A stretch of 64,000 nucleotides of DNA. Source: Macrostomum lignano (Eukaryota). The position numbers were made by a program, and so were the translations under genes. The stretch is taken from positions 67,904 to 131,903 of the forward strand of contig NIVC01000417.1 of NCBI GenBank assembly GCA_002269645.1, written 5' to 3'. Numbering within the stretch: the first letter of the stretch is position 1; the number at the start of each line of letters is the position of its first letter. Shown one piece after another: positions 1 through 64,000 of the stretch. The notes under the pieces were generated by a model that worked only from the letters and a program-made list of their open reading frames with translations, searched no databases and had not been told where the DNA came from.

Positions 1-519
1 CCTTTGCAACAAACTGCTGTCCGTTTGAAAGTTGTATAGTTTATCAAATCAGCCGCTTATGTCATAGGACATACAATTGTAACGTACGAGCGTGGGATAT
101 AAAATTTACATAGAATCCTAAAATTTTCTAAACGAAAAGCCTTATCAATATCAAGATATAAAAGTAAAGGCATTTGGCCTATCATATTAACAGTAGGAAT
201 AACCAATTCATTTTTCCTCCCATCGAACTACCAAAAGGGAGCTAGTGATAAACCCCCCCCCCCGACAGTTTTTTTTGCTGCGCCGGAACGGAGCAACACA
301 GGCACACGAAATTCAAGAACAGCGGCTAACTTTTTGTTTCGCACCTTTTCAACACAAGAATCAAGTCTTCAGCCCTCCGGACCGTCGAGATATTCGACGA
401 TTCTGCCAGAAGGTCGGGTTTTTTCCATAAGCGCCAGTGTATTCAGTACACCCCTGTGCGCCAATTAGCACTGCGCCTCAGTGCAGCCTTGCCAAGCCTC
501 CAAATTTCATCAGCACGTC

Positions 520-1110
520 GACCACATGTGTCTGCACCAGCTGTAACTTCGTTGGTCACTAGCCTTTACCCAGGCGGAGCTTCTGGACCTTCTACAGGTG
601 GCACCAGGTGACTATGGACACTCTGTTGCAAATGTCTCTAGTTTCACTGATCAAGCCTCGACAGTGGGCAAGCCTCAACTGCTGGACATCCTCAGCTTAG
701 TCTCTCAAGCATTCCGTCATCAAATTGACGCCGTCAGCACCTTCAACAGATTACACCAGGTGACTATGAAGATCCTGTTGCAACTAGGTCAGATTTTTTA
801 TCAAGCTTCAATAATGGGCAAATCTCAACTGCTGGACATCCTCAGCTAGTCTCTCAAGCATTCCGTCATCACCCCGACACCGTCGGCAACCTTCCAGAAG
901 ATGGGAACATGAGTATGGACGATCAAAAGAGATGATTTTTTTATTTTTAGCAATTTTAGTTTCCTTTAATTGATTTTCAGTCATAAAGTTGAAAAAAGCT
1001 TGATCAGTGACATCAGAGAATTTCGCATCAGGATGTCCATAGTCGCTTGGTGTAATCTGTTGAAGGTGCGGACGGCGTCGGGGTCATGACGCAATGCTTG
1101 AGAGACTAGC
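520..1110. repeat. Diverged ~150-bp repeat: about three partial direct copies plus one inverted copy
   Basis: CACCAGGTGACTATG at ~602 and ~754; CTCAACTGCTGGACATCCTCAGC(T)TAGTCTCTCAAGCATTCCGTCATC at ~675 and ~824; 997-1110 is the reverse complement of the same unit. Confidence 0.7.
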
Positions 1111-1206
1111 GTCATTAAGCTAAGCATGATTAAATAGATTCATAAAACCAATGAGTCGAGCTGTGCCATTCTAATGATTTTAGGCACAATACAAGTACGA
1201 TTGTAC

Positions 1207-1478
1207 AACAACAACAACAACAAAATACGCTGTCAGGATGGCAAAAGTCAGCGTCACAGGGCGCGCTTCATGGCTTGGGCGCGAACAAAGGCCGCGCCAC
1301 CGGCAGTGTCCGGGGCGCCGGCGTCAGCCGGCAGACAGTCGACATAACGCCGAGTTCGCGCTTGACCTCGCCGGTAGGGTGCCTGCAGCGTGAGCAGCAG
1401 CACCTCCTGCACCGGCTGTGGGCAGTACGACTCGGCGCGGATGAGATGGCCTGCGAGCTGGAGTCGCCGACGGCGCAA
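1207..1478 (-). mobile_element. Severely 5'-truncated non-LTR retrotransposon (RTE-like 3' end)
   Basis: Minus-strand LRRRRLQLAGHLIR...RRGQARTRRYVD resembles the LINE ORF2 C-terminus (RRLxWxGH...RGRPRxRWxD); (TTG)n tail at ~1207-1222; 11-bp direct repeat TACGATTGTAC at 1196-1206 and 1479-1489. Confidence 0.75.
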
Positions 1479-1712
1479 TACGATTGTACGTACTCGCACA
1501 AATCATCAGAGGGATTCACTAATGACCAGACACCATTTGACAGGTGAAATTAAGCTATAGAAATTGCGGGATGACCATTTCTGATTGGCTACTAGAAGCA
1601 AATTTAAAAGCATGTTTCAAGCAAGCCAGAATTCTCTCTCTCTCTCATTCAGACTCTGGAATTCGATCTCTATGTAGGTTTAACCGTCATCAAGTTTCAG
1701 TTTGAACACAAA

Positions 1713-2033
1713 ATGATCAAATCTGCTTGTCTACTGTTGACCGCGTTGTCACTAACAATTATCTCAGACGTGGCTGGGACTACTTCAAGTAAGCCTAAGC
1801 AGGAGGAGGATGGCTTCGAAATGAATTTCCCACTGAGATATGTGCCACTGGGCTTAATCGTTTTTGTCCTGATATTTTTTGTCACTTACGTGTGCCTCGT
1901 GGTCAAATGCAAGATGGAGCCCTGGCAACCGTTTCGTTGTCTATGGGAAAACTCGGCAGTTGTGGACCTCGACTCGGCTCTGGACTGGAACTGCGAAGAA
2001 ACTCGAATTGACGTGGAAGCTTCGGCGCTCTGA
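1713..2033 (+). CDS. Small predicted type I membrane protein (106 aa): signal peptide, short ectodomain, one TM helix, Cys-containing tail
   Basis: ATG-initiated intronless ORF; hydrophobic N-terminus (CLLLTALSLTII); TM PLGLIVFVLIFFVTYVCLVV followed by KCK; TTTCAG acceptor-like site 12 nt upstream. No family recognised. Confidence 0.55.
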   Translation: MIKSACLLLTALSLTIISDVAGTTSSKPKQEEDGFEMNFPLRYVPLGLIVFVLIFFVTYVCLVVKCKMEPWQPFRCLWENSAVVDLDSALDWNCEETRIDVEASAL

Positions 2034-2370
2034 CTGACAGCTGGTCGTGACACCAACTGCAAAGTCAGTGCACACTGCATACTTTTAACAAATGGTTAGA
2101 TTTCATAGGACTCTGATAAGTCCTCTGAGACTCTAAATCTTGCCACTAGTTCATGAAGCAAATACAACAAATACAAGCTGGTCACGCTAGAGATACCAAA
2201 GAGTAATTAGAGTTCTCAACCGGAGTACCTAAACCTTAACCTAAACGTGTGTTCATTGATGCGTTTCCTGTGCACAGGCAGAATTCGCTTTGGTTTATTG
2301 TATCAAAATTGCCTACGTCAGTAAAAGCGTTAATAAAAACTTTGTGCTCTGTGTAAACTAGAGGGGGGAG

Positions 2371-2630
2371 GGAGCGGCGTAGCCCAGTGCTCTAGCGCGG
2401 TGCTCTGATGTGCCAGCGGCCCAGGCTCGATTCCAAGTGCAGTCACATTAATTTGGGGTTAAATTTGAATCTCGGCTTGGCTCTGCTTGTGCAATTAACT
2501 GCCTCGAGGGCCAGCCCCCAAGGCGCAGTGAAGTGTACATGCCTAACGCTGTACACTCCTGTGTGAGTGTGGGCCTGTGCGTGTGACTGCGTACGCATCC
2601 CAGGATATGTGTCTTGAAGCTGCTCTAGCT
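2371..2630 (+). mobile_element. tRNA-derived SINE, family A (3' end uncertain)
   Basis: A-box-like TAGCCCAGTGC (2380-2390) and B-box-like GGCTCGATTCC (2424-2434); the body segment GTGCAGTCACAT...GCAATTAAC...GAGGGCCA recurs at ~23293-23390. Confidence 0.5.
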
Positions 2631-2719
2631 AACCCATAAACCCATGCCATATCGCCAGCCTGCTGAACAAGCACTGCAGTCTTGGAGGCGACACGGCTGT
2701 ATGTGCCCCACCACAATGG

Positions 2720-2995
2720 AGCACAAAGATCGTTTCGATCCCAAAGAAGGGGCCTCTACAAGCCTGGACAACCAGCGTGGCATCGCGCTGGAGTGCGCCA
2801 TGGCGAAGCTGCTGAATGCAGCGCTCCGCAACCGCCTCATACCTGGCCTCAACCAGATGCTGTTGAGTCTTCAGAGCGGCTTCCGACCTTGAAGGTCCAC
2901 CACAGAGCAGGTCGCGACCATCCGCACCGTCATCGGGGCCTGCAAGACCTGCCAACGTGCCGTGTCTTCGTGGAATTCTACAAGGCGTTCGATAG
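2720..2995 (+). pseudogene. Decayed LINE reverse-transcriptase fragment
   Basis: PKEGASTSLDNQRGIAL...QSGFRP*RSTTEQVATIR...VFVEFYKAFD matches early LINE RT motifs (PKxG..NYRxIxL, QxGFRxxRST, FxDFxKAFD); one in-frame stop and one frameshift; runs into (GATA)n. Confidence 0.8.
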
Positions 2996-3043
2996 ATAGA
3001 TAGATAGATGGACCTGTACAGTGATTCCAGGGCATTTGTCCAG

Positions 3044-3427
<384 letters not shown>

Positions 3428-3819
3428 CCAAGAGCAATAGGTTGCTCTGATGTTGAACATTAGATCGAACGATTCTATCCGATCTAGATAGATAGCTACT
3501 AGTTTAAAGCGTACCAAACACATTTGACACAACCAACATTCCAGAGAATCCAGAAAAACACATTACAAACACATTCCAAACAAACGCATTTCAGTCAAAT
3601 CAGTTTCAGGTGTGACATCCAATCCTGACATCCTCTAAGTCACGGGCATTTTCTTTTCAAAAGTCACGTGTTGGCAGCCCCAGACATATCTGGAGACCAC
3701 GGGACTCCTCCTTTAGCGTGTTCTATAATCAAGTAATTATAGAGATTAGCGTAAATCCCTGTGATTATCAAGTTAACCTTAAGCGCAATACTAATCATAA
3801 TCAGAATGAGTAAGATTTA

Positions 3820-3940
3820 CTAGAATGAAAAAAGTGGCTAGAATGACTTAAAAGTGACTAAAAGTGACTATGGAATGACTAAAGGGGACTAGAATGACTA
3901 AAGGGGACTAGAATGACTAAAGGGGACTAGAATGACTAAA
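3820..3940. repeat. 19-bp minisatellite GAATGACTAAAGGGGACTA, degenerate at left
   Basis: Three to four near-perfect copies plus decayed copies. Confidence 0.85.
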
Positions 3941-3960
3941 ACTTACCATAATCTATCGAG

Positions 3961-5117
3961 TAGAGTGACTAGATTGCCAAAATAGAATAGAGTGACTAGA
4001 TTGCCAAAATAGAATAGAGTGACTAGATTGCCAAAATAGAATAGAGTGACTAGATTGCCAAAATAGAATAGAGTGACTAGATTGCCAAAATAGAATAGAG
4101 TGACTAGATTGCCAAAGTAGAATAGAGTGACTAGATTGCCAAAATAGAATAGAGTGACTAGATTGCCAAAATAGAATAGAGTGACTAGATTGCCAAAGTA
4201 GAATAGAGTGACTAGATTGCCAAAATAGAATAGAGTGACTAGATTGCCAAAATAGAATAGAGTGACTAGATTGCCAAAATAGAATAGAGTGACTAGATTG
4301 CCAAAATAGAATAGAGTGACTAGATTGCCAAAATAGAATAGAGTGACTAGATTGCCAAAATAGAATAGAGTGACTAGATTGCCAAAATAGAATAGAGTGA
4401 CTAGATTGCCAAAATAGAATAGAGTGACTAGATTGCCAAAATAGAATAGAGTGACTAGATTGCCAAAATAGAATAGAGTGACTAGATTGCCAAAATAGAA
4501 TAGAGTGACTAGATTGCCAAAATAGAATAGAGTGACTAGATTGCCAAAATAGAATAGAGTGACTAGATTGCCAAAATAGAATAGAGTGACTAGATTGCCA
4601 AAATAGAATAGAGTGACTAGATTGCCAAAATAGAATAGAGTGACTAGATTGCCAAAATAGAATAGAGTGACTAGATTGCCAAAATAGAATAGAGTGACTA
4701 GATTGCCAAAATAGAATAGAGTGACTAGATTGCCAAAATAGAATAGAGTGACTAGATTGCCAAAATAGAATAGAGTGACTAGATTGCCAAAATAGAATAG
4801 AGTGACTAGATTGCCAAAATAGAATAGAGTGACTAGATTGCCAAAATAGAATAGAGTGACTAGATTGCCAAAGTAGAATAGAGTGACTAGATTGCCAAAA
4901 TAGAATAGAGTGACTAGATTGCCAAAATAGAATAGAGTGACTAGATTGCCAAAATAGAATAGAGTGACTAGATTGCCAAAATAGAATAGAGTGACTAGAT
5001 TGCCAAAATAGAATAGAGTGACTAGATTGCCAAAATAGAATAGAGTGACTAGATTGCCAAAATAGAATAGAGTGACTAGATTGCCAAAATAGAATAGAGT
5101 GACTAGATTGCCAAAAT
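3961..5117. repeat. 27-bp minisatellite AGAGTGACTAGATTGCCAAAATAGAAT, ~43 copies
   Basis: Near-perfect array; generates the (LVTLFYFGN)n ORF. Confidence 0.98.
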
Positions 5118-5514
5118 TTCTTTCACAGAGAGACCAAGAGGAAATTTGCTTCACTAGCTACTCATTAGTAGGCGATCAGTTTTACCGAAGGGATTTAATT
5201 AACCAAAGGCAGCTAGAAACGACTAACTAACACCTGTACAGCTAGACGCCTCAATAGTTTGTCGTGAGCTATTGAAGCCGAGGCCTAGAATTGAGCTAGG
5301 GATCCTGGAAGATTGAGTCGGCTGTAAGGGAGTTGATGAAGCTGCTCACGGATGAAGCATGCTCTGGGAGTAGTTGGGATCGTGGCCGTGAGATGTCAAG
5401 AAGGCAAATGTCTCCGCCCATTGCTTGTTGCCAGCAGTGACGACTTCAGGGTGACTCTGCGTTTCAGAATTGCGAATCTTTTACTCACGATCGCAAACAT
5501 CCCCTACATGTAAC

Positions 5515-5775
5515 TTGAGTTGTCACTCTGTTGTCACTCGGTTGTCACTCTAGTCCTTGACCCTCACAGCCACTCGGGTCCTGGACTCTAACTGTCACTC
5601 TATTGTCACTTTAGTCCTGAACTTCCACAGTCATTCTATTGTCACTCTGGTCCTGGACTCTAACTGTCACTCGATTGTCACTCTAGTCCTGGACTCTCAC
5701 AGTCATTCTATTGTCACTCTAGTCCTGGACTCTCACAGTCATTCTATTGTCACTCTAGTCCTAGACTAACAGTCA
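5515..5775. repeat. 36-bp minisatellite, ~6-7 copies
   Basis: Unit approx. CTCTAGTCCTGGACTCTCACAGTCATTCTATTGTCA; 12-aa periodicity in the 5557 ORF. Confidence 0.9.
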
Positions 5776-5844
5776 CTGACGATATGCCATGACACACTGC
5801 ATTTTGGAGGCACGATATTTTGAGCCAGCATCTTGCTGCTACTT

Positions 5845-6183
5845 CACGTATCTGCAAACTTTTTTACCTTAAGTCGTCAGATATTAAACTTAACGAATAA
5901 CTGCGGTCCAGAGGAGGGGAGAGAAGGGAATGGAGATAAGAGAAAGGAGAGATGAGGGAAAAAGAAAAGAGAGGAGTTGTGAGGAGAGAGGCGAGGACGG
6001 AGAGAATAGAGAGGAGAGGATAGAAGAGGAGAGAGTAGAGGATAAAGGAGGGAGAAGAGAGAGGAAAGGGAGATGAGAAGAGATCAGAGAGAAGAGAGCT
6101 GAGAAAAGGCACAAACCATGAAGCCGGCCGGATTGCTATTGTGAAGTTTCAAGGACCCTCGGGCCGGAGGTTGCCCAACAGTT
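5845..6183. mobile_element. hAT (Charlie-like) MITE with internal AG-rich tract, copy 1 (most decayed)
   Basis: Shares GCAAACTTTTTTACC, ACTGCGG..AGAGGAGGGG and GCCGGATTGCTATTGTGAAGTTTCAA with the 9068 and 17629 copies; TIRs eroded, no clear TSD. Confidence 0.6.
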
Positions 6184-6368
6184 CGCTGTTCTGCCTGAAC
6201 AGTCGTCCGTCCACTGGCCATGCGCACAGCCGATCGCTGATTGGCTGCAGTGCAGGCCGCGCCGGAACCAAAAATGATAATCAAAGCCAATATTCTCAAC
6301 TAGAATTTTTCACCTTTATCTCAGCTATCGTCTTCGACGAAATTATTCGACAAAATTGAAAAAGAAAC

Positions 6369-6713
6369 ATGATCAGTAAAATCGCTAAGACAATGACAGT
6401 GGCCGTCACGCTGTCGATCTGTTTAGCAGAGGTGACCGTTGGCGTGGCGCCAGTGCATAATGAACGTCACTGGCCGAAATCTCCAGGCAAGCATGCCGAC
6501 TGGTTTGCTTTAGGAATAGTTTTTGGACCGATGCTGCTCTGCCTTTCTGTCCCTCTGCTGGTTATCTATGCCGCCTATAAGAAGCGCTGCTGCTGCTTCC
6601 GAGAGCCCCGAGCTCATCTGGAGTGGAACATGGACAACGCCGCCCTGAGCTTCAATAACAGTGCCACTGACGACCAAGCAATTCCCATGGCTGTATGGCA
6701 TGCATTGGCTTGA
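6369..6713 (+). CDS. Small predicted type I membrane protein (114 aa)
   Basis: ATG-initiated intronless ORF; signal-like VAVTLSICLA; TM WFALGIVFGPMLLCLSVPLLVIYAAY followed by KKRCCC; same layout as 1713-2033. Confidence 0.55.
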   Translation: MISKIAKTMTVAVTLSICLAEVTVGVAPVHNERHWPKSPGKHADWFALGIVFGPMLLCLSVPLLVIYAAYKKRCCCFREPRAHLEWNMDNAALSFNNSATDDQAIPMAVWHALA

Positions 6714-6898
6714 CTGAAGCCTCTGCGCTAAGACAATTTTGAGTGCTTAATGTGGCAAACCAGGACATGCGCAACTGGAATCAAATCTGGCACGATCGAC
6801 TTTTTTGCCCGGAAAATGAAAATTCCTATTTGTTTACCTGTTTGTTTGATTCTTTTGCTGCTATTGAGCCAACGCTTCAAGTACAGATCGAGCCGATT

Positions 6899-7497
6899 CT
6901 TCACAACCCTTAAGCATTCACATTTCCCATATCTTCACAATCCTTGAGCATTCACATCTCCCATATCTTCACAATCCTTACGCATTCACATCTCCCATAT
7001 CTTCACAATCCTTGAGCATTCACATTTCTTATATCTTCACAAACCTTAAGCATTCACATTTCTTATATCTTCACAATCCTTACGCATTCACATCTCCCAT
7101 ATCTTCACAATCCTTGAGCATTCACATCTCCCATATCTTCACAATCCTTACGCATTCACATCTCCCATATCTTCACAACCCTTAAGCATTCACATTTCCA
7201 ATATCTTTACAACCCTTAAGCATTCACATTTCTTATATCTTCACAATCCTTACGCATTCACATCTCCCATATCTTCACAATCCTTGAGCATTCACATCTC
7301 CCATATCTTCACAATCCTTACGCATTCACATCTCCCATATCTTCACAATCCTTGAGCATTCACATTTCCCATATCTTCACAATCCTTACGCATTCACAAC
7401 TCCCATATCTTCACAATCCTTGAGGATTCACATCTCCCATATCTTCACGATCCTTACGCATTCACATCTCCCATATCTTCACAATCCTTGAGCATTC
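6899..7497. repeat. 34-bp minisatellite TTCACAATCCTT(GAG/ACG)CATTCACATCTCCCATATC, ~17 copies
   Basis: GAG and ACG variants largely alternate, giving a 68-bp dimer. Confidence 0.95.
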
Positions 7498-9067
7498 TTG
7501 TAATTTAAAGAGTCCAGAAGTTGAGATACCGGAAATTAAGTGCAATAAACGGAAGCTTATCACTAAGATTAGACTGTGCAAATTAGATAAAAAAACTTCA
7601 GATGAGACAAACTTCTTAAGCTTTGATTTGCAGCAATAATACATTCCTATAGGCAGCGCTGCTAAAAGTGTTATTTAAAAATTATATTTATTTTTCATAT
7701 AAAAGAAACCCAGATGCCAAAGACAAATGTGTTACGGACAAAGACGGGTCACCTGTAATACAGAAAACGCCAATAAATCATTACAATTTAGCTTATTACA
7801 ATTACAATATTACATTGTCTGAAATTTCAAATTAAACAGTTAAAAATTGGTGCCTGACAATGGTTAAAACAAATATAAAATATAAACAAACAATATTTTA
7901 TATGTAAACTGTACAATGCAAAATATCCCATAGATTGGGATAAATATGTTATAATTATCATATTCAAAACTACCCTGTCGAACTAAATTAAATAATACAT
8001 TTTCACAGTTATGGACACAGCTTTTACATAGATATTTGCTTTGAAAAGCACAGCTAACATTTTACTTTCTTAACAGCCAATTTAAAAAGGCACAAAAATT
8101 AAAAATAAACAGAACGCTGATAATAACAAAAATAAACTTACGCGGCAAATTATCAGTAACTCATGGTTTCTATTTTACGCCTTTATGTCACTATATTTCC
8201 CATTCTACCAGTTTATACACTTGTATATTAAAAAACACGCAACAAAAACAATTTAATAACCACAACATACTACTGATTCTATTAAAAAAGTAGTACAGCG
8301 AGAGCAAGTAAAATAATTTCAAAAATACACAGCGCAATTTAAGACAGAAAATATGAATAAATTAGGAATTGAAGAATTCGATTATTCGCGCAAATATAAT
8401 TAATTGGATACAATAAATTAAATACAGATAAGTAACTTTTGTTTATATTTATGCAAAACTTTGGAATGCCATTTGTTTTGATAAAACAAAAAAAAATAAT
8501 GGCCCACACAAATATCAGTATGGCGATATAAAATTATTGAAAATTTGTAAAAGCCAAATTGATCACTTGAAAGAAATTGTCTTTTAGTTTTTCAACTCAA
8601 TATATAGAAATTCTAAATTTTACTTTTTTGGCACCTAAATTTATCTTTAATAGACGCTGTGGAATGATTGATTTTGCGATTAGACATTTACTGATTGACA
8701 GCCGAAAAATAGTTAATTAAAGGAACAGTTCTTTAAACAGTTGAAATAGCATTAATTAAAATTGGGTTTATCAATAAACTCACGATGAGTGATGAGATTT
8801 TCCCAGGCACGAAACTTCGGCAACTGTAAAGTACGAACAGGGACGCTTAAAACAATGTCACTTAATTCCATAAGTTGCATAATTCAAGCTCCATAATTTC
8901 TGTTATTCATGCTCTCGCAGTACAAGTCGCCTAAGAGACAATTTGAGCAGTTTTATTGTCTGCGACTCTGAAATGACTCTGGGGCCGTAGAGTCGCATCT
9001 GAGGCGTGCTGGAGTCGCTGAAGAATCACGGAGTTGCGATCTAAAGCGCAATTGCGTCACTTTATGA

Positions 9068-9471
9068 CAAAAGTTGGCGAATTTTTTTACCTTAAGGGCC
9101 AGATAGAAAACCTAACACGTGACTGCGGGCTAGAGGAGGGGAAGAGAGAAGAATGAATAGAGAAGAGAGAGGACGAGGAGTGACTAATAGAAGAGAAGAG
9201 AGGAGAGGAGAGGAGAGGAGAGGAGAGCAGAGCAGAGGAGGAGAGGAGAGGAGATGAGAGAGAGAAAAGAAGAGAGGAGAGCAGATGAGAGGAGAAGAGA
9301 GGAGAGGAGATGAGAGGAGAGAGGAGAGAGGAGAGAGGAGAGGAGGGAAGAAAGGAAGAGAGGAGAGGAGATTAGAGAGAAAAGTGGTGAGAAGAGACAC
9401 AAACCTTGAGCGGGCCGGATTGCTATTGTGAAGTTTCAAAGGAGCCGAGGGCCAGAGCTTGTCGACACCTG
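9068..9471. mobile_element. hAT MITE with AG-rich tract, copy 2
   Basis: Degenerate TIRs CAAAAGTTGGCGAATT / AGCTTGTCGACACCTG; 8-bp flanks CTTTATGA and ATTTATGA (7/8 match). Confidence 0.75.
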
Positions 9472-9811
9472 ATTTATGAATCAGAATCGCATGTCGCATT
9501 TACATAACAACTCTATTTAGTCTACTTGAGTCAGTAGAAAGTTAAGCGCTAACACAACCGTTCTTGGACCACTCTTTTACGATTCTACAAATCACCAGCT
9601 TTAGACTGTAGAGCGATTCTTGTCGCGGTAAAGTTTTCAATGGGGATTCTGACACTTCCAAATACGAGCTATCTTGAGCAATGAGCGGGCGCAGTGTCAT
9701 CTGCACTTTATGCTGTTGATAAACAAGGCGCTAGCATTGCTCCAGATTCTAAGTAAATTATTTTGCATTATAAACATAATATTCAAGGGTTAATTAAACT
9801 GAAATTCAGTC

Positions 9812-9994
9812 TCAAGCCGGCACATCCGCATTGATCAGGTCGCCAACAACCATCACTAAATCGCAGTTAGCCATGGGATCTGAGACTGGCCGGCGCTCCA
9901 GCACCGCGTTGCGATCGGCGTAGCCCAGGAATCTGTACACCCGATTGCGGTCCGACACCTCCTGCAGGATTCGCCCGCGTAGGAAGGCTCTGGC
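9812..9994 (-). CDS. MAP4K3: MAP4K exon 8 (end of CNH, stop codon); absent from the ORF track
   Basis: CAG acceptor 9997-9995; [36 protein letters not shown]...DVPA*, similar to the MAP4K3/5 C-terminus. Confidence 0.88.
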   Translation of the reverse strand, partial: ARAFLRGRILQEVSDRNRVYRFLGYADRNAVLERRPVSDPMANCDLVMVVGDLINADVPA

Positions 9995-12900
9995 CTGCCG
10001 GTCGGGGGTGGTGTTTGGAGCAGATTTTAGGGAAATCTGTGATCGGCTCTACACGGTATAATATAATAATATAACTGATTACACCTGCCCTAATGGCCAG
10101 ATGTGCAACCGACAGCTCAGCCGCAGCTATTGCGCGGCGCATCTGAAGGCTGCGTACGGCTGTTCAGTCCAAGGACTGGGGGGTCGCCACACACAGCCTC
10201 AATTACCCCAGCTAATGCTGGCACCCATTTTACAGCTGGGTGAACTGAAGCAATGCAGAGTTGTGTGCTGCTCAACGAAATAAATTGTTCCGGGTGGGTC
10301 GAGAATCGAATCCCCGACCTTTCAGTCTTAAGTCCGACGCTCTAACCACTAGGCTACAACCTTTTTATACTACTAAATGCGATATACTACTCAGTATATA
10401 CTACAAAGATACCACTCAATATATACCACTATATATAGTACTGAAGATATAACTCTATTATACTACTAGTTATACTACTCAACATATACTACTAGATATA
10501 CTACTCAACATATACTACTAGTTATACTACTCAACATGTACTACTAGATATACTAATCAACATATACTACTAGGTATTCTACTCAACATATTTTACTAGA
10601 TATACTACTCAACATATGCTACTAGATATACTACTCAACATATGCTACTAGATATACTACTCAACAAATACTACTAGATATACTACTTAACATATACTGC
10701 TAGATATACTACTCAACATACAATGCTAGATATACTACTCAACATATGCTACTAGATATACTACTCAACATATACTACTAGATATACTACTCAACATATA
10801 CTACTAGATATACTACTCAACAAATACTACTAGATATACTACTCAACATACACTGCTAGATATACTACTCAACATATACTACTAGATATACTACTCAACA
10901 TATACTACTAGATATACTACTCAACATATACTACTAGATATACTACTCAACATATGCTACTAGATATACTACTCAACATATGCTACTAGATATACTATTC
11001 AACATATACTACTAGATATACTACTCAACATATGCTACTAGATATACTACTCAACATATGCTACTAGATATACTACTCAACATATGCTACTAGATATACT
11101 ACTCAACATATACTACTAGATATACTACTCAACATATGCTACTAGATATACTACTCAACATATACTACTAGATATACTATTTAACATATACTACTAGATA
11201 TACTACTCAACATATGCTACTAGATATACTACTCAACATATACTACTAGATATACTACTCAACATATGCTACTAGATATACTACTCAACATATGCTACTA
11301 GATATACTATTCAACATATACTACTAGATATACTACTCAACATATGCTACTAGATATACTACTCAACATATGCTACTAGATATACTACTCAACATATACT
11401 ACTAGATATACTACTCAACATATGCTACTAGATATACTACTCAACATATGCTACTAGATATACTACTCAACATATACTACTAGATATACTACTCAACATA
11501 TGCTACTAGATATACTACTCAACATATACTACTAGATATACTATTCAACATATACTACTAGATATACTACTCAACATATGCTACTAGATATACTACTCAA
11601 CATATACTACTAGATATACTACTCAACAAAGACAACACGCACCTGATAGCCGTGCTTATAAAACGCCAGCACAATCTCGTCCAGCACCTGGGCCCGCTCC
11701 AGTGTAAAATCGAAGCTCAACTTGGACAAATGCCCGTCCGGTGTTGGCGCCTTCAACCGGCCAGTGTCCAAGTCGTGCACCGTGGCCAGGCCCCGGTGGC
11801 AGAGCAGCACAGCGGACATGTCCAACTGTGCCAGGCTGACAACTCCAACCTCTTCAATCTGCTGCAGCTGTTGCAGCTCATCTTCAACACTGGGCCAGAG
11901 GAACACCTGGGTCTCAGTCCGAGACAGATCCAACAGCCGGTACCTGACCGAGCCGGCCCAACTGTTAGCGCCGCCGCCAGTTGCCGATGTCGTTTTGACG
12001 GCGCCTAGACAGGCGACCGGCAGCGCTCTGCCCGGCCTGATGAGCAGCTCAAAGGTGAGCAGCGGCTGCGGCAGGCGGTGGGCTCGGGTCAGCCGGCAGG
12101 CCAGGAAGGCTCGGCGGCCTTGGTCCCAGCGGAGCAGCAGCACCGAGTCGGGCAGGGCGCAAGCCAGCCAGCGCTCACCTGTTCCCGGATGTCGCTTCAC
12201 AGCCACCCGGATGCAGCCTTTGGTGCCGGGGACTTTGGTGCCGCCGCGATTTCGGTTGCCTGGCAACAGGCGGCTTGATAGGGCTTGGCGCTCCTGTCGG
12301 CGAGTGGAACGCGGAGATTGGGTTCTCGAGCTTTCGGATATCAGTCAGTTAACAGTCTGAGCTGTCAATCATCTCAGCTACAGTTATCAATCACCAGAGC
12401 TATCAACAATCTGAGCTGTCAATCATCTCAGCTACAGTTATCAATCACCAGATCTATCAACAATCTGAGCTGTCAATCATCTCAGCTACAGTTATCAATC
12501 ACCAGAGCTATCAAACATCTGAGCTATCAATCACCTGAGCTATCAATCACCTGAGCTATCAATCACCTGAGCTATCAATCACCTGAGCTATCAATCATCA
12601 GAGCAATCAAACATCTGAGCTATCAATCACCTAAGCTATCAATTATTTGAGCTATGAATCATCTCGACCATCAATCATCTCAGCCGTCAATCATCTCAGC
12701 CGTCAATCATCTCAGCTATAAATTATCTCAGCCATCAGTCAACTCAGCAGTTTAAAAGCCGGAATATGCTCACCTGCAGCAGCGGTCCCAGATCGAACCT
12801 GTACAACTGCGGGTGCTTGCCGCACAGGGCAGTGAGAACACCACGGTGGACAAACAGCCATAAACAGCGCATGGGCACCAGCTGGACCATGGCACCCGCC

Positions 12901-15900
12901 TCCTGCAGCTGGCCAAGACCCAGACAGTACAGACCTTCGTTTGCTCCTAAAAGCAGCAGCGGGTCGCCACCAGCCGTAGTCCACTTAGCCGTGTCGTTGA
13001 TCTTCAACGGGCAGGACTCGAAAAGCAGCTGAAGACCGCCGGGGATCTTCACGAAAGCTCCGGCATTATCAAGCAGGCTCTCCTGACTGCCGAACACTCG
13101 ACGGCGCTGCTGCTGCTGATTGGGCCCTCGCAGCAGATGCTGGCTGATGAGGTGACTCGAGCTGACTGCGGTCGCTGCTGCGCCTCCGACGCTGGCGCTG
13201 CCGCGTCGACGTTCTCCAGCTTTCGCTGCCGCGGCCACCGCTGCCGCCGAAGCTGCTGCATCTTCAGCGGCGACCGCTTCTGCAAAAGCTGGCGTGGAGA
13301 TCGGTCGGTGCAGCGGAGCCGGCGGCGGAGGCAGCGGCGTCTGCGGATGCACACGCGGCGGCTGGCTGGGACGGGGCGGTGGTTGCTGTTGCTGCTTCTG
13401 TCGCGAGTCTGATGATGAAGCCGAGGATCTGCAATTTTTTTCATTTATTGTTTTCTTCTAGAGATTGCAGTAATTACAGTGATAAAAAATTGGTCACTGC
13501 GGTGATACTCATTTTCCAAGAAACTGATCATTGCGGTAATACTTATTTTCCAAGAAACTGATCATTGCGGTGATACTCATTTTCCAAGAAACTGATCATT
13601 GCGGTAGTACTTATTTTCCAAGAAACTGATCATTGCGGTAGTACTCATTTTCCAAGAAACTGATCATTGCGGTAATACTCATTTTCCAAGAAACTGATCA
13701 TTGCGGTAATACTCATTTTCCAAGAAACTGATCATTGCGTTAATACTCATTTTCCAAGAAACTGGTCATTGTGGTAATACTCATTTTCCAAGAAACTGAT
13801 CATTGCGGCAATACTCATTTTCCAAGAAACTGATCATTGCGGCAATACTCATTTTCCAAGAAACTGATCATTGCATTAATATTCGTTTTCTAAGAAACTT
13901 ATTACTGTGGTAATACTTATTTTCCAAGAAACTGATCATTGCGTTAATATTCGTTTTCTAAGAAACTTATTACTGTGGTAATACTTATTTTCCAAGAAAC
14001 TGATCATTGCGGTAATACTCATTTTCCAAGAAACTGATCATTGCGGTAATACTCATTTTCCAAGAAACTGGTCATTGCGGTAATACTCATTTTCCAAGAA
14101 ACTGGTCATTGTGGTAATACTCATTTTCCAAGAAACTGATCATTGCGTTAATATTCGTTTTCTAAGAAACTTATTATTGTGGTAATACTTATTTTCCAAG
14201 AAACTGATCATTGCGGTGATACTCATTTTCCAAGAAACTGATCATTGCGTTAATATTCGTTTTCTAAGAAACTTATTATTGCGGTAATACTTATTTTCTA
14301 AGAAACTGATCATTGCGGTGATACTCATTTTCCAAGAAACTGATCATTGCGGTAATACTCATTTTCCAAGAAACTGATCACTGCGTTAATACTCATTTTC
14401 CAAGAAACTGATCATTGCGGTAATACTTATTTTCCAAGAAACTGATCATTGCGGTGATACTCATTTTCCAAGAAACTGATCATTGCGGTAGTACTTATTT
14501 TCCAAGAAACTGATCATTGCGGTAGTACTCATTTTCCAAGAAACTGATCATTGCGGTAATACTCATTTTCCAAGAAACTGATCATTGCGGTAATACTCAT
14601 TTTCCAAGAAACTGATCATTGCGTTAATACTCATTTTCCAAGAAACTGGTCATTGTGGTAATACTCATTTTCCAAGAAACTGATCATTGCGGCAATACTC
14701 ATTTTCCAAGAAACTGATCATTGCGGCAATACTCATTTTCCAAGAAACTGATCATTGCATTAATATTCGTTTTCTAAGAAACTTATTACTGTGGTAATAC
14801 TTATTTTCCAAGAAACTGATCATTGCGTTAATATTCGTTTTCTAAGAAACTTATTACTGTGGTAATACTTATTTTCCAAGAAACTGATCATTGCGGTAAT
14901 ACTCATTTTCCAAGAAACTGATCATTGCGGTAATACTCATTTTCCAAGAAACTGGTCATTGCGGTAATACTCATTTTCCAAGAAACTGGTCATTGTGGTA
15001 ATACTCATTTTCCAAGAAACTGATCATTGCGTTAATATTCGTTTTCTAAGAAACTTATTATTGTGGTAATACTTATTTTCCAAGAAACTGATCATTGCGG
15101 TGATACTCATTTTCCAAGAAACTGATCATTGCGTTAATATTCGTTTTCTAAGAAACTTATTATTGCGGTAATACTTATTTTCTAAGAAACTGATCATTGC
15201 GGTGATACTCATTTTCCAAGAAACTGATCATTGCGGTAATACTCATTTTCCAAGAAACTGATCACTGCGTTAATACTCATTTTCCAAGAAACTGATCATT
15301 GCGGTAATACACATTTTCCAAGAAACTGATCATTGCGGTAATACTCATTTTCCAAGAAACTGATCATTGCGACAATTTTTTTATTTTCCAAGGAACTGCT
15401 CAGTGTGGCAATACTCATTTTCCAAGAAACTGATCATTTCGGCAATACTCATTTTCCAAGAAACTGATCATTTTGTTTTTGATTTCTTCTAAGAAAGTGA
15501 TAAATGATGACGATTTTAAACCGCCGTTTAATTAATCTCCTGAAAACTAATTTAAAGAATCTTCTTGCCAAGCAAGCGGGGCTTACTCGATATCCACCAT
15601 GCCAGAGCTAGACGCCCACAACAGGCCGTAGACACCGTCGTCGCCTTCCAGCAGCTCGGCGGTCAACTCGACGTCGGCTTCTTTGTCATTGTCGTCGTTA
15701 TTGTCAACGTCATCAACGGCAGCGTCGCCAGAAGACACGGACGATGAGGACGCAGAAAAAAGAGGCGAGAGGCGACCCCCTGGAGTGGCTGGGAGCGGCT
15801 GCTGCTGCTGCTGTTGCACTGAAGCCGCAGAAATTTGAGAGACGGGCCGGTCAGGCCGCTCTACTGGTAGGGGAGTTCGGGGAGGTCCGCGGGGCGGTGG

Positions 15901-16281
15901 CACTGCGGGACGCTCGCGTTGCTGTTGCTGCTGTTGCTGCTGTTGTTGCTGTTGCTGCTGCTGTTGTTGTTGTTGTTGCTGTTGTTGTTGTTGTTGTTGC
16001 TGCTGTTGCTGCTGTTGTTGTTTTTGTTGCTGCTGTTGTTGTTGTTGCTGCTGTTGTTGCTGCTGTTGCTGCTGCTGTTGCTTCTGACGTCCCTGCTGTG
16101 GTTGTTGCTGAGATTCGGGCAAAACTCCACCAGCTCTGAAAGGATAGTTTAGCAACTGCATGTCTTAGTGTCTCCTTGCACTAGCTCTTGCAGCAGTGGC
16201 TGCTGACTGTCTCTGTCATCTGCTGCCAAGTGTATTAGTGTCTGTCTTATTGTCTGTCTGTCTGCCTGTCTGCCTGCCTGC

Positions 16282-16314
<33 letters not shown>

Positions 16315-16335
16315 GCCTGTCTGTCTATCTATATA

Positions 16336-16370
<35 letters not shown>

Positions 16371-19300
16371 GCCTGTCTGTCTATCTATATATCTGTCTGT
16401 CTGTCCCACTTATTCGGGTCCACTGCAAACGCACCTGCTAGCCTTGAGCAGCTGCTCAAAGCTGCTGTGCTGCTTGCGGCAGGCCTCCTGGAACAGCCTG
16501 AGCAGCGCCACAGTGAGATGCTCGCCCAGCGCCGGACTGACTAAAAACTGGTGGCTGAGCAGCTCACTAGCGGCCGGTCGATTTCGCGGATTCATTCGCA
16601 GAGTGGCCTTGAGAAAGTCGTGAAAAGCGCCGGACCAGGCCGCTTTGTCTCGCAGCTTTGCCGGCTTAAACCGGCTGGTGGTCATGTACTGCAGCGCCTT
16701 CAGCGGCTGCATGTTGAACAGGGGCGGCTCCAGTTCGGCCAGCTCGATGGCGGTGATGCCCACCGACCAGATGTCGCAGCGCTCGTCGTAGCCGCCTTTG
16801 CGCTTCACGTCGGCGATCTGTCGAGTCAAAGGGGGAGGGGGCGATGGAGGGCGATTCTTGTTGGGGTAAGAGGCGATTCTTGTTGGGGTACGGGGCGATT
16901 CTTATTGGGGTAAGGGGCGATTCTCATTGGGGTAAGGGGCGATTCTCATTGGGGTAAGGGGCGATTCTTATTGGGGTAAGGGGCGATTCTTATTGGGGTA
17001 AGGGGCGATTCTCATTGGGATAAGGGGCGATTCTTATTGGGGTAAGGGGCGATTTTTAATTGTGGTAAAGGGTGATTCTTCATGGGGAGTAATGGGTTAT
17101 TCCTATTGGGGGTAAGGGGCGATTCTTGTGAGTAGAGGGGCAAGCAATTATCGAAACTGATGCGGATTAGGTGTGTGTGTTCGAACCCCAGTCTGACCTC
17201 AGGCGCCATCCAGTAAGGCGTGCCAATGAAGGACATTCTCTTGCCCAGAGTCTCAGTAATCTGAGCTGAAATGCCAAAGTCGGCCAGCTTAACTCGGCCC
17301 TCGGTGGTTAACAAAATGTTGGCGCCCTTGACATCGCGGTGGATCTGGTGCTTGGAGTGCATGTGCATCAGGCCGCGAACCACCTCGCGGGAGATGAACG
17401 CGATGGAGGCCTCGTCCAGGGGCCGGTGAGTGGTGGTGTAGATGTCCTGATATATACGGGAAGGCGAGGTTAGACCTTTTGAGAGTACTTGTGCAAAAAT
17501 CTCGCGCCGGGGAGAACATGAATTTTAAAACATCAAAAATTAAACAATACTTAATCAAAATCTAATAGAATTAACGAGGGGAAGAATCTTGCTGTGATAT
17601 CAGGATGAATCATAATCTTATCACAGACCAGGGGTCGGCAAACTTTTTTACCTCAATTACCTGATAGAAAACCTAAAGCATGACTGCGGGCCGAAGGAGG
17701 GGAGAGAGGAGAGGGAATAGAGAAGAGAGATGCGAGGGAATAAAGGAGAGACGAGAGGAGAGACAGGAGAAACGAGAGAGGAGAGAGGGAGATGGGAGAG
17801 AGAGAGAGGAGAGAGGAGGGAGAGAGGAGAGGAAAGGAGAGAAGAGAAGAGAGAGGAGAAAAGAGAGAAGAGAGAAGAGAGAGGATAAAAGAGAGAAGAG
17901 AGAAGAGAGAGGAGAAAAGAGAGAAGAGAGAAGAGAGGGGAGAAAAGAGAGAAGAGAGAAGGGAGAAGAGAGAGAAAAGAAAGAAGAGAGAAGAGAGAGG
18001 AGAAAAGAGAGACGAGAGAGGAGAGAGGAGAAAAGAAAGAAGAGAGAAGAGAGAGGAGAAAAGAAAGAAGAGAGAAGAGAGAGAGGAGAAAAGAGATAAG
18101 ATAGAAGAGAGGAGAAAAGAAAGAAGAGAGAGGAGAGAGGAGAAAAGAAAAAAGAGAGAAGAGAGAGGAGAAAAAAAGAAGAGAGAAGAGAGAGGAGAAG
18201 AGAGAGACGAGAGAGGAGAGGAGAGGAAAGGAAAGGAGAGAAGAGAAGAGAGGAGATACAAGAGCGCTGAGAAGAGATATAAACATTGAGCGGGCCGGAT
18301 TGCTTTTGTGAAGCTGCACAAAGGACCCGAGGGCCGGATACAGAAGCTTTGCAGGCCGCATGTGGCCACGAGGGCCGGAGTTTGCTGACCCCTGGCCTAG
18401 ACCCAGAGTACATGTGTGATTAGGATCGAAATCTCACTGTAGACGGCGAAAGTGCCAAAGAATGAACAGCTGCATTACAATAATTACCTGAAGCGACTTG
18501 CCTCCACAGTACTCCATGGCCAGCCACAGGTTGAGATGGTTGAGCATTCTGTTCTCAGTGAGGTAAGCGCCAAAGAATTCAACAATGTTGGCATGACGAC
18601 AGTCGCGCAGCACATGTAGCTCAGTTAAGATGCTTTTCAGATCATCTTTGGGGTCAATTTTGACGCACTTTAATGCAGCATACTGACCAGTGACTCGGTT
18701 CTTGGCCTAGATAAATAAAAGTGCATTTAGGGAAAACAAAAGTTTACTAAATAGTATATTCAAGGCCCAATTTGGTAAAACATAATTAATTTTAGAAAAG
18801 TTTTACGATATTGTCTTAATCCTGGCTGTATTTCACATATATTAGACTGGAAATTTTTTAAGTGGCTTGCTAACTTTTTGCTATAAACAAAAGAAACAAC
18901 AAACTGCAATACAAACTAATGTAAACTAAATTTTAAAGTACAATATGCTCTAGGTTTTTTGTGCAAAAATGCCTGCCATCAGGCCCCGCAGCAACTGATT
19001 TTTTTACTTTACCGCACTAGGGTCAAATTCCCGCAGATTCCTAATGTAGCGCATAAATGATAAACAAATTAAAACCAAGATAAAGTGCAACAGCCAAGAC
19101 TTGTGGAGTTCAACCATAGAATCATACAAGGCATAAACCTGTATGCCTCCGCTTTGGAAAAGCTGCTCAAAGCGCTCCATAGTGACGCTGCAGTTATTGA
19201 CCAGCAGAAGAAGTGGCTTAAGAAGTGGGTCTCGCAGTGTTGCTTGAATTCGAGCTGCACGGTCTTTCTCACCAGTGAGCTTGTCGCCATGTTTGTCAAA

Positions 19301-22236
19301 GAAGGTTTTCAGCAAATCGAACTGAACCAGGATTTGCCTTACAATTGGAGCAAGCTGCAACCACCTAGTCTCGACAGGCCGCAGAAACTTCAACTTCTCG
19401 ACTTTTAACAAATTAGCTAGCTGGTCGTAATTTTTTCCATTGGAGCACTGTAGCGAAGAAGGCTGAACAGATCAGAAGCAAATCCTTCAAGATTGCAGTT
19501 AAGCGAATTAATGGCTTTCCTCCAGGCATTGTGAACATGGTGAAGGCTGCATCCTCCAATGTCCAGCTGAACTGCACCCTGATCCTGGACCCGTTTTACA
19601 GCACCAGCCCTTGAACCGCGCATTGTGGCACAGCTGTCTGATATAAGGGAAACACAGTTGCTCATCTTTCCACCATGTTTGTCCACACATTTTGTTGATC
19701 GATTCTGCAACTGTTTTTGCATCTGTTGCATGGATAGTAGGCAGGCCTAGCAAAACCATTCGAATCTCCCAACCATCAAGACAGCAGATAACCACCTCTA
19801 GGCAACTTTGCCCCTTGTTGGCGTAATCAACAAGCAACAAAAATTTGGTCTCAATCATGATGAGCTTGCATAGCTGTCGGTTTAGATAGATGTGAATACC
19901 ATCTGTCAAGAGGTACGAAACTTTTCTGGGAGAAAGCTTCATGTTTTCCGGAACAGTAGAATTGGGCAACATTCTTTTAAAAAGTTTTGCAATGTGGGAC
20001 TTACTTTCAAATGTCTCATTTCTCTTGACAGTGCGAAGAACCCACAAAATCCCAAGTTCAATCATACAACAAAATGGGAAAACTTGACTTCATTAGGTTT
20101 ATTTTACAATTCCCACGGATAGAAATAGAAAAAACTCTACTTTCCTACTTCTCCGCACTGATGCCCAGAATTCCCACAGATTTGGGAATTCCTACAGTGC
20201 CCAGAATTTGGACCCATAGTGCCAAAATGGCACCACAAATCTTTAGGCCTAGTGCCAAAAAATTAATGCATTTTATGATATAGTAAAGATGCAATCATTG
20301 AAGTAAAGTATGTGTAGCTGCATAGATATTGTCTCATTTTAACTCTTATATATAAAAAAAGTTAAATTGGTCTAACAATTATTTTAATTTTTTCCAGAAA
20401 TTTTCAGGGTTACTAATGAGAATTTAAAAAAATTAGCATTGAATGGTTAAACTAAAAATTTTGATGAGTGCCAATTTGTAATCTTGATTTCTGATTTTGC
20501 ACCCTGATTTTGGACCCAAAGTGCCAAATAAAACCACAATTTGACAAAAAACTTTTCAAATAAAAGGCATTTGAAGCAAAAAATATTTTTTCCTAGTTTT
20601 TTACTTTCGTGCCAAATTCTATTTTTTTATTTATAGGCACCAAATAGCAAACTGGGGGATATAAATGTTGAGTATGAAAAAGCACAGACATAAAAAAGCA
20701 TGAATACCTATTCCTAGACCTAGATATATTATAAATTTATAAAAACATTGTTTATTAGTATAGGCTTAATTCAAGTTTAACCTCAACAAGTTACACATTA
20801 TATGTTGGCATGTGATAGGTTCTAACCTCTAGATTAAATAGTATATGCCCAAAAATTTGGGTTTATATAGGCCTTACATGACAAAAGTTAGGCATGCATA
20901 GTTGGTGCGCATTACCCCTAAGAAAATAGTGTACATGCACACTTGGCATGCACTTTATAGAATCACATAAAAGAATTAGTATTAAGTGGAAAAAAGATTA
21001 AAAAGTAGATTTTTAAGTACAAATTTCAAGCTATCCAGTTTTTTAAGCTTATAATTAGGCATTTAAACAAATGTTTATGCATATCAATTTTTTGCTATAA
21101 ATAGTATAAACAAGAAAGATAAATAATCAACCAAATTATCAGCCAAAAAAGGTCTTTTATGTAAGGCAAAAAAGGTAATTTATTGTTGTAACACTAGCCT
21201 AGATTTGAGAGTATAGTTGAGCCTTCAATTTTTTTTGGCATACATTTGTAACTATTCAATTTTTGTTTGGGTGGGCACCTAGCATGATCTGGACTATGGG
21301 ATAGGCTATTATAATCTACCCCTCCTCCCTATATGGCTACATAGCATTTTAAAGAACTTAACACTTATTTGCTAATAAATTTTATAATGTAAAACTGACT
21401 AGCCTAGGCTAGGGGTATAATACAAAATTGGCTAAATGTTCTAAATGTCTAAATAGATAAGAATAAGCATAGGACTATATATTTTCTGATTTCTTATTGG
21501 TCATAATTGGTATTAGGAAATTTTAGGAAGATTTTAAAGTTTTAAGAAGATAGATACTATAATAGGACTATATTAGGCCAAACCAAACAATAACATTCTT
21601 TTCAGCTTTTATTATTAGGTATTTGTCTACTAAATAAAGCAAGCAGCCTAGCACAAAATCAAAACCTTTAGTGCTTATAGCATTCTAAGTTTTTTGTCAA
21701 TATTAGGCCTAGGCCTAGTAGGGCCTAATGAATTTTTAATAAACAAATAGACATTGATTACTTGATGTAAAAGTTATTTTAGATAGTATCATTATTGAAT
21801 GAATTGGCAGTAAAACGGAAAAGGTTCAAGCTTTTATATTAGTTATATATATTTTTTTGTTTCAAATATTTTTTGTATCAATTCTGACAATAGTTGTGAA
21901 TATGATTAAATAAACATAATACTTAATATAACAATAGCTATTAGGTTGAAAATAATTGGTAGAAAGAGTAGATATAATAGAGATTCAATTTTGAGGCCAC
22001 CTTGGTCTTATATCTAAAGTCTATAGGCCTAGGCCAGGGAGGTATTAATATTAAATTCCTAACATTAAAATACATAGCTCACTTACCTTGAAAACTCGAC
22101 CATATGTACCACTTCCAATTTCTCTAATGTTAATATAGAACTCCCATGGGTCTGAAACTTTAATAATGCTAAGCAACTGTGGATGCTTCTCAAATATTGC
22201 CTGTCTTGAGCAGTCTATATGATCGCCGAGAGGCAT
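9812..22236 (-). CDS. MAP4K3: GCK-I family STE20 kinase (MAP4K3/MAP4K5, happyhour-like), 8 exons, 1012 aa, kinase + polyQ/Pro-rich linker + CNH domain
   Basis: complement(join(22087-22236,18488-18706,17198-17446,16435-16817,15587-16135,12774-13428,11643-12293,9812-9994)) = 3039 nt; all introns GT-AG with consistent phases. Motifs [35 protein letters not shown]; CNH motifs KVPGTKGC and FYKHGYQ. Symbol is family-level: MAP4K3 vs MAP4K5 cannot be resolved. Confidence 0.93.
10057..10361 (-). mobile_element. tRNA-derived SINE, family B (CORE-like central domain)
   Basis: Reverse-complement copy of 33609-33920; tRNA-like head, TTCAGTTCACCCAGCTGTAAAATGGG core, (TTA)-type tail. Confidence 0.85.
10370..11627. 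repeat. 26-bp minisatellite ATATACTACTCAACATATACTACTAG, ~45 copies (MAP4K intron 7)
   Basis: Unit made of 14+12-bp related halves; degenerate at left, homogeneous at right. Confidence 0.97.
11643..12293 (-). CDS. MAP4K3: MAP4K exon 7 (CNH domain)
   Basis: 651 nt, phase 0/0; [11 protein letters not shown]...KVPGTKGC...[10 protein letters not shown] then GTGCGT. Confidence 0.9.
12355..12735. repeat. Composite 54-bp and 16-bp repeats (MAP4K intron 6)
   Basis: CTGAGCTGTCAATCATCTCAGCTACAGTTATCAATCACCAGAGCTATCAACAAT x~3, then (CTGAGCTATCAATCAC)n. Confidence 0.9.
12774..13428 (-). CDS. MAP4K3: MAP4K exon 6 (linker + start of CNH)
   Basis: 655 nt, phase 2/0; [32 protein letters not shown]. Confidence 0.9.
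13485..15472. repeat. 34-bp minisatellite AAGAAACTGATCATTGCGGTAATACTCATTTTCC, ~58 copies (MAP4K intron 5)
   Basis: Direct reading; internal 884-bp block duplication. Confidence 0.97.
15587..16135 (-). CDS. MAP4K3: MAP4K exon 5 (polyQ, Pro-rich, acidic linker)
   Basis: 549 nt, phase 2/2; TTTCAG acceptor and GTAAGC donor; contains PAVPPPR. Confidence 0.85.
16250..16405. repeat. (TCTG)n/(TCTA) microsatellite (MAP4K intron 4)
   Basis: Direct reading. Confidence 0.95.
16435..16817 (-). CDS. MAP4K3: MAP4K exon 4 (kinase C-lobe)
   Basis: [32 protein letters not shown]...NPRNRP; phase 0/2. Confidence 0.95.
16851..17130. repeat. 22-bp minisatellite GATTCTTATTGGGGTAAGGGGC, ~12 copies (MAP4K intron 3)
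   Basis: Direct reading. Confidence 0.93.
17198..17446 (-). CDS. MAP4K3: MAP4K exon 3 (HRD, DFG, APE)
   Basis: 249 nt; DIY...[11 protein letters not shown]...ADFG...GTPYWMAPE. Confidence 0.96.
17629..18394. mobile_element. hAT (Charlie-like) MITE with ~575-bp AG tract, copy 3 (MAP4K intron 2)
   Basis: 16-bp TIRs CAGGGGTCGGCAAACT / AGTTTGCTGACCCCTG; subterminal GGGCCG motifs; flanks TCACAGAC / GCCTAGAC (5/8 match). Confidence 0.85.
18488..18706 (-). CDS. MAP4K3: MAP4K exon 2 (kinase N-lobe); absent from the ORF track
   Basis: 219 nt; [16 protein letters not shown]...[11 protein letters not shown]...[14 protein letters not shown] then GTAATT. Confidence 0.93.
19004..20070 (-). pseudogene. 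Frameshifted hAT-family transposase remnant (MAP4K intron 1)
   Basis: Three consecutive frames give [10 protein letters not shown] (catalytic-Asp region), [10 protein letters not shown] (CxxH) and VETRWL (TRW); at least two frameshifts. Confidence 0.75.
22087..22236 (-). CDS. MAP4K3: MAP4K first coding exon (G-loop)
   Basis: ATG at 22236; [22 protein letters not shown] then GTAAGT. Confidence 0.88.
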
Positions 22237-23433
22237 GATGATGCCAAAAATTAGGCTCTGAATATTGGCTGATTAGGTCTATCTCATTGATCAACAAATA
22301 CTACTAACGTAGAATTCAGCAGGAATCAAAGCTTTTTATCCAGGCCTAGGCTAACAAGTGGGCGGGGCATGGGGCAGTAGAATTATTTCATTTTGATTTG
22401 ATTGAGGTTGTAAAGATTCAACGAATTTTAGAAAAAGCAGGCATGCATTAACTTCGTACAAGTTTAATCAAGTTTAATCAAGTTCAATTGATTACTTAGG
22501 TTACGTCAGGCAAAAAACAATTCGACCTACACCACCTTCAAAGGCTCAACAGCCAGACTGAGGCTTAAAAATTTGTAAATTCAGTCAAAATTAAAAAATT
22601 GTTGACACTTCTAAACAAATTTTAAGTAAAAATATCAATAAATTAATAAAAAATTATCGTTGGTTATTCATTTATATGTATATAAATAGAACAGACAAAA
22701 TATGAAGCGCTTTAAAAAGTTATGAGTAACTTTTGATATATGAGGCTACTTTATTCATCGCTGGCCATTTATGGTCAACAATTCATTTCAAATTATTTTT
22801 TAGGTTTGCGTTTTCTGCGGACATTTAAAGGTTATTAAATGTAACGGAACTAAATTTTGGTAGTTTTATTTATATATTCTAATATTTTTATTAGAAAAGA
22901 AGTTGCGTACATATGTGTACATACTTTATATAAATGTCTTTTTATTGAATTATGTACGTTTATTACATATAGTTAGTACACATTTACAGATATCTATACA
23001 AGTGTGTTAATGAATACACCGTACCACTGTGGATAAACCGATGCTGGACTATCGTGGTCGCAGACCGTCAAATCTCTAGTTATTGTACGGTGTATAGTGA
23101 ACGAGCCTTTACACATGTACATGTACTTAGCTCGTACAGCTGTATACAGCTCTTTTACACATGCAAGTGCTGACTTCCCGTACAGCAATCCGACGTCGCA
23201 GCGACGTCGGCCAACATGCATTCCCGACGTCTATAATTGACGTTTATGACAAATATGCACTTTTACATTACATTGACGGCCCTAATTAAGTGCAGTGCAG
23301 TCACATCAATCCCATAAGAATCTCCGCTTGGGTCTGCATGTTCGCGCAATTAACGCCCTTGAGGGCCAACCCCCCCCCCAAGCAGTGTTGCGCACGATAC
23401 TGATGAGGACGCACCTTTTTTTCAATCTTAGAA

Positions 23434-26054
23434 TTTTTTCAATCTTCTTGCTTTCCGCAGGTTGACGAACCGGAGTACGTGGTCGATGACCACAGGCCTT
23501 GTGATCACAAGCTTTTCCAGCAGTGCGCCACCCCCCAGCTACTCCAGCTGGCAGCAAATTCTTTTAAACCGTATAAATCGTCTGGCCCTGACAATATCGC
23601 CCCCTGTATCCTGCAGGAGGCGCTAAAGCTGCAAAACTTTGCTGATTCTTTCTCTAAATTGCTTGTTGACTGTTATACCACAGGTTACATTCCCACAATC
23701 TGGAGAATGTCCAGAGTCGTGTTCATCCCGAAACCTGCTAAGGGTGACTACACCAACGTGAAATCCTTCCGGCCCATCAGCCTCACTTCCTTTTGTGTTA
23801 AGCTGATGGAGAGGCTCATCCTGTGGAGGCTTCGAGAGTGCGACCTGCGCTCCGACCCTGTCAGTAAGTACCAGTACGCCTTCCAGCCTGGGAGGACGAC
23901 TGAGCATGCTCTCCACGCCATTACCTCCAAAATTGAGAGTGCCATCCTTAGCAAACAACTCGCTTGCGGGTTGTTCGTTGACTTCGAAGGAGCATTTGAC
24001 AATGTCCTCTTCCGCTCCTTCAGAAATTCTCTTTCCCGCAGGAATGTAAGACACAGCATTGTTCGCTGGATTTATTTTATGATCCGCAAAAGGTTTGTGA
24101 CATCCACACTTATGGGCGTTACCCTCACCCGGGCGGTGATGAAAGGCGGCCCGCAAGGTGGCGTGCTAACTCCACTTCTCTGGAATCTCGTCATGGACGA
24201 ACTTCTAACCGCTGACATTCCCAGCAGTATCACCAGGGCGGGCTACGCCGATGACGTTGCCGCGGTCGTCAGCGGACCCGACCCCGCCACTCTGCGCAAC
24301 CTGATGCAGCAATTCGCCGACAAGGCGGCCGACTGGGCTACACAGCATGGCCTAAAAATCAGCGTCACTAAGACTGTCGCTGTCGTTTTCACCAAGCGCC
24401 GTAAGTGGGAGATGAAAAACCTCACTGTCTATGGCAGAAACATCCCCTTCAAGAAGGAGGTCAAATACCTCGGTGTGACGCTAACGCATGACCTGCGCTG
24501 GACGAAGCACCTTGATAACGTCATCGGTCGGGCAAAACGCTGCTTTGCCCAGCTGCGCAGAGCCATCGGGCCGACTTGGGGCCTCTCGCCTAGAACGGTC
24601 CGTTGGATTTATACCGGCATCATCCGGCCCAGTATCACATACGCGAGTCTCATCTGGACTAGCGTGCTGGAGCAGAAGGCCGCCCGTCAGCGGCTGAACC
24701 AGCTTCAGGGCAGCATTTGCCGTGCCATCACAGGTGCGTACCCGTCCACCCCTTACGAGGGGCTGAACACTATCCTTAACCTACCTCCGCTTCACCTATT
24801 TATTAGGGCGGAGGCTATGAAGTCTGCCTCCCGGCTTATCAGAGATAAAACGTTAAATAACGCGCCCTCTGGCTTTATGCCAATGAAAACATTAATCCCG
24901 CATATGGACTTTGTCCGCCGCGACCTTAACAACATCCACATGGACCTGGGCAATGTGGATAGTCGACCTCCCGCCCTCAACATCAGGAGGGGCTTCAAGA
25001 CCGCCATCCCTGGCCGAGACAACATTCCGCTGGATGTCGGTGTGAACCGGCGCAGCCAGGGCATTCACTGCTTCACCGACGGCTCGCTGTTCAACGGCCG
25101 CGCTGGAGCGGGTATTGCCATTTTCCACGAGGGTAAGATGCTTCTCCAGGAAAGTCTGCACCTCGGTGAGAACACCTCAGTTTTCCAAGCTGAAATTTGC
25201 GCCATTGAGCAGTGTGCCCAGCAACTGTTTCAGGCGAACATTAATAATTTTGACATTAATTTCTACACTGATAGCCAAGCTGCTATTAAGGCCTTAACCA
25301 CTGAGAATATCTCCGCTGCTACAGTATCTCAATGCCACCGCAGTGTGCAATCTCTCTCAGTCCTTAACAGGATTAGAATTATCTGGACACCTGGTCACAG
25401 CAACATCCTGGGCAACGAGCTCGCGGACTCTCTCGCCAAGGAGGGCAGCAACCCAGACGGCAACCACCGTCTGATGAGGCTACCCACCCCCAGGTCGCAA
25501 GTCACCCGCCATATCAACAGGTGGCTCCATCAGCAGCACCAGCTCCACTGGAACAGCTGCACCGAGTACAGGCAGAGCCGCTCTGCCATGCCTAACCTGA
25601 ACAGGAAAGTCTCTGATTATCTGATTTCGCTTAACAGAACCGACCTCAGGGAGATGTGCATGGTCCTAACCGGCCACGGATTCTTCCAGAGACATATATC
25701 GTTGCAAACCGGTTGCCCTCCCACCTGTCCCTTCTGTGGCATAGGAGAGGAGACCGCGGAGCATCACGTCACCTTCTGCCCTTACTTCAACAAGGCGCGG
25801 CACAAATACCTCGGCCACCCCCAGCGGATGGACGAGCTGACCACCGCGGACAATATCCGAGACCTCCGCGCCTTCGTCCGGGACTCCGGCCGGATGAGGG
25901 TCGCCGATGCCTCCACTGCGGACCTGCCGACTACTGGCGGGGACTGGGCGCACCCCCAAGGCTAATCCTTGTGCTCTTTTACCTTGGGGTTGCGATAGGG
26001 GCCTCGCGGCCTATTCGCGGCGCCTGCGCCCCCCGTCAGTAGTAAATAAGTAAG
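23434..26054 (+). mobile_element. 5'-truncated LINE with RT, RNase H and C-terminal Cys/His motif (LOA/Lian-like)
   Basis: Uninterrupted 828-codon ORF 23479-25965: [34 protein letters not shown], RNase H FTDGS/AE/TDSQAA/GHS..GNELAD, LTGHG, CPFC..ETAEH; short TAAG-type tail; 15-bp TSD TTTTCAATCTTAGAA at 23419-23433 and 26055-26069. No endonuclease domain. Confidence 0.93.
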
Positions 26055-29000
26055 TTTTCAATCTTAGAACCGCACATTTTGCTTCGATGCGCTTTTCCCC
26101 TACTGTCAGTAGGCTAACTTAGGAATTTCTCTCCATTCTCTTCTCATCTAGGCGAAGTTCTATACTAATTTTTGCCATTACTATTAGTTATGTTAGGTAC
26201 TCAATGTACTTCTCTTAGGATTCTAATTTTGGATTGTTTACGCACCTTTGAAGGTCAGACTGTCAGGGTTTGAGATGGATTGACCTCCAACAGTCTAGAC
26301 AGGCGACACTAAGTCTGGGAGGGACGTTTTCAACCTCGTTCTGACCCCCAGATTTGTGGCTTTTTTACTGTTTTCAGTGATTTATGACCGTCTAGCTGTC
26401 ACTTTTGGCTCCAGCCTGTCTGGGTCAAAGAGGTCTTTCCAGCTCTCTCCCCACTCGCTCTGTTGCTTTCTACTTTGATTTATGGGCGTTTTGCTGTCAC
26501 TTTTGGTGCCAGGATGTCTAGACAAGTGACTTTTATTATGTTTTGCTTATGATTTATGACCGCACCTATCAACTTCCCTGGGGTCTGAAGGCCACCTGGT
26601 GGGGTGGGTTTTGGGGTCTTGAGCTCAGCCAATCAGAGTCGACCTGACTGCCCCCGGCTCGACCAATCAGAAAATTTGGCGCCTTACTGAAGAGCGGACC
26701 CTGGTCCTCCTCTTCTGGTCCTGCCTGTAGTGACTCAGACAAAATCGGAGGGTTTGTGAGTGCACGAAGAATCTTAGAAATGGGCCGACTTGCCCTGCAA
26801 GTATATTTATATATGCGAAGAGTAAGTGCGCGTGAGTCTTACGTAATACATTGCAACACGTGACTAACAATATTTGCGCGCCAATATTGTACATCGCACT
26901 GAACTACACTACACTGCCGACCTGATCCCCCTTTCCCCGGCAGTTTCGGCTTCAACAGCTAAGTCCCCCCTGAGAAGCATCATCAATATCTCCCGGCAGT
27001 TATCTAAGAGCAGCAACGACTATCGGCAAGTGAAGAGCAGCGGCGGCAATCGTCAGTCAAGATCAGCAGCAGCATCCCACCTAAGCGCTTCGGTCTCTGT
27101 GGATGCCTTGGCTACCGGCAGATAGGTCCTCTGATTGGTTTGGTGAGAGGCTCTCCTGACCTGCTTAACTGGGTGCACCCTTTGTCTGACCCCTTCCTAG
27201 GTAGTCTGATAGGATTTGCACTTTTGCTTACTTGCTTTTGTGTGCCAATCTCGAGGCAGAAGTGTTAGTTAATATTAAAAGTAGCCATTTGCTCTAACTC
27301 AATCTAAAGTGTTTAGGATTGCGGATTAAGTGAGAAAGTTAAATTTGGAAGTTAAAGACTTAGCGATTTCTTTCTTTTTCGCAATGCCAGCTGAGATGAG
27401 CGGCTAAATCTAGAGGCAGAGGTCACGGTGGACCGGAAGCGGCACAGTTCCCAGTCAATCAGTCAATCTCAGAAATCATTATGTTAAGCATGCAGATTAA
27501 GAGCCAGACTGGCGCTTTGGCGCGGTCACAGGCAGTTAAGCGGCTAAAGTAAGTTAAATATTAGTCTAACGATCTCCGAAAGTGACAATGCAGCTACATC
27601 ATCGCTATCTGTCGAAGTGTTAACACATTTAGTGCCAAAAGCGTGCAGTTACGTGTACTTATACATGTACTTCTGGGAATTTGGTAATGAAATAGTACAT
27701 TTAGTAGTGTATAGAGGCTCGCCAGCGCAAGAACCCCCTGCAGAAGTCCTCTCTGTCCCTGCATGGCCAATGCGATCTAAGTCCCAGCAGCGTCCCTTCT
27801 ATTCGGCTATGACTTCGAGATAGACAGCTAAAAGGCACTAGATGGCAGGTAAGTGCAGTGCCCCTCTAGTCGGAAGTCCGATTTCGATAGCTCCGGTTTG
27901 GTGAACCGGGGCGCACGGACTGGTGGCAGCGGGTTAGTTAATCTGCGGATTAGCTAATCTCTACCTTTCAAATTCTCCCTGCTTGTCTCTCGTTGTCTTC
28001 TCCTAGCTATAGGACCTTGCTGCTCGCCCACAATCTAGCTACCATGGGGCTGATCATCTGACAGGAGTGAGAGGCCAGAGTTCTAAGTGATTCATTTCTG
28101 AATTCTGAGGCTTGAAGCTTATAGGCTTAAAAAGGCCGAACCCATCAATACTCAAAAAAGGATCCGTGAAAACAGATACTCCGATACCCTTTCTGAAAAA
28201 ACTACTGCCGATCTGCTATAGTCCACTATTGACCAAGACTTGAAAGCTCTTACCCAAATACCCAAATTTGAGTATCGGCGATACCCCTTTTATTCCGATA
28301 CTTTATTCCGATCAGGGACTACTGTGTTTGAGTAGTCCCTGATTCCGATATGGGCAATACCCGGTTTTTGCAAACAGAAATGTTTAACGAATATAAATGC
28401 ATATAATTTAAGCTTCTCAGACCAATTCTCCTGGACGTTTAAGGCGAAGAAACCAAGCTTAGAATTGTTTTAAATGATGTAGCTAGCCTTCAGTAAAACA
28501 AGTAAAATAAAATTATCGAATGAAAACCAATCAGTTGCCACTGTAGTCAATCATTATAACTACTTACTATAGCCACTGTAGTCAGTCTTCTTTACGCCTA
28601 TTATTAGTGCTATTATTTAGTATATTGATTGTTTTAGCTAGTAGTGTGGTGCGTGGCCTGCCAGTCTGCGATTGGTGCACCTGTACGCTTAATTAACCTC
28701 AGCCTTGTTCTTTTGGGTTGGGTGCACCTACATATACACATGTAGTCAACTTTAAAGCCTTACCTCTGATTGGACAACACCTCGCCCCTTCCGCGCTCTC
28801 TATACATGTAAACCTACATGCAAATCGCGTCACTTCTCTGCGCTTTACTCAACTTGGCCTCGCCCAAAATAGTGGATTTATTTATTTATTGCTGACTGAT
28901 TGTTTACATGCACGCATCGTTCACTAAATTTTTTGTGTTACTAGTGTAGTACCAGTGTATTTACTATAGTAGAAATCGTAGAATTGATCGGCAATCAGTG

Positions 29001-30605
29001 GCTGACAGTGTTGCAGAAGTTGCAGCATGATATTCGAAAAATAATTGAGTAAATAATATCATCTTAATGATAATTACTAATTATTAACTAATTGATGAAG
29101 TATATATTGCGCAGGCTGTTTTAAAAAGTTCTAAAAACTTGTTTTAAGAAAGAAAATATGTATTATTTTAGCTTCATGACCAAAAAGTGAAATTATTATC
29201 ATAGTTACTTTCTGTAAAAGTACGCAACAAGTTCGCAACTAAAAGTAAGCTCACACACAGAGAGGATGCTGACAGTATCTTATCTTATCTTAGGATAATA
29301 GCTGGCTTTCAGGGCTGATGCTTTCTGCTTTAAGAGCAGTTTCCTTTAGTTTCCTAATAATAGCGAATGTACATGTACAAGGTCAAAGCTACATGTATAA
29401 GAGTAGTTTATTAAAAATTAGTCCTTTAATTGTTGCTCCCAGGGGACGCAGATTGCTGTGTAGTAGCAAAGCTAGAAATCTCAGTTTAGGGCAATAAAAC
29501 TTCCTTTGCGGCTTATGAACATTCATTTAATTAATAATTATTATAACGTATTCATTAATTAGTACCACGTGAATCTGTGATCGACGTCACTGCATCGTAA
29601 AGGACTGACCTGCATGGACCGACTTAGCCCGTAACTGTCAACTGAGAAGAGCAGGAAGCAGAGAGAACTCGAACTCATTTTTTCCCTAAATATAATTGAA
29701 AAGCATTGTCTAGTCTATTAATTAAAACATTTATGCTTAGTGCTAGATAGCTATTTCGAGGACTATCTACAAGACCTGGACTATGGGATTTCGCGAGAAG
29801 CTATTGTGCTCCACCGTAGACGAGCAGCGTGTAGTCGCGTTGAGGCGGCCGACTTTCATTAACAGAACTTTCAGATTGTTCTGTTCAATCATCTACGATA
29901 TTGTCTCGCCTCAATAGCACTCCTGGCATACTTCTCGTGCAGTGAGTTCAATTGTCACCTGCCCCGGCCTCCAACCCCACCGCAGCAGCCTTTTAATTTC
30001 AAATGCAAATCCTCCTATTATAAGTAGCACGTACACGAACACAAAGATATGGGAGTAAAATGCAATTGTCTAATATTAGGACTGGTCACAATTTACAATT
30101 CACAATTCCCAACAGCAAGGTAGTTGATATCAAACTACTACAGTAGCTATTCATTCGGAAAGTAATAATAGCTCTATTAATGTAATCCTTAATGCAACCG
30201 GAAGCAATTGCCGGAAAAAACCAGCCTTTTAATCATGGTCTCAAACCCTGGTTTATTCTGTGGACAGGACGCAAGTACTTCTGGGAAATTCATGAGATGT
30301 ACGCTCGTACAGGTAGGCAGGGAAAGTCAAGCGCAAAAAGTTGCGATCGATGGCTCAGGCCAATGGAAACTAAGGTCCATATAATTCTCAAGACCCTATC
30401 TATGCTTTTCTATACCATGAAATTGCTTTAAAATAGCTTTTTATTGCTTCAGTTGTCATGGCAGCAGAGTGAGGAAGGATTGGCTTAGCAATATTGTCTT
30501 CTGTTTCCGACTCTGGAATATAGTTCGTAGCATTTACAATATCTGAAATAAACTGTGTGTCCGTGAAGCTCAAGCACAAGAACCGCAGTTCGTGTTGAAT
30601 CCCCT

Positions 30606-32797
30606 ATGAAAATGAACGCTGACAACGTGATTTTTCTTCTGCTGGTGTCGTTGCAGAGCATGTCTGCTCAGTCCTTTAACCCCAGCTGTCAGCAGCTGAG
30701 ACTTAATCTGACGAGCATATCCGGCTGCCCAATCGACTCAAACTCGACACAGCTGTCTCTGCAACTGAACAGCGAGAAACAGTGCGCCCTGCTCTGCGCC
30801 AGGAGATCCTGGTGCGCTGCGATGAGCTTCGATACTGATGGTGTCTGCCGACTGTTCACTGCGGAGACGGCGCTGCTAGGCTGGAATGCGTCCTGCACCG
30901 GTGTGCTCTCCGCTCGGGTCTCCACCGATCGACTGGAGAACTACCGAACTGGTGAGATTGGCCACTGTAAAATCAAGTCAGGGTTTCTTGGATGTTTAAA
31001 TGAAGCAGCTTTATTACTAATTAATCTACATCACGCAGAGTACCTGGCAACTCGAAACGTGACTCACAAGCGGTTCCATATTCCGAAAAACTCTGTGAAG
31101 ATCTTCGCCGCCTGGCTGCAGCACCAGCCGGGTAACGCATCGCTCATTAGCTGTGTTGCCAAGTGCAGCGTAGTGCCGGTCTGTCGCGGGATTGTGTTCA
31201 ACTCTAGCAACTGTTCTCTGCTCACCGACTACCCGCTGTGCCGCTGGTTTGAGCAGCCACTAAACAGCTTGGAGTTGGATGTCTATGTGAGTACGCAACT
31301 AAGTGCATTCGGTTTTATTTGCTTGAAAAGATTGAAATTCTCTAATTTGAAGTAACTAACGAGATTTAAGTTTAGTCATTTTTGACGTTTATATTTTTTC
31401 AAAATAAGGAGTTCTACACCGTTGGGACTCAGCAGTGCTTCGAAACTGTCAATCTTCGAGTGTCGGACGCGCTGAGCTTTGACCGGCTGTGGGCCGAGTA
31501 CAAGGCCGGCTTCGGAAATTATCACGACAATTACTTTGCTGGTAAATTTTGATGTACGCTCGTACTGCTGCGCATATAGACATCAAGGACCACTGTACAA
31601 GATGTAAAATTCAAAGATCGTATAATTTTTAGGAGGCCAATTTCCTAGAAAAAATACACCACGGAGAGAGGAAAAATTCAAACAAATTTTTTTCTTGTGT
31701 TCTTTATTAAATCAAGTATATTATAGTTATAAAAAAAAAATTGTTGCTTTCTGGTACTCTTAAGCCTTTATTGTAGGCATAGTTCCATTTAAATGCATTT
31801 TAGTAGCTATTAGATTTAGTTATATAGATTCCTATTACCTGTCTAAGTAATTAAATGTAAACAGTGTTTTATCATTTTTCATATTGTTTTCTTTAGAAAA
31901 CTACCAACTTTAAAGCCAAGGCCTAGCTTAAGGCTAAGAGTACCGGTATGCAACATTAACAATACTTGCTTCAAGAAGGAACCCAAGCAAAACATTCACT
32001 TGTGATCATATTTACAACTTTGGCCCTTATGAAATAAACAGAAAACAATATGAAAATGAAATTTTCACTGCACAACTCTGTAAAATACAACAGGCTAACA
32101 TGATTTGCATGCTAAAAAAAATGGCTATCTTTACTTCCCCAAATCAAATGCAATCATAGATTTTGTGATGAAAAATGATGACTTTTCCTATCTTCGCAGT
32201 GTATTTTTTTCCAGGAAATTAGCCTCCTAAAATACACGATCCATAAGGTTTACGTACTGTTATACTACAATGGTCCTTGATACACGTGTGCTGTGCTATT
32301 TAGAAGAATATTACTGCACAAGAACTGTACCTCGCCAGGTCTGCAGTGGCTTCACAGCCGCACCAGCGCTCAGCCCAGCAGCAACCGGCTCCGCGTCGAC
32401 CTGCTTTACTGGAACGACACCTACATCTACGCCTACTACCTGAACGTTCGAATTGAGTCAGAGAGCACCAACTACACAGTCTCTGCTTACACCTATTCGC
32501 CTGAAGGTGGAAGTCTGAAAAATAACCTGTTCATAGACCTGAATATACAGTTTGTAACTCGAGATCACGGACAAAGTGACTGCCATATTAATTTCGCCAT
32601 CCGTTACGTGCCTCACTGGCATAAATGCTGCCACCGCTCCGGTTCCTTTTGGCCGCTATTTCAACTATCCGACAGCGCTGAACGTGCCAGACAGCTACCG
32701 AGCCCAAGGCATCGTGTGGGTTGGAAATGCTCCAAATAACATCACTGATAGATATTACTACAGCTTCAAGCAGCTGGAGATACTCATGCTAATCTGA
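30606..32797 (+). CDS. Secreted PAN/Apple x2 + fibrinogen C-terminal (FReD) protein, 4 exons, 1-nt frameshift in last exon
   Basis: join(30606-30951,31039-31286,31409-31541,32339-32797), GT-AG with matching phases. Signal peptide; PAN-like CALLCARRSWC..F...C and CVAKCSVVPVC..F...C; FReD FDRLWAEYKAGFG, GLQWLH, LRVDL, then in the +1 frame FGRY...GIVW...YSFKQLE. Confidence 0.85.
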
Positions 32798-33608
32798 ATT
32801 TTTGTCCAAGGGAAATCTCGGTCTGTGAATTAAAAAGTCGACAGTAATGCTTAGAGACATCTATAATTGAGCTATAGCTAGTAGAAAAGACGGCAGTATA
32901 TCAACATGTACTTTAGCTAGTCGTTTTCTGACGTGCCGCAATGCGAGAACAAAGTTGCATCAAAATCAAAATTTAAGACGTTCCGGTCACAAAATCTGCG
33001 CTGTTGATCTCTTAAAAAACTCAAATCCTCTACGTCAATAAAATTTTTTTTAAACTTTGCTAAGTCATTTTTTGTGGTCGTTTTTAACTTTTTTATCCTT
33101 CAATCAGATACTTGAGGAGCTACAGAATGTTTAGTTTTTTTACTCTTAGCTAATGTCAACATCCTATCCAATGCATTGCTAATAGCTGGATATTTAAGTT
33201 CTGTACTTTTTATCTTATCTTTTTTCCTGTAACAAAATCGCAATAGATGACTAAGATTCGGTTAAAAAAATTAATTTCTTTGCCAATCAATATTTTTAAA
33301 TCTATTTTTGTAGAAGCTCTGCCGTGTCGATATGCTTGTACGGTCGAAGATTCTGTGAAACATGCATTCTAGAAACTTGCATGCATGCCTTTTTAATTAC
33401 AATGTTAACTAATATTGCCTCACGTAGTTTCGGAATCTTATACGCTCTCCCCATATACCATATATGGCTATGTTCTAGAAACTTCTATCGCGCATCTTCT
33501 GGAGTCTATAAATAGAAACACCCCACAATGGCAACCATGACTCTTACATTTACTACTGTCAATAATTTGGAATCTCTGCTCACTTTACACATTCATTTAC
33601 ATAAAGAT

Positions 33609-33920
33609 GGTCTGGGGTTGCAGCCTAGTGGCTGAGCGTCGGACTCACGACTGAAAGGTCAGGGGTTCGATTCTCGACCTACTCGGAACAATTTGTGTCC
33701 TTGAGCAAGACACATAACTCTGCATTGCTTCAGTTCACCCAGCTGTAAAATGGGTGCCAGCATTAGCTGGGGTAATTGAGGCTGTGTGTGGCGACCCCCC
33801 AGTCCTTGGACTGAACAGCCGTACGCAGCCTTCAGATGCGCCGCGCAATAGCTGCCGGCTGAGCTGTCGGTTGCACATCTGCCCATTGGGGCAGGTGTAA
33901 TCAAATATTATTATTATTAT
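33609..33920 (+). mobile_element. tRNA-derived SINE, family B, full length
   Basis: A box CAGCCTAGTGG, B box GGTTCGATTC, core GTGTCCTTGAGCAAGACAC...CAGCTGTAAAATGGG, (TTA)n tail, ATAAAGAT direct repeat at 33601-33608 and 33919-33926. Confidence 0.88.
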
Positions 33921-34939
33921 AAAGATTACAGAACTCTTTCAGAATAAAGTTAAGCACTTTAGCACGCGAGTTTAGGTCTTTAGCAAGTTTCTATGGAGCA
34001 CTCATGAATTTACACTGAATCTTAAAGTATTAAAGTTAAAATATTAAACAGCCATTCCGATCTCGTGTGGTAAAAATACGTTGAACTCTTAGCCAAAAAA
34101 GCGACTGCCCAAAGCAGAGAAATGAAGTTGTCAAACAGGCGCAAACCAAGGCAAGTCGCTTCAAATCTTTAGAAGACACTTAACTCTTTTTGACTCTCTT
34201 CAGAAGCAGCATCTGCTTTTGTTTCCCTCTATTTTTTTCATGATCAACCAACCGGAACATGCAAGCAACCAAAAGCAGGCTTAAGCAGACCAACAGCAAC
34301 TGTATGCAGACCAGGTGCTATAGTAAATACGGGGGGAGAGACTGACGGGAAGGCAGTCTTAAACCACTACCTTAGCTGCTACCTTAGAGTTGCGTAGTTA
34401 AAGTGCGACAAGCCAGCAAGGTGCATTTCTTCAAATTGGCAAATGCATCAAACCATTGAAAATGAACTATTACAAGCCTTTCATCATGTATTAAATATCA
34501 ATCAGGCAATAAAGTTTCATATTTAAGCGCACTTAATCAGCAGTTCATACTTATATTTATAACAATTATTTTTCGAATTTGATACAAAATGTAAAATAAA
34601 AAGAGGTAAAATTGCGTTCTTACGTCTAAAAAAGTAATAAAGAACTTCAGACGGGAGAAAATTACCAGTATAATTACTCGTAAGTACGTACGTAAGTACG
34701 CATGTACAAAGTGCCTAATAAATGAGACAAGTAACTGACAACTATGAAAGCTAGCTATTGCTTTTCCCAACGTAATTTTAGGTTTGTATACAATCCAATT
34801 TAGTTTTTAGTCTAAGACGTCTCGGAAGATCCACTCCTTCTCACGCAGATCAGACCACATGCAGAAGCGGACGATTAGTTCCCTTGGTATATTTGACTAA
34901 GCATGATGTACATGTAGGGTTGTGTTAGATTAGAATATC

Positions 34940-35242
34940 GATAAATGTCTGTGGTCACCACCTGCCAATAAATGTCTGTGGTCACCACCTGCCAATAAAT
35001 GTCTGTGCTCACCACCTGCCAATAAATGTCTGTGGTCACCACCTGTAAATAAATGTCTGTGGTCACCACCTGCCAATAAATGTCTGTGGTCACCACCTGC
35101 CAATAAATGTCTGTGGTCACCACCTGCCAATAAATGTCTGTGGTCACCACCTGCCAATAAATGTCTGTGGTCACCACCTGCCAATAAATGTCTGTGGTCA
35201 CCATCTGCCAATAAATGTCTGTGGTCACCACCTGGCAATAAA
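34940..35242. repeat. 27-bp minisatellite AATAAATGTCTGTGGTCACCACCTGCC, ~11 copies
   Basis: Direct reading; produces the (VVTTDIYWQ)n ORF. Confidence 0.96.
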
Positions 35243-35246
35243 TGCT

Positions 35247-35436
<190 letters not shown>

Positions 35437-37728
35437 ATTACATAGATTTCACCAGATATTTTTGAGATAGAAACCATATTTTTGCATGCTAATTTTATTA
35501 CCTAGCTGGTTGAATCTGATAAATTTAATTACAACAAATCCATGATTTTAGGGTAAGTCCGGTATTTCTATTTGATTTCTTAGGAACTTTTTAATGAGCA
35601 GATTACAGTTGGACAGGAAATGTCCTGAAGGCGAGCTCACTTGTGTAGTTTTTGGCAGCACTGCAAAAAATACAGTTGTGCTAATTCAAGATTTTAACAT
35701 AGAAAATGGTGTAAAATATAATACGCTCGTAAGAATTTACAATTTAAAAAAAATATTGAATTTTACGGAAAATTAAATATAGGACACCAGCATACCTATT
35801 TTTTTCACATGTTATAGGGCTGTTTATTATTAAGAAAATCCCACCGCTGTTACCAAATTTGTTACAGGGGTCTTGGGGGAGTGAAGTTTTCCTATTGCTG
35901 ACACCAAATTGTTGTAGGGTTCTGTCTCTCTGTTTAATAATCTCACTGCTGCAACCAAATTTGTTGTAGGGTAAGTTATGGGATTCTTGGGGATTTCTGA
36001 TAGATATGCTAGTTTTATTACTAATAGGAGTAAGCCAATGGTTGCTCCTGGTGGCGTGAGTGTCCGAGCGGCAAGACACAATCTATATTAACTTAACTAG
36101 TCCGAGGGAATAAAGATGGGAGAGGGGAATTAAGGGCTTCGCGATGGATCAGAGTTGCCTGGGAAAGCACACTAATGGGGAACTTCTAAATACTAATAGG
36201 GAATGCTGACAGCATTAGATAAGAAGGCAATCTGCCTAATGAATGTGGGAAATTTCTACGAGGAAGGGTCGGGAGCGGGGATCACCTAACGGCCCGCCGC
36301 TAGCGGAGCCCATCCCACGCTAAAAATAGCCCGTTAACGGGACCCAGCCCACGGTGGGATGGGCTCCCTTAGCGGGGGCCAGCCCACGAGCGGAGAGGGA
36401 GAGGTGGGGTGGGTGTTGGGTGAGTGTGGAACGCCAGTGCGCACTAGCGTACTAGCACTGTACTAGCAATGAAGCTAGCTGAAAACACTGCACATCCGTG
36501 ACTCATTTCTCGTATATTAATGTATGCTGGATGAAGACGGCTCTTTGTCTTTCCCAACTCTCCCAAAATTAAAAAACTCCTAGAACGCATTTCGTTTTAA
36601 GCTGCAAGGAATTGTATTCTTTAAAGAAACGCGTTTCATTCAACGTATAGTTTCTACTTTTTAATACATATCATTTATCAAACTATTTGACTCAGTTGAA
36701 TCTTTAAGATCTTGAGATTTATTCTTAATACGCTCGTAAGGCTTTCGTTATTTCTTTATTCCAAAGGTAAGCAAACGTTGGTTCTTAATTTGCATTGTAC
36801 TCATTGTATTTTCTTTTATGTCTAGCTTATAATTGCAATATGCTAGGAATCTTATATTCTTCCAAAACCTTAAAGGTGGAAATATGGTCAAAGAAAAATA
36901 GTACAGGCGCAAGAAGTGAGGACGACTAGCCATCCATTTCGTTTCAAACGTAAAAGATTTAAAAAAACAAACTTAGCAAAGTAAGGTACTAAGCGAGATA
37001 TTCTAAAATTGACAGACAGGCTAATTTCCTAATTCGCAGAATCGCTGAGTCCCAGTTTTCTAATTTCTATAGATTGGACTTGTCCTTTAGCAGTTATCTT
37101 TATTTTCAGAATACTCGTATACTGCATCCGTTTGTAAATATTGTCAAAAAAGGCGGAAAAATAAATTTTGAAGTTCCGCACAAAGTTAAAAAATTACGAA
37201 TTTGAACAAAATTTAAATTCACGCGGATATTCAACATCTCACGTTCGTTAAATTCTGGCAATCTGGCGCCCCCTTTGGCACTTCATTGGCCCTGAAATAC
37301 TTGAATTGTGGTTGCTGTATGATCTTATTTCCTTTTCTAGTTTAGGAAGTCAAATAAAGAGTAAAGTAGTCAAATAAATTGATCTTATGCTGGAGTACAA
37401 TGAGATACTGAATGTTAGCATTTTAAGCAAAGCGATAATATTGTTTGGAATTCTGTTTACACTAGAGCAAACTGATCTTTCGGACCCGCTCGTATTTAAG
37501 ATAAAACTTTGAAAATAAAACAAAAATGGTAGAAAAGAAACAATTAAAAAGGGATAATAATTACCCAGTGTTGGGCACGATACTCAGAAAAAGTATCGGT
37601 TAAAAGCGATACTCTGATACCCTTTCTGAAAAAATATCGCCCTTCGATACATATCGGCTGTTTTGTGATTTTAATTTACAGTTGCTCAGGTTGCACTAAA
37701 GTCGCAATCCGCCGCAATCAACCCGCAG

Positions 37729-37902
37729 GTGACAGAATCCGCTGCCAGCAGACCTCATGGCTGGCTAGCCGTGGTTTGGCTACTCGGGACGCTGTTCACC
37801 TCCCCTGCTGAACGAGGCCATCGCTGATTTTGTCCGCTAAGATGGCGTTCCGCGACGATGGCCGGCCGGCGGCCACGTTCTGATGCTTGACGGCGCCGCC
37901 TA
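37729..37902 (+). pseudogene. Probable captured KDM3-like exon remnant (pre-JmjC region); second copy at 49584-49757
   Basis: GC-rich block bounded by CCCGCAG and GTGAGT; GVPRRWPAGGHVLMLDG weakly resembles the P(H/x)SW....LLxLxD segment preceding the KDM3 JmjC domain; in-frame TAA. Confidence 0.4.
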
Positions 37903-38021
37903 GTGAGTCATTGCATCCTACCACAACAGATAAGCACATTCCATCCATAATTGACTCGTCTAAAACAAATAGCCCCAGTCGTAATCCATAAATCCTTATC
38001 TGATTACAACTGTATCGTAAA

Positions 38022-38108
38022 TTCTGAATTGTACTTCTGAATTGTACTTCTGAATTGTACTTCTGAATTGTACTTCTGAATTGTACTTCTGAATTGTACT
38101 TCTGAATT
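38022..38108. repeat. 13-bp repeat TTCTGAATTGTAC x6.7 (also 49877-49963)
   Basis: Direct reading. Confidence 0.95.
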
Positions 38109-38525
38109 AACACCCCTCGTAAATTGAATTGCGAAGTATAAAAGTTCAGTAAAACAGAAATACTGAAGTATACTGAACTGACTAAAAATGACACTTTTAA
38201 AATATTTCGCAACAGCTGTAGCCAGGGGCGCGGATTTAGGGCTCTGGTGGGAGCGCCACTCCTCCCAGCGCTCCCTAGGAACTTTTATTACCTGGATACC
38301 TAGGTACTTCTTCCTAGGTACTAGAATTTACCTTGGCTAGTAATCGACATACTGATTTACTTTGCTAAAATTCTACAGTTTTTGACGCAAGCAAGGCTGG
38401 GCCGTTAAATCATTGATGAAACAAGTTACAACCTTAGAAACTGTAAATTAATATCACAAAACAGCCGACATGTATCGAAGCAACGAAACTAACCAGTCAA
38501 AAACACATTTTGCACTCTCATCCAG

Positions 38526-38718
38526 ATTCTGCCCGATCGCTACGAGGGCTTCTAGCGCGCTCTGCCGTTGCCGGAGTGCAGAGGGCGAGATTGCCGCCTG
38601 GCCACTCGGCTGCCGGCATTCTTTGTCCAGCCGGACCTGGAGCCCAGGATGTACAACGCCTATGGCCTGGCCGCTGCAATGTCATAGGGGCACCACAAAC
38701 CTGCACTTGGATATCGCC
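38526..38718 (+). pseudogene. KDM3: Captured KDM3/JMJD1 JmjC exon fragment, copy 1
   Basis: After TCCAG acceptor: ILPDRYEGF*RALPLPE...[23 protein letters not shown], then +1 frame GTTNLHLDI; matches KDM3 MPxRFEDL..LPLPEY..LASRLP.FVRPDLGPKMYNAYG..GTTNLHLDV. In-frame TAG at 38553 and a frameshift near 38670-38685. Symbol is family-level. Confidence 0.88.
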
Positions 38719-39140
38719 TGGATACTTTGGTCACCATAGCAACATTAATAGAAAATGAGAAGCAGATGAATGTTTATTTAAAACCAGTTTGATTACTTTT
38801 ATCCCAGATTTAGACTATGAAACACCCGATGGCCGATATGATACGAACTAAGTTTTGTTATTTTTCAGTTTCAACTGCTCCTGTCTTTTCGTGGTTCATA
38901 TTTTCAGAATTTAACTAGCAATCAGCGCCCCCCCCCTTGGGGAGCCAAAAAATGCAGTACGAGTTTTTTTAATAAACTACATGTAGATTGTAGTGTCTCT
39001 TTGCAATAACCTCAGCAATCGCTTGTAAGCGTTGACATCTCAGCAATTCCTCCCCCACAAGTCTTAACATATCAAACCCCCCCCCCTTGAAATCTGAGCG
39101 ATGACCCCCATAAGCCTTGAAATCTTAAAAAATCTGTCAA

Positions 39141-39170
39141 CCCTAACCCTAACCCTAACCCTAACCCTAA
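39141..39170. repeat. Interstitial telomere-type repeat (CCCTAA)5 (also 50997-51026)
   Basis: Five perfect hexamers. Confidence 0.9.
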
Positions 39171-39539
39171 AGCATTGCCATTTTAGTAATTCTCCCCAAG
39201 AGTCATTATAACATTACAGCATTATAGCAATTCCTCCAAGCCTTGACATCGTAGCGATTCCCAAATGAATCTCCTAACTTCGACATGACTCTTCTTTTAT
39301 ATCTACTTTCATCTGTTTAAAATGACGCTTCTTCTATTAGCGCCCCTCGTGGGGAACTAACAAAGAATGTAATAAAAAAGTGAATAAACTACATGTAGCT
39401 TCTGAATTTTACCTAGACATCTCAAAAATCCCTCATAAGCATTTACGAGTACATCTCAGTTATTCCCCGTGAGCCTTAACATCTTAGTAATTCTCCTCAA
39501 GAGTCACAGCACAGTTTCACGTGACTCTTCTTTTATTTT

Positions 39540-40230
39540 GAAATGACGCTACTTTTTGACATGACGCTTCTTTACATGATACTTATTGATTTTTACGTAA
39601 TGCTTCTATTTTTTTACATTTTTTTACTTTTTTCATTTTTCCATAAAGCTCATTTTCTTTTCTACATGACGCCTCTGTTATTTTTACCGGACGCTTTTAT
39701 GATTTTTTACATGACGCTTTTATGATTTTTTACATGACGCTTCTATGATTGTTTACATGACGCTTATATGATTGTTTACATGACGCTTCTATGATTTTTA
39801 CATGACGCTTCTATGATTTTTACATGACGCTTCTATGATTTTTACATGACGCTTCTATGATTTTTTACATGACGCTTCTATGATTTTTTACATGACGCTT
39901 ATATGATTGTTTACATGACGCTTCTATGATTTTTTACATGACGCTTCTATGATTTTTACATGACGCTTCTATGATTGTTTACATGACGCTTCTATGATTT
40001 TTTACATGACGCTTCTATGATTTTTTACATGACGCTTCTATGATTTTTACATGACGCTTATATGATTGTTTACAGGACGCTTCTATGATTTATTACATTA
40101 TGCTTGTATGATTTTTACCGGACGCTTCTATGCTTTTTTACATGACGCTTCCATGATTGTTGACATGACGCTTCTATGATCGTTTACATGACGCTTCTAT
40201 GATTGTTTGCATGACGCTTCTTTCATTTAT
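39540..40230. repeat. 23/24-bp minisatellite ACATGACGCTTCTATGATT(T/G)TTT (also ~51395-52085)
   Basis: Direct reading. Confidence 0.95.
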
Positions 40231-40569
40231 ACATGACGCTTCTTTTTTTGCTTTTATTAGCTGTGTTTTGATATTAGAATACACATACAGGCGCAGTCCC
40301 AAGGCTTTTTGCCGAATTTTGCGGACACGTTTGTGGACAAGTCTGGCTTGAGTTTATGGTTTGACAGCCACTTTGACTTGTCATTTTCTTCTACCAAAAA
40401 CCGATTAAAGGCTTTCAAACCTTTCGATAAAAGGTGCCATAAATATTTATGCGAAGACTACATCTATATTTACTTGTATAGCTAAAGAAACTAGAACGTC
40501 AGAAGCTTCCCCTCACCATTCCCCTCTGAGGGATATAAACAAGTGCATCTTATCAGGGATAAGTAATTA

Positions 40570-43500
40570 GAAATCGTGGATTCGGATTCCAACATGAGGA
40601 ACCAGGGATATAAATTTAGAAATCGTGGATTCGGATTCCGAAATGAGGAATCAGGGATATGGAATTAAGAATCGTGGATTCAGATTCCAACATGAGGAAT
40701 CAGGGATATGGATTTAGGAATTGTGGATTCGGATTCCAACATGAGGAATCAGGGATATGGATTTAGGAATTGTGGATTCGGGTTCCAAAACGAGGAATCA
40801 GGGATAGGGATTCGGAATCGGGGATTGAGATAAAAAAAAATGAGCTTCTCACGGTTCTATGATAGCTGGCAGTCTTTCAAACATTTAGAAAAAGGTGCCA
40901 TAAGCTCCTCTCTGCCTTATGAATTATGATATCTGACCCAGTCTTTCAAGTTTCTTGCAAAAGGTGCCATATGCCCTTCTGGAAAGGGAATTAAGAATCG
41001 TGGATTCGGATTCCAACATGAGGAATCAGGGATATGGAATTAGGAATCGTGGATTCGGGTTCCAAAACGAGGAATAAGGGATAGGGATTCGGAATCGGGG
41101 ATTGAGATTAAAAAATGAGCTTCTCACGGTTCTATGATAGCTGGCAGTCTTTCAAACATTTAGAAAAAGGTGCCATAATAAGCTCCTCTCTGCCTTATGA
41201 ATTATGATAGATGATCCAGTCTTTCAAACATTTAGAAAAAGGTGCCATAAGCTCCTCTCTGCCTTATGAATTATGATATCTGACCCAGTCTTTCAAGTTT
41301 CTTGCAAAAGGTGCCATATGCTTTTCTGGGAAAGGGAACTAAAAATCGTGGATTCGGATTCCAAAATGAGGAATCGGAATATGGAATTAGAAATTGTGGA
41401 TTAGGGTTCCAAAATGAGGAATCAGGGATATGGAATTAGAAATTGTGGATTCGGATTCCAAAATGAGGAATCAGGGATATGGAATTAAGAATCGTGGATT
41501 CGGATTCCAAAATGAGGAATCGGGGATATGGAATTAGAAATTGTGGATTCGGGTTCCAAAATGAGGAATCAGGGATATGGAACTAGAAATTGTGGATTCG
41601 GATTCCAACATGAGGAATCAGGGATATGGAATTAGGAATCGTGGATTCAGATTCCAACATGAGGAATCAGGGATATGGAATTAAGAATCGTGGATTCGGA
41701 TTCCAAAATGAGGAATCGGGGATAGGGATTTGGAATCGGGGATTGAGATTAAAAAATGAGCTTCTCACGGTTCTATGATAGCTGGCAGTCTTTCAAACAT
41801 TTAGAAAAAGGTGCCATAAGCTCCTCTCTGCCTTATGAATTATGATATCTGACCCAGTCTTTCAAGTTTCTTGCAAAAGGTGCCATATGCCCTTCTGGAA
41901 AGGGAATTAAGAATCGTGGATTCGGATTCCAACATGAGGAATCAGGAATATGGAATTAGGAATCGTGGATTCGGGTTCCAAAACGAGGAATAAGGGATAG
42001 GGATTCGGAATCGGGGATTGAGATTAAAAAATGAGCTTCTCACGGTTCTATGATAGCTGGCAGTCTTTCAAACATTTAGAAAAAGGTGCCATAATAAGCT
42101 CCTCTCTGCCTTATGAATTATGATAGATGATCCAGTCTTTCAAACATTTAGAAAAAGGTGCCATAAGCTCCTCTCTGCCTTATGAATTATGATATCTGAC
42201 CCAGTCTTTCAAGTTTCTTGCAAAAGGTGCCATATGCCCTTCTGGAAAGGGAATTAAGAATCGTGGATTCGGATTCCAACATGAGGAATCAGGGATATTG
42301 AATTAGGAATCGTGGATTCGGATTCCAACATGAGGAATCAGGGATATTGATTTAGGAATTGTGGATTCGGATTCCAACATGAGGAATCAGGGATAGGGAT
42401 TTAGGAATTGTGGATTCGGATTCCAAAATGAGGAATCAGGGATATGGAATTAGGAATCGTGGATTCGGATTCCAACATGAGGAATCAGGGATATGGAATT
42501 AGGAATCGTAGATTCAGATTCCAACATGAGGAATCAGGGATATGGAATTAAGAATCGTGGATTCGGATTCCAAAATGAGGAATCAGGGATATGGAATTAA
42601 GAATCGTGGATTCGGATTCCAAAATGAGGAATCAGGGATATGGAATTAGAAATTGCGGATTCGGGTTCCAAAATGAGGAATCAGGGATATGGAATTAGAA
42701 ATTGTGGATTCGGATTCCAACATGAGGAATCAGGGATATGGATTTAGGAATCGTGGATTCGGGTTCCAAAACGAGGAATCAGGGATAGGGATTCGGAATC
42801 GGGGATTGAGATTAAAAAATGAGCTTCTCACGGTTCTATGATAGCTGGCAGTCTTTCAAACATTTAGAAAAAGGTGCCATAAGCTCCTCTCTGCCTTATG
42901 AATTATGATAGATGATCCAGTCTTTCAAACATTTAGAAAAAGGTGCCATAAGCTCCTCTCTGCCTTATGAATTATGATATCTGACCCAGTCTTTCAAGTT
43001 TCTCGCAAAAGGTGCCATATGCCCTTCGGGAAAGGGAATTAAGAATCGTGGATTCGGATTCCAACATGAGGAATCAGGGATATTGAATTAGGAATCGTGG
43101 ATTCGGATTCCAACATGAGGAATCAGGGATATGGAATTAAGAATCGTGGATTCGGATTCCAAAATGAGGAATCAGGGATATGGAATTAGAAATTGTGGAT
43201 TCGGGTTCCAAAATGAGGAATCAGGGATATGGAATTAGAAATTGTGGATTCGGATTCCAACATGAGGAATCAGGGATATGGATTTAGGAATCGTGGATTC
43301 GGGTTCCAAAACGAGGAATAAGGGATAGGGATTCGGAATCGGGGATTGAGATTAAAAAATGAGCTTCTCACGGTTCTATGATAGCTGGCAGTCTTTCAAA
43401 CATTTAGAAAAAGGTGCCATAACAAGCTCCTCTCTGCCTTATGAATTATGATAGATGATCCAGTCTTTCAAACGTTTAGAAAAAGGTGCCATAAGCTCCT

Positions 43501-43620
43501 CTCTGCCTTATGAATTATGATATCTGACCCAGTCTTTCAAGTTTCTTGCAAAAGGTGCCATATGCCCTTCTGGGAAAGGGAATTAAGAATCGTGGATTGA
43601 GATTAAAAATGAGCTTTTCT
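40570..43620. repeat. Composite satellite of (49-bp)n + linker + (69-bp)2-3 blocks (also ~52425-54930)
   Basis: 49-bp unit GAATCGTGGATTCGGATTCCAACATGAGGAATCAGGGATATGGAATTAG; 69-bp unit starting AGTCTTTCAAACATTTAGAAAAAGGTGCC; linker GAGCTTCTCACGG occurs 6x in copy 1 and 5x in copy 2. Confidence 0.93.
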
Positions 43621-44309
43621 AGGTTCTATGATTTCTGGCAGTCTTTCAAACATTTAGACATTCAAACATTAAACATCAAATATTGTTTCATACATTATAT
43701 ATACTACACATTGTGGGATTACACGCAGGTGCGGTTTTAGTTGGGGGGGGGGTTAAAGGCCTATTCAAAGGCTTAATAAACTTCATTAGGAAGATTTCCG
43801 TCTGCGAAAACTCTGATTCCCGCCCTCATGCGCCCTATCTCCCCCCCCCCCCTACTCCTGTAGGTTAGGGTGATGAAAGATCAGAAGAGTGATATACTGT
43901 AAAGGAGAGGATCGCGAGATAGGACAATAGGTAGAGATACAGACTACCTATAGGGTAGGACGAGAGTAGCATGACTGAATGGCCTGGAGGAAGGTGATAA
44001 AAAGCGATAAAAGCGATATGGGCGATTCTGTGTGGCAACATAACTCATCACTAACAGTGCATCGAGTGGGTTAAAGATTAAGACAAAGGCATTGCACAAT
44101 TAAGTAGTAAAAGTAAATCATAAGTTAATTATAATAACTTCGTAAATCTCAGCAACATCGAAAAGTCGCCATCACAGAAGTCTGTGGTCGTCACTTTTGA
44201 AAGTGCAGGTGAAGTCTCTCAATCTTTGCGAGTGACGCAACGCCACGCGGCAGACTTGAGTTGAGGAATGAAGTGGGGGAGCGGTGTGCGAGGGTTGAAC
44301 GGATTAAAG

Positions 44310-44510
44310 CAGCGGTTCTCAACCTTTTTTTCAGGCGACCCCAATTTATTCACTTGCATCATTTTTAATGTTCGCGACCCCTTTTAAAGTTAATATACAT
44401 GTAATGCATTATTTTGTATGACAAACTCACACATTTCTTCGTGCTGCGACCCCCAGAAAATGGTCACGCAACCCCACTGGGGGTCGCGACCCATAGATTG
44501 AGAACCACTG
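44310..44510. mobile_element. hAT MITE nested in the giant element (also 55622-55821)
   Basis: TIRs CAGCGGTTCTCAA / TTGAGAACCACTG; perfect 8-bp TSD GATTAAAG; internal GCGACCCC motifs. Confidence 0.92.
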
Positions 44511-44814
44511 GATTAAAGCTACCTTGATTAGTTTATATCATATCTTTTATTTATAATATTTTAACTCACTCACTAATAATATATTACTCTCTGGCGCATA
44601 GAGTGGCGACTTTTCAATGTTGCTGAGTAACGATATTTAGTAGATCCTGAACTCTGAGCAAACAGTGATCTAGATGGAGTATACCTAATTGAAAAATAAT
44701 CAATAACAAAACAATAAACAATAACAAGTCCGAAAATGACACTTTTGATTTTTATAGTGCCAAATAGATATAAATCTGCGCTGATCCCTGAAGTCATGCC
44801 TTAAAGCCCAAAAA

Positions 44815-47580
44815 CGCTCGGAAAGCTCAAATCGGCGCTGGAAAGCTCAAATCGGCGCGGGAAAGCTCAAATTGGCGCCGGAAGTCAAATTTGGCGCCAG
44901 GATCACCAAATCGGCGCCAGGGATCGCCGAATCAGCGCCGGAATGCTGAAATCCGCTCGAGAAAACCTAAACCAGCGCTAGAGAGCTGAAACCAGCGCTA
45001 AAAAGCTCAAATCGGCGCGGGATAGCTCAAATTGGCGCAGGATAGCTCAAATTGGCGCAGGATAGCTCAAATTGGCGCAGGATAGCTCAAATTGGCGCCG
45101 GTCGGCGCCAGGATCACCGAATCAGCGTCGGAATGCTAAAATCAGCGCCAAAAAGCCCGGACCAGCGCTAGAAAGCTCAAATCGGCGCAGGATAGCTCAA
45201 ATTGGCGCGGGAAGTCAAATTTGGCGCCAGGATCACCAAATCGGCGCCAGGATCGCTGAATAAGAGCCGGAAAGCTGAAAACAGCGCCAAAAAGCCCGGA
45301 CCAGCGTTGGAAAGCTCAAATCGGCGCAAGATAGCTAAAATTGGCGCGTGAAAGCTCAAATTGGCGCCGGAAGTCAAATTTGGCGTCAGGATCACCAAAT
45401 CGGCGCCAGTATCGCCAAATCAGCGCTAAAAAGCCCGGACCAGCGCTGGAAAGCTCAAATAGGCGCGGGAAAGCTCAAATTGGCGCCGGAAGTCAAATTT
45501 GGCGCCAGGGTCACCAAATCAGCGCCAGAATGCTAAAATCAGCGCCTAAAAAGCCCGGACCAGCGCTAGAAAGCTCAAATCGGCGCAGGATAGCTCAAAT
45601 TGGCGCGGGAAGTCAAATTTGGCGTCAGGATCACCAAATCGGCGCCAGTATCGCCAAATCAGCGCTAAAAAGCCCGGACCAGCGCTGGAAAGCTCAAATA
45701 GGCGCGGGAAAGCTCAAATTGGCGCCGGAAGTCAAATTTGGCGCCAGGGTCACCAAATCAGCGCCAGAATGCTAAAATCAGCGCCAAAAAGCCCGGACCA
45801 GCGCTAGAAAGCTCAAATCGGCGCAGGATAGCTCAAATTGGCGCGGGAAGTCAAATTTGGCGCCAGGATCACTAAATCGGCGCCAGGATCGCTGAATAAG
45901 AGCCGGAATGCTGAAAATAGCGCCAAAAAGCCCGGATCCAGCGTTGGAAAGCTGAAATCGGCGCAAGATAGCTAAAATTGGCGCGTGAAAGCTCAAATTG
46001 GCGCCGAAAGTCAAATTTGGCGCCAGGATCGCCGAATCGGCGCCAGAATCATCAAATCGGCGCCAGGATCGCTGAATCAGCGCCGAAATGCTGAAATCAG
46101 CTCAAGAAAACCTAAACCAGCGCTAGAAAGCTCAAATCGGCGCAGGATAGCTCAAATAGGCGCGGGAAAGCTCAAATTGGCGCCGGAAGTCAAATTTGGC
46201 GCCAGGGTCACCAAATCGGCGCCAGGATCGCTGAATCAGCGCCGGAATGCTGAAATCAGCTCAAGAAAACCTAAACCAGCGCTAGAAAGCTCAAATCAGC
46301 TCTAGAAAGCTCAAATCGGCGCAGGATAGCTCAAATTGGCGCGGGAAAGCTCAATTTGGCGCTGAAAGTCAAATTTGGCGCCAGGATCACTAAATCGGCG
46401 CGAGGATCGCCAAATCAGCGTTGGAATGCTGAAATCAGCGCCATAAAGCCCGGACCAGCGCTGGAAAGCTTAACTTGGCGCGGTAAAGCTCAAATTGGCG
46501 CCGAAAGTCAAATTTGGCGCCAGGATCGCCGAATCGGCGCCAGGATCATCAAATCGGCGCCAGGATCGCTGAATCAGCGCCGAAATGCTGAAATCAGCTC
46601 AAGAAAACCTAAACCAGCGCTAGAAAGCTCAAATCGGCGCAGGATAGCGCAAATCGGCGCGGGAAAGCTCAAATTGGCGCCGGAAGTCAAATTTGGCGCT
46701 AGGATCACCAAATCGGCGCCAGGATCGCTGAATCAGCGCCGAAATGCTGAAATCAGCTCAAGAAAACCTAAACCAGCGCTAGAAAGCTCAAATCGGCGCA
46801 GGATAGCGCAAATCGGCGCGGGAAAGCTCAAATTGGCGCCGGAAGTCAAATTTGGCGCCAGGATCACCAAATCGGCGCCAGGATCGCTGAATCAGCGCCG
46901 GAATGCTGAAATTAGCTCAAGAAAACCTAAACCAGCGCTAGAAAGCTCAAATCGGCGCAGGATAGCGCAAATCGGCGCGGGAAAGCTCAAATTGGCGCCG
47001 GAAGTCAAATTTGGCGCCAGGATCACCAAATCGGCGCCAGGATCGCCGAATTAGCGCCGGAATGCTGAAATCAGCTTGAGAAGACCTTAACTAGCGCTGG
47101 AAAGCTCAAATTGGCGCTAAAAAGCCCGGACCAGCGCTTGAAAGCTCAAATAGGCGCGGGAAAGCTCAAATTGGCGCCGGAAGTCAAATTTGGCGCCAGG
47201 GTCACCAAATCGGCGCCAGGATCGCTGAATCAGCGCCGAAATGCTGAAATCAGCTCAAGAAAACCTAAACCAGCGCTAGAAAGCTCAAATCGGCGCAGGA
47301 TAGCGCAAATCGGCGCGGGAAAGCTCAAATTGGCGCCGGAAGTCTAATTTGGCGCCAGGATCACCAAATCGGCGCCAGGATCGCCGAATTAGCGCCGGAA
47401 TGCTGAAATCAGCTTGAGAAGACCTTAACTAGCGCTGGAAAGCTCAAATTGGCGCTAGAAAGCTCAAATCGGCGCAGGATAGCTCAAATTGGCGCGGGAA
47501 AGCTCAATTTGGCGCCTAAAGTCAAATTTGGCGCCAGGATCACCAAATCGGCGCCAGGATCCCCAAATCAGCGCTGGAAT
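44815..47580. repeat. GC-rich composite satellite, ~20-bp GGCGCC-containing subunits forming a 159-bp higher-order unit (also ~56126-58891)
   Basis: Subunits AAAGCTCAAAT(C/T)GGCGC; the 53-aa periodicity of the 46356 ORF equals 159 bp. Confidence 0.9.
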
Positions 47581-48137
47581 GTGCCAACGAGTGTAGAAGT
47601 GGCAGCATATATCAGCTTGCTACTTCTGGGCGCCAAGTTTAATATACCGGCGCCAATTTCAGCCTTTGGGCGCCAATTTTAGCGCCCTGGCAAGGTCAAT
47701 GCATTTAGTTCTCACTCAATGGAGCCGAAAAAAAAGTTTTTTTTCTATTTTGAATTAGTGCCATGTATCTTGACAACCAATGCGAGTCAAGTTCTGGCGT
47801 CTGCTTCTCCACAGCCCCGCAATGGCATATCCTAACCATTGTGGGCTGGCCCGCGCTAAGGGAGCCCACCCCACCGTGGGGCGGACCCCGCTAACGGGCT
47901 ATTTTTAGCGTGGGATGGGCTCCGCTAACGGGCGGCCATAAACTGGCGGGGATGCTTGGGGGAGGATCAGACTGTAAGTCCGAGGGAATAAGGCTGTACA
48001 CCTGTGCAGACAGAATGTCCACAAAGAGGGGAGAGGATTGAGGGGCGGGGCGTATATTCTCTGGGAAAGAGGAGGAAAGGGGAGCGGCTTGGCACCTAAC
48101 GGCTTCCCGCTAGCGGGACCCATCCCACGCAAAAAAT

Positions 48138-51100
48138 CACCTAACGGCCCGCCGCTAGCGGAGCCCATCCCACGCTAAAAATAGCCCGTTAACGGGACCC
48201 AGCCCACGGTGGGATGGGCTCCCTTAGCGGGGGCCAGCCCACGAGCGGAGAGGGAGAGGTGGGGTGGGTGTTGGGTGAGTGTGGAACGCCAGTGCGCACT
48301 AGCGTACTAGCACTGTACTAGCAATGAAGCTAGCTGAAAACACTGCACATCCGTGACTCATTTCTCGTATATTAATGTATGCTGGATGAAGACGGCTCTT
48401 TGTCTTTCCCAACTCTCCCAAAATTAAAAAACTCCTAGAACGCATTTCGTTTTAAGCTGCAAGGAATTGTATTCTTTAAAGAAACGCGTTTCATTCAACG
48501 TATAGTTTCTACTTTTTAATACATATCATTTATCAAACTATTTGACTCAGTTGAATCTTTAAGATCTTGAGATTTATTCTTAATACGCTCGTAAGGCTTT
48601 CGTTATTTCTTTATTCCAAAGGTAAGCAAACGTTGGTTCTTAATTTGCATTGTACTCATTGTATTTTCTTTTATGTCTAGCTTATAATTGCAATATGCTA
48701 GGAATCTTATATTCTTCCAAAACCTTAAAGGTGGAAATATGGTCAAAGAAAAATAGTACAGGCGCAAGAAGTGAGGACGACTAGCCATCCATTTCGTTTC
48801 AAACGTAAAAGATTTAAAAAAACAAACTTAGCAAAGTAAGGTACTAAGCGAGTTATTCTAAAATTGACAGACAGGCTAATTTCCTAATTCGCAGAATCGC
48901 TGAGTCCCAGTTTTCTAATTTCTATAGATTGGACTTGTCCTTTAGCAGTTATCTTTATTTTCAGAATACTCGTATACTGCATCCGTTTGTAAATATTGTC
49001 AAAAAAGGCGGAAAAATAAATTTTGAAGTTCCGCACAAAGTTAAAAAATTACGAATTTGAACAAAATTTAAATTCACGCGGATATTCAACATCTCACGTT
49101 CGTTAAATTCTGGCAATCTGGCGCCCCCTTTGGCACTTCATTGGCCCTGAAATACTTGAATTGTGGTTGCTGTATGATCTTATTTCCTTTTCTAGTTTAG
49201 GAAGTCAAATAAAGAGTAAAGTAGTCAAATAAATTGATCTTATGCTGGAGTACAATGAGATACTGAATGTTAGCATTTTAAGCAAAGCGATAATATTGTT
49301 TGGAATTCTGTTTACACTAGAGCAAACTGATCTTTCGGACCCGCTCGTATTTAAGATAAAACTTTGAAAATAAAACAAAAATGGTAGAAAAGAAACAATT
49401 AAAAAGGGATAATAATTACCCAGTGTTGGGCACGATACTCAGAAAAAGTATCGGTTAAAAGCGATACTCTGATACCCTTTCTGAAAAAATATCGCCCTTC
49501 GATACATATCGGCTGTTTTGTGATTTTAATTTACAGTTGCTCAGGTTGCACTAAAGTCGCAATCCGCCGCAATCAACCCGCAGGTGACAGAATCCGCTGC
49601 CAGCAGACCTCATGGCTGGCTAGCCGTGGTTTGGCTACTCGGGACGCTGTTCACCTCCCCTGCTGAACGAGGCCATCGCTGATTTTGTCCGCTAAGATGG
49701 CGTTCCGCGACGATGGCCGGCCGGCGGCCACGTTCTGATGCTTGACGGCGCCGCCTAGTGAGTCATTGCATCCTACCACAACAGATAAGCACATTCCATC
49801 CATAATTGACTCGTCTAAAACAAATAGCCCCAGTCGTAATCCATAAATCCTTATCTGATTACAACTGTATCGTAAATTCTGAATTGTACTTCTGAATTGT
49901 ACTTCTGAATTGTACTTCTGAATTGTACTTCTGAATTGTACTTCTGAATTGTACTTCTGAATTAACACCCCTCGTAAATTGAATTGCGAAGTATAAAAGT
50001 TCAGTAAAACAGAAATACTGAAGTATACTGAACTGACTAAAAATGACACTTTTAAAATATTTCGCAACAGCTGTAGCCAGGGGCGCGGATTTAGGGCTCT
50101 GGTGGGAGCGCCACTCCTCCCAGCGCTCCCTAGGAACTTTTATTACCTGGATACCTAGGTACTTCTTCCTAGGTACTAGAATTTACCTTGGCTAGTAATC
50201 GACATACTGATTTACTTTGCTAAAATTCTACAGTTTTTGACGCAAGCAAGGCTGGGCCGTTAAATCATTGATGAAACAAGTTACAACCTTAGAAACTGTA
50301 AATTAATATCACAAAACAGCCGACATGTATCGAAGCAACGAAACTAACCAGTCAAAAACACATTTTGCACTCTCATCCAGATTCTGCCCGATCGCTACGA
50401 GGGCTTCTAGCGCGCTCTGCCGTTGCCGGAGTGCAGAGGGCGAGATTGCCGCCTGGCCACTCGGCTGCCGGCATTCTTTGTCCAGCCGGACCTGGAGCCC
50501 AGGATGTACAACGCCTATGGCCTGGCCGCTGCAATGTCATAGGGGCACCACAAACCTGCACTTGGATATCGCCTGGATACTTTGGTCACCATAGCAACAT
50601 TAATAGAAAATGAGAAGCAGATGAATGTTTATTTAAAACCAGTTTGATTACTTTTATCCCAGATTTAGACTATGAAACACCCGATGGCCGATATGATACG
50701 AACTAAGTTTTGTTATTTTTCAGTTTCAACTGCTCCTGTCTTTTCGTGGTTCATATTTTCAGAATTTAACTAGCAATCAGCGCCCCCCCCCTTGGGGAGC
50801 CAAAAAATGCAGTACGAGTTTTTTTAATAAACTACATGTAGATTGTAGTGTCTCTTTGCAATAACCTCAGCAATCGCTTGTAAGCGTTGACATCTCAGCA
50901 ATTCCTCCCCCCACAAGTCTTAACATATCAAACCCCCCCCCCTTGAAATCTGAGCGATGACCCCCATAAGCCTTGAAATCTTAAAAAATCTGTCAACCCT
51001 AACCCTAACCCTAACCCTAACCCTAAAGCATTGCCATTTTAGTAATTCTCCCAAGAGTCATTATAACATTACAGCATTATAGCAATTCCTCCAAGCCTTG

Positions 51101-54100
51101 ACATCGTAGCGATTCCCAAATGAATCTCCTAACTTCGACATGACTCTTCTTTTATATCTACTTTCATCTGTTTAAAATGACGCTTCTTCTATTAGCGCCC
51201 CTCGTGGGGAACTAACAAAGAATGTAATAAAAAAGTGAATAAACTACATGTAGCTTCTGAATTTTACCTAGACATCTCAAAAATCCCTCATAAGCATTTA
51301 CGAGTACATCTCAGTTATTCCCCGTGAGCCTTAACATCTTAGTAATTCTCCTCAAGAGTCACAGCACAGTTTCACGTGACTCTTCTTTTATTTTGAAATG
51401 ACGCTACTTTTTGACATGACGCTTCTTTACATGATACTTATTGATTTTTACGTAATGCTTCTATTTTTTTACATTTTTTTACTTTTTTCATTTTTACATA
51501 AAGCTCATTTTCTTTTCTACATGACGCCTCTGTTATTTTTACCGGACGCTTTTATGATTTTTTACATGACGCTTTTATGATTTTTTACATGACGCTTCTA
51601 TGATTGTTTACATGACGCTTATATGATTGTTTACATGACGCTTCTATGATTTTTACATGACGCTTCTATGATTTTTACATGACGCTTCTATGATTTTTAC
51701 ATGACGCTTCTATGATTTTTTACATGACGCTTCTATGATTTTTTACATGACGCTTATATGATTGTTTACATGACGCTTCTATGATTTTTTACATGACGCT
51801 TCTATGATTTTTACATGACGCTTCTATGATTGTTTACATGACGCTTCTATGATTTTTTACATGACGCTTCTATGATTTTTTACATGACGCTTCTATGATT
51901 TTTACATGACGCTTATATGATTGTTTACAGGACGCTTCTATGATTTATTACATTATGCTTGTATGATTTTTACCGGACGCTTCTATGCTTTTTTACATGA
52001 CGCTTCCATGATTGTTGACATGACGCTTCTATGATCGTTTACATGACGCTTCTATGATTGTTTGCATGACGCTTCTTTCATTTATACATGACGCTTCTTT
52101 TTTTGCTTTTATTAGCTGTGTTTTGATATTAGAATACACATACAGGCGCAGTCCCAAGGCTTTTTGCCGAATTTTGCGGACACGTTTGTGGACAAGTCTG
52201 GCTTGAGTTTATGGTTTGACAGCCACTTTGACTTGTCATTTTCTTCTACCAAAAACCGATTAAAGGCTTTCAAACCTTTCGATAAAAGGTGCCATAAATA
52301 TTTATGCGAAGACTACATCTATATTTACTTGTATAGCTAAAGAAACTAGAACGTCAGAAGCTTCCCCTCACCATTCCCCTCTGAGGGATATAAACAAGTG
52401 CATCTTATCAGGGATAAGTAATTAGAAATCGTGGATTCGGATTCCAACATGAGGAACCAGGGATATAAATTTAGAAATCGTGGATTCGGATTCCGAAATG
52501 AGGAATCAGGGATATGGAATTAAGAATCGTGGATTCAGATTCCAACATGAGGAATCAGGGATATGGATTTAGGAATTGTGGATTCGGATTCCAACATGAG
52601 GAATCAGGGATATGGATTTAGGAATTGTGGATTCGGGTTCCAAAACGAGGAATCAGGGATAGGGATTCGGAATCGGGGATTGAGATAAAAAAAAATGAGC
52701 TTCTCACGGTTCTATGATAGCTGGCAGTCTTTCAAACATTTAGAAAAAGGTGCCATAAGCTCCTCTCTGCCTTATGAATTATGATATCTGACCCAGTCTT
52801 TCAAGTTTCTTGCAAAAGGTGCCATATGCCCTTCTGGAAAGGGAATTAAGAATCGTGGATTCGGATTCCAACATGAGGAATCAGGGATATGGAATTAGGA
52901 ATCGTGGATTCGGGTTCCAAAACGAGGAATAAGGGATAGGGATTCGGAATCGGGGATTGAGATTAAAAAATGAGCTTCTCACGGTTCTATGATAGCTGGC
53001 AGTCTTTCAAACATTTAGAAAAAGGTGCCATAATAAGCTCCTCTCTGCCTTATGAATTATGATAGATGATCCAGTCTTTCAAACATTTAGAAAAAGGTGC
53101 CATAAGCTCCTCTCTGCCTTATGAATTATGATATCTGACCCAGTCTTTCAAGTTTCTTGCAAAAGGTGCCATATGCTTTTCTGGGAAAGGGAACTAAAAA
53201 TCGTGGATTCGGATTCCAAAATGAGGAATCGGAATATGGAATTAGAAATTGTGGATTAGGGTTCCAAAATGAGGAATCAGGGATATGGAATTAGAAATTG
53301 TGGATTCGGATTCCAAAATGAGGAATCAGGGATATGGAATTAAGAATCGTGGATTCGGATTCCAAAATGAGGAATCGGGGATATGGAATTAGAAATTGTG
53401 GATTCGGGTTCCAAAATGAGGAATCAGGGATATGGAACTAGAAATTGTGGATTCGGATTCCAACATGAGGAATCAGGGATATGGAATTAGGAATCGTGGA
53501 TTCAGATTCCAACATGAGGAATCAGGGATATGGAATTAAGAATCGTGGATTCGGATTCCAAAATGAGGAATCGGGGATAGGGATTTGGAATCGGGGATTG
53601 AGATTAAAAAATGAGCTTCTCACGGTTCTATGATAGCTGGCAGTCTTTCAAACATTTAGAAAAAGGTGCCATAAGCTCCTCTCTGCCTTATGAATTATGA
53701 TATCTGACCCAGTCTTTCAAGTTTCTTGCAAAAGGTGCCATATGCCCTTCTGGAAAGGGAATTAGGAATCGTGGATTCGGATTCCAACATGAGGAATCGG
53801 GGATATGGAATTAAGAATCGTGGATTCGGATTCCAACATGAGGAATCAGGGATATGGAATTAAGAATCGTGGATTCGGATTCCAAAATGAGGAATCAGGG
53901 ATATGGAATTAAGAATCGTGGATTCGGATTCCAAAATGAGGAATCAGGGATATGGAATTAGAAATTGCGGATTCGGGTTCCAAAATGAGGAATCAGGGAT
54001 ATGGAATTAGAAATTGTGGATTCGGATTCCAACATGAGGAATCAGGGATATGGATTTAGGAATCGTGGATTCGGGTTCCAAAACGAGGAATCAGGGATAG

Positions 54101-57100
54101 GGATTCGGAATCGGGATTGAGATTAAAAAATGAGCTTCTCACGGTTCTATGATAGCTGGCAGTCTTTCAAACATTTAGAAAAAGGTGCCATAAGCTCCTC
54201 TCTGCCTTATGAATTATGATAGATGATCCAGTCTTTCAAACATTTAGAAAAAGGTGCCATAAGCTCCTCTCTGCCTTATGAATTATGATATCTGACCCAG
54301 TCTTTCAAGTTTCTCGCAAAAGGTGCCATATGCCCTTCGGGAAAGGGAATTAAGAATCGTGGATTCGGATTCCAACATGAGGAATCAGGGATATTGAATT
54401 AGGAATCGTGGATTCGGATTCCAACATGAGGAATCAGGGATATGGAATTAAGAATCGTGGATTCGGATTCCAAAATGAGGAATCAGGGATATGGAATTAG
54501 AAATTGTGGATTCGGGTTCCAAAATGAGGAATCAGGGATATGGAATTAGAAATTGTGGATTCGGATTCCAACATGAGGAATCAGGGATATGGATTTAGGA
54601 ATCGTGGATTCGGGTTCCAAAACGAGGAATAAGGGATAGGGATTCGGAATCGGGGATTGAGATTAAAAAATGAGCTTCTCACGGTTCTATGATAGCTGGC
54701 AGTCTTTCAAACATTTAGAAAAAGGTGCCATAACAAGCTCCTCTCTGCCTTATGAATTATGATAGATGATCCAGTCTTTCAAACGTTTAGAAAAAGGTGC
54801 CATAAGCTCCTCTCTGCCTTATGAATTATGATATCTGACCCAGTCTTTCAAGTTTCTTGCAAAAGGTGCCATATGCCCTTCTGGGAAAGGGAATTAAGAA
54901 TCGTGGATTGAGATTAAAAATGAGCTTTTCTAGGTTCTATGATTTCTGGCAGTCTTTCAAACATTTAGACATTCAAACATTAAACATCAAATATTGTTTC
55001 ATACATTATATATACTACACATTGTGGGATTACACGCAGGTGCGGTTTTAGTTGGGGGGGGGGTTAAAGGCCTATTCAAAGGCTTAATAAACTTCATTAG
55101 GAAGATTTCCGTCTGCGAAAACTCTGATTCCCGCCCTCATGCGCCCTATCTCCCCCCTCCCCCCTACTCCTGTAGGTTAGGGTGATGAAAGATCAGAAGA
55201 GTGATATACTGTAAAGGAGAGGATCGCGAGATAGGACAATAGGTAGAGATACAGACTACCTATAGGGTAGGACGAGAGTAGCATGACTGAATGGCCTGGA
55301 GGAAGGTGATAAAAAGCGATAAAAGCGATATGGGCGATTCTGTGTGGCAACATAACTCATCACTAACAGTGCATCGAGTGGGTTAAAGATTAAGACAAAG
55401 GCATTGCACAATTAAGTAGTAAAAGTAAATCATAAGTTAATTATAATAACTTCGTAAATCTCAGCAACATCGAAAAGTCGCCATCACAGAAGTCTGTGGT
55501 CGTCACTTTTGAAAGTGCAGGTGAAGTCTCTCAATCTTTGCGAGTGACGCAACGCCACGCGGCAGACTTGAGTTGAGGAATGAAGTGGGGGAGCGGTGTG
55601 CGAGGGTTGAACGGATTAAAGCAGCGGTTCTCAACCTTTTTTTCAGGCGACCCCAATTTATTCACTTGCATCATTTTTAATGTTCGCGACCCCTTTTAAA
55701 GTTAATATACATGTAATGCATTATTTTGTATGACAAACTCACACATTTCTTCGTGCTGCGACCCCCAGAAAATGGTCACGCAACCCCACTGGGGTCGCGA
55801 CCCATAGATTGAGAACCACTGGATTAAAGCTACCTTGATTAGTTTATATCATATCTTTTATTTATAATATTTTAACTCACTCACTAATAATATATTACTC
55901 TCTGGCGCATAGAGTGGCGACTTTTCAATGTTGCTGAGTAACGATATTTAGTAGATCCTGAACTCTGAGCAAACAGTGATCTAGATGGAGTATACCTAAT
56001 TGAAAAATAATCAATAACAAAACAATAAACAATAACAAGTCCGAAAATGACACTTTTGATTTTTATAGTGCCAAATAGATATAAATCTGCGCTGATCCCT
56101 GAAGTCATGCCTTAAAGCCCAAAAACGCTCGGAAAGCTCAAATCGGCGCTGGAAAGCTCAAATCGGCGCGGGAAAGCTCAAATTGGCGCCGGAAGTCAAA
56201 TTTGGCGCCAGGATCACCAAATCGGCGCCAGGGATCGCCGAATCAGCGCCGGAATGCTGAAATCCGCTCGAGAAAACCTAAACCAGCGCTAGAGAGCTGA
56301 AACCAGCGCTAAAAAGCTCAAATCGGCGCGGGATAGCTCAAATTGGCGCAGGATAGCTCAAATTGGCGCAGGATAGCTCAAATTGGCGCAGGATAGCTCA
56401 AATTGGCGCCGGTCGGCGCCAGGATCACCGAATCAGCGTCGGAATGCTAAAATCAGCGCCAAAAAGCCCGGACCAGCGCTAGAAAGCTCAAATCGGCGCA
56501 GGATAGCTCAAATTGGCGCGGGAAGTCAAATTTGGCGCCAGGATCACCAAATCGGCGCCAGGATCGCTGAATAAGAGCCGGAAAGCTGAAAACAGCGCCA
56601 AAAAGCCCGGACCAGCGTTGGAAAGCTCAAATCGGCGCAAGATAGCTAAAATTGGCGCGTGAAAGCTCAAATTGGCGCCGGAAGTCAAATTTGGCGTCAG
56701 GATCACCAAATCGGCGCCAGTATCGCCAAATCAGCGCTAAAAAGCCCGGACCAGCGCTGGAAAGCTCAAATAGGCGCGGGAAAGCTCAAATTGGCGCCGG
56801 AAGTCAAATTTGGCGCCAGGGTCACCAAATCAGCGCCAGAATGCTAAAATCAGCGCCTAAAAAGCCCGGACCAGCGCTAGAAAGCTCAAATCGGCGCAGG
56901 ATAGCTCAAATTGGCGCGGGAAGTCAAATTTGGCGTCAGGATCACCAAATCGGCGCCAGTATCGCCAAATCAGCGCTAAAAAGCCCGGACCAGCGCTGGA
57001 AAGCTCAAATAGGCGCGGGAAAGCTCAAATTGGCGCCGGAAGTCAAATTTGGCGCCAGGGTCACCAAATCAGCGCCAGAATGCTAAAATCAGCGCCAAAA

Positions 57101-59256
57101 AGCCCGGACCAGCGCTAGAAAGCTCAAATCGGCGCAGGATAGCTCAAATTGGCGCGGGAAGTCAAATTTGGCGCCAGGATCACTAAATCGGCGCCAGGAT
57201 CGCTGAATAAGAGCCGGAATGCTGAAAATAGCGCCAAAAAGCCCGGATCCAGCGTTGGAAAGCTGAAATCGGCGCAAGATAGCTAAAATTGGCGCGTGAA
57301 AGCTCAAATTGGCGCCGAAAGTCAAATTTGGCGCCAGGATCGCCGAATCGGCGCCAGAATCATCAAATCGGCGCCAGGATCGCTGAATCAGCGCCGAAAT
57401 GCTGAAATCAGCTCAAGAAAACCTAAACCAGCGCTAGAAAGCTCAAATCGGCGCAGGATAGCTCAAATAGGCGCGGGAAAGCTCAAATTGGCGCCGGAAG
57501 TCAAATTTGGCGCCAGGGTCACCAAATCGGCGCCAGGATCGCTGAATCAGCGCCGGAATGCTGAAATCAGCTCAAGAAAACCTAAACCAGCGCTAGAAAG
57601 CTCAAATCAGCTCTAGAAAGCTCAAATCGGCGCAGGATAGCTCAAATTGGCGCGGGAAAGCTCAATTTGGCGCTGAAAGTCAAATTTGGCGCCAGGATCA
57701 CTAAATCGGCGCGAGGATCGCCAAATCAGCGTTGGAATGCTGAAATCAGCGCCATAAAGCCCGGACCAGCGCTGGAAAGCTTAACTTGGCGCGGTAAAGC
57801 TCAAATTGGCGCCGAAAGTCAAATTTGGCGCCAGGATCGCCGAATCGGCGCCAGGATCATCAAATCGGCGCCAGGATCGCTGAATCAGCGCCGAAATGCT
57901 GAAATCAGCTCAAGAAAACCTAAACCAGCGCTAGAAAGCTCAAATCGGCGCAGGATAGCGCAAATCGGCGCGGGAAAGCTCAAATTGGCGCCGGAAGTCA
58001 AATTTGGCGCTAGGATCACCAAATCGGCGCCAGGATCGCTGAATCAGCGCCGAAATGCTGAAATCAGCTCAAGAAAACCTAAACCAGCGCTAGAAAGCTC
58101 AAATCGGCGCAGGATAGCGCAAATCGGCGCGGGAAAGCTCAAATTGGCGCCGGAAGTCAAATTTGGCGCCAGGATCACCAAATCGGCGCCAGGATCGCTG
58201 AATCAGCGCCGGAATGCTGAAATTAGCTCAAGAAAACCTAAACCAGCGCTAGAAAGCTCAAATCGGCGCAGGATAGCGCAAATCGGCGCGGGAAAGCTCA
58301 AATTGGCGCCGGAAGTCAAATTTGGCGCCAGGATCACCAAATCGGCGCCAGGATCGCCGAATTAGCGCCGGAATGCTGAAATCAGCTTGAGAAGACCTTA
58401 ACTAGCGCTGGAAAGCTCAAATTGGCGCTAAAAAGCCCGGACCAGCGCTTGAAAGCTCAAATAGGCGCGGGAAAGCTCAAATTGGCGCCGGAAGTCAAAT
58501 TTGGCGCCAGGGTCACCAAATCGGCGCCAGGATCGCTGAATCAGCGCCGAAATGCTGAAATCAGCTCAAGAAAACCTAAACCAGCGCTAGAAAGCTCAAA
58601 TCGGCGCAGGATAGCGCAAATCGGCGCGGGAAAGCTCAAATTGGCGCCGGAAGTCTAATTTGGCGCCAGGATCACCAAATCGGCGCCAGGATCGCCGAAT
58701 TAGCGCCGGAATGCTGAAATCAGCTTGAGAAGACCTTAACTAGCGCTGGAAAGCTCAAATTGGCGCTAGAAAGCTCAAATCGGCGCAGGATAGCTCAAAT
58801 TGGCGCGGGAAAGCTCAATTTGGCGCCTAAAGTCAAATTTGGCGCCAGGATCACCAAATCGGCGCCAGGATCCCCAAATCAGCGCTGGAATGTGCCAACG
58901 AGTGTAGAAGTGGCAGCATATATCAGCTTGCTACTTCTGGGCGCCAAGTTTAATATACCGGCGCCAATTTCAGCCTTTGGGCGCCAATTTTAGCGCCCTG
59001 GCAAGGTCAATGCATTTAGTTCTCACTCAATGGAGCCGAAAAAAAAGTTTTTTTTCTATTTTGAATTAGTGCCATGTATCTTGACAACCAATGCGAGTCA
59101 AGTTCTGGCGTCTGCTTCTCCACAGCCCCGCAATGGCATATCCTAACCATTGTGGGCTGGCCCGCGCTAAGGGAGCCCACCCCACCGTGGGGCGGACCCC
59201 GCTAACGGGCTATTTTTAGCGTGGGATGGGCTCCGCTAACGGGCGGCCATAAACTG
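48138..59256. mobile_element. Giant non-autonomous TIR DNA transposon, copy 2 (11,119 bp)
   Basis: Same termini as copy 1; perfect 8-bp TSD CAAAAAAT at 48130-48137 and 59257-59264; offset to copy 1 is 11855 before and 11311 after a 544-bp indel. Confidence 0.9.
50381..50573 (+). pseudogene. KDM3: Captured KDM3/JMJD1 JmjC exon fragment, copy 2
   Basis: Same sequence as 38526-38718, including the lesions. Confidence 0.88.
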
Positions 59257-60376
59257 CAAAAAATAGCCCGCTAACGGTACCCAGCCCACGGTGGGATGGG
59301 CTCCCTTAGCGGAAGCCAGCCCACAAGCGGAGAGGGGTGGGTGTGGGGTGAGTGTGGACGGTAGTGCGCACTAGCGTACTAGCACTGTACTAGCAATGAA
59401 GCTAGCTGAAAACGCTGCACATCCGTGACTCATTTCTCGTATATTAATGTATGCTGGATGAAGACGGCTCTTTGTCTTTCCCAACTCTTCCAAATTTAAA
59501 AAACTCCCAGAACGCGTTTCGTTTTAGCTGCAAGGAATTGCAATCTTTCAATACTTAACGCGTTTCATTCAACTAATAGTATCCGACTTTTCAATACCTA
59601 TCATTTATTAAACTATAATTGAATCAGTTTAACCTTAAGGTTCAGAGATTTTTAATCCTAAGCTTTTTATCTTTATTTTATCCCAAAGGTAAGCAAACGT
59701 GGCCGGTTGGTCCTAAATTGCATTGTACTCATTATATTTTCTTTTATTATGTCTAGCTTAGCTTAGAATTGCATTATGCTACGAATCTATAGTCTTTTAT
59801 GCTCCTAAATTTAGTGGAAATTTGGTCAAAGAAGAATAATACAGGCACAAGAAGCGAGGCACATTTTCGTTCTGAACGTTTTTATAGCAAAATAAGGTAT
59901 ACCAAACGAGTTATTGATAAGTGATAGACAGACCAATTTCCAATTTCCAATTTCCTAATTCACAAAGTGCTGTTTTTCTAATTTGTGGATGTCTGATAAA
60001 GGCATAAAATCAATCGCCTCTGTACTTGTATTTGTCATTTAATATATACTGCATCCGTTTGTAAATATTATGCGAAAAAGACAGAGAAAATAAGTTTTGA
60101 ATTTCAACACGAAGTTAAAACAAACTAAAAATTTAAACAAAATTCAAATTGACGCGAAAATTAAAAATCTCACATTCGTTAAATTCAAAATTAAAAAATT
60201 AATTTACTCGTACGATCAAAGGACACTGGACACTAGGTTGCTATCTACATGCGATAGCAATTCCACTTTAACTTATGGGCTTTGCCCTTATTTTGTTCAC
60301 TGCATAGATTTTTGTGTAGATCTAGTCTTATCTCTCTTAAGAGTCATGTCTATGAGAGTTATATTTTAACGTTGTA

Positions 60377-60600
60377 CACCTTTTCACGTTCAATTTTGAA
60401 CAAAGTCCAGTTCTAAAAAAACTAGCGGAAATTCAATTCAGACAATTTAGACTGGGGACAATTTTGTCTATGGCTAAACCTCGCTTCCGTAGCAGAATGT
60501 TTTGAACTGGGTTTTGTTGCCCCAGTCTGAATTGTCTGAATTGAATTTCCGCTAGTTTTTTTAGAACTGGACTTTGTTCAAAATTGAACGTGAAAAGGTG
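60377..60600. mobile_element. Tc1/mariner-type MITE with ~80-bp TIRs
   Basis: TA|CACCTTTTCACGTTCAATTTTG ... CAAAATTGAACGTGAAAAGGTG|TA; one mismatch over ~80 bp. Confidence 0.85.
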
Positions 60601-63580
60601 TACTAGTAGTTAGTTTATGGTACTCGCGCATTAATTTTGTATAGTAGTTTTATGCGATGGAAAATATTTATTGTCTGTGTCTTTGTGGTGTTACCGTTTT
60701 TATTAACCTAAATATTGGGCTATCTGACTAGAAATTTGTTTTTCTTTTTAATTCATACACGCGATAATTTTTCAGAAGTTTTTAACTTCAGAAATTGACG
60801 AGCAGGCGTGCATGCACGGGATTATTTTGACTAGTAAATAAACGAAATAAATACACATATTTATTTGGCGCTTGACCTAGATGGCCACATACCAAGATGG
60901 CCGCAGCCCTAAATGTATAAATAGATAATCATTTTTTGTTGGTATTAATCTGTATTAGATATACATCATATAGATAGATCTTTCAGTCTTGAGAAATAGA
61001 TGCTATAATAGAATTATTTTGAATTAAGAACATTCCTTTTGCTTTAGCTTTTATTATAGCCTGACCTATATATATTTATCTACTAAGTAAAGCATGCAAC
61101 CTAGCACAAAATACATACCTTGTTGCATTTATATCCTTTTTTGAATAGCATTACTAGTAGCAATGGTTTCTTAATAAACTAATACTAATGGTGATAGATA
61201 GATTTGACCAATGCAATGATAGGGAATAAATTGGCATAAACACAGAAAAAGATTTTATTTTTTTATTATAGGTAATTAGTTTCAAGTTGATTTTTGGAGT
61301 CTACCTGAGCCTACCATTAGTATTAAACATATTAGTTAATATTACAATAGCTATTGAGTTGCTAATTGATGGTACAGAGGAAAAGAATAGAGAGATTCAA
61401 TGCTGTGGCTATCTTGGTGTGTGACCATCTTGGTCTTACAACATTTATTTTTGTGGTTCTTGGTGCCTATTACTTTTAGTTGAAACGTCAGCTTTAGTAT
61501 TAGGAGATGGTTTCAAAGACTCCTTACTTTAGCAGTAGTTTATAGCAATGGATAAGACCAAGCTAGCGACACACTAAGACAGCCACTGGCTCACAGATAA
61601 GATTTTCTAAAATATTCAATGGATAATCAACAATAAAGTGCTTTTTCAGTTATTATTACAGATGTTAGTACTACGAGTATATGTTTCATTGCTTTTCTTA
61701 TGCAGGCCAATTTGACAGTTGACTACTTCAGCTTTAAAATAATAATTAGAAGTAATTGATTTATAAAGGTGTAGTTTATTATGCCAAATAGGTGAAAGTT
61801 AAATGTACAAATTACAATATTATATTTATAATTAAAACTAAAGCAAATAAAAAATTTGCCTTCTTCAAACCAACATACCTGTCATGAGTTAAAAAAAATG
61901 AGACTAGCTTGTTTTAAATAAAATTTAAAACTTAAGTTGAAGTTGCAGCTGTCCTGGTATGTAACTGTCTTAGTCATGTACCCTACGGAACTGTCTAAAT
62001 AAATTTCAAGATTTTTATATGGTCCTACACCTCTGAATAGAAAATCAAACCCATGGCAATGCCACGATACCATACTAGAAGTAAAAAATCAGCTAAGATT
62101 TTATGCCAAGCAACACATCAATCTGTAAACTGTATCCTTTAGAGGCACCAACAGGCTCAATCAAAAGGCTTCAATAGAACATAATAGAACATTTTGTATA
62201 AAGCTGAGCTAGGCATAGGCCAGGCAATCAAACTATCTAAGATTGAAAAAAGACAATAATCATATAATTAAATTATGTCAGCAAAATTGCCTTTCGATGG
62301 CAATTTTTCAAACTACAGATTGTCATTGCAAATGTCATTAATTTTTTAAACTTCTTAAGTACCTATGGTAGGTGTGGATTTAGGTATCTGCCCCCACTGC
62401 TATAGTTTGTCAAACTTAATCTACTCGTACTTGTCACACAAATGGTACTTTTTTATTTTTATAGCAAAATGGCAGCTTTCTGGCGCTATGTGGCACTTTT
62501 GGTTTTGGTACCAGTTTAGACCCTGCTGCTGCCCCCCCCAAGCAGAAATCCTTGATCTGCAACTGACATATGCATTCAAAATAGTAGAAAGATTCCAATC
62601 AATTTCCAAGTTTAAAAAAGGATTACATTATATTGGCGCTTCAACAATAATTTTTTTAGATGGTTGGAAATCCTTCGCATCAGTTTCTTCGTGAAGAACA
62701 TGCTGGCAGTAAGTATTTTATACATGTGATTTGATTAAGCTTTTAAGTGCTCATCCCAATGGGAACAAATCCTCATAAGAGACAAAAGATTTTTTTGTCA
62801 CAAACCTGATTGCACAGAGGCCATCTTAACAGTAGAACTACTAAGTACCAAAGGGATATTTTCCTCAACAACAAAAATTTTCCTGCATTGCTCCATTTTG
62901 GCACAGCAAAAGAAATTGTCTGGGTAGGGGAAATCCCCCTGAACCTATAGCTCCTTTTTGGCTGCTGGTGTGCTGAAATTGAACTCAATTGGTTGCATTG
63001 AACAGCATTCCTAAGTACTATCTTTTAATATTAATTGAACCAGTGTGCAATGCTGTTGTTTAACTTATTACGGCCTGCCAAGCCTACTGGCTGATAATGA
63101 CACTTTTCTGAAACCTCTACAACTGAGCTCTACTGTTTTAAACTCTATGTTATGATCATTAAATAAGGAAGAAATTGAAGCGCAAGATTTTTAATCCAGA
63201 CACAAGTGTAACCTCGATTCGTCATTTTCAGGTTTTATTAAATATTTATTTCCAAGCAGTAATATGATCTGCTTAGATAAAACGACAGATGCTACTTAAA
63301 TCAGCGTTAGTAGTATTTAAGCAGTACTAGAATAGCTTATTTAAAAACTGTCTATCTAGTGTCTGTCTCAGTCTCCGGTAGAGGTTTCAGAAAACTGTCA
63401 TAATCAGTCAGTAGGCTTGGCAGGTTGTAATCAGTCTGCCTCAGCCTCTCTTAGTGTCTCAGTGTCTGTCCTAGTGTCTGCCTCAGTGTCTGTCTCACAG
63501 TCTCAGCGGTTGTCTCAGTGTCTGTCCGTCATACTTACCATATGCATTCTTAACTATGTAGTCTTACCTTCTATTTCAGA

Positions 63581-63967
63581 ATGGACGCGACAACTTCAGG
63601 AGAAATACAGAAAATAAAATCTAATTCCGCACAATACAAAAGGCTGCAAATGCAGGCTAAAAGTGCTCCTAGGCCCTTTTCTCGTGTGCTTAAAGATTTA
63701 GATACAAGAAAGGAAACTTATGTGCTGATTCGAGTTTTCCAGGACAAACCTGCTCAGTACAGTTTGTCGCAAGATATTCCTGCTCGTATTGAAATGGATC
63801 TCAAAGAGCATTGCGATAATATTGTTAAAGTTTTTAGACGAGATGCTGATGAACAAGAAAAGCTCCGCAGGCAGCAAGCTGAAGCAGCTGCTCAAAGTCA
63901 AGCTCAAGGTGAGGCTGCTCAAAGTCAAACTGTAGGTGCGGCACAAAGCTCTGAGGCATGGCTTTGA
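63581..63967 (+). CDS. Hypothetical 128-aa protein or exon with Q/A-rich C-terminus
   Basis: ATG one base after a TTTCAG acceptor-like site; non-repetitive, protein-like composition; no family recognised. Confidence 0.4.
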   Translation: MDATTSGEIQKIKSNSAQYKRLQMQAKSAPRPFSRVLKDLDTRKETYVLIRVFQDKPAQYSLSQDIPARIEMDLKEHCDNIVKVFRRDADEQEKLRRQQAEAAAQSQAQGEAAQSQTVGAAQSSEAWL

Positions 63968-64000
63968 AGAAATAATAAAGAAAGGTGTGGCGATCCATGC

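Follow-up and report, generated by a model that had tools for sequence, protein, structure and literature searches.

Two near-identical neighbouring segments in a 64,000-nucleotide stretch of Macrostomum lignano DNA (the window) very probably represent separate insertions of one non-autonomous subfamily, belonging to a class II cut-and-paste family bounded by terminal inverted repeats (TIRs). This is a genuine mobile element, unusually large but of a known kind, and it reveals no new mechanism. Only three family members were visible, all within the window: units 1 and 2, which are the two segments, and E3, an older and diverged member. The units, their TIRs and their target site duplications (TSDs) are listed below.

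36283–47945, + strand: unit 1, non-autonomous TIR element, complete (11,663 bp; self-BLAST, global alignment with unit 2, TIRs, no coding capacity)
48138–59256, + strand: unit 2, likewise a complete copy (11,119 bp), lying within the E3 terminal repeat
36283–36387, + strand: left TIR of unit 1 (105 bp; 91/105 positions shared with reverse-complemented 47841–47945)
47841–47945, − strand: right TIR of unit 1, with three 19-bp subrepeats TTAGCGG..CC..CCCAC
48138–48242 and 59152–59256: TIRs of unit 2, identical to the unit 1 TIRs
36275–36282, no strand: left TSD copy of unit 1, GCGGGGAT (read directly; identical to 47946–47953)
47946–47953, no strand: right TSD copy of unit 1, GCGGGGAT (read directly)
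48130–48137, no strand: left TSD copy of unit 2, CAAAAAAT (read directly; last 8 bp of the 45-bp fragment of E3)
59257–59264, no strand: right TSD copy of unit 2, CAAAAAAT (read directly)

Units 1 and 2 were found by global alignment to differ by six substitutions, five 1-bp indels and one 543-bp indel, with a net length difference of 544 bp. Four of the six substitutions were grouped next to the large indel, in the 49-bp satellite, and two lay in unique sequence, while every one of the 1-bp indels fell in a C or G homopolymer. The 543-bp segment, present in unit 1 (41903–42445) and absent from unit 2, lies inside satellite. These values agree with the initial annotation, in which two near-identical units with few substitutions, homopolymer indels and a 544-bp difference had been described. 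The homology of the two units stops precisely at the terminal repeats. The imperfect inverted repeats of about 105 bp described earlier were likewise recovered, with an identity of 91/105 overall and 87/97 across positions 9–105; in the outermost 8 bp, only four of the eight positions are inverted between the two ends. The terminal sequences of the element are CACCTAAC... and ...ATAAACTG, with termini CACCTAACGG / CCATAAACTG. The left TIR contains three 19-bp direct subrepeats at about positions 18, 52 and 87 (~35-bp spacing), which are likely transposase binding sites, and forms a hairpin-forming palindrome (single-strand DNA fold z = −4.6). The 27-nt core of the TIR occurred five times in the window, against zero expected occurrences, and the same ends were found in unit 1, in unit 2 and at the left end of E3.

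When a TSD of fixed length was sought, a perfect 8-bp repeat was present at each unit and the two sequences differed (GCGGGGAT vs CAAAAAAT), as had been noted from the first reading. The probability that 8-bp sequences match perfectly at fixed positions twice by chance is ~(4^-8)^2, or roughly 2e-10, an estimate that is valid because the element boundaries were fixed independently by the three-way homology of unit 1, unit 2 and E3. The spacer reported between the units was confirmed at 192 bp (47946–48137), with one TSD copy included at either end, so that the junction reads right TIR, GCGGGGAT, 176 bp, CAAAAAAT, left TIR. The two target sites are different and lie 184 bp apart. No homology between the spacer and the upstream flank was detected.

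The left end of the third family member, E3, is split around unit 2; the two halves of this end had been overlooked by the initial annotation.

48093–48137, + strand: E3 left terminal repeat, first 45 bp (aligns to unit 1 positions 1–45; ends in CAAAAAAT)
59265–60280, + strand: E3 continuation, with the rest of the left terminal repeat and the subterminal region (BLAST/MAFFT of rejoined E3 vs unit 1)
36388–37300, + strand: left subterminal region common to unit 1 and E3 (MAFFT; BLAST positions 1–973 at 77%)

When 48093–48137 was joined to the sequence from 59265 onward, the product was colinear with unit 1 from position 1 to about 1017, beginning with the same CACCTAACGG and carrying a single CAAAAAAT opposite the CTAAAAAT of unit 1. 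The homology fades out near 60280, and no right end of E3 was found in the window, where no further TIR matches occurred. Identity to unit 1 in the MAFFT alignment was 84–96% in columns 1–400, TIR included, and then about 55–70%; high identity at the ends and lower identity inside is the pattern expected if the ends are required in cis. The empty-site test was of the paralogous kind only, an uninterrupted E3-type terminal repeat being seen in units 1 and 2. Removal of unit 2 together with one TSD copy restores the family terminus, which argues for transposition and against tandem duplication. A longer duplicated block, suggested by a likeness between the sequences to the left of unit 1 and of E3 (gtccgagggaataa..., ctgggaaag), was considered and rejected, since the likeness was a weak, gappy, G/A-rich local alignment with no BLAST match.

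We infer that the insertions of units 1 and 2 were very recent; the dating stays an inference because consensus polishing, or conversion between copies that lie 192 bp from each other, may have exaggerated the near-identity of the units. Gene conversion also underlies an unlikely alternative, namely that two old insertions have been held identical in a family perhaps long dead. The proximity and common orientation of the copies are ideal for such a process, and the high identity of E3 in the first 400 columns, with far greater divergence inward, could mirror partial conversion. Nevertheless, conversion tracts seldom span 11 kb unbroken, the TIRs and both TSDs are intact and perfect without decay, and a LINE family with 99–100% identity shows generally recent transposable element activity in this genome.

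An assembly artefact, in which one insertion, or two allelic or homeologous ones from separate molecules, would have been stitched or duplicated in a repeat-rich, partly tetraploid genome and then homogenised by polishing, is quite improbable. M. lignano assemblies have been described as redundant and difficult to produce (PMC5730564, PMC12801592). In addition, each of the five 1-bp differences is one of homopolymer length, as is typical of long-read error, and the lack of any difference across a 2.7-kb minisatellite is suspiciously clean. Against this, the junction running from the right TIR through both TSDs to the left TIR could be read only from a molecule with both insertions, the two distinct target sites are both properly duplicated, and the 543-bp structural difference and the two substitutions in unique sequence tell the copies apart. 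The assertion of the initial annotation that this is not an assembly repeat was nonetheless overstated, as it goes beyond what sequence alone can support in a redundant assembly (PMC5730564, PMC12801592).

A tandem or segmental duplication of one 11–12 kb block by unequal crossing-over or replication slippage, with coincidental TSDs and inverted repeats that are part of the block, is very improbable, for although the copies are nearly identical, close together and in the same orientation within a region full of tandem repeats, which promote unequal exchange, it predicts a flank-homologous spacer and one shared junction, whereas the spacer shows no relation to that flank upstream, each unit ends exactly at its TIRs with its own TSD, and the E3 repeat is restored exactly without unit 2, all of which upholds the earlier view of two separate insertions and no segmental duplication.

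The interior of the inserted element was found to be dominated by tandem repeats.

39658–40243, + strand: 23-bp minisatellite, about 26 copies (TRF)
40552–43562, + strand: higher-order array with 49-bp and 69-bp repeats interleaved (TRF; internal BLAST offsets about 916 bp), the site of the 543-bp difference between the units
44820–47581, + strand: 20-bp minisatellite, about 135 copies, with 119–497-bp higher-order periods (TRF; identical in both units)
37642–38480, no strand: 839-bp segment between 52-nt inverted repeats that are 92% complementary (repeat search, TRF)

The three arrays (23-bp, 49/69-bp and 20-bp) are unrelated to one another and total about 6.4 kb. Minisatellite arrays make up 55% of the interior, the remainder being unique non-coding DNA; the share of tandem repeats, more than half of each unit, had escaped the initial annotation. 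The 839-bp segment, which may be a nested MITE, holds a 13-bp × 6.7 microsatellite at 38022–38108 (TRF), and no clear TSD was found for it.

No transposase or other protein domain was detected in the units when all non-satellite parts were scanned against Pfam in six-frame translation with stops as X, the best match (E = 0.078) falling below the cut-off. Similarly, the 43 unit ORFs, concatenated into a query of 2,913 aa, had no homologs among 5.8 billion proteins, a database that includes M. lignano proteins; fragments with ORFs of less than 45 aa could escape this search but not the six-frame Pfam scans. Both empty searches bear out the earlier statement that there is no transposase inside. 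Across the whole window, Rfam and tRNA scans also gave no match, and no captured host gene fragments were found between the TIRs by protein, domain or RNA similarity. Since these comparisons gave no match and 55% of the interior is minisatellite, Pack-type gene capture is not supported, and the description of the element as Pack-type or cargo-carrying was overstated, the cargo being minisatellite arrays and unique non-coding DNA.

No autonomous partner with these ends was found in the window. The only transposase relic there is hAT-like (19007–20089) and was related to hAT by exhaustive phmmer followed by Pfam on the matches, Pfam and PDB sequence searches with the relic itself being empty. 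It was rejected as the autonomous partner because it has no terminal repeat in common with the element. This decayed transposase indicates that hATs have lived in this genome. The TIR core had zero matches in metagenome contigs and viral contigs, and a conserved subterminal 32-mer had zero matches in metagenome contigs, eukaryotic genomes lying outside these sets. Exact look-up of two unit ORFs in a non-eukaryotic assembly collection also gave no match.

The terminal repeats of hATs are usually about 10–30 bp long with a 5'-YARNG motif, and the P terminal motif is CANRG. The termini of the element, CACCT and CAGTT, match neither motif, and its TIRs, at 105 bp, are not of the short hAT kind. 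An 8-bp TSD, found at both units, is typical of hAT and Zisupton (PMC12730594), occurs in the P superfamily (PMC5932611) and falls within the 8–10 bp of MULEs, which also have TIRs >100 bp and subterminal repeats (PMC5499845). The TSD length fits hAT and P, but the earlier assignment to one or the other was too narrow, since MULE (PMC5499845) and Zisupton (PMC12730594) fit equally: the 105-bp TIR with subterminal repeats and the 8-bp TSD agree with MULEs, and the TSD length and the presence of TIRs agree with Zisupton. In their length and three-subrepeat structure, the TIRs are no less like MULE or foldback-type ends than like hAT ends. As a rough apportionment, hAT and MULE are equally plausible, each a tentative assignment, Zisupton or another superfamily is somewhat unlikely and P is doubtful. 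Helitron, Maverick and Transib readings were rejected on the TIRs, the 8-bp TSD and the absence of genes. A composite of two independent MITEs was also rejected, the left ~1 kb being a conserved module common to E3 and no solitary short element.

Many MULEs start G-rich and the M. lignano termini start CA. Like non-autonomous foldback-type MULEs (Muta1, plant Pack-MULEs), the element has TIRs >100 bp with an imperfect terminal motif and spaced subterminal direct repeats, and it shares with non-autonomous MULEs a TSD within 8–10 bp and unrelated internal DNA. Muta1 of Aedes aegypti has a TSD of 8 or 9 bp and a 145-bp TIR with 12-bp subrepeats, and Pack-type elements carry captured host gene fragments between terminal repeats (PMC5499845). 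In contrast to MULEs, no MURA-type transposase linked to the M. lignano ends was found in the window; unlike Pack-MULEs, the element contains no host gene fragment, and its 11–12 kb far exceed the 3.2 kb of Muta1. In its subterminal short repeats, TARCGG is reminiscent of the Ac/Ds AAACGG hexamers. These hexamers are transposase-binding sites in Ac/Ds, for which short-range reinsertion near the donor is classic. Further likeness to non-autonomous hATs (Ds-like, hAT-N families) lies in the 8-bp TSD (PMC12730594) and the imperfect outermost bases. Unlike hATs, the element has 105-bp TIRs, and it shares no terminal repeat with the hAT relic in the window. A hAT transposase has a DDE core and a C-terminal hAT dimerisation domain; we know of none with these ends. 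The 8-bp TSD is also a likeness to the P superfamily, whose transposase carries a THAP domain and binds subterminal sites; the Galileo TSD is 7 bp. In Galileo the TIRs are long and structured and contain several sites for transposase binding (PMC3688188, PMC4168063). Head-to-tail dimers of P and hobo result when elements insert repeatedly into one preferred site, and they carry a TSD at their junction (PMC5932611), whereas units 1 and 2 occupy two different sites 184 bp apart. Conserved ends and central satellite-like arrays are known from miDNA4, the Xstir MITEs of Xenopus, Tetris of Drosophila virilis and oyster Helentrons, in which array copy number varies between copies and satellite seeds are dispersed through the genome (PMC12628747, PMC4079207, PMC8268682). 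The M. lignano element is like these in its conserved ends and central satellite arrays of differing copy number between units; unlike them (mostly <3 kb or rolling-circle), it is a TIR element of 11–12 kb with three unrelated arrays.

Under the reading of two separate insertions, a transposase encoded elsewhere in the genome would have recognised the ends and excised the element, which would have integrated with a staggered 8-bp cut. The two insertions, within about 200 bp, would have been made in ordinary DNA (GCGGGGAT) and in the A-rich linker of the E3 terminal repeat (CAAAAAAT), a tight clustering that would be best explained by short-range local hopping or a preference for the family's own ends. 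Copy number may have been gained via transposition after replication or template repair of the donor, and the 543-bp difference may have arisen when the 49/69-bp array underwent slippage or unequal exchange. Tandem transposable element dimers arise through double insertion at preferred sites (PMC5932611), and tandem arrays inside such elements are well documented (PMC12628747). More speculatively, and with somewhat low probability, the family would be currently active in M. lignano, able to mobilise passenger DNA of 11.6 kb or more, and a main seeder of minisatellite arrays throughout a genome unusually rich in tandem repeats, its transposase possibly being of a lineage whose three-subrepeat ends are unusual in forming hairpins; in that case it might serve as an endogenous transgenesis tool for large cargo in this species.

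The M. lignano literature found concerns LTR retrotransposons, repeat content as a whole and piggyBac, an imported tool (PMC12801592, PMC5730564, PMC8717057), and DNA transposons of this species are almost undescribed. A clean, very recent cut-and-paste example suggests a working endogenous transposase in an animal in which transgenesis is still laborious. Additionally, a single step would place copies of several unrelated minisatellite arrays (about 6.4 kb) at new sites, which is relevant to why 15% of the M. lignano genome is simple and tandem repeat. Near-identical 11-kb neighbours can also mislead assembly, the mapping of reads and the calling of duplications in a genome that hidden tetraploidy has already made difficult. 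As separate observations, LINE copies with 95–100% identity to M. lignano proteins identify this species as the host, and the MAP4K kinase exons showed a best protein identity of about 65%, to short proteins only.

Two near-identical copies of one element with terminal inverted repeats (TIRs), each with its own 8-bp direct repeat (target-site duplication) and separated by a spacer of 192 bp, were confirmed by repeat finding, direct reading, self-BLAST and alignment, as the initial annotation had described them.

36283-47945: unit 1, 11,663 bp, in direct orientation relative to unit 2 (repeat finding, direct reading, self-BLAST)
48138-59256: unit 2, 11,119 bp, in direct orientation relative to unit 1 (same three methods)
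36275-36282 and 47946-47953: 8-bp direct repeat of unit 1, GCGGGGAT, perfect
48130-48137 and 59257-59264: 8-bp direct repeat of unit 2, CAAAAAAT, perfect

The boundaries of the element were set independently of the 8-mers, by homology among three copies (both units and E3, a third, diverged family member), so that two perfect 8-mers at these positions are far beyond chance (~2e-10). Global alignment of the units revealed six substitutions in all; a cluster of four, confined to 30 bp next to the large indel of the 49-bp satellite, may reflect noise from alignment or conversion. There are also five indels of one base, every one in a C or G homopolymer; the 1-bp differences all resemble the homopolymer errors of long reads. 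The large indel (543 bp, unit 1 41903-42445) falls within the 49/69-bp higher-order array, and the 20-bp minisatellite (2.7 kb) showed no difference between the units. The near-identity may be overstated if multi-mapped reads were used in polishing or if the neighboring copies have undergone gene conversion.

The left end of E3 is divided by unit 2, with one half directly to its left (48093-48137, 45 bp) and the other directly to its right, from 59265 onward. When rejoined, the halves were found by BLAST and alignment to be colinear with positions 1 to ~1017 of unit 1 and to contain only one CAAAAAAT, facing CTAAAAAT of unit 1, which indicates that unit 2 is nested in E3. As read from these junctions, unit 2 entered the A-rich linker between subrepeats 1 and 2 of the E3 terminal repeat, and the family itself provides the "empty site" for this insertion. 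A gap of 147 bp separates unit 1 from the first base of E3 downstream, and the first bases of E3 are CACCTAACGG, as in unit 1. Identity between E3 and unit 1 was 84-96% over the first 400 alignment columns and 55-70% deeper, the similarity being gone beyond ~1 kb; a right end of E3 was not found anywhere in the window. Diverged interiors with conserved ends are expected if the ends are required in cis. Just past the point where E3 ceases to resemble unit 1, a near-perfect palindrome of 230 bp (60374-60603; 84-nt arms, 99% complementary, 62-nt loop) looks like an inserted MITE or foldback element.

A tandem duplication would leave a spacer homologous to a flank and no target-site duplication for each copy. 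The spacer resembles the upstream flank by eye, but this was traced only to low-complexity G/A-rich sequence, and no significant similarity was found between the two; moreover, each copy has a target-site duplication of its own and unit 2 is nested in E3. Two separate integrations are thus the sole reading that fits the junctions, and the sequence supports a large non-autonomous TIR transposon that was inserted twice, recently and independently. The core of the earlier proposal, which had excluded a segmental duplication, is therefore upheld, and the nesting of unit 2 in E3 lends it further weight. If the contig is correctly assembled in this difficult genome, its contiguous right TIR, spacer and left TIR can derive only from a molecule with both insertions.

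The TIR of each unit is 105 bp long and imperfect (91/105 identical, 87/97 from position 9), and consists of an imperfect 8-bp tip followed by three direct 19-bp subrepeats at positions ~18, 52 and 87 (spacing ~35 bp). The outermost 8 bp are CACCTAAC at the left end and, as reverse complement, CAGTTTAT at the right end, where the subrepeats are TTAGCGGAGCCCATCCCAC, TTAGCGGGGTCCGCCCCAC and TTAGCGCGGGCCAGCCCAC. The subrepeat pattern has no occurrence in the window outside the termini. Each terminus is internally palindromic and is predicted to form a ~90-nt hairpin as single-stranded DNA, with z values of -4.6 and -3.4 for the termini versus +0.55 for a neighboring control. The interior is arranged as follows, in unit 1 coordinates.

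~1 kb: conserved left subterminal sequence
37642-38480 (unit 2: 49497-50335): segment of 839 bp between inverted repeats of 52 nt (92%)
39658-40243: 23-bp minisatellite
40552-43562: higher-order array of 49-bp and 69-bp repeats, 3 kb
1.25 kb: unique sequence
44820-47581: 20-bp minisatellite with higher-order periods, 2.76 kb
~260 bp: right subterminal sequence

Tandem arrays account for 6,446 of the 11,663 bp (55%). The 839-bp segment, which holds a perfect 13-bp × 6.7 microsatellite, may be an older nested MITE now carried along within the big element. Six-frame translations of all non-satellite parts gave no Pfam family above threshold, the best match being LysM_RLK (E = 0.078; 13.5 bits, where 27 bits were required). 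All 43 open frames that reach 45 aa, concatenated, had no match at E ≤ 0.001 in a database of 5.8 billion proteins, some of them from M. lignano. Scanning the window with Rfam and for tRNAs likewise gave no matches. The interior holds nothing gene-like, which makes the element non-autonomous and bears out the reported absence of a transposase; as passenger DNA the element carries minisatellites and anonymous non-coding sequence. The label "Pack-type" is not apt, since none of these searches recognized a captured gene fragment.

Regarding the superfamily, the tips match neither the YARNG motif of hAT nor the CANRG motif of P elements. The M. lignano element is nevertheless reminiscent of Ac/Ds-type hATs in its imperfect CA-starting tips, TARCGG in the subterminal repeats and short-range reinsertion. 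Duplications of 8 bp are the norm in hAT and Zisupton (PMC12730594) and likewise in P (PMC5932611), and MULEs produce duplications of 8-10 bp with TIRs typically >100 bp (PMC5499845). Muta1 of Aedes, which makes duplications of 8 or 9 bp and has a TIR of 145 bp composed of an imperfect terminal motif and spaced subterminal repeats (PMC5499845), has a TIR architecture very like that of the M. lignano element. hAT and MULE are about equally likely, and the original restriction to hAT or P was too narrow. No match was found to the terminal repeat in metagenome or viral contigs, or to a conserved subterminal 32-mer in metagenome contigs, as would be expected of an animal sequence. A frameshifted transposase relic in a kinase gene was considered as a partner.

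19007-20089, minus strand: hAT-type transposase relic, in a MAP4K intron

It was rejected, having no terminal repeat in common with the element. Pfam and PDB sequence searches with the relic itself were negative; an exhaustive search returned 145 homologs, and the hAT dimerization domain (Dimer_Tnp_hAT) was present in 8 of the 10 long ones tested, so that hAT transposases were once resident in the M. lignano genome.

The element has precise ends, 8-bp staggered-cut signatures at two different sites, a copy nested in a relative and no internal transposase. We infer that a family transposase would bind the 19-bp subrepeats, as putative sites, and mobilize the element in trans; a local hop or self-targeted insertion could then have placed three family members, those visible in the window, within 350 bp. 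Dimers from repeated insertion at preferred sites are reported for P and hobo (PMC5932611). Copy gain might proceed through post-replicative transposition or templated repair of the donor, and slippage in the 49/69-bp array, later or concomitant, would produce the 543-bp difference; central tandem arrays of varying copy number are well known in transposable elements (PMC12628747, PMC4079207). Unusually large and satellite-rich, the element is of an already known type; its interest, which is moderate, lies chiefly in pointing to a live endogenous DNA-transposon system in M. lignano and in offering a vehicle that would spread minisatellites.

The surroundings of the units contain the following features.

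11600-22300, minus strand: MAP4K-type kinase gene
22054-22272, 18437-18706, 17012-17383 and 16410-16829, minus strand: its kinase-domain exons
~15.6-16.2 kb, minus strand: its poly-Q exon
12744-13352 and 11619-12266, minus strand: its CNH-domain exons
23479-25965, plus strand: LINE ORF (RT and RNase H), 828 aa, uninterrupted, 5' truncated
30606-31355, plus strand: ORF whose start resembles a signal peptide, with a PAN/apple domain
32293-32739, plus strand: fibrinogen C-terminal domain fragment

Full-length MAP4Ks have ~800-900 aa, and the kinase query returned only proteins <300 aa; the search step seems biased to short proteins, so the missing close matches should not be over-read. The LINE ORF showed 95-100% identity to many M. 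lignano UniRef proteins, which points to a very young and probably active family and leaves little doubt about the host species. The PAN/apple ORF and the fibrinogen fragment, both upstream of the insertions, may be exons of a single gene for a secreted lectin-like protein. The MAP4K introns are packed with long minisatellites (34-bp × 58 at 13487-15472; 26-bp × 45 at 10459-11628), and the satellite-rich window fits the published tandem-repeat content of M. lignano (PMC5730564), whose genome is over half repetitive, with 15% simple and tandem repeat, and whose assembly is redundant owing to extra chromosomes and hidden tetraploidy (PMC5730564, PMC12801592). Three other stretches, 3044-5117, 6898-7497 and 34941-35434, hold long micro- and minisatellites that are very homogeneous and show no relation to the arrays of the element; the repeats at these loci are TCTA × 96; 27-bp × 43 (99% identity); 34-bp × 18; and 27-bp × 11 followed by CTGT × 47.
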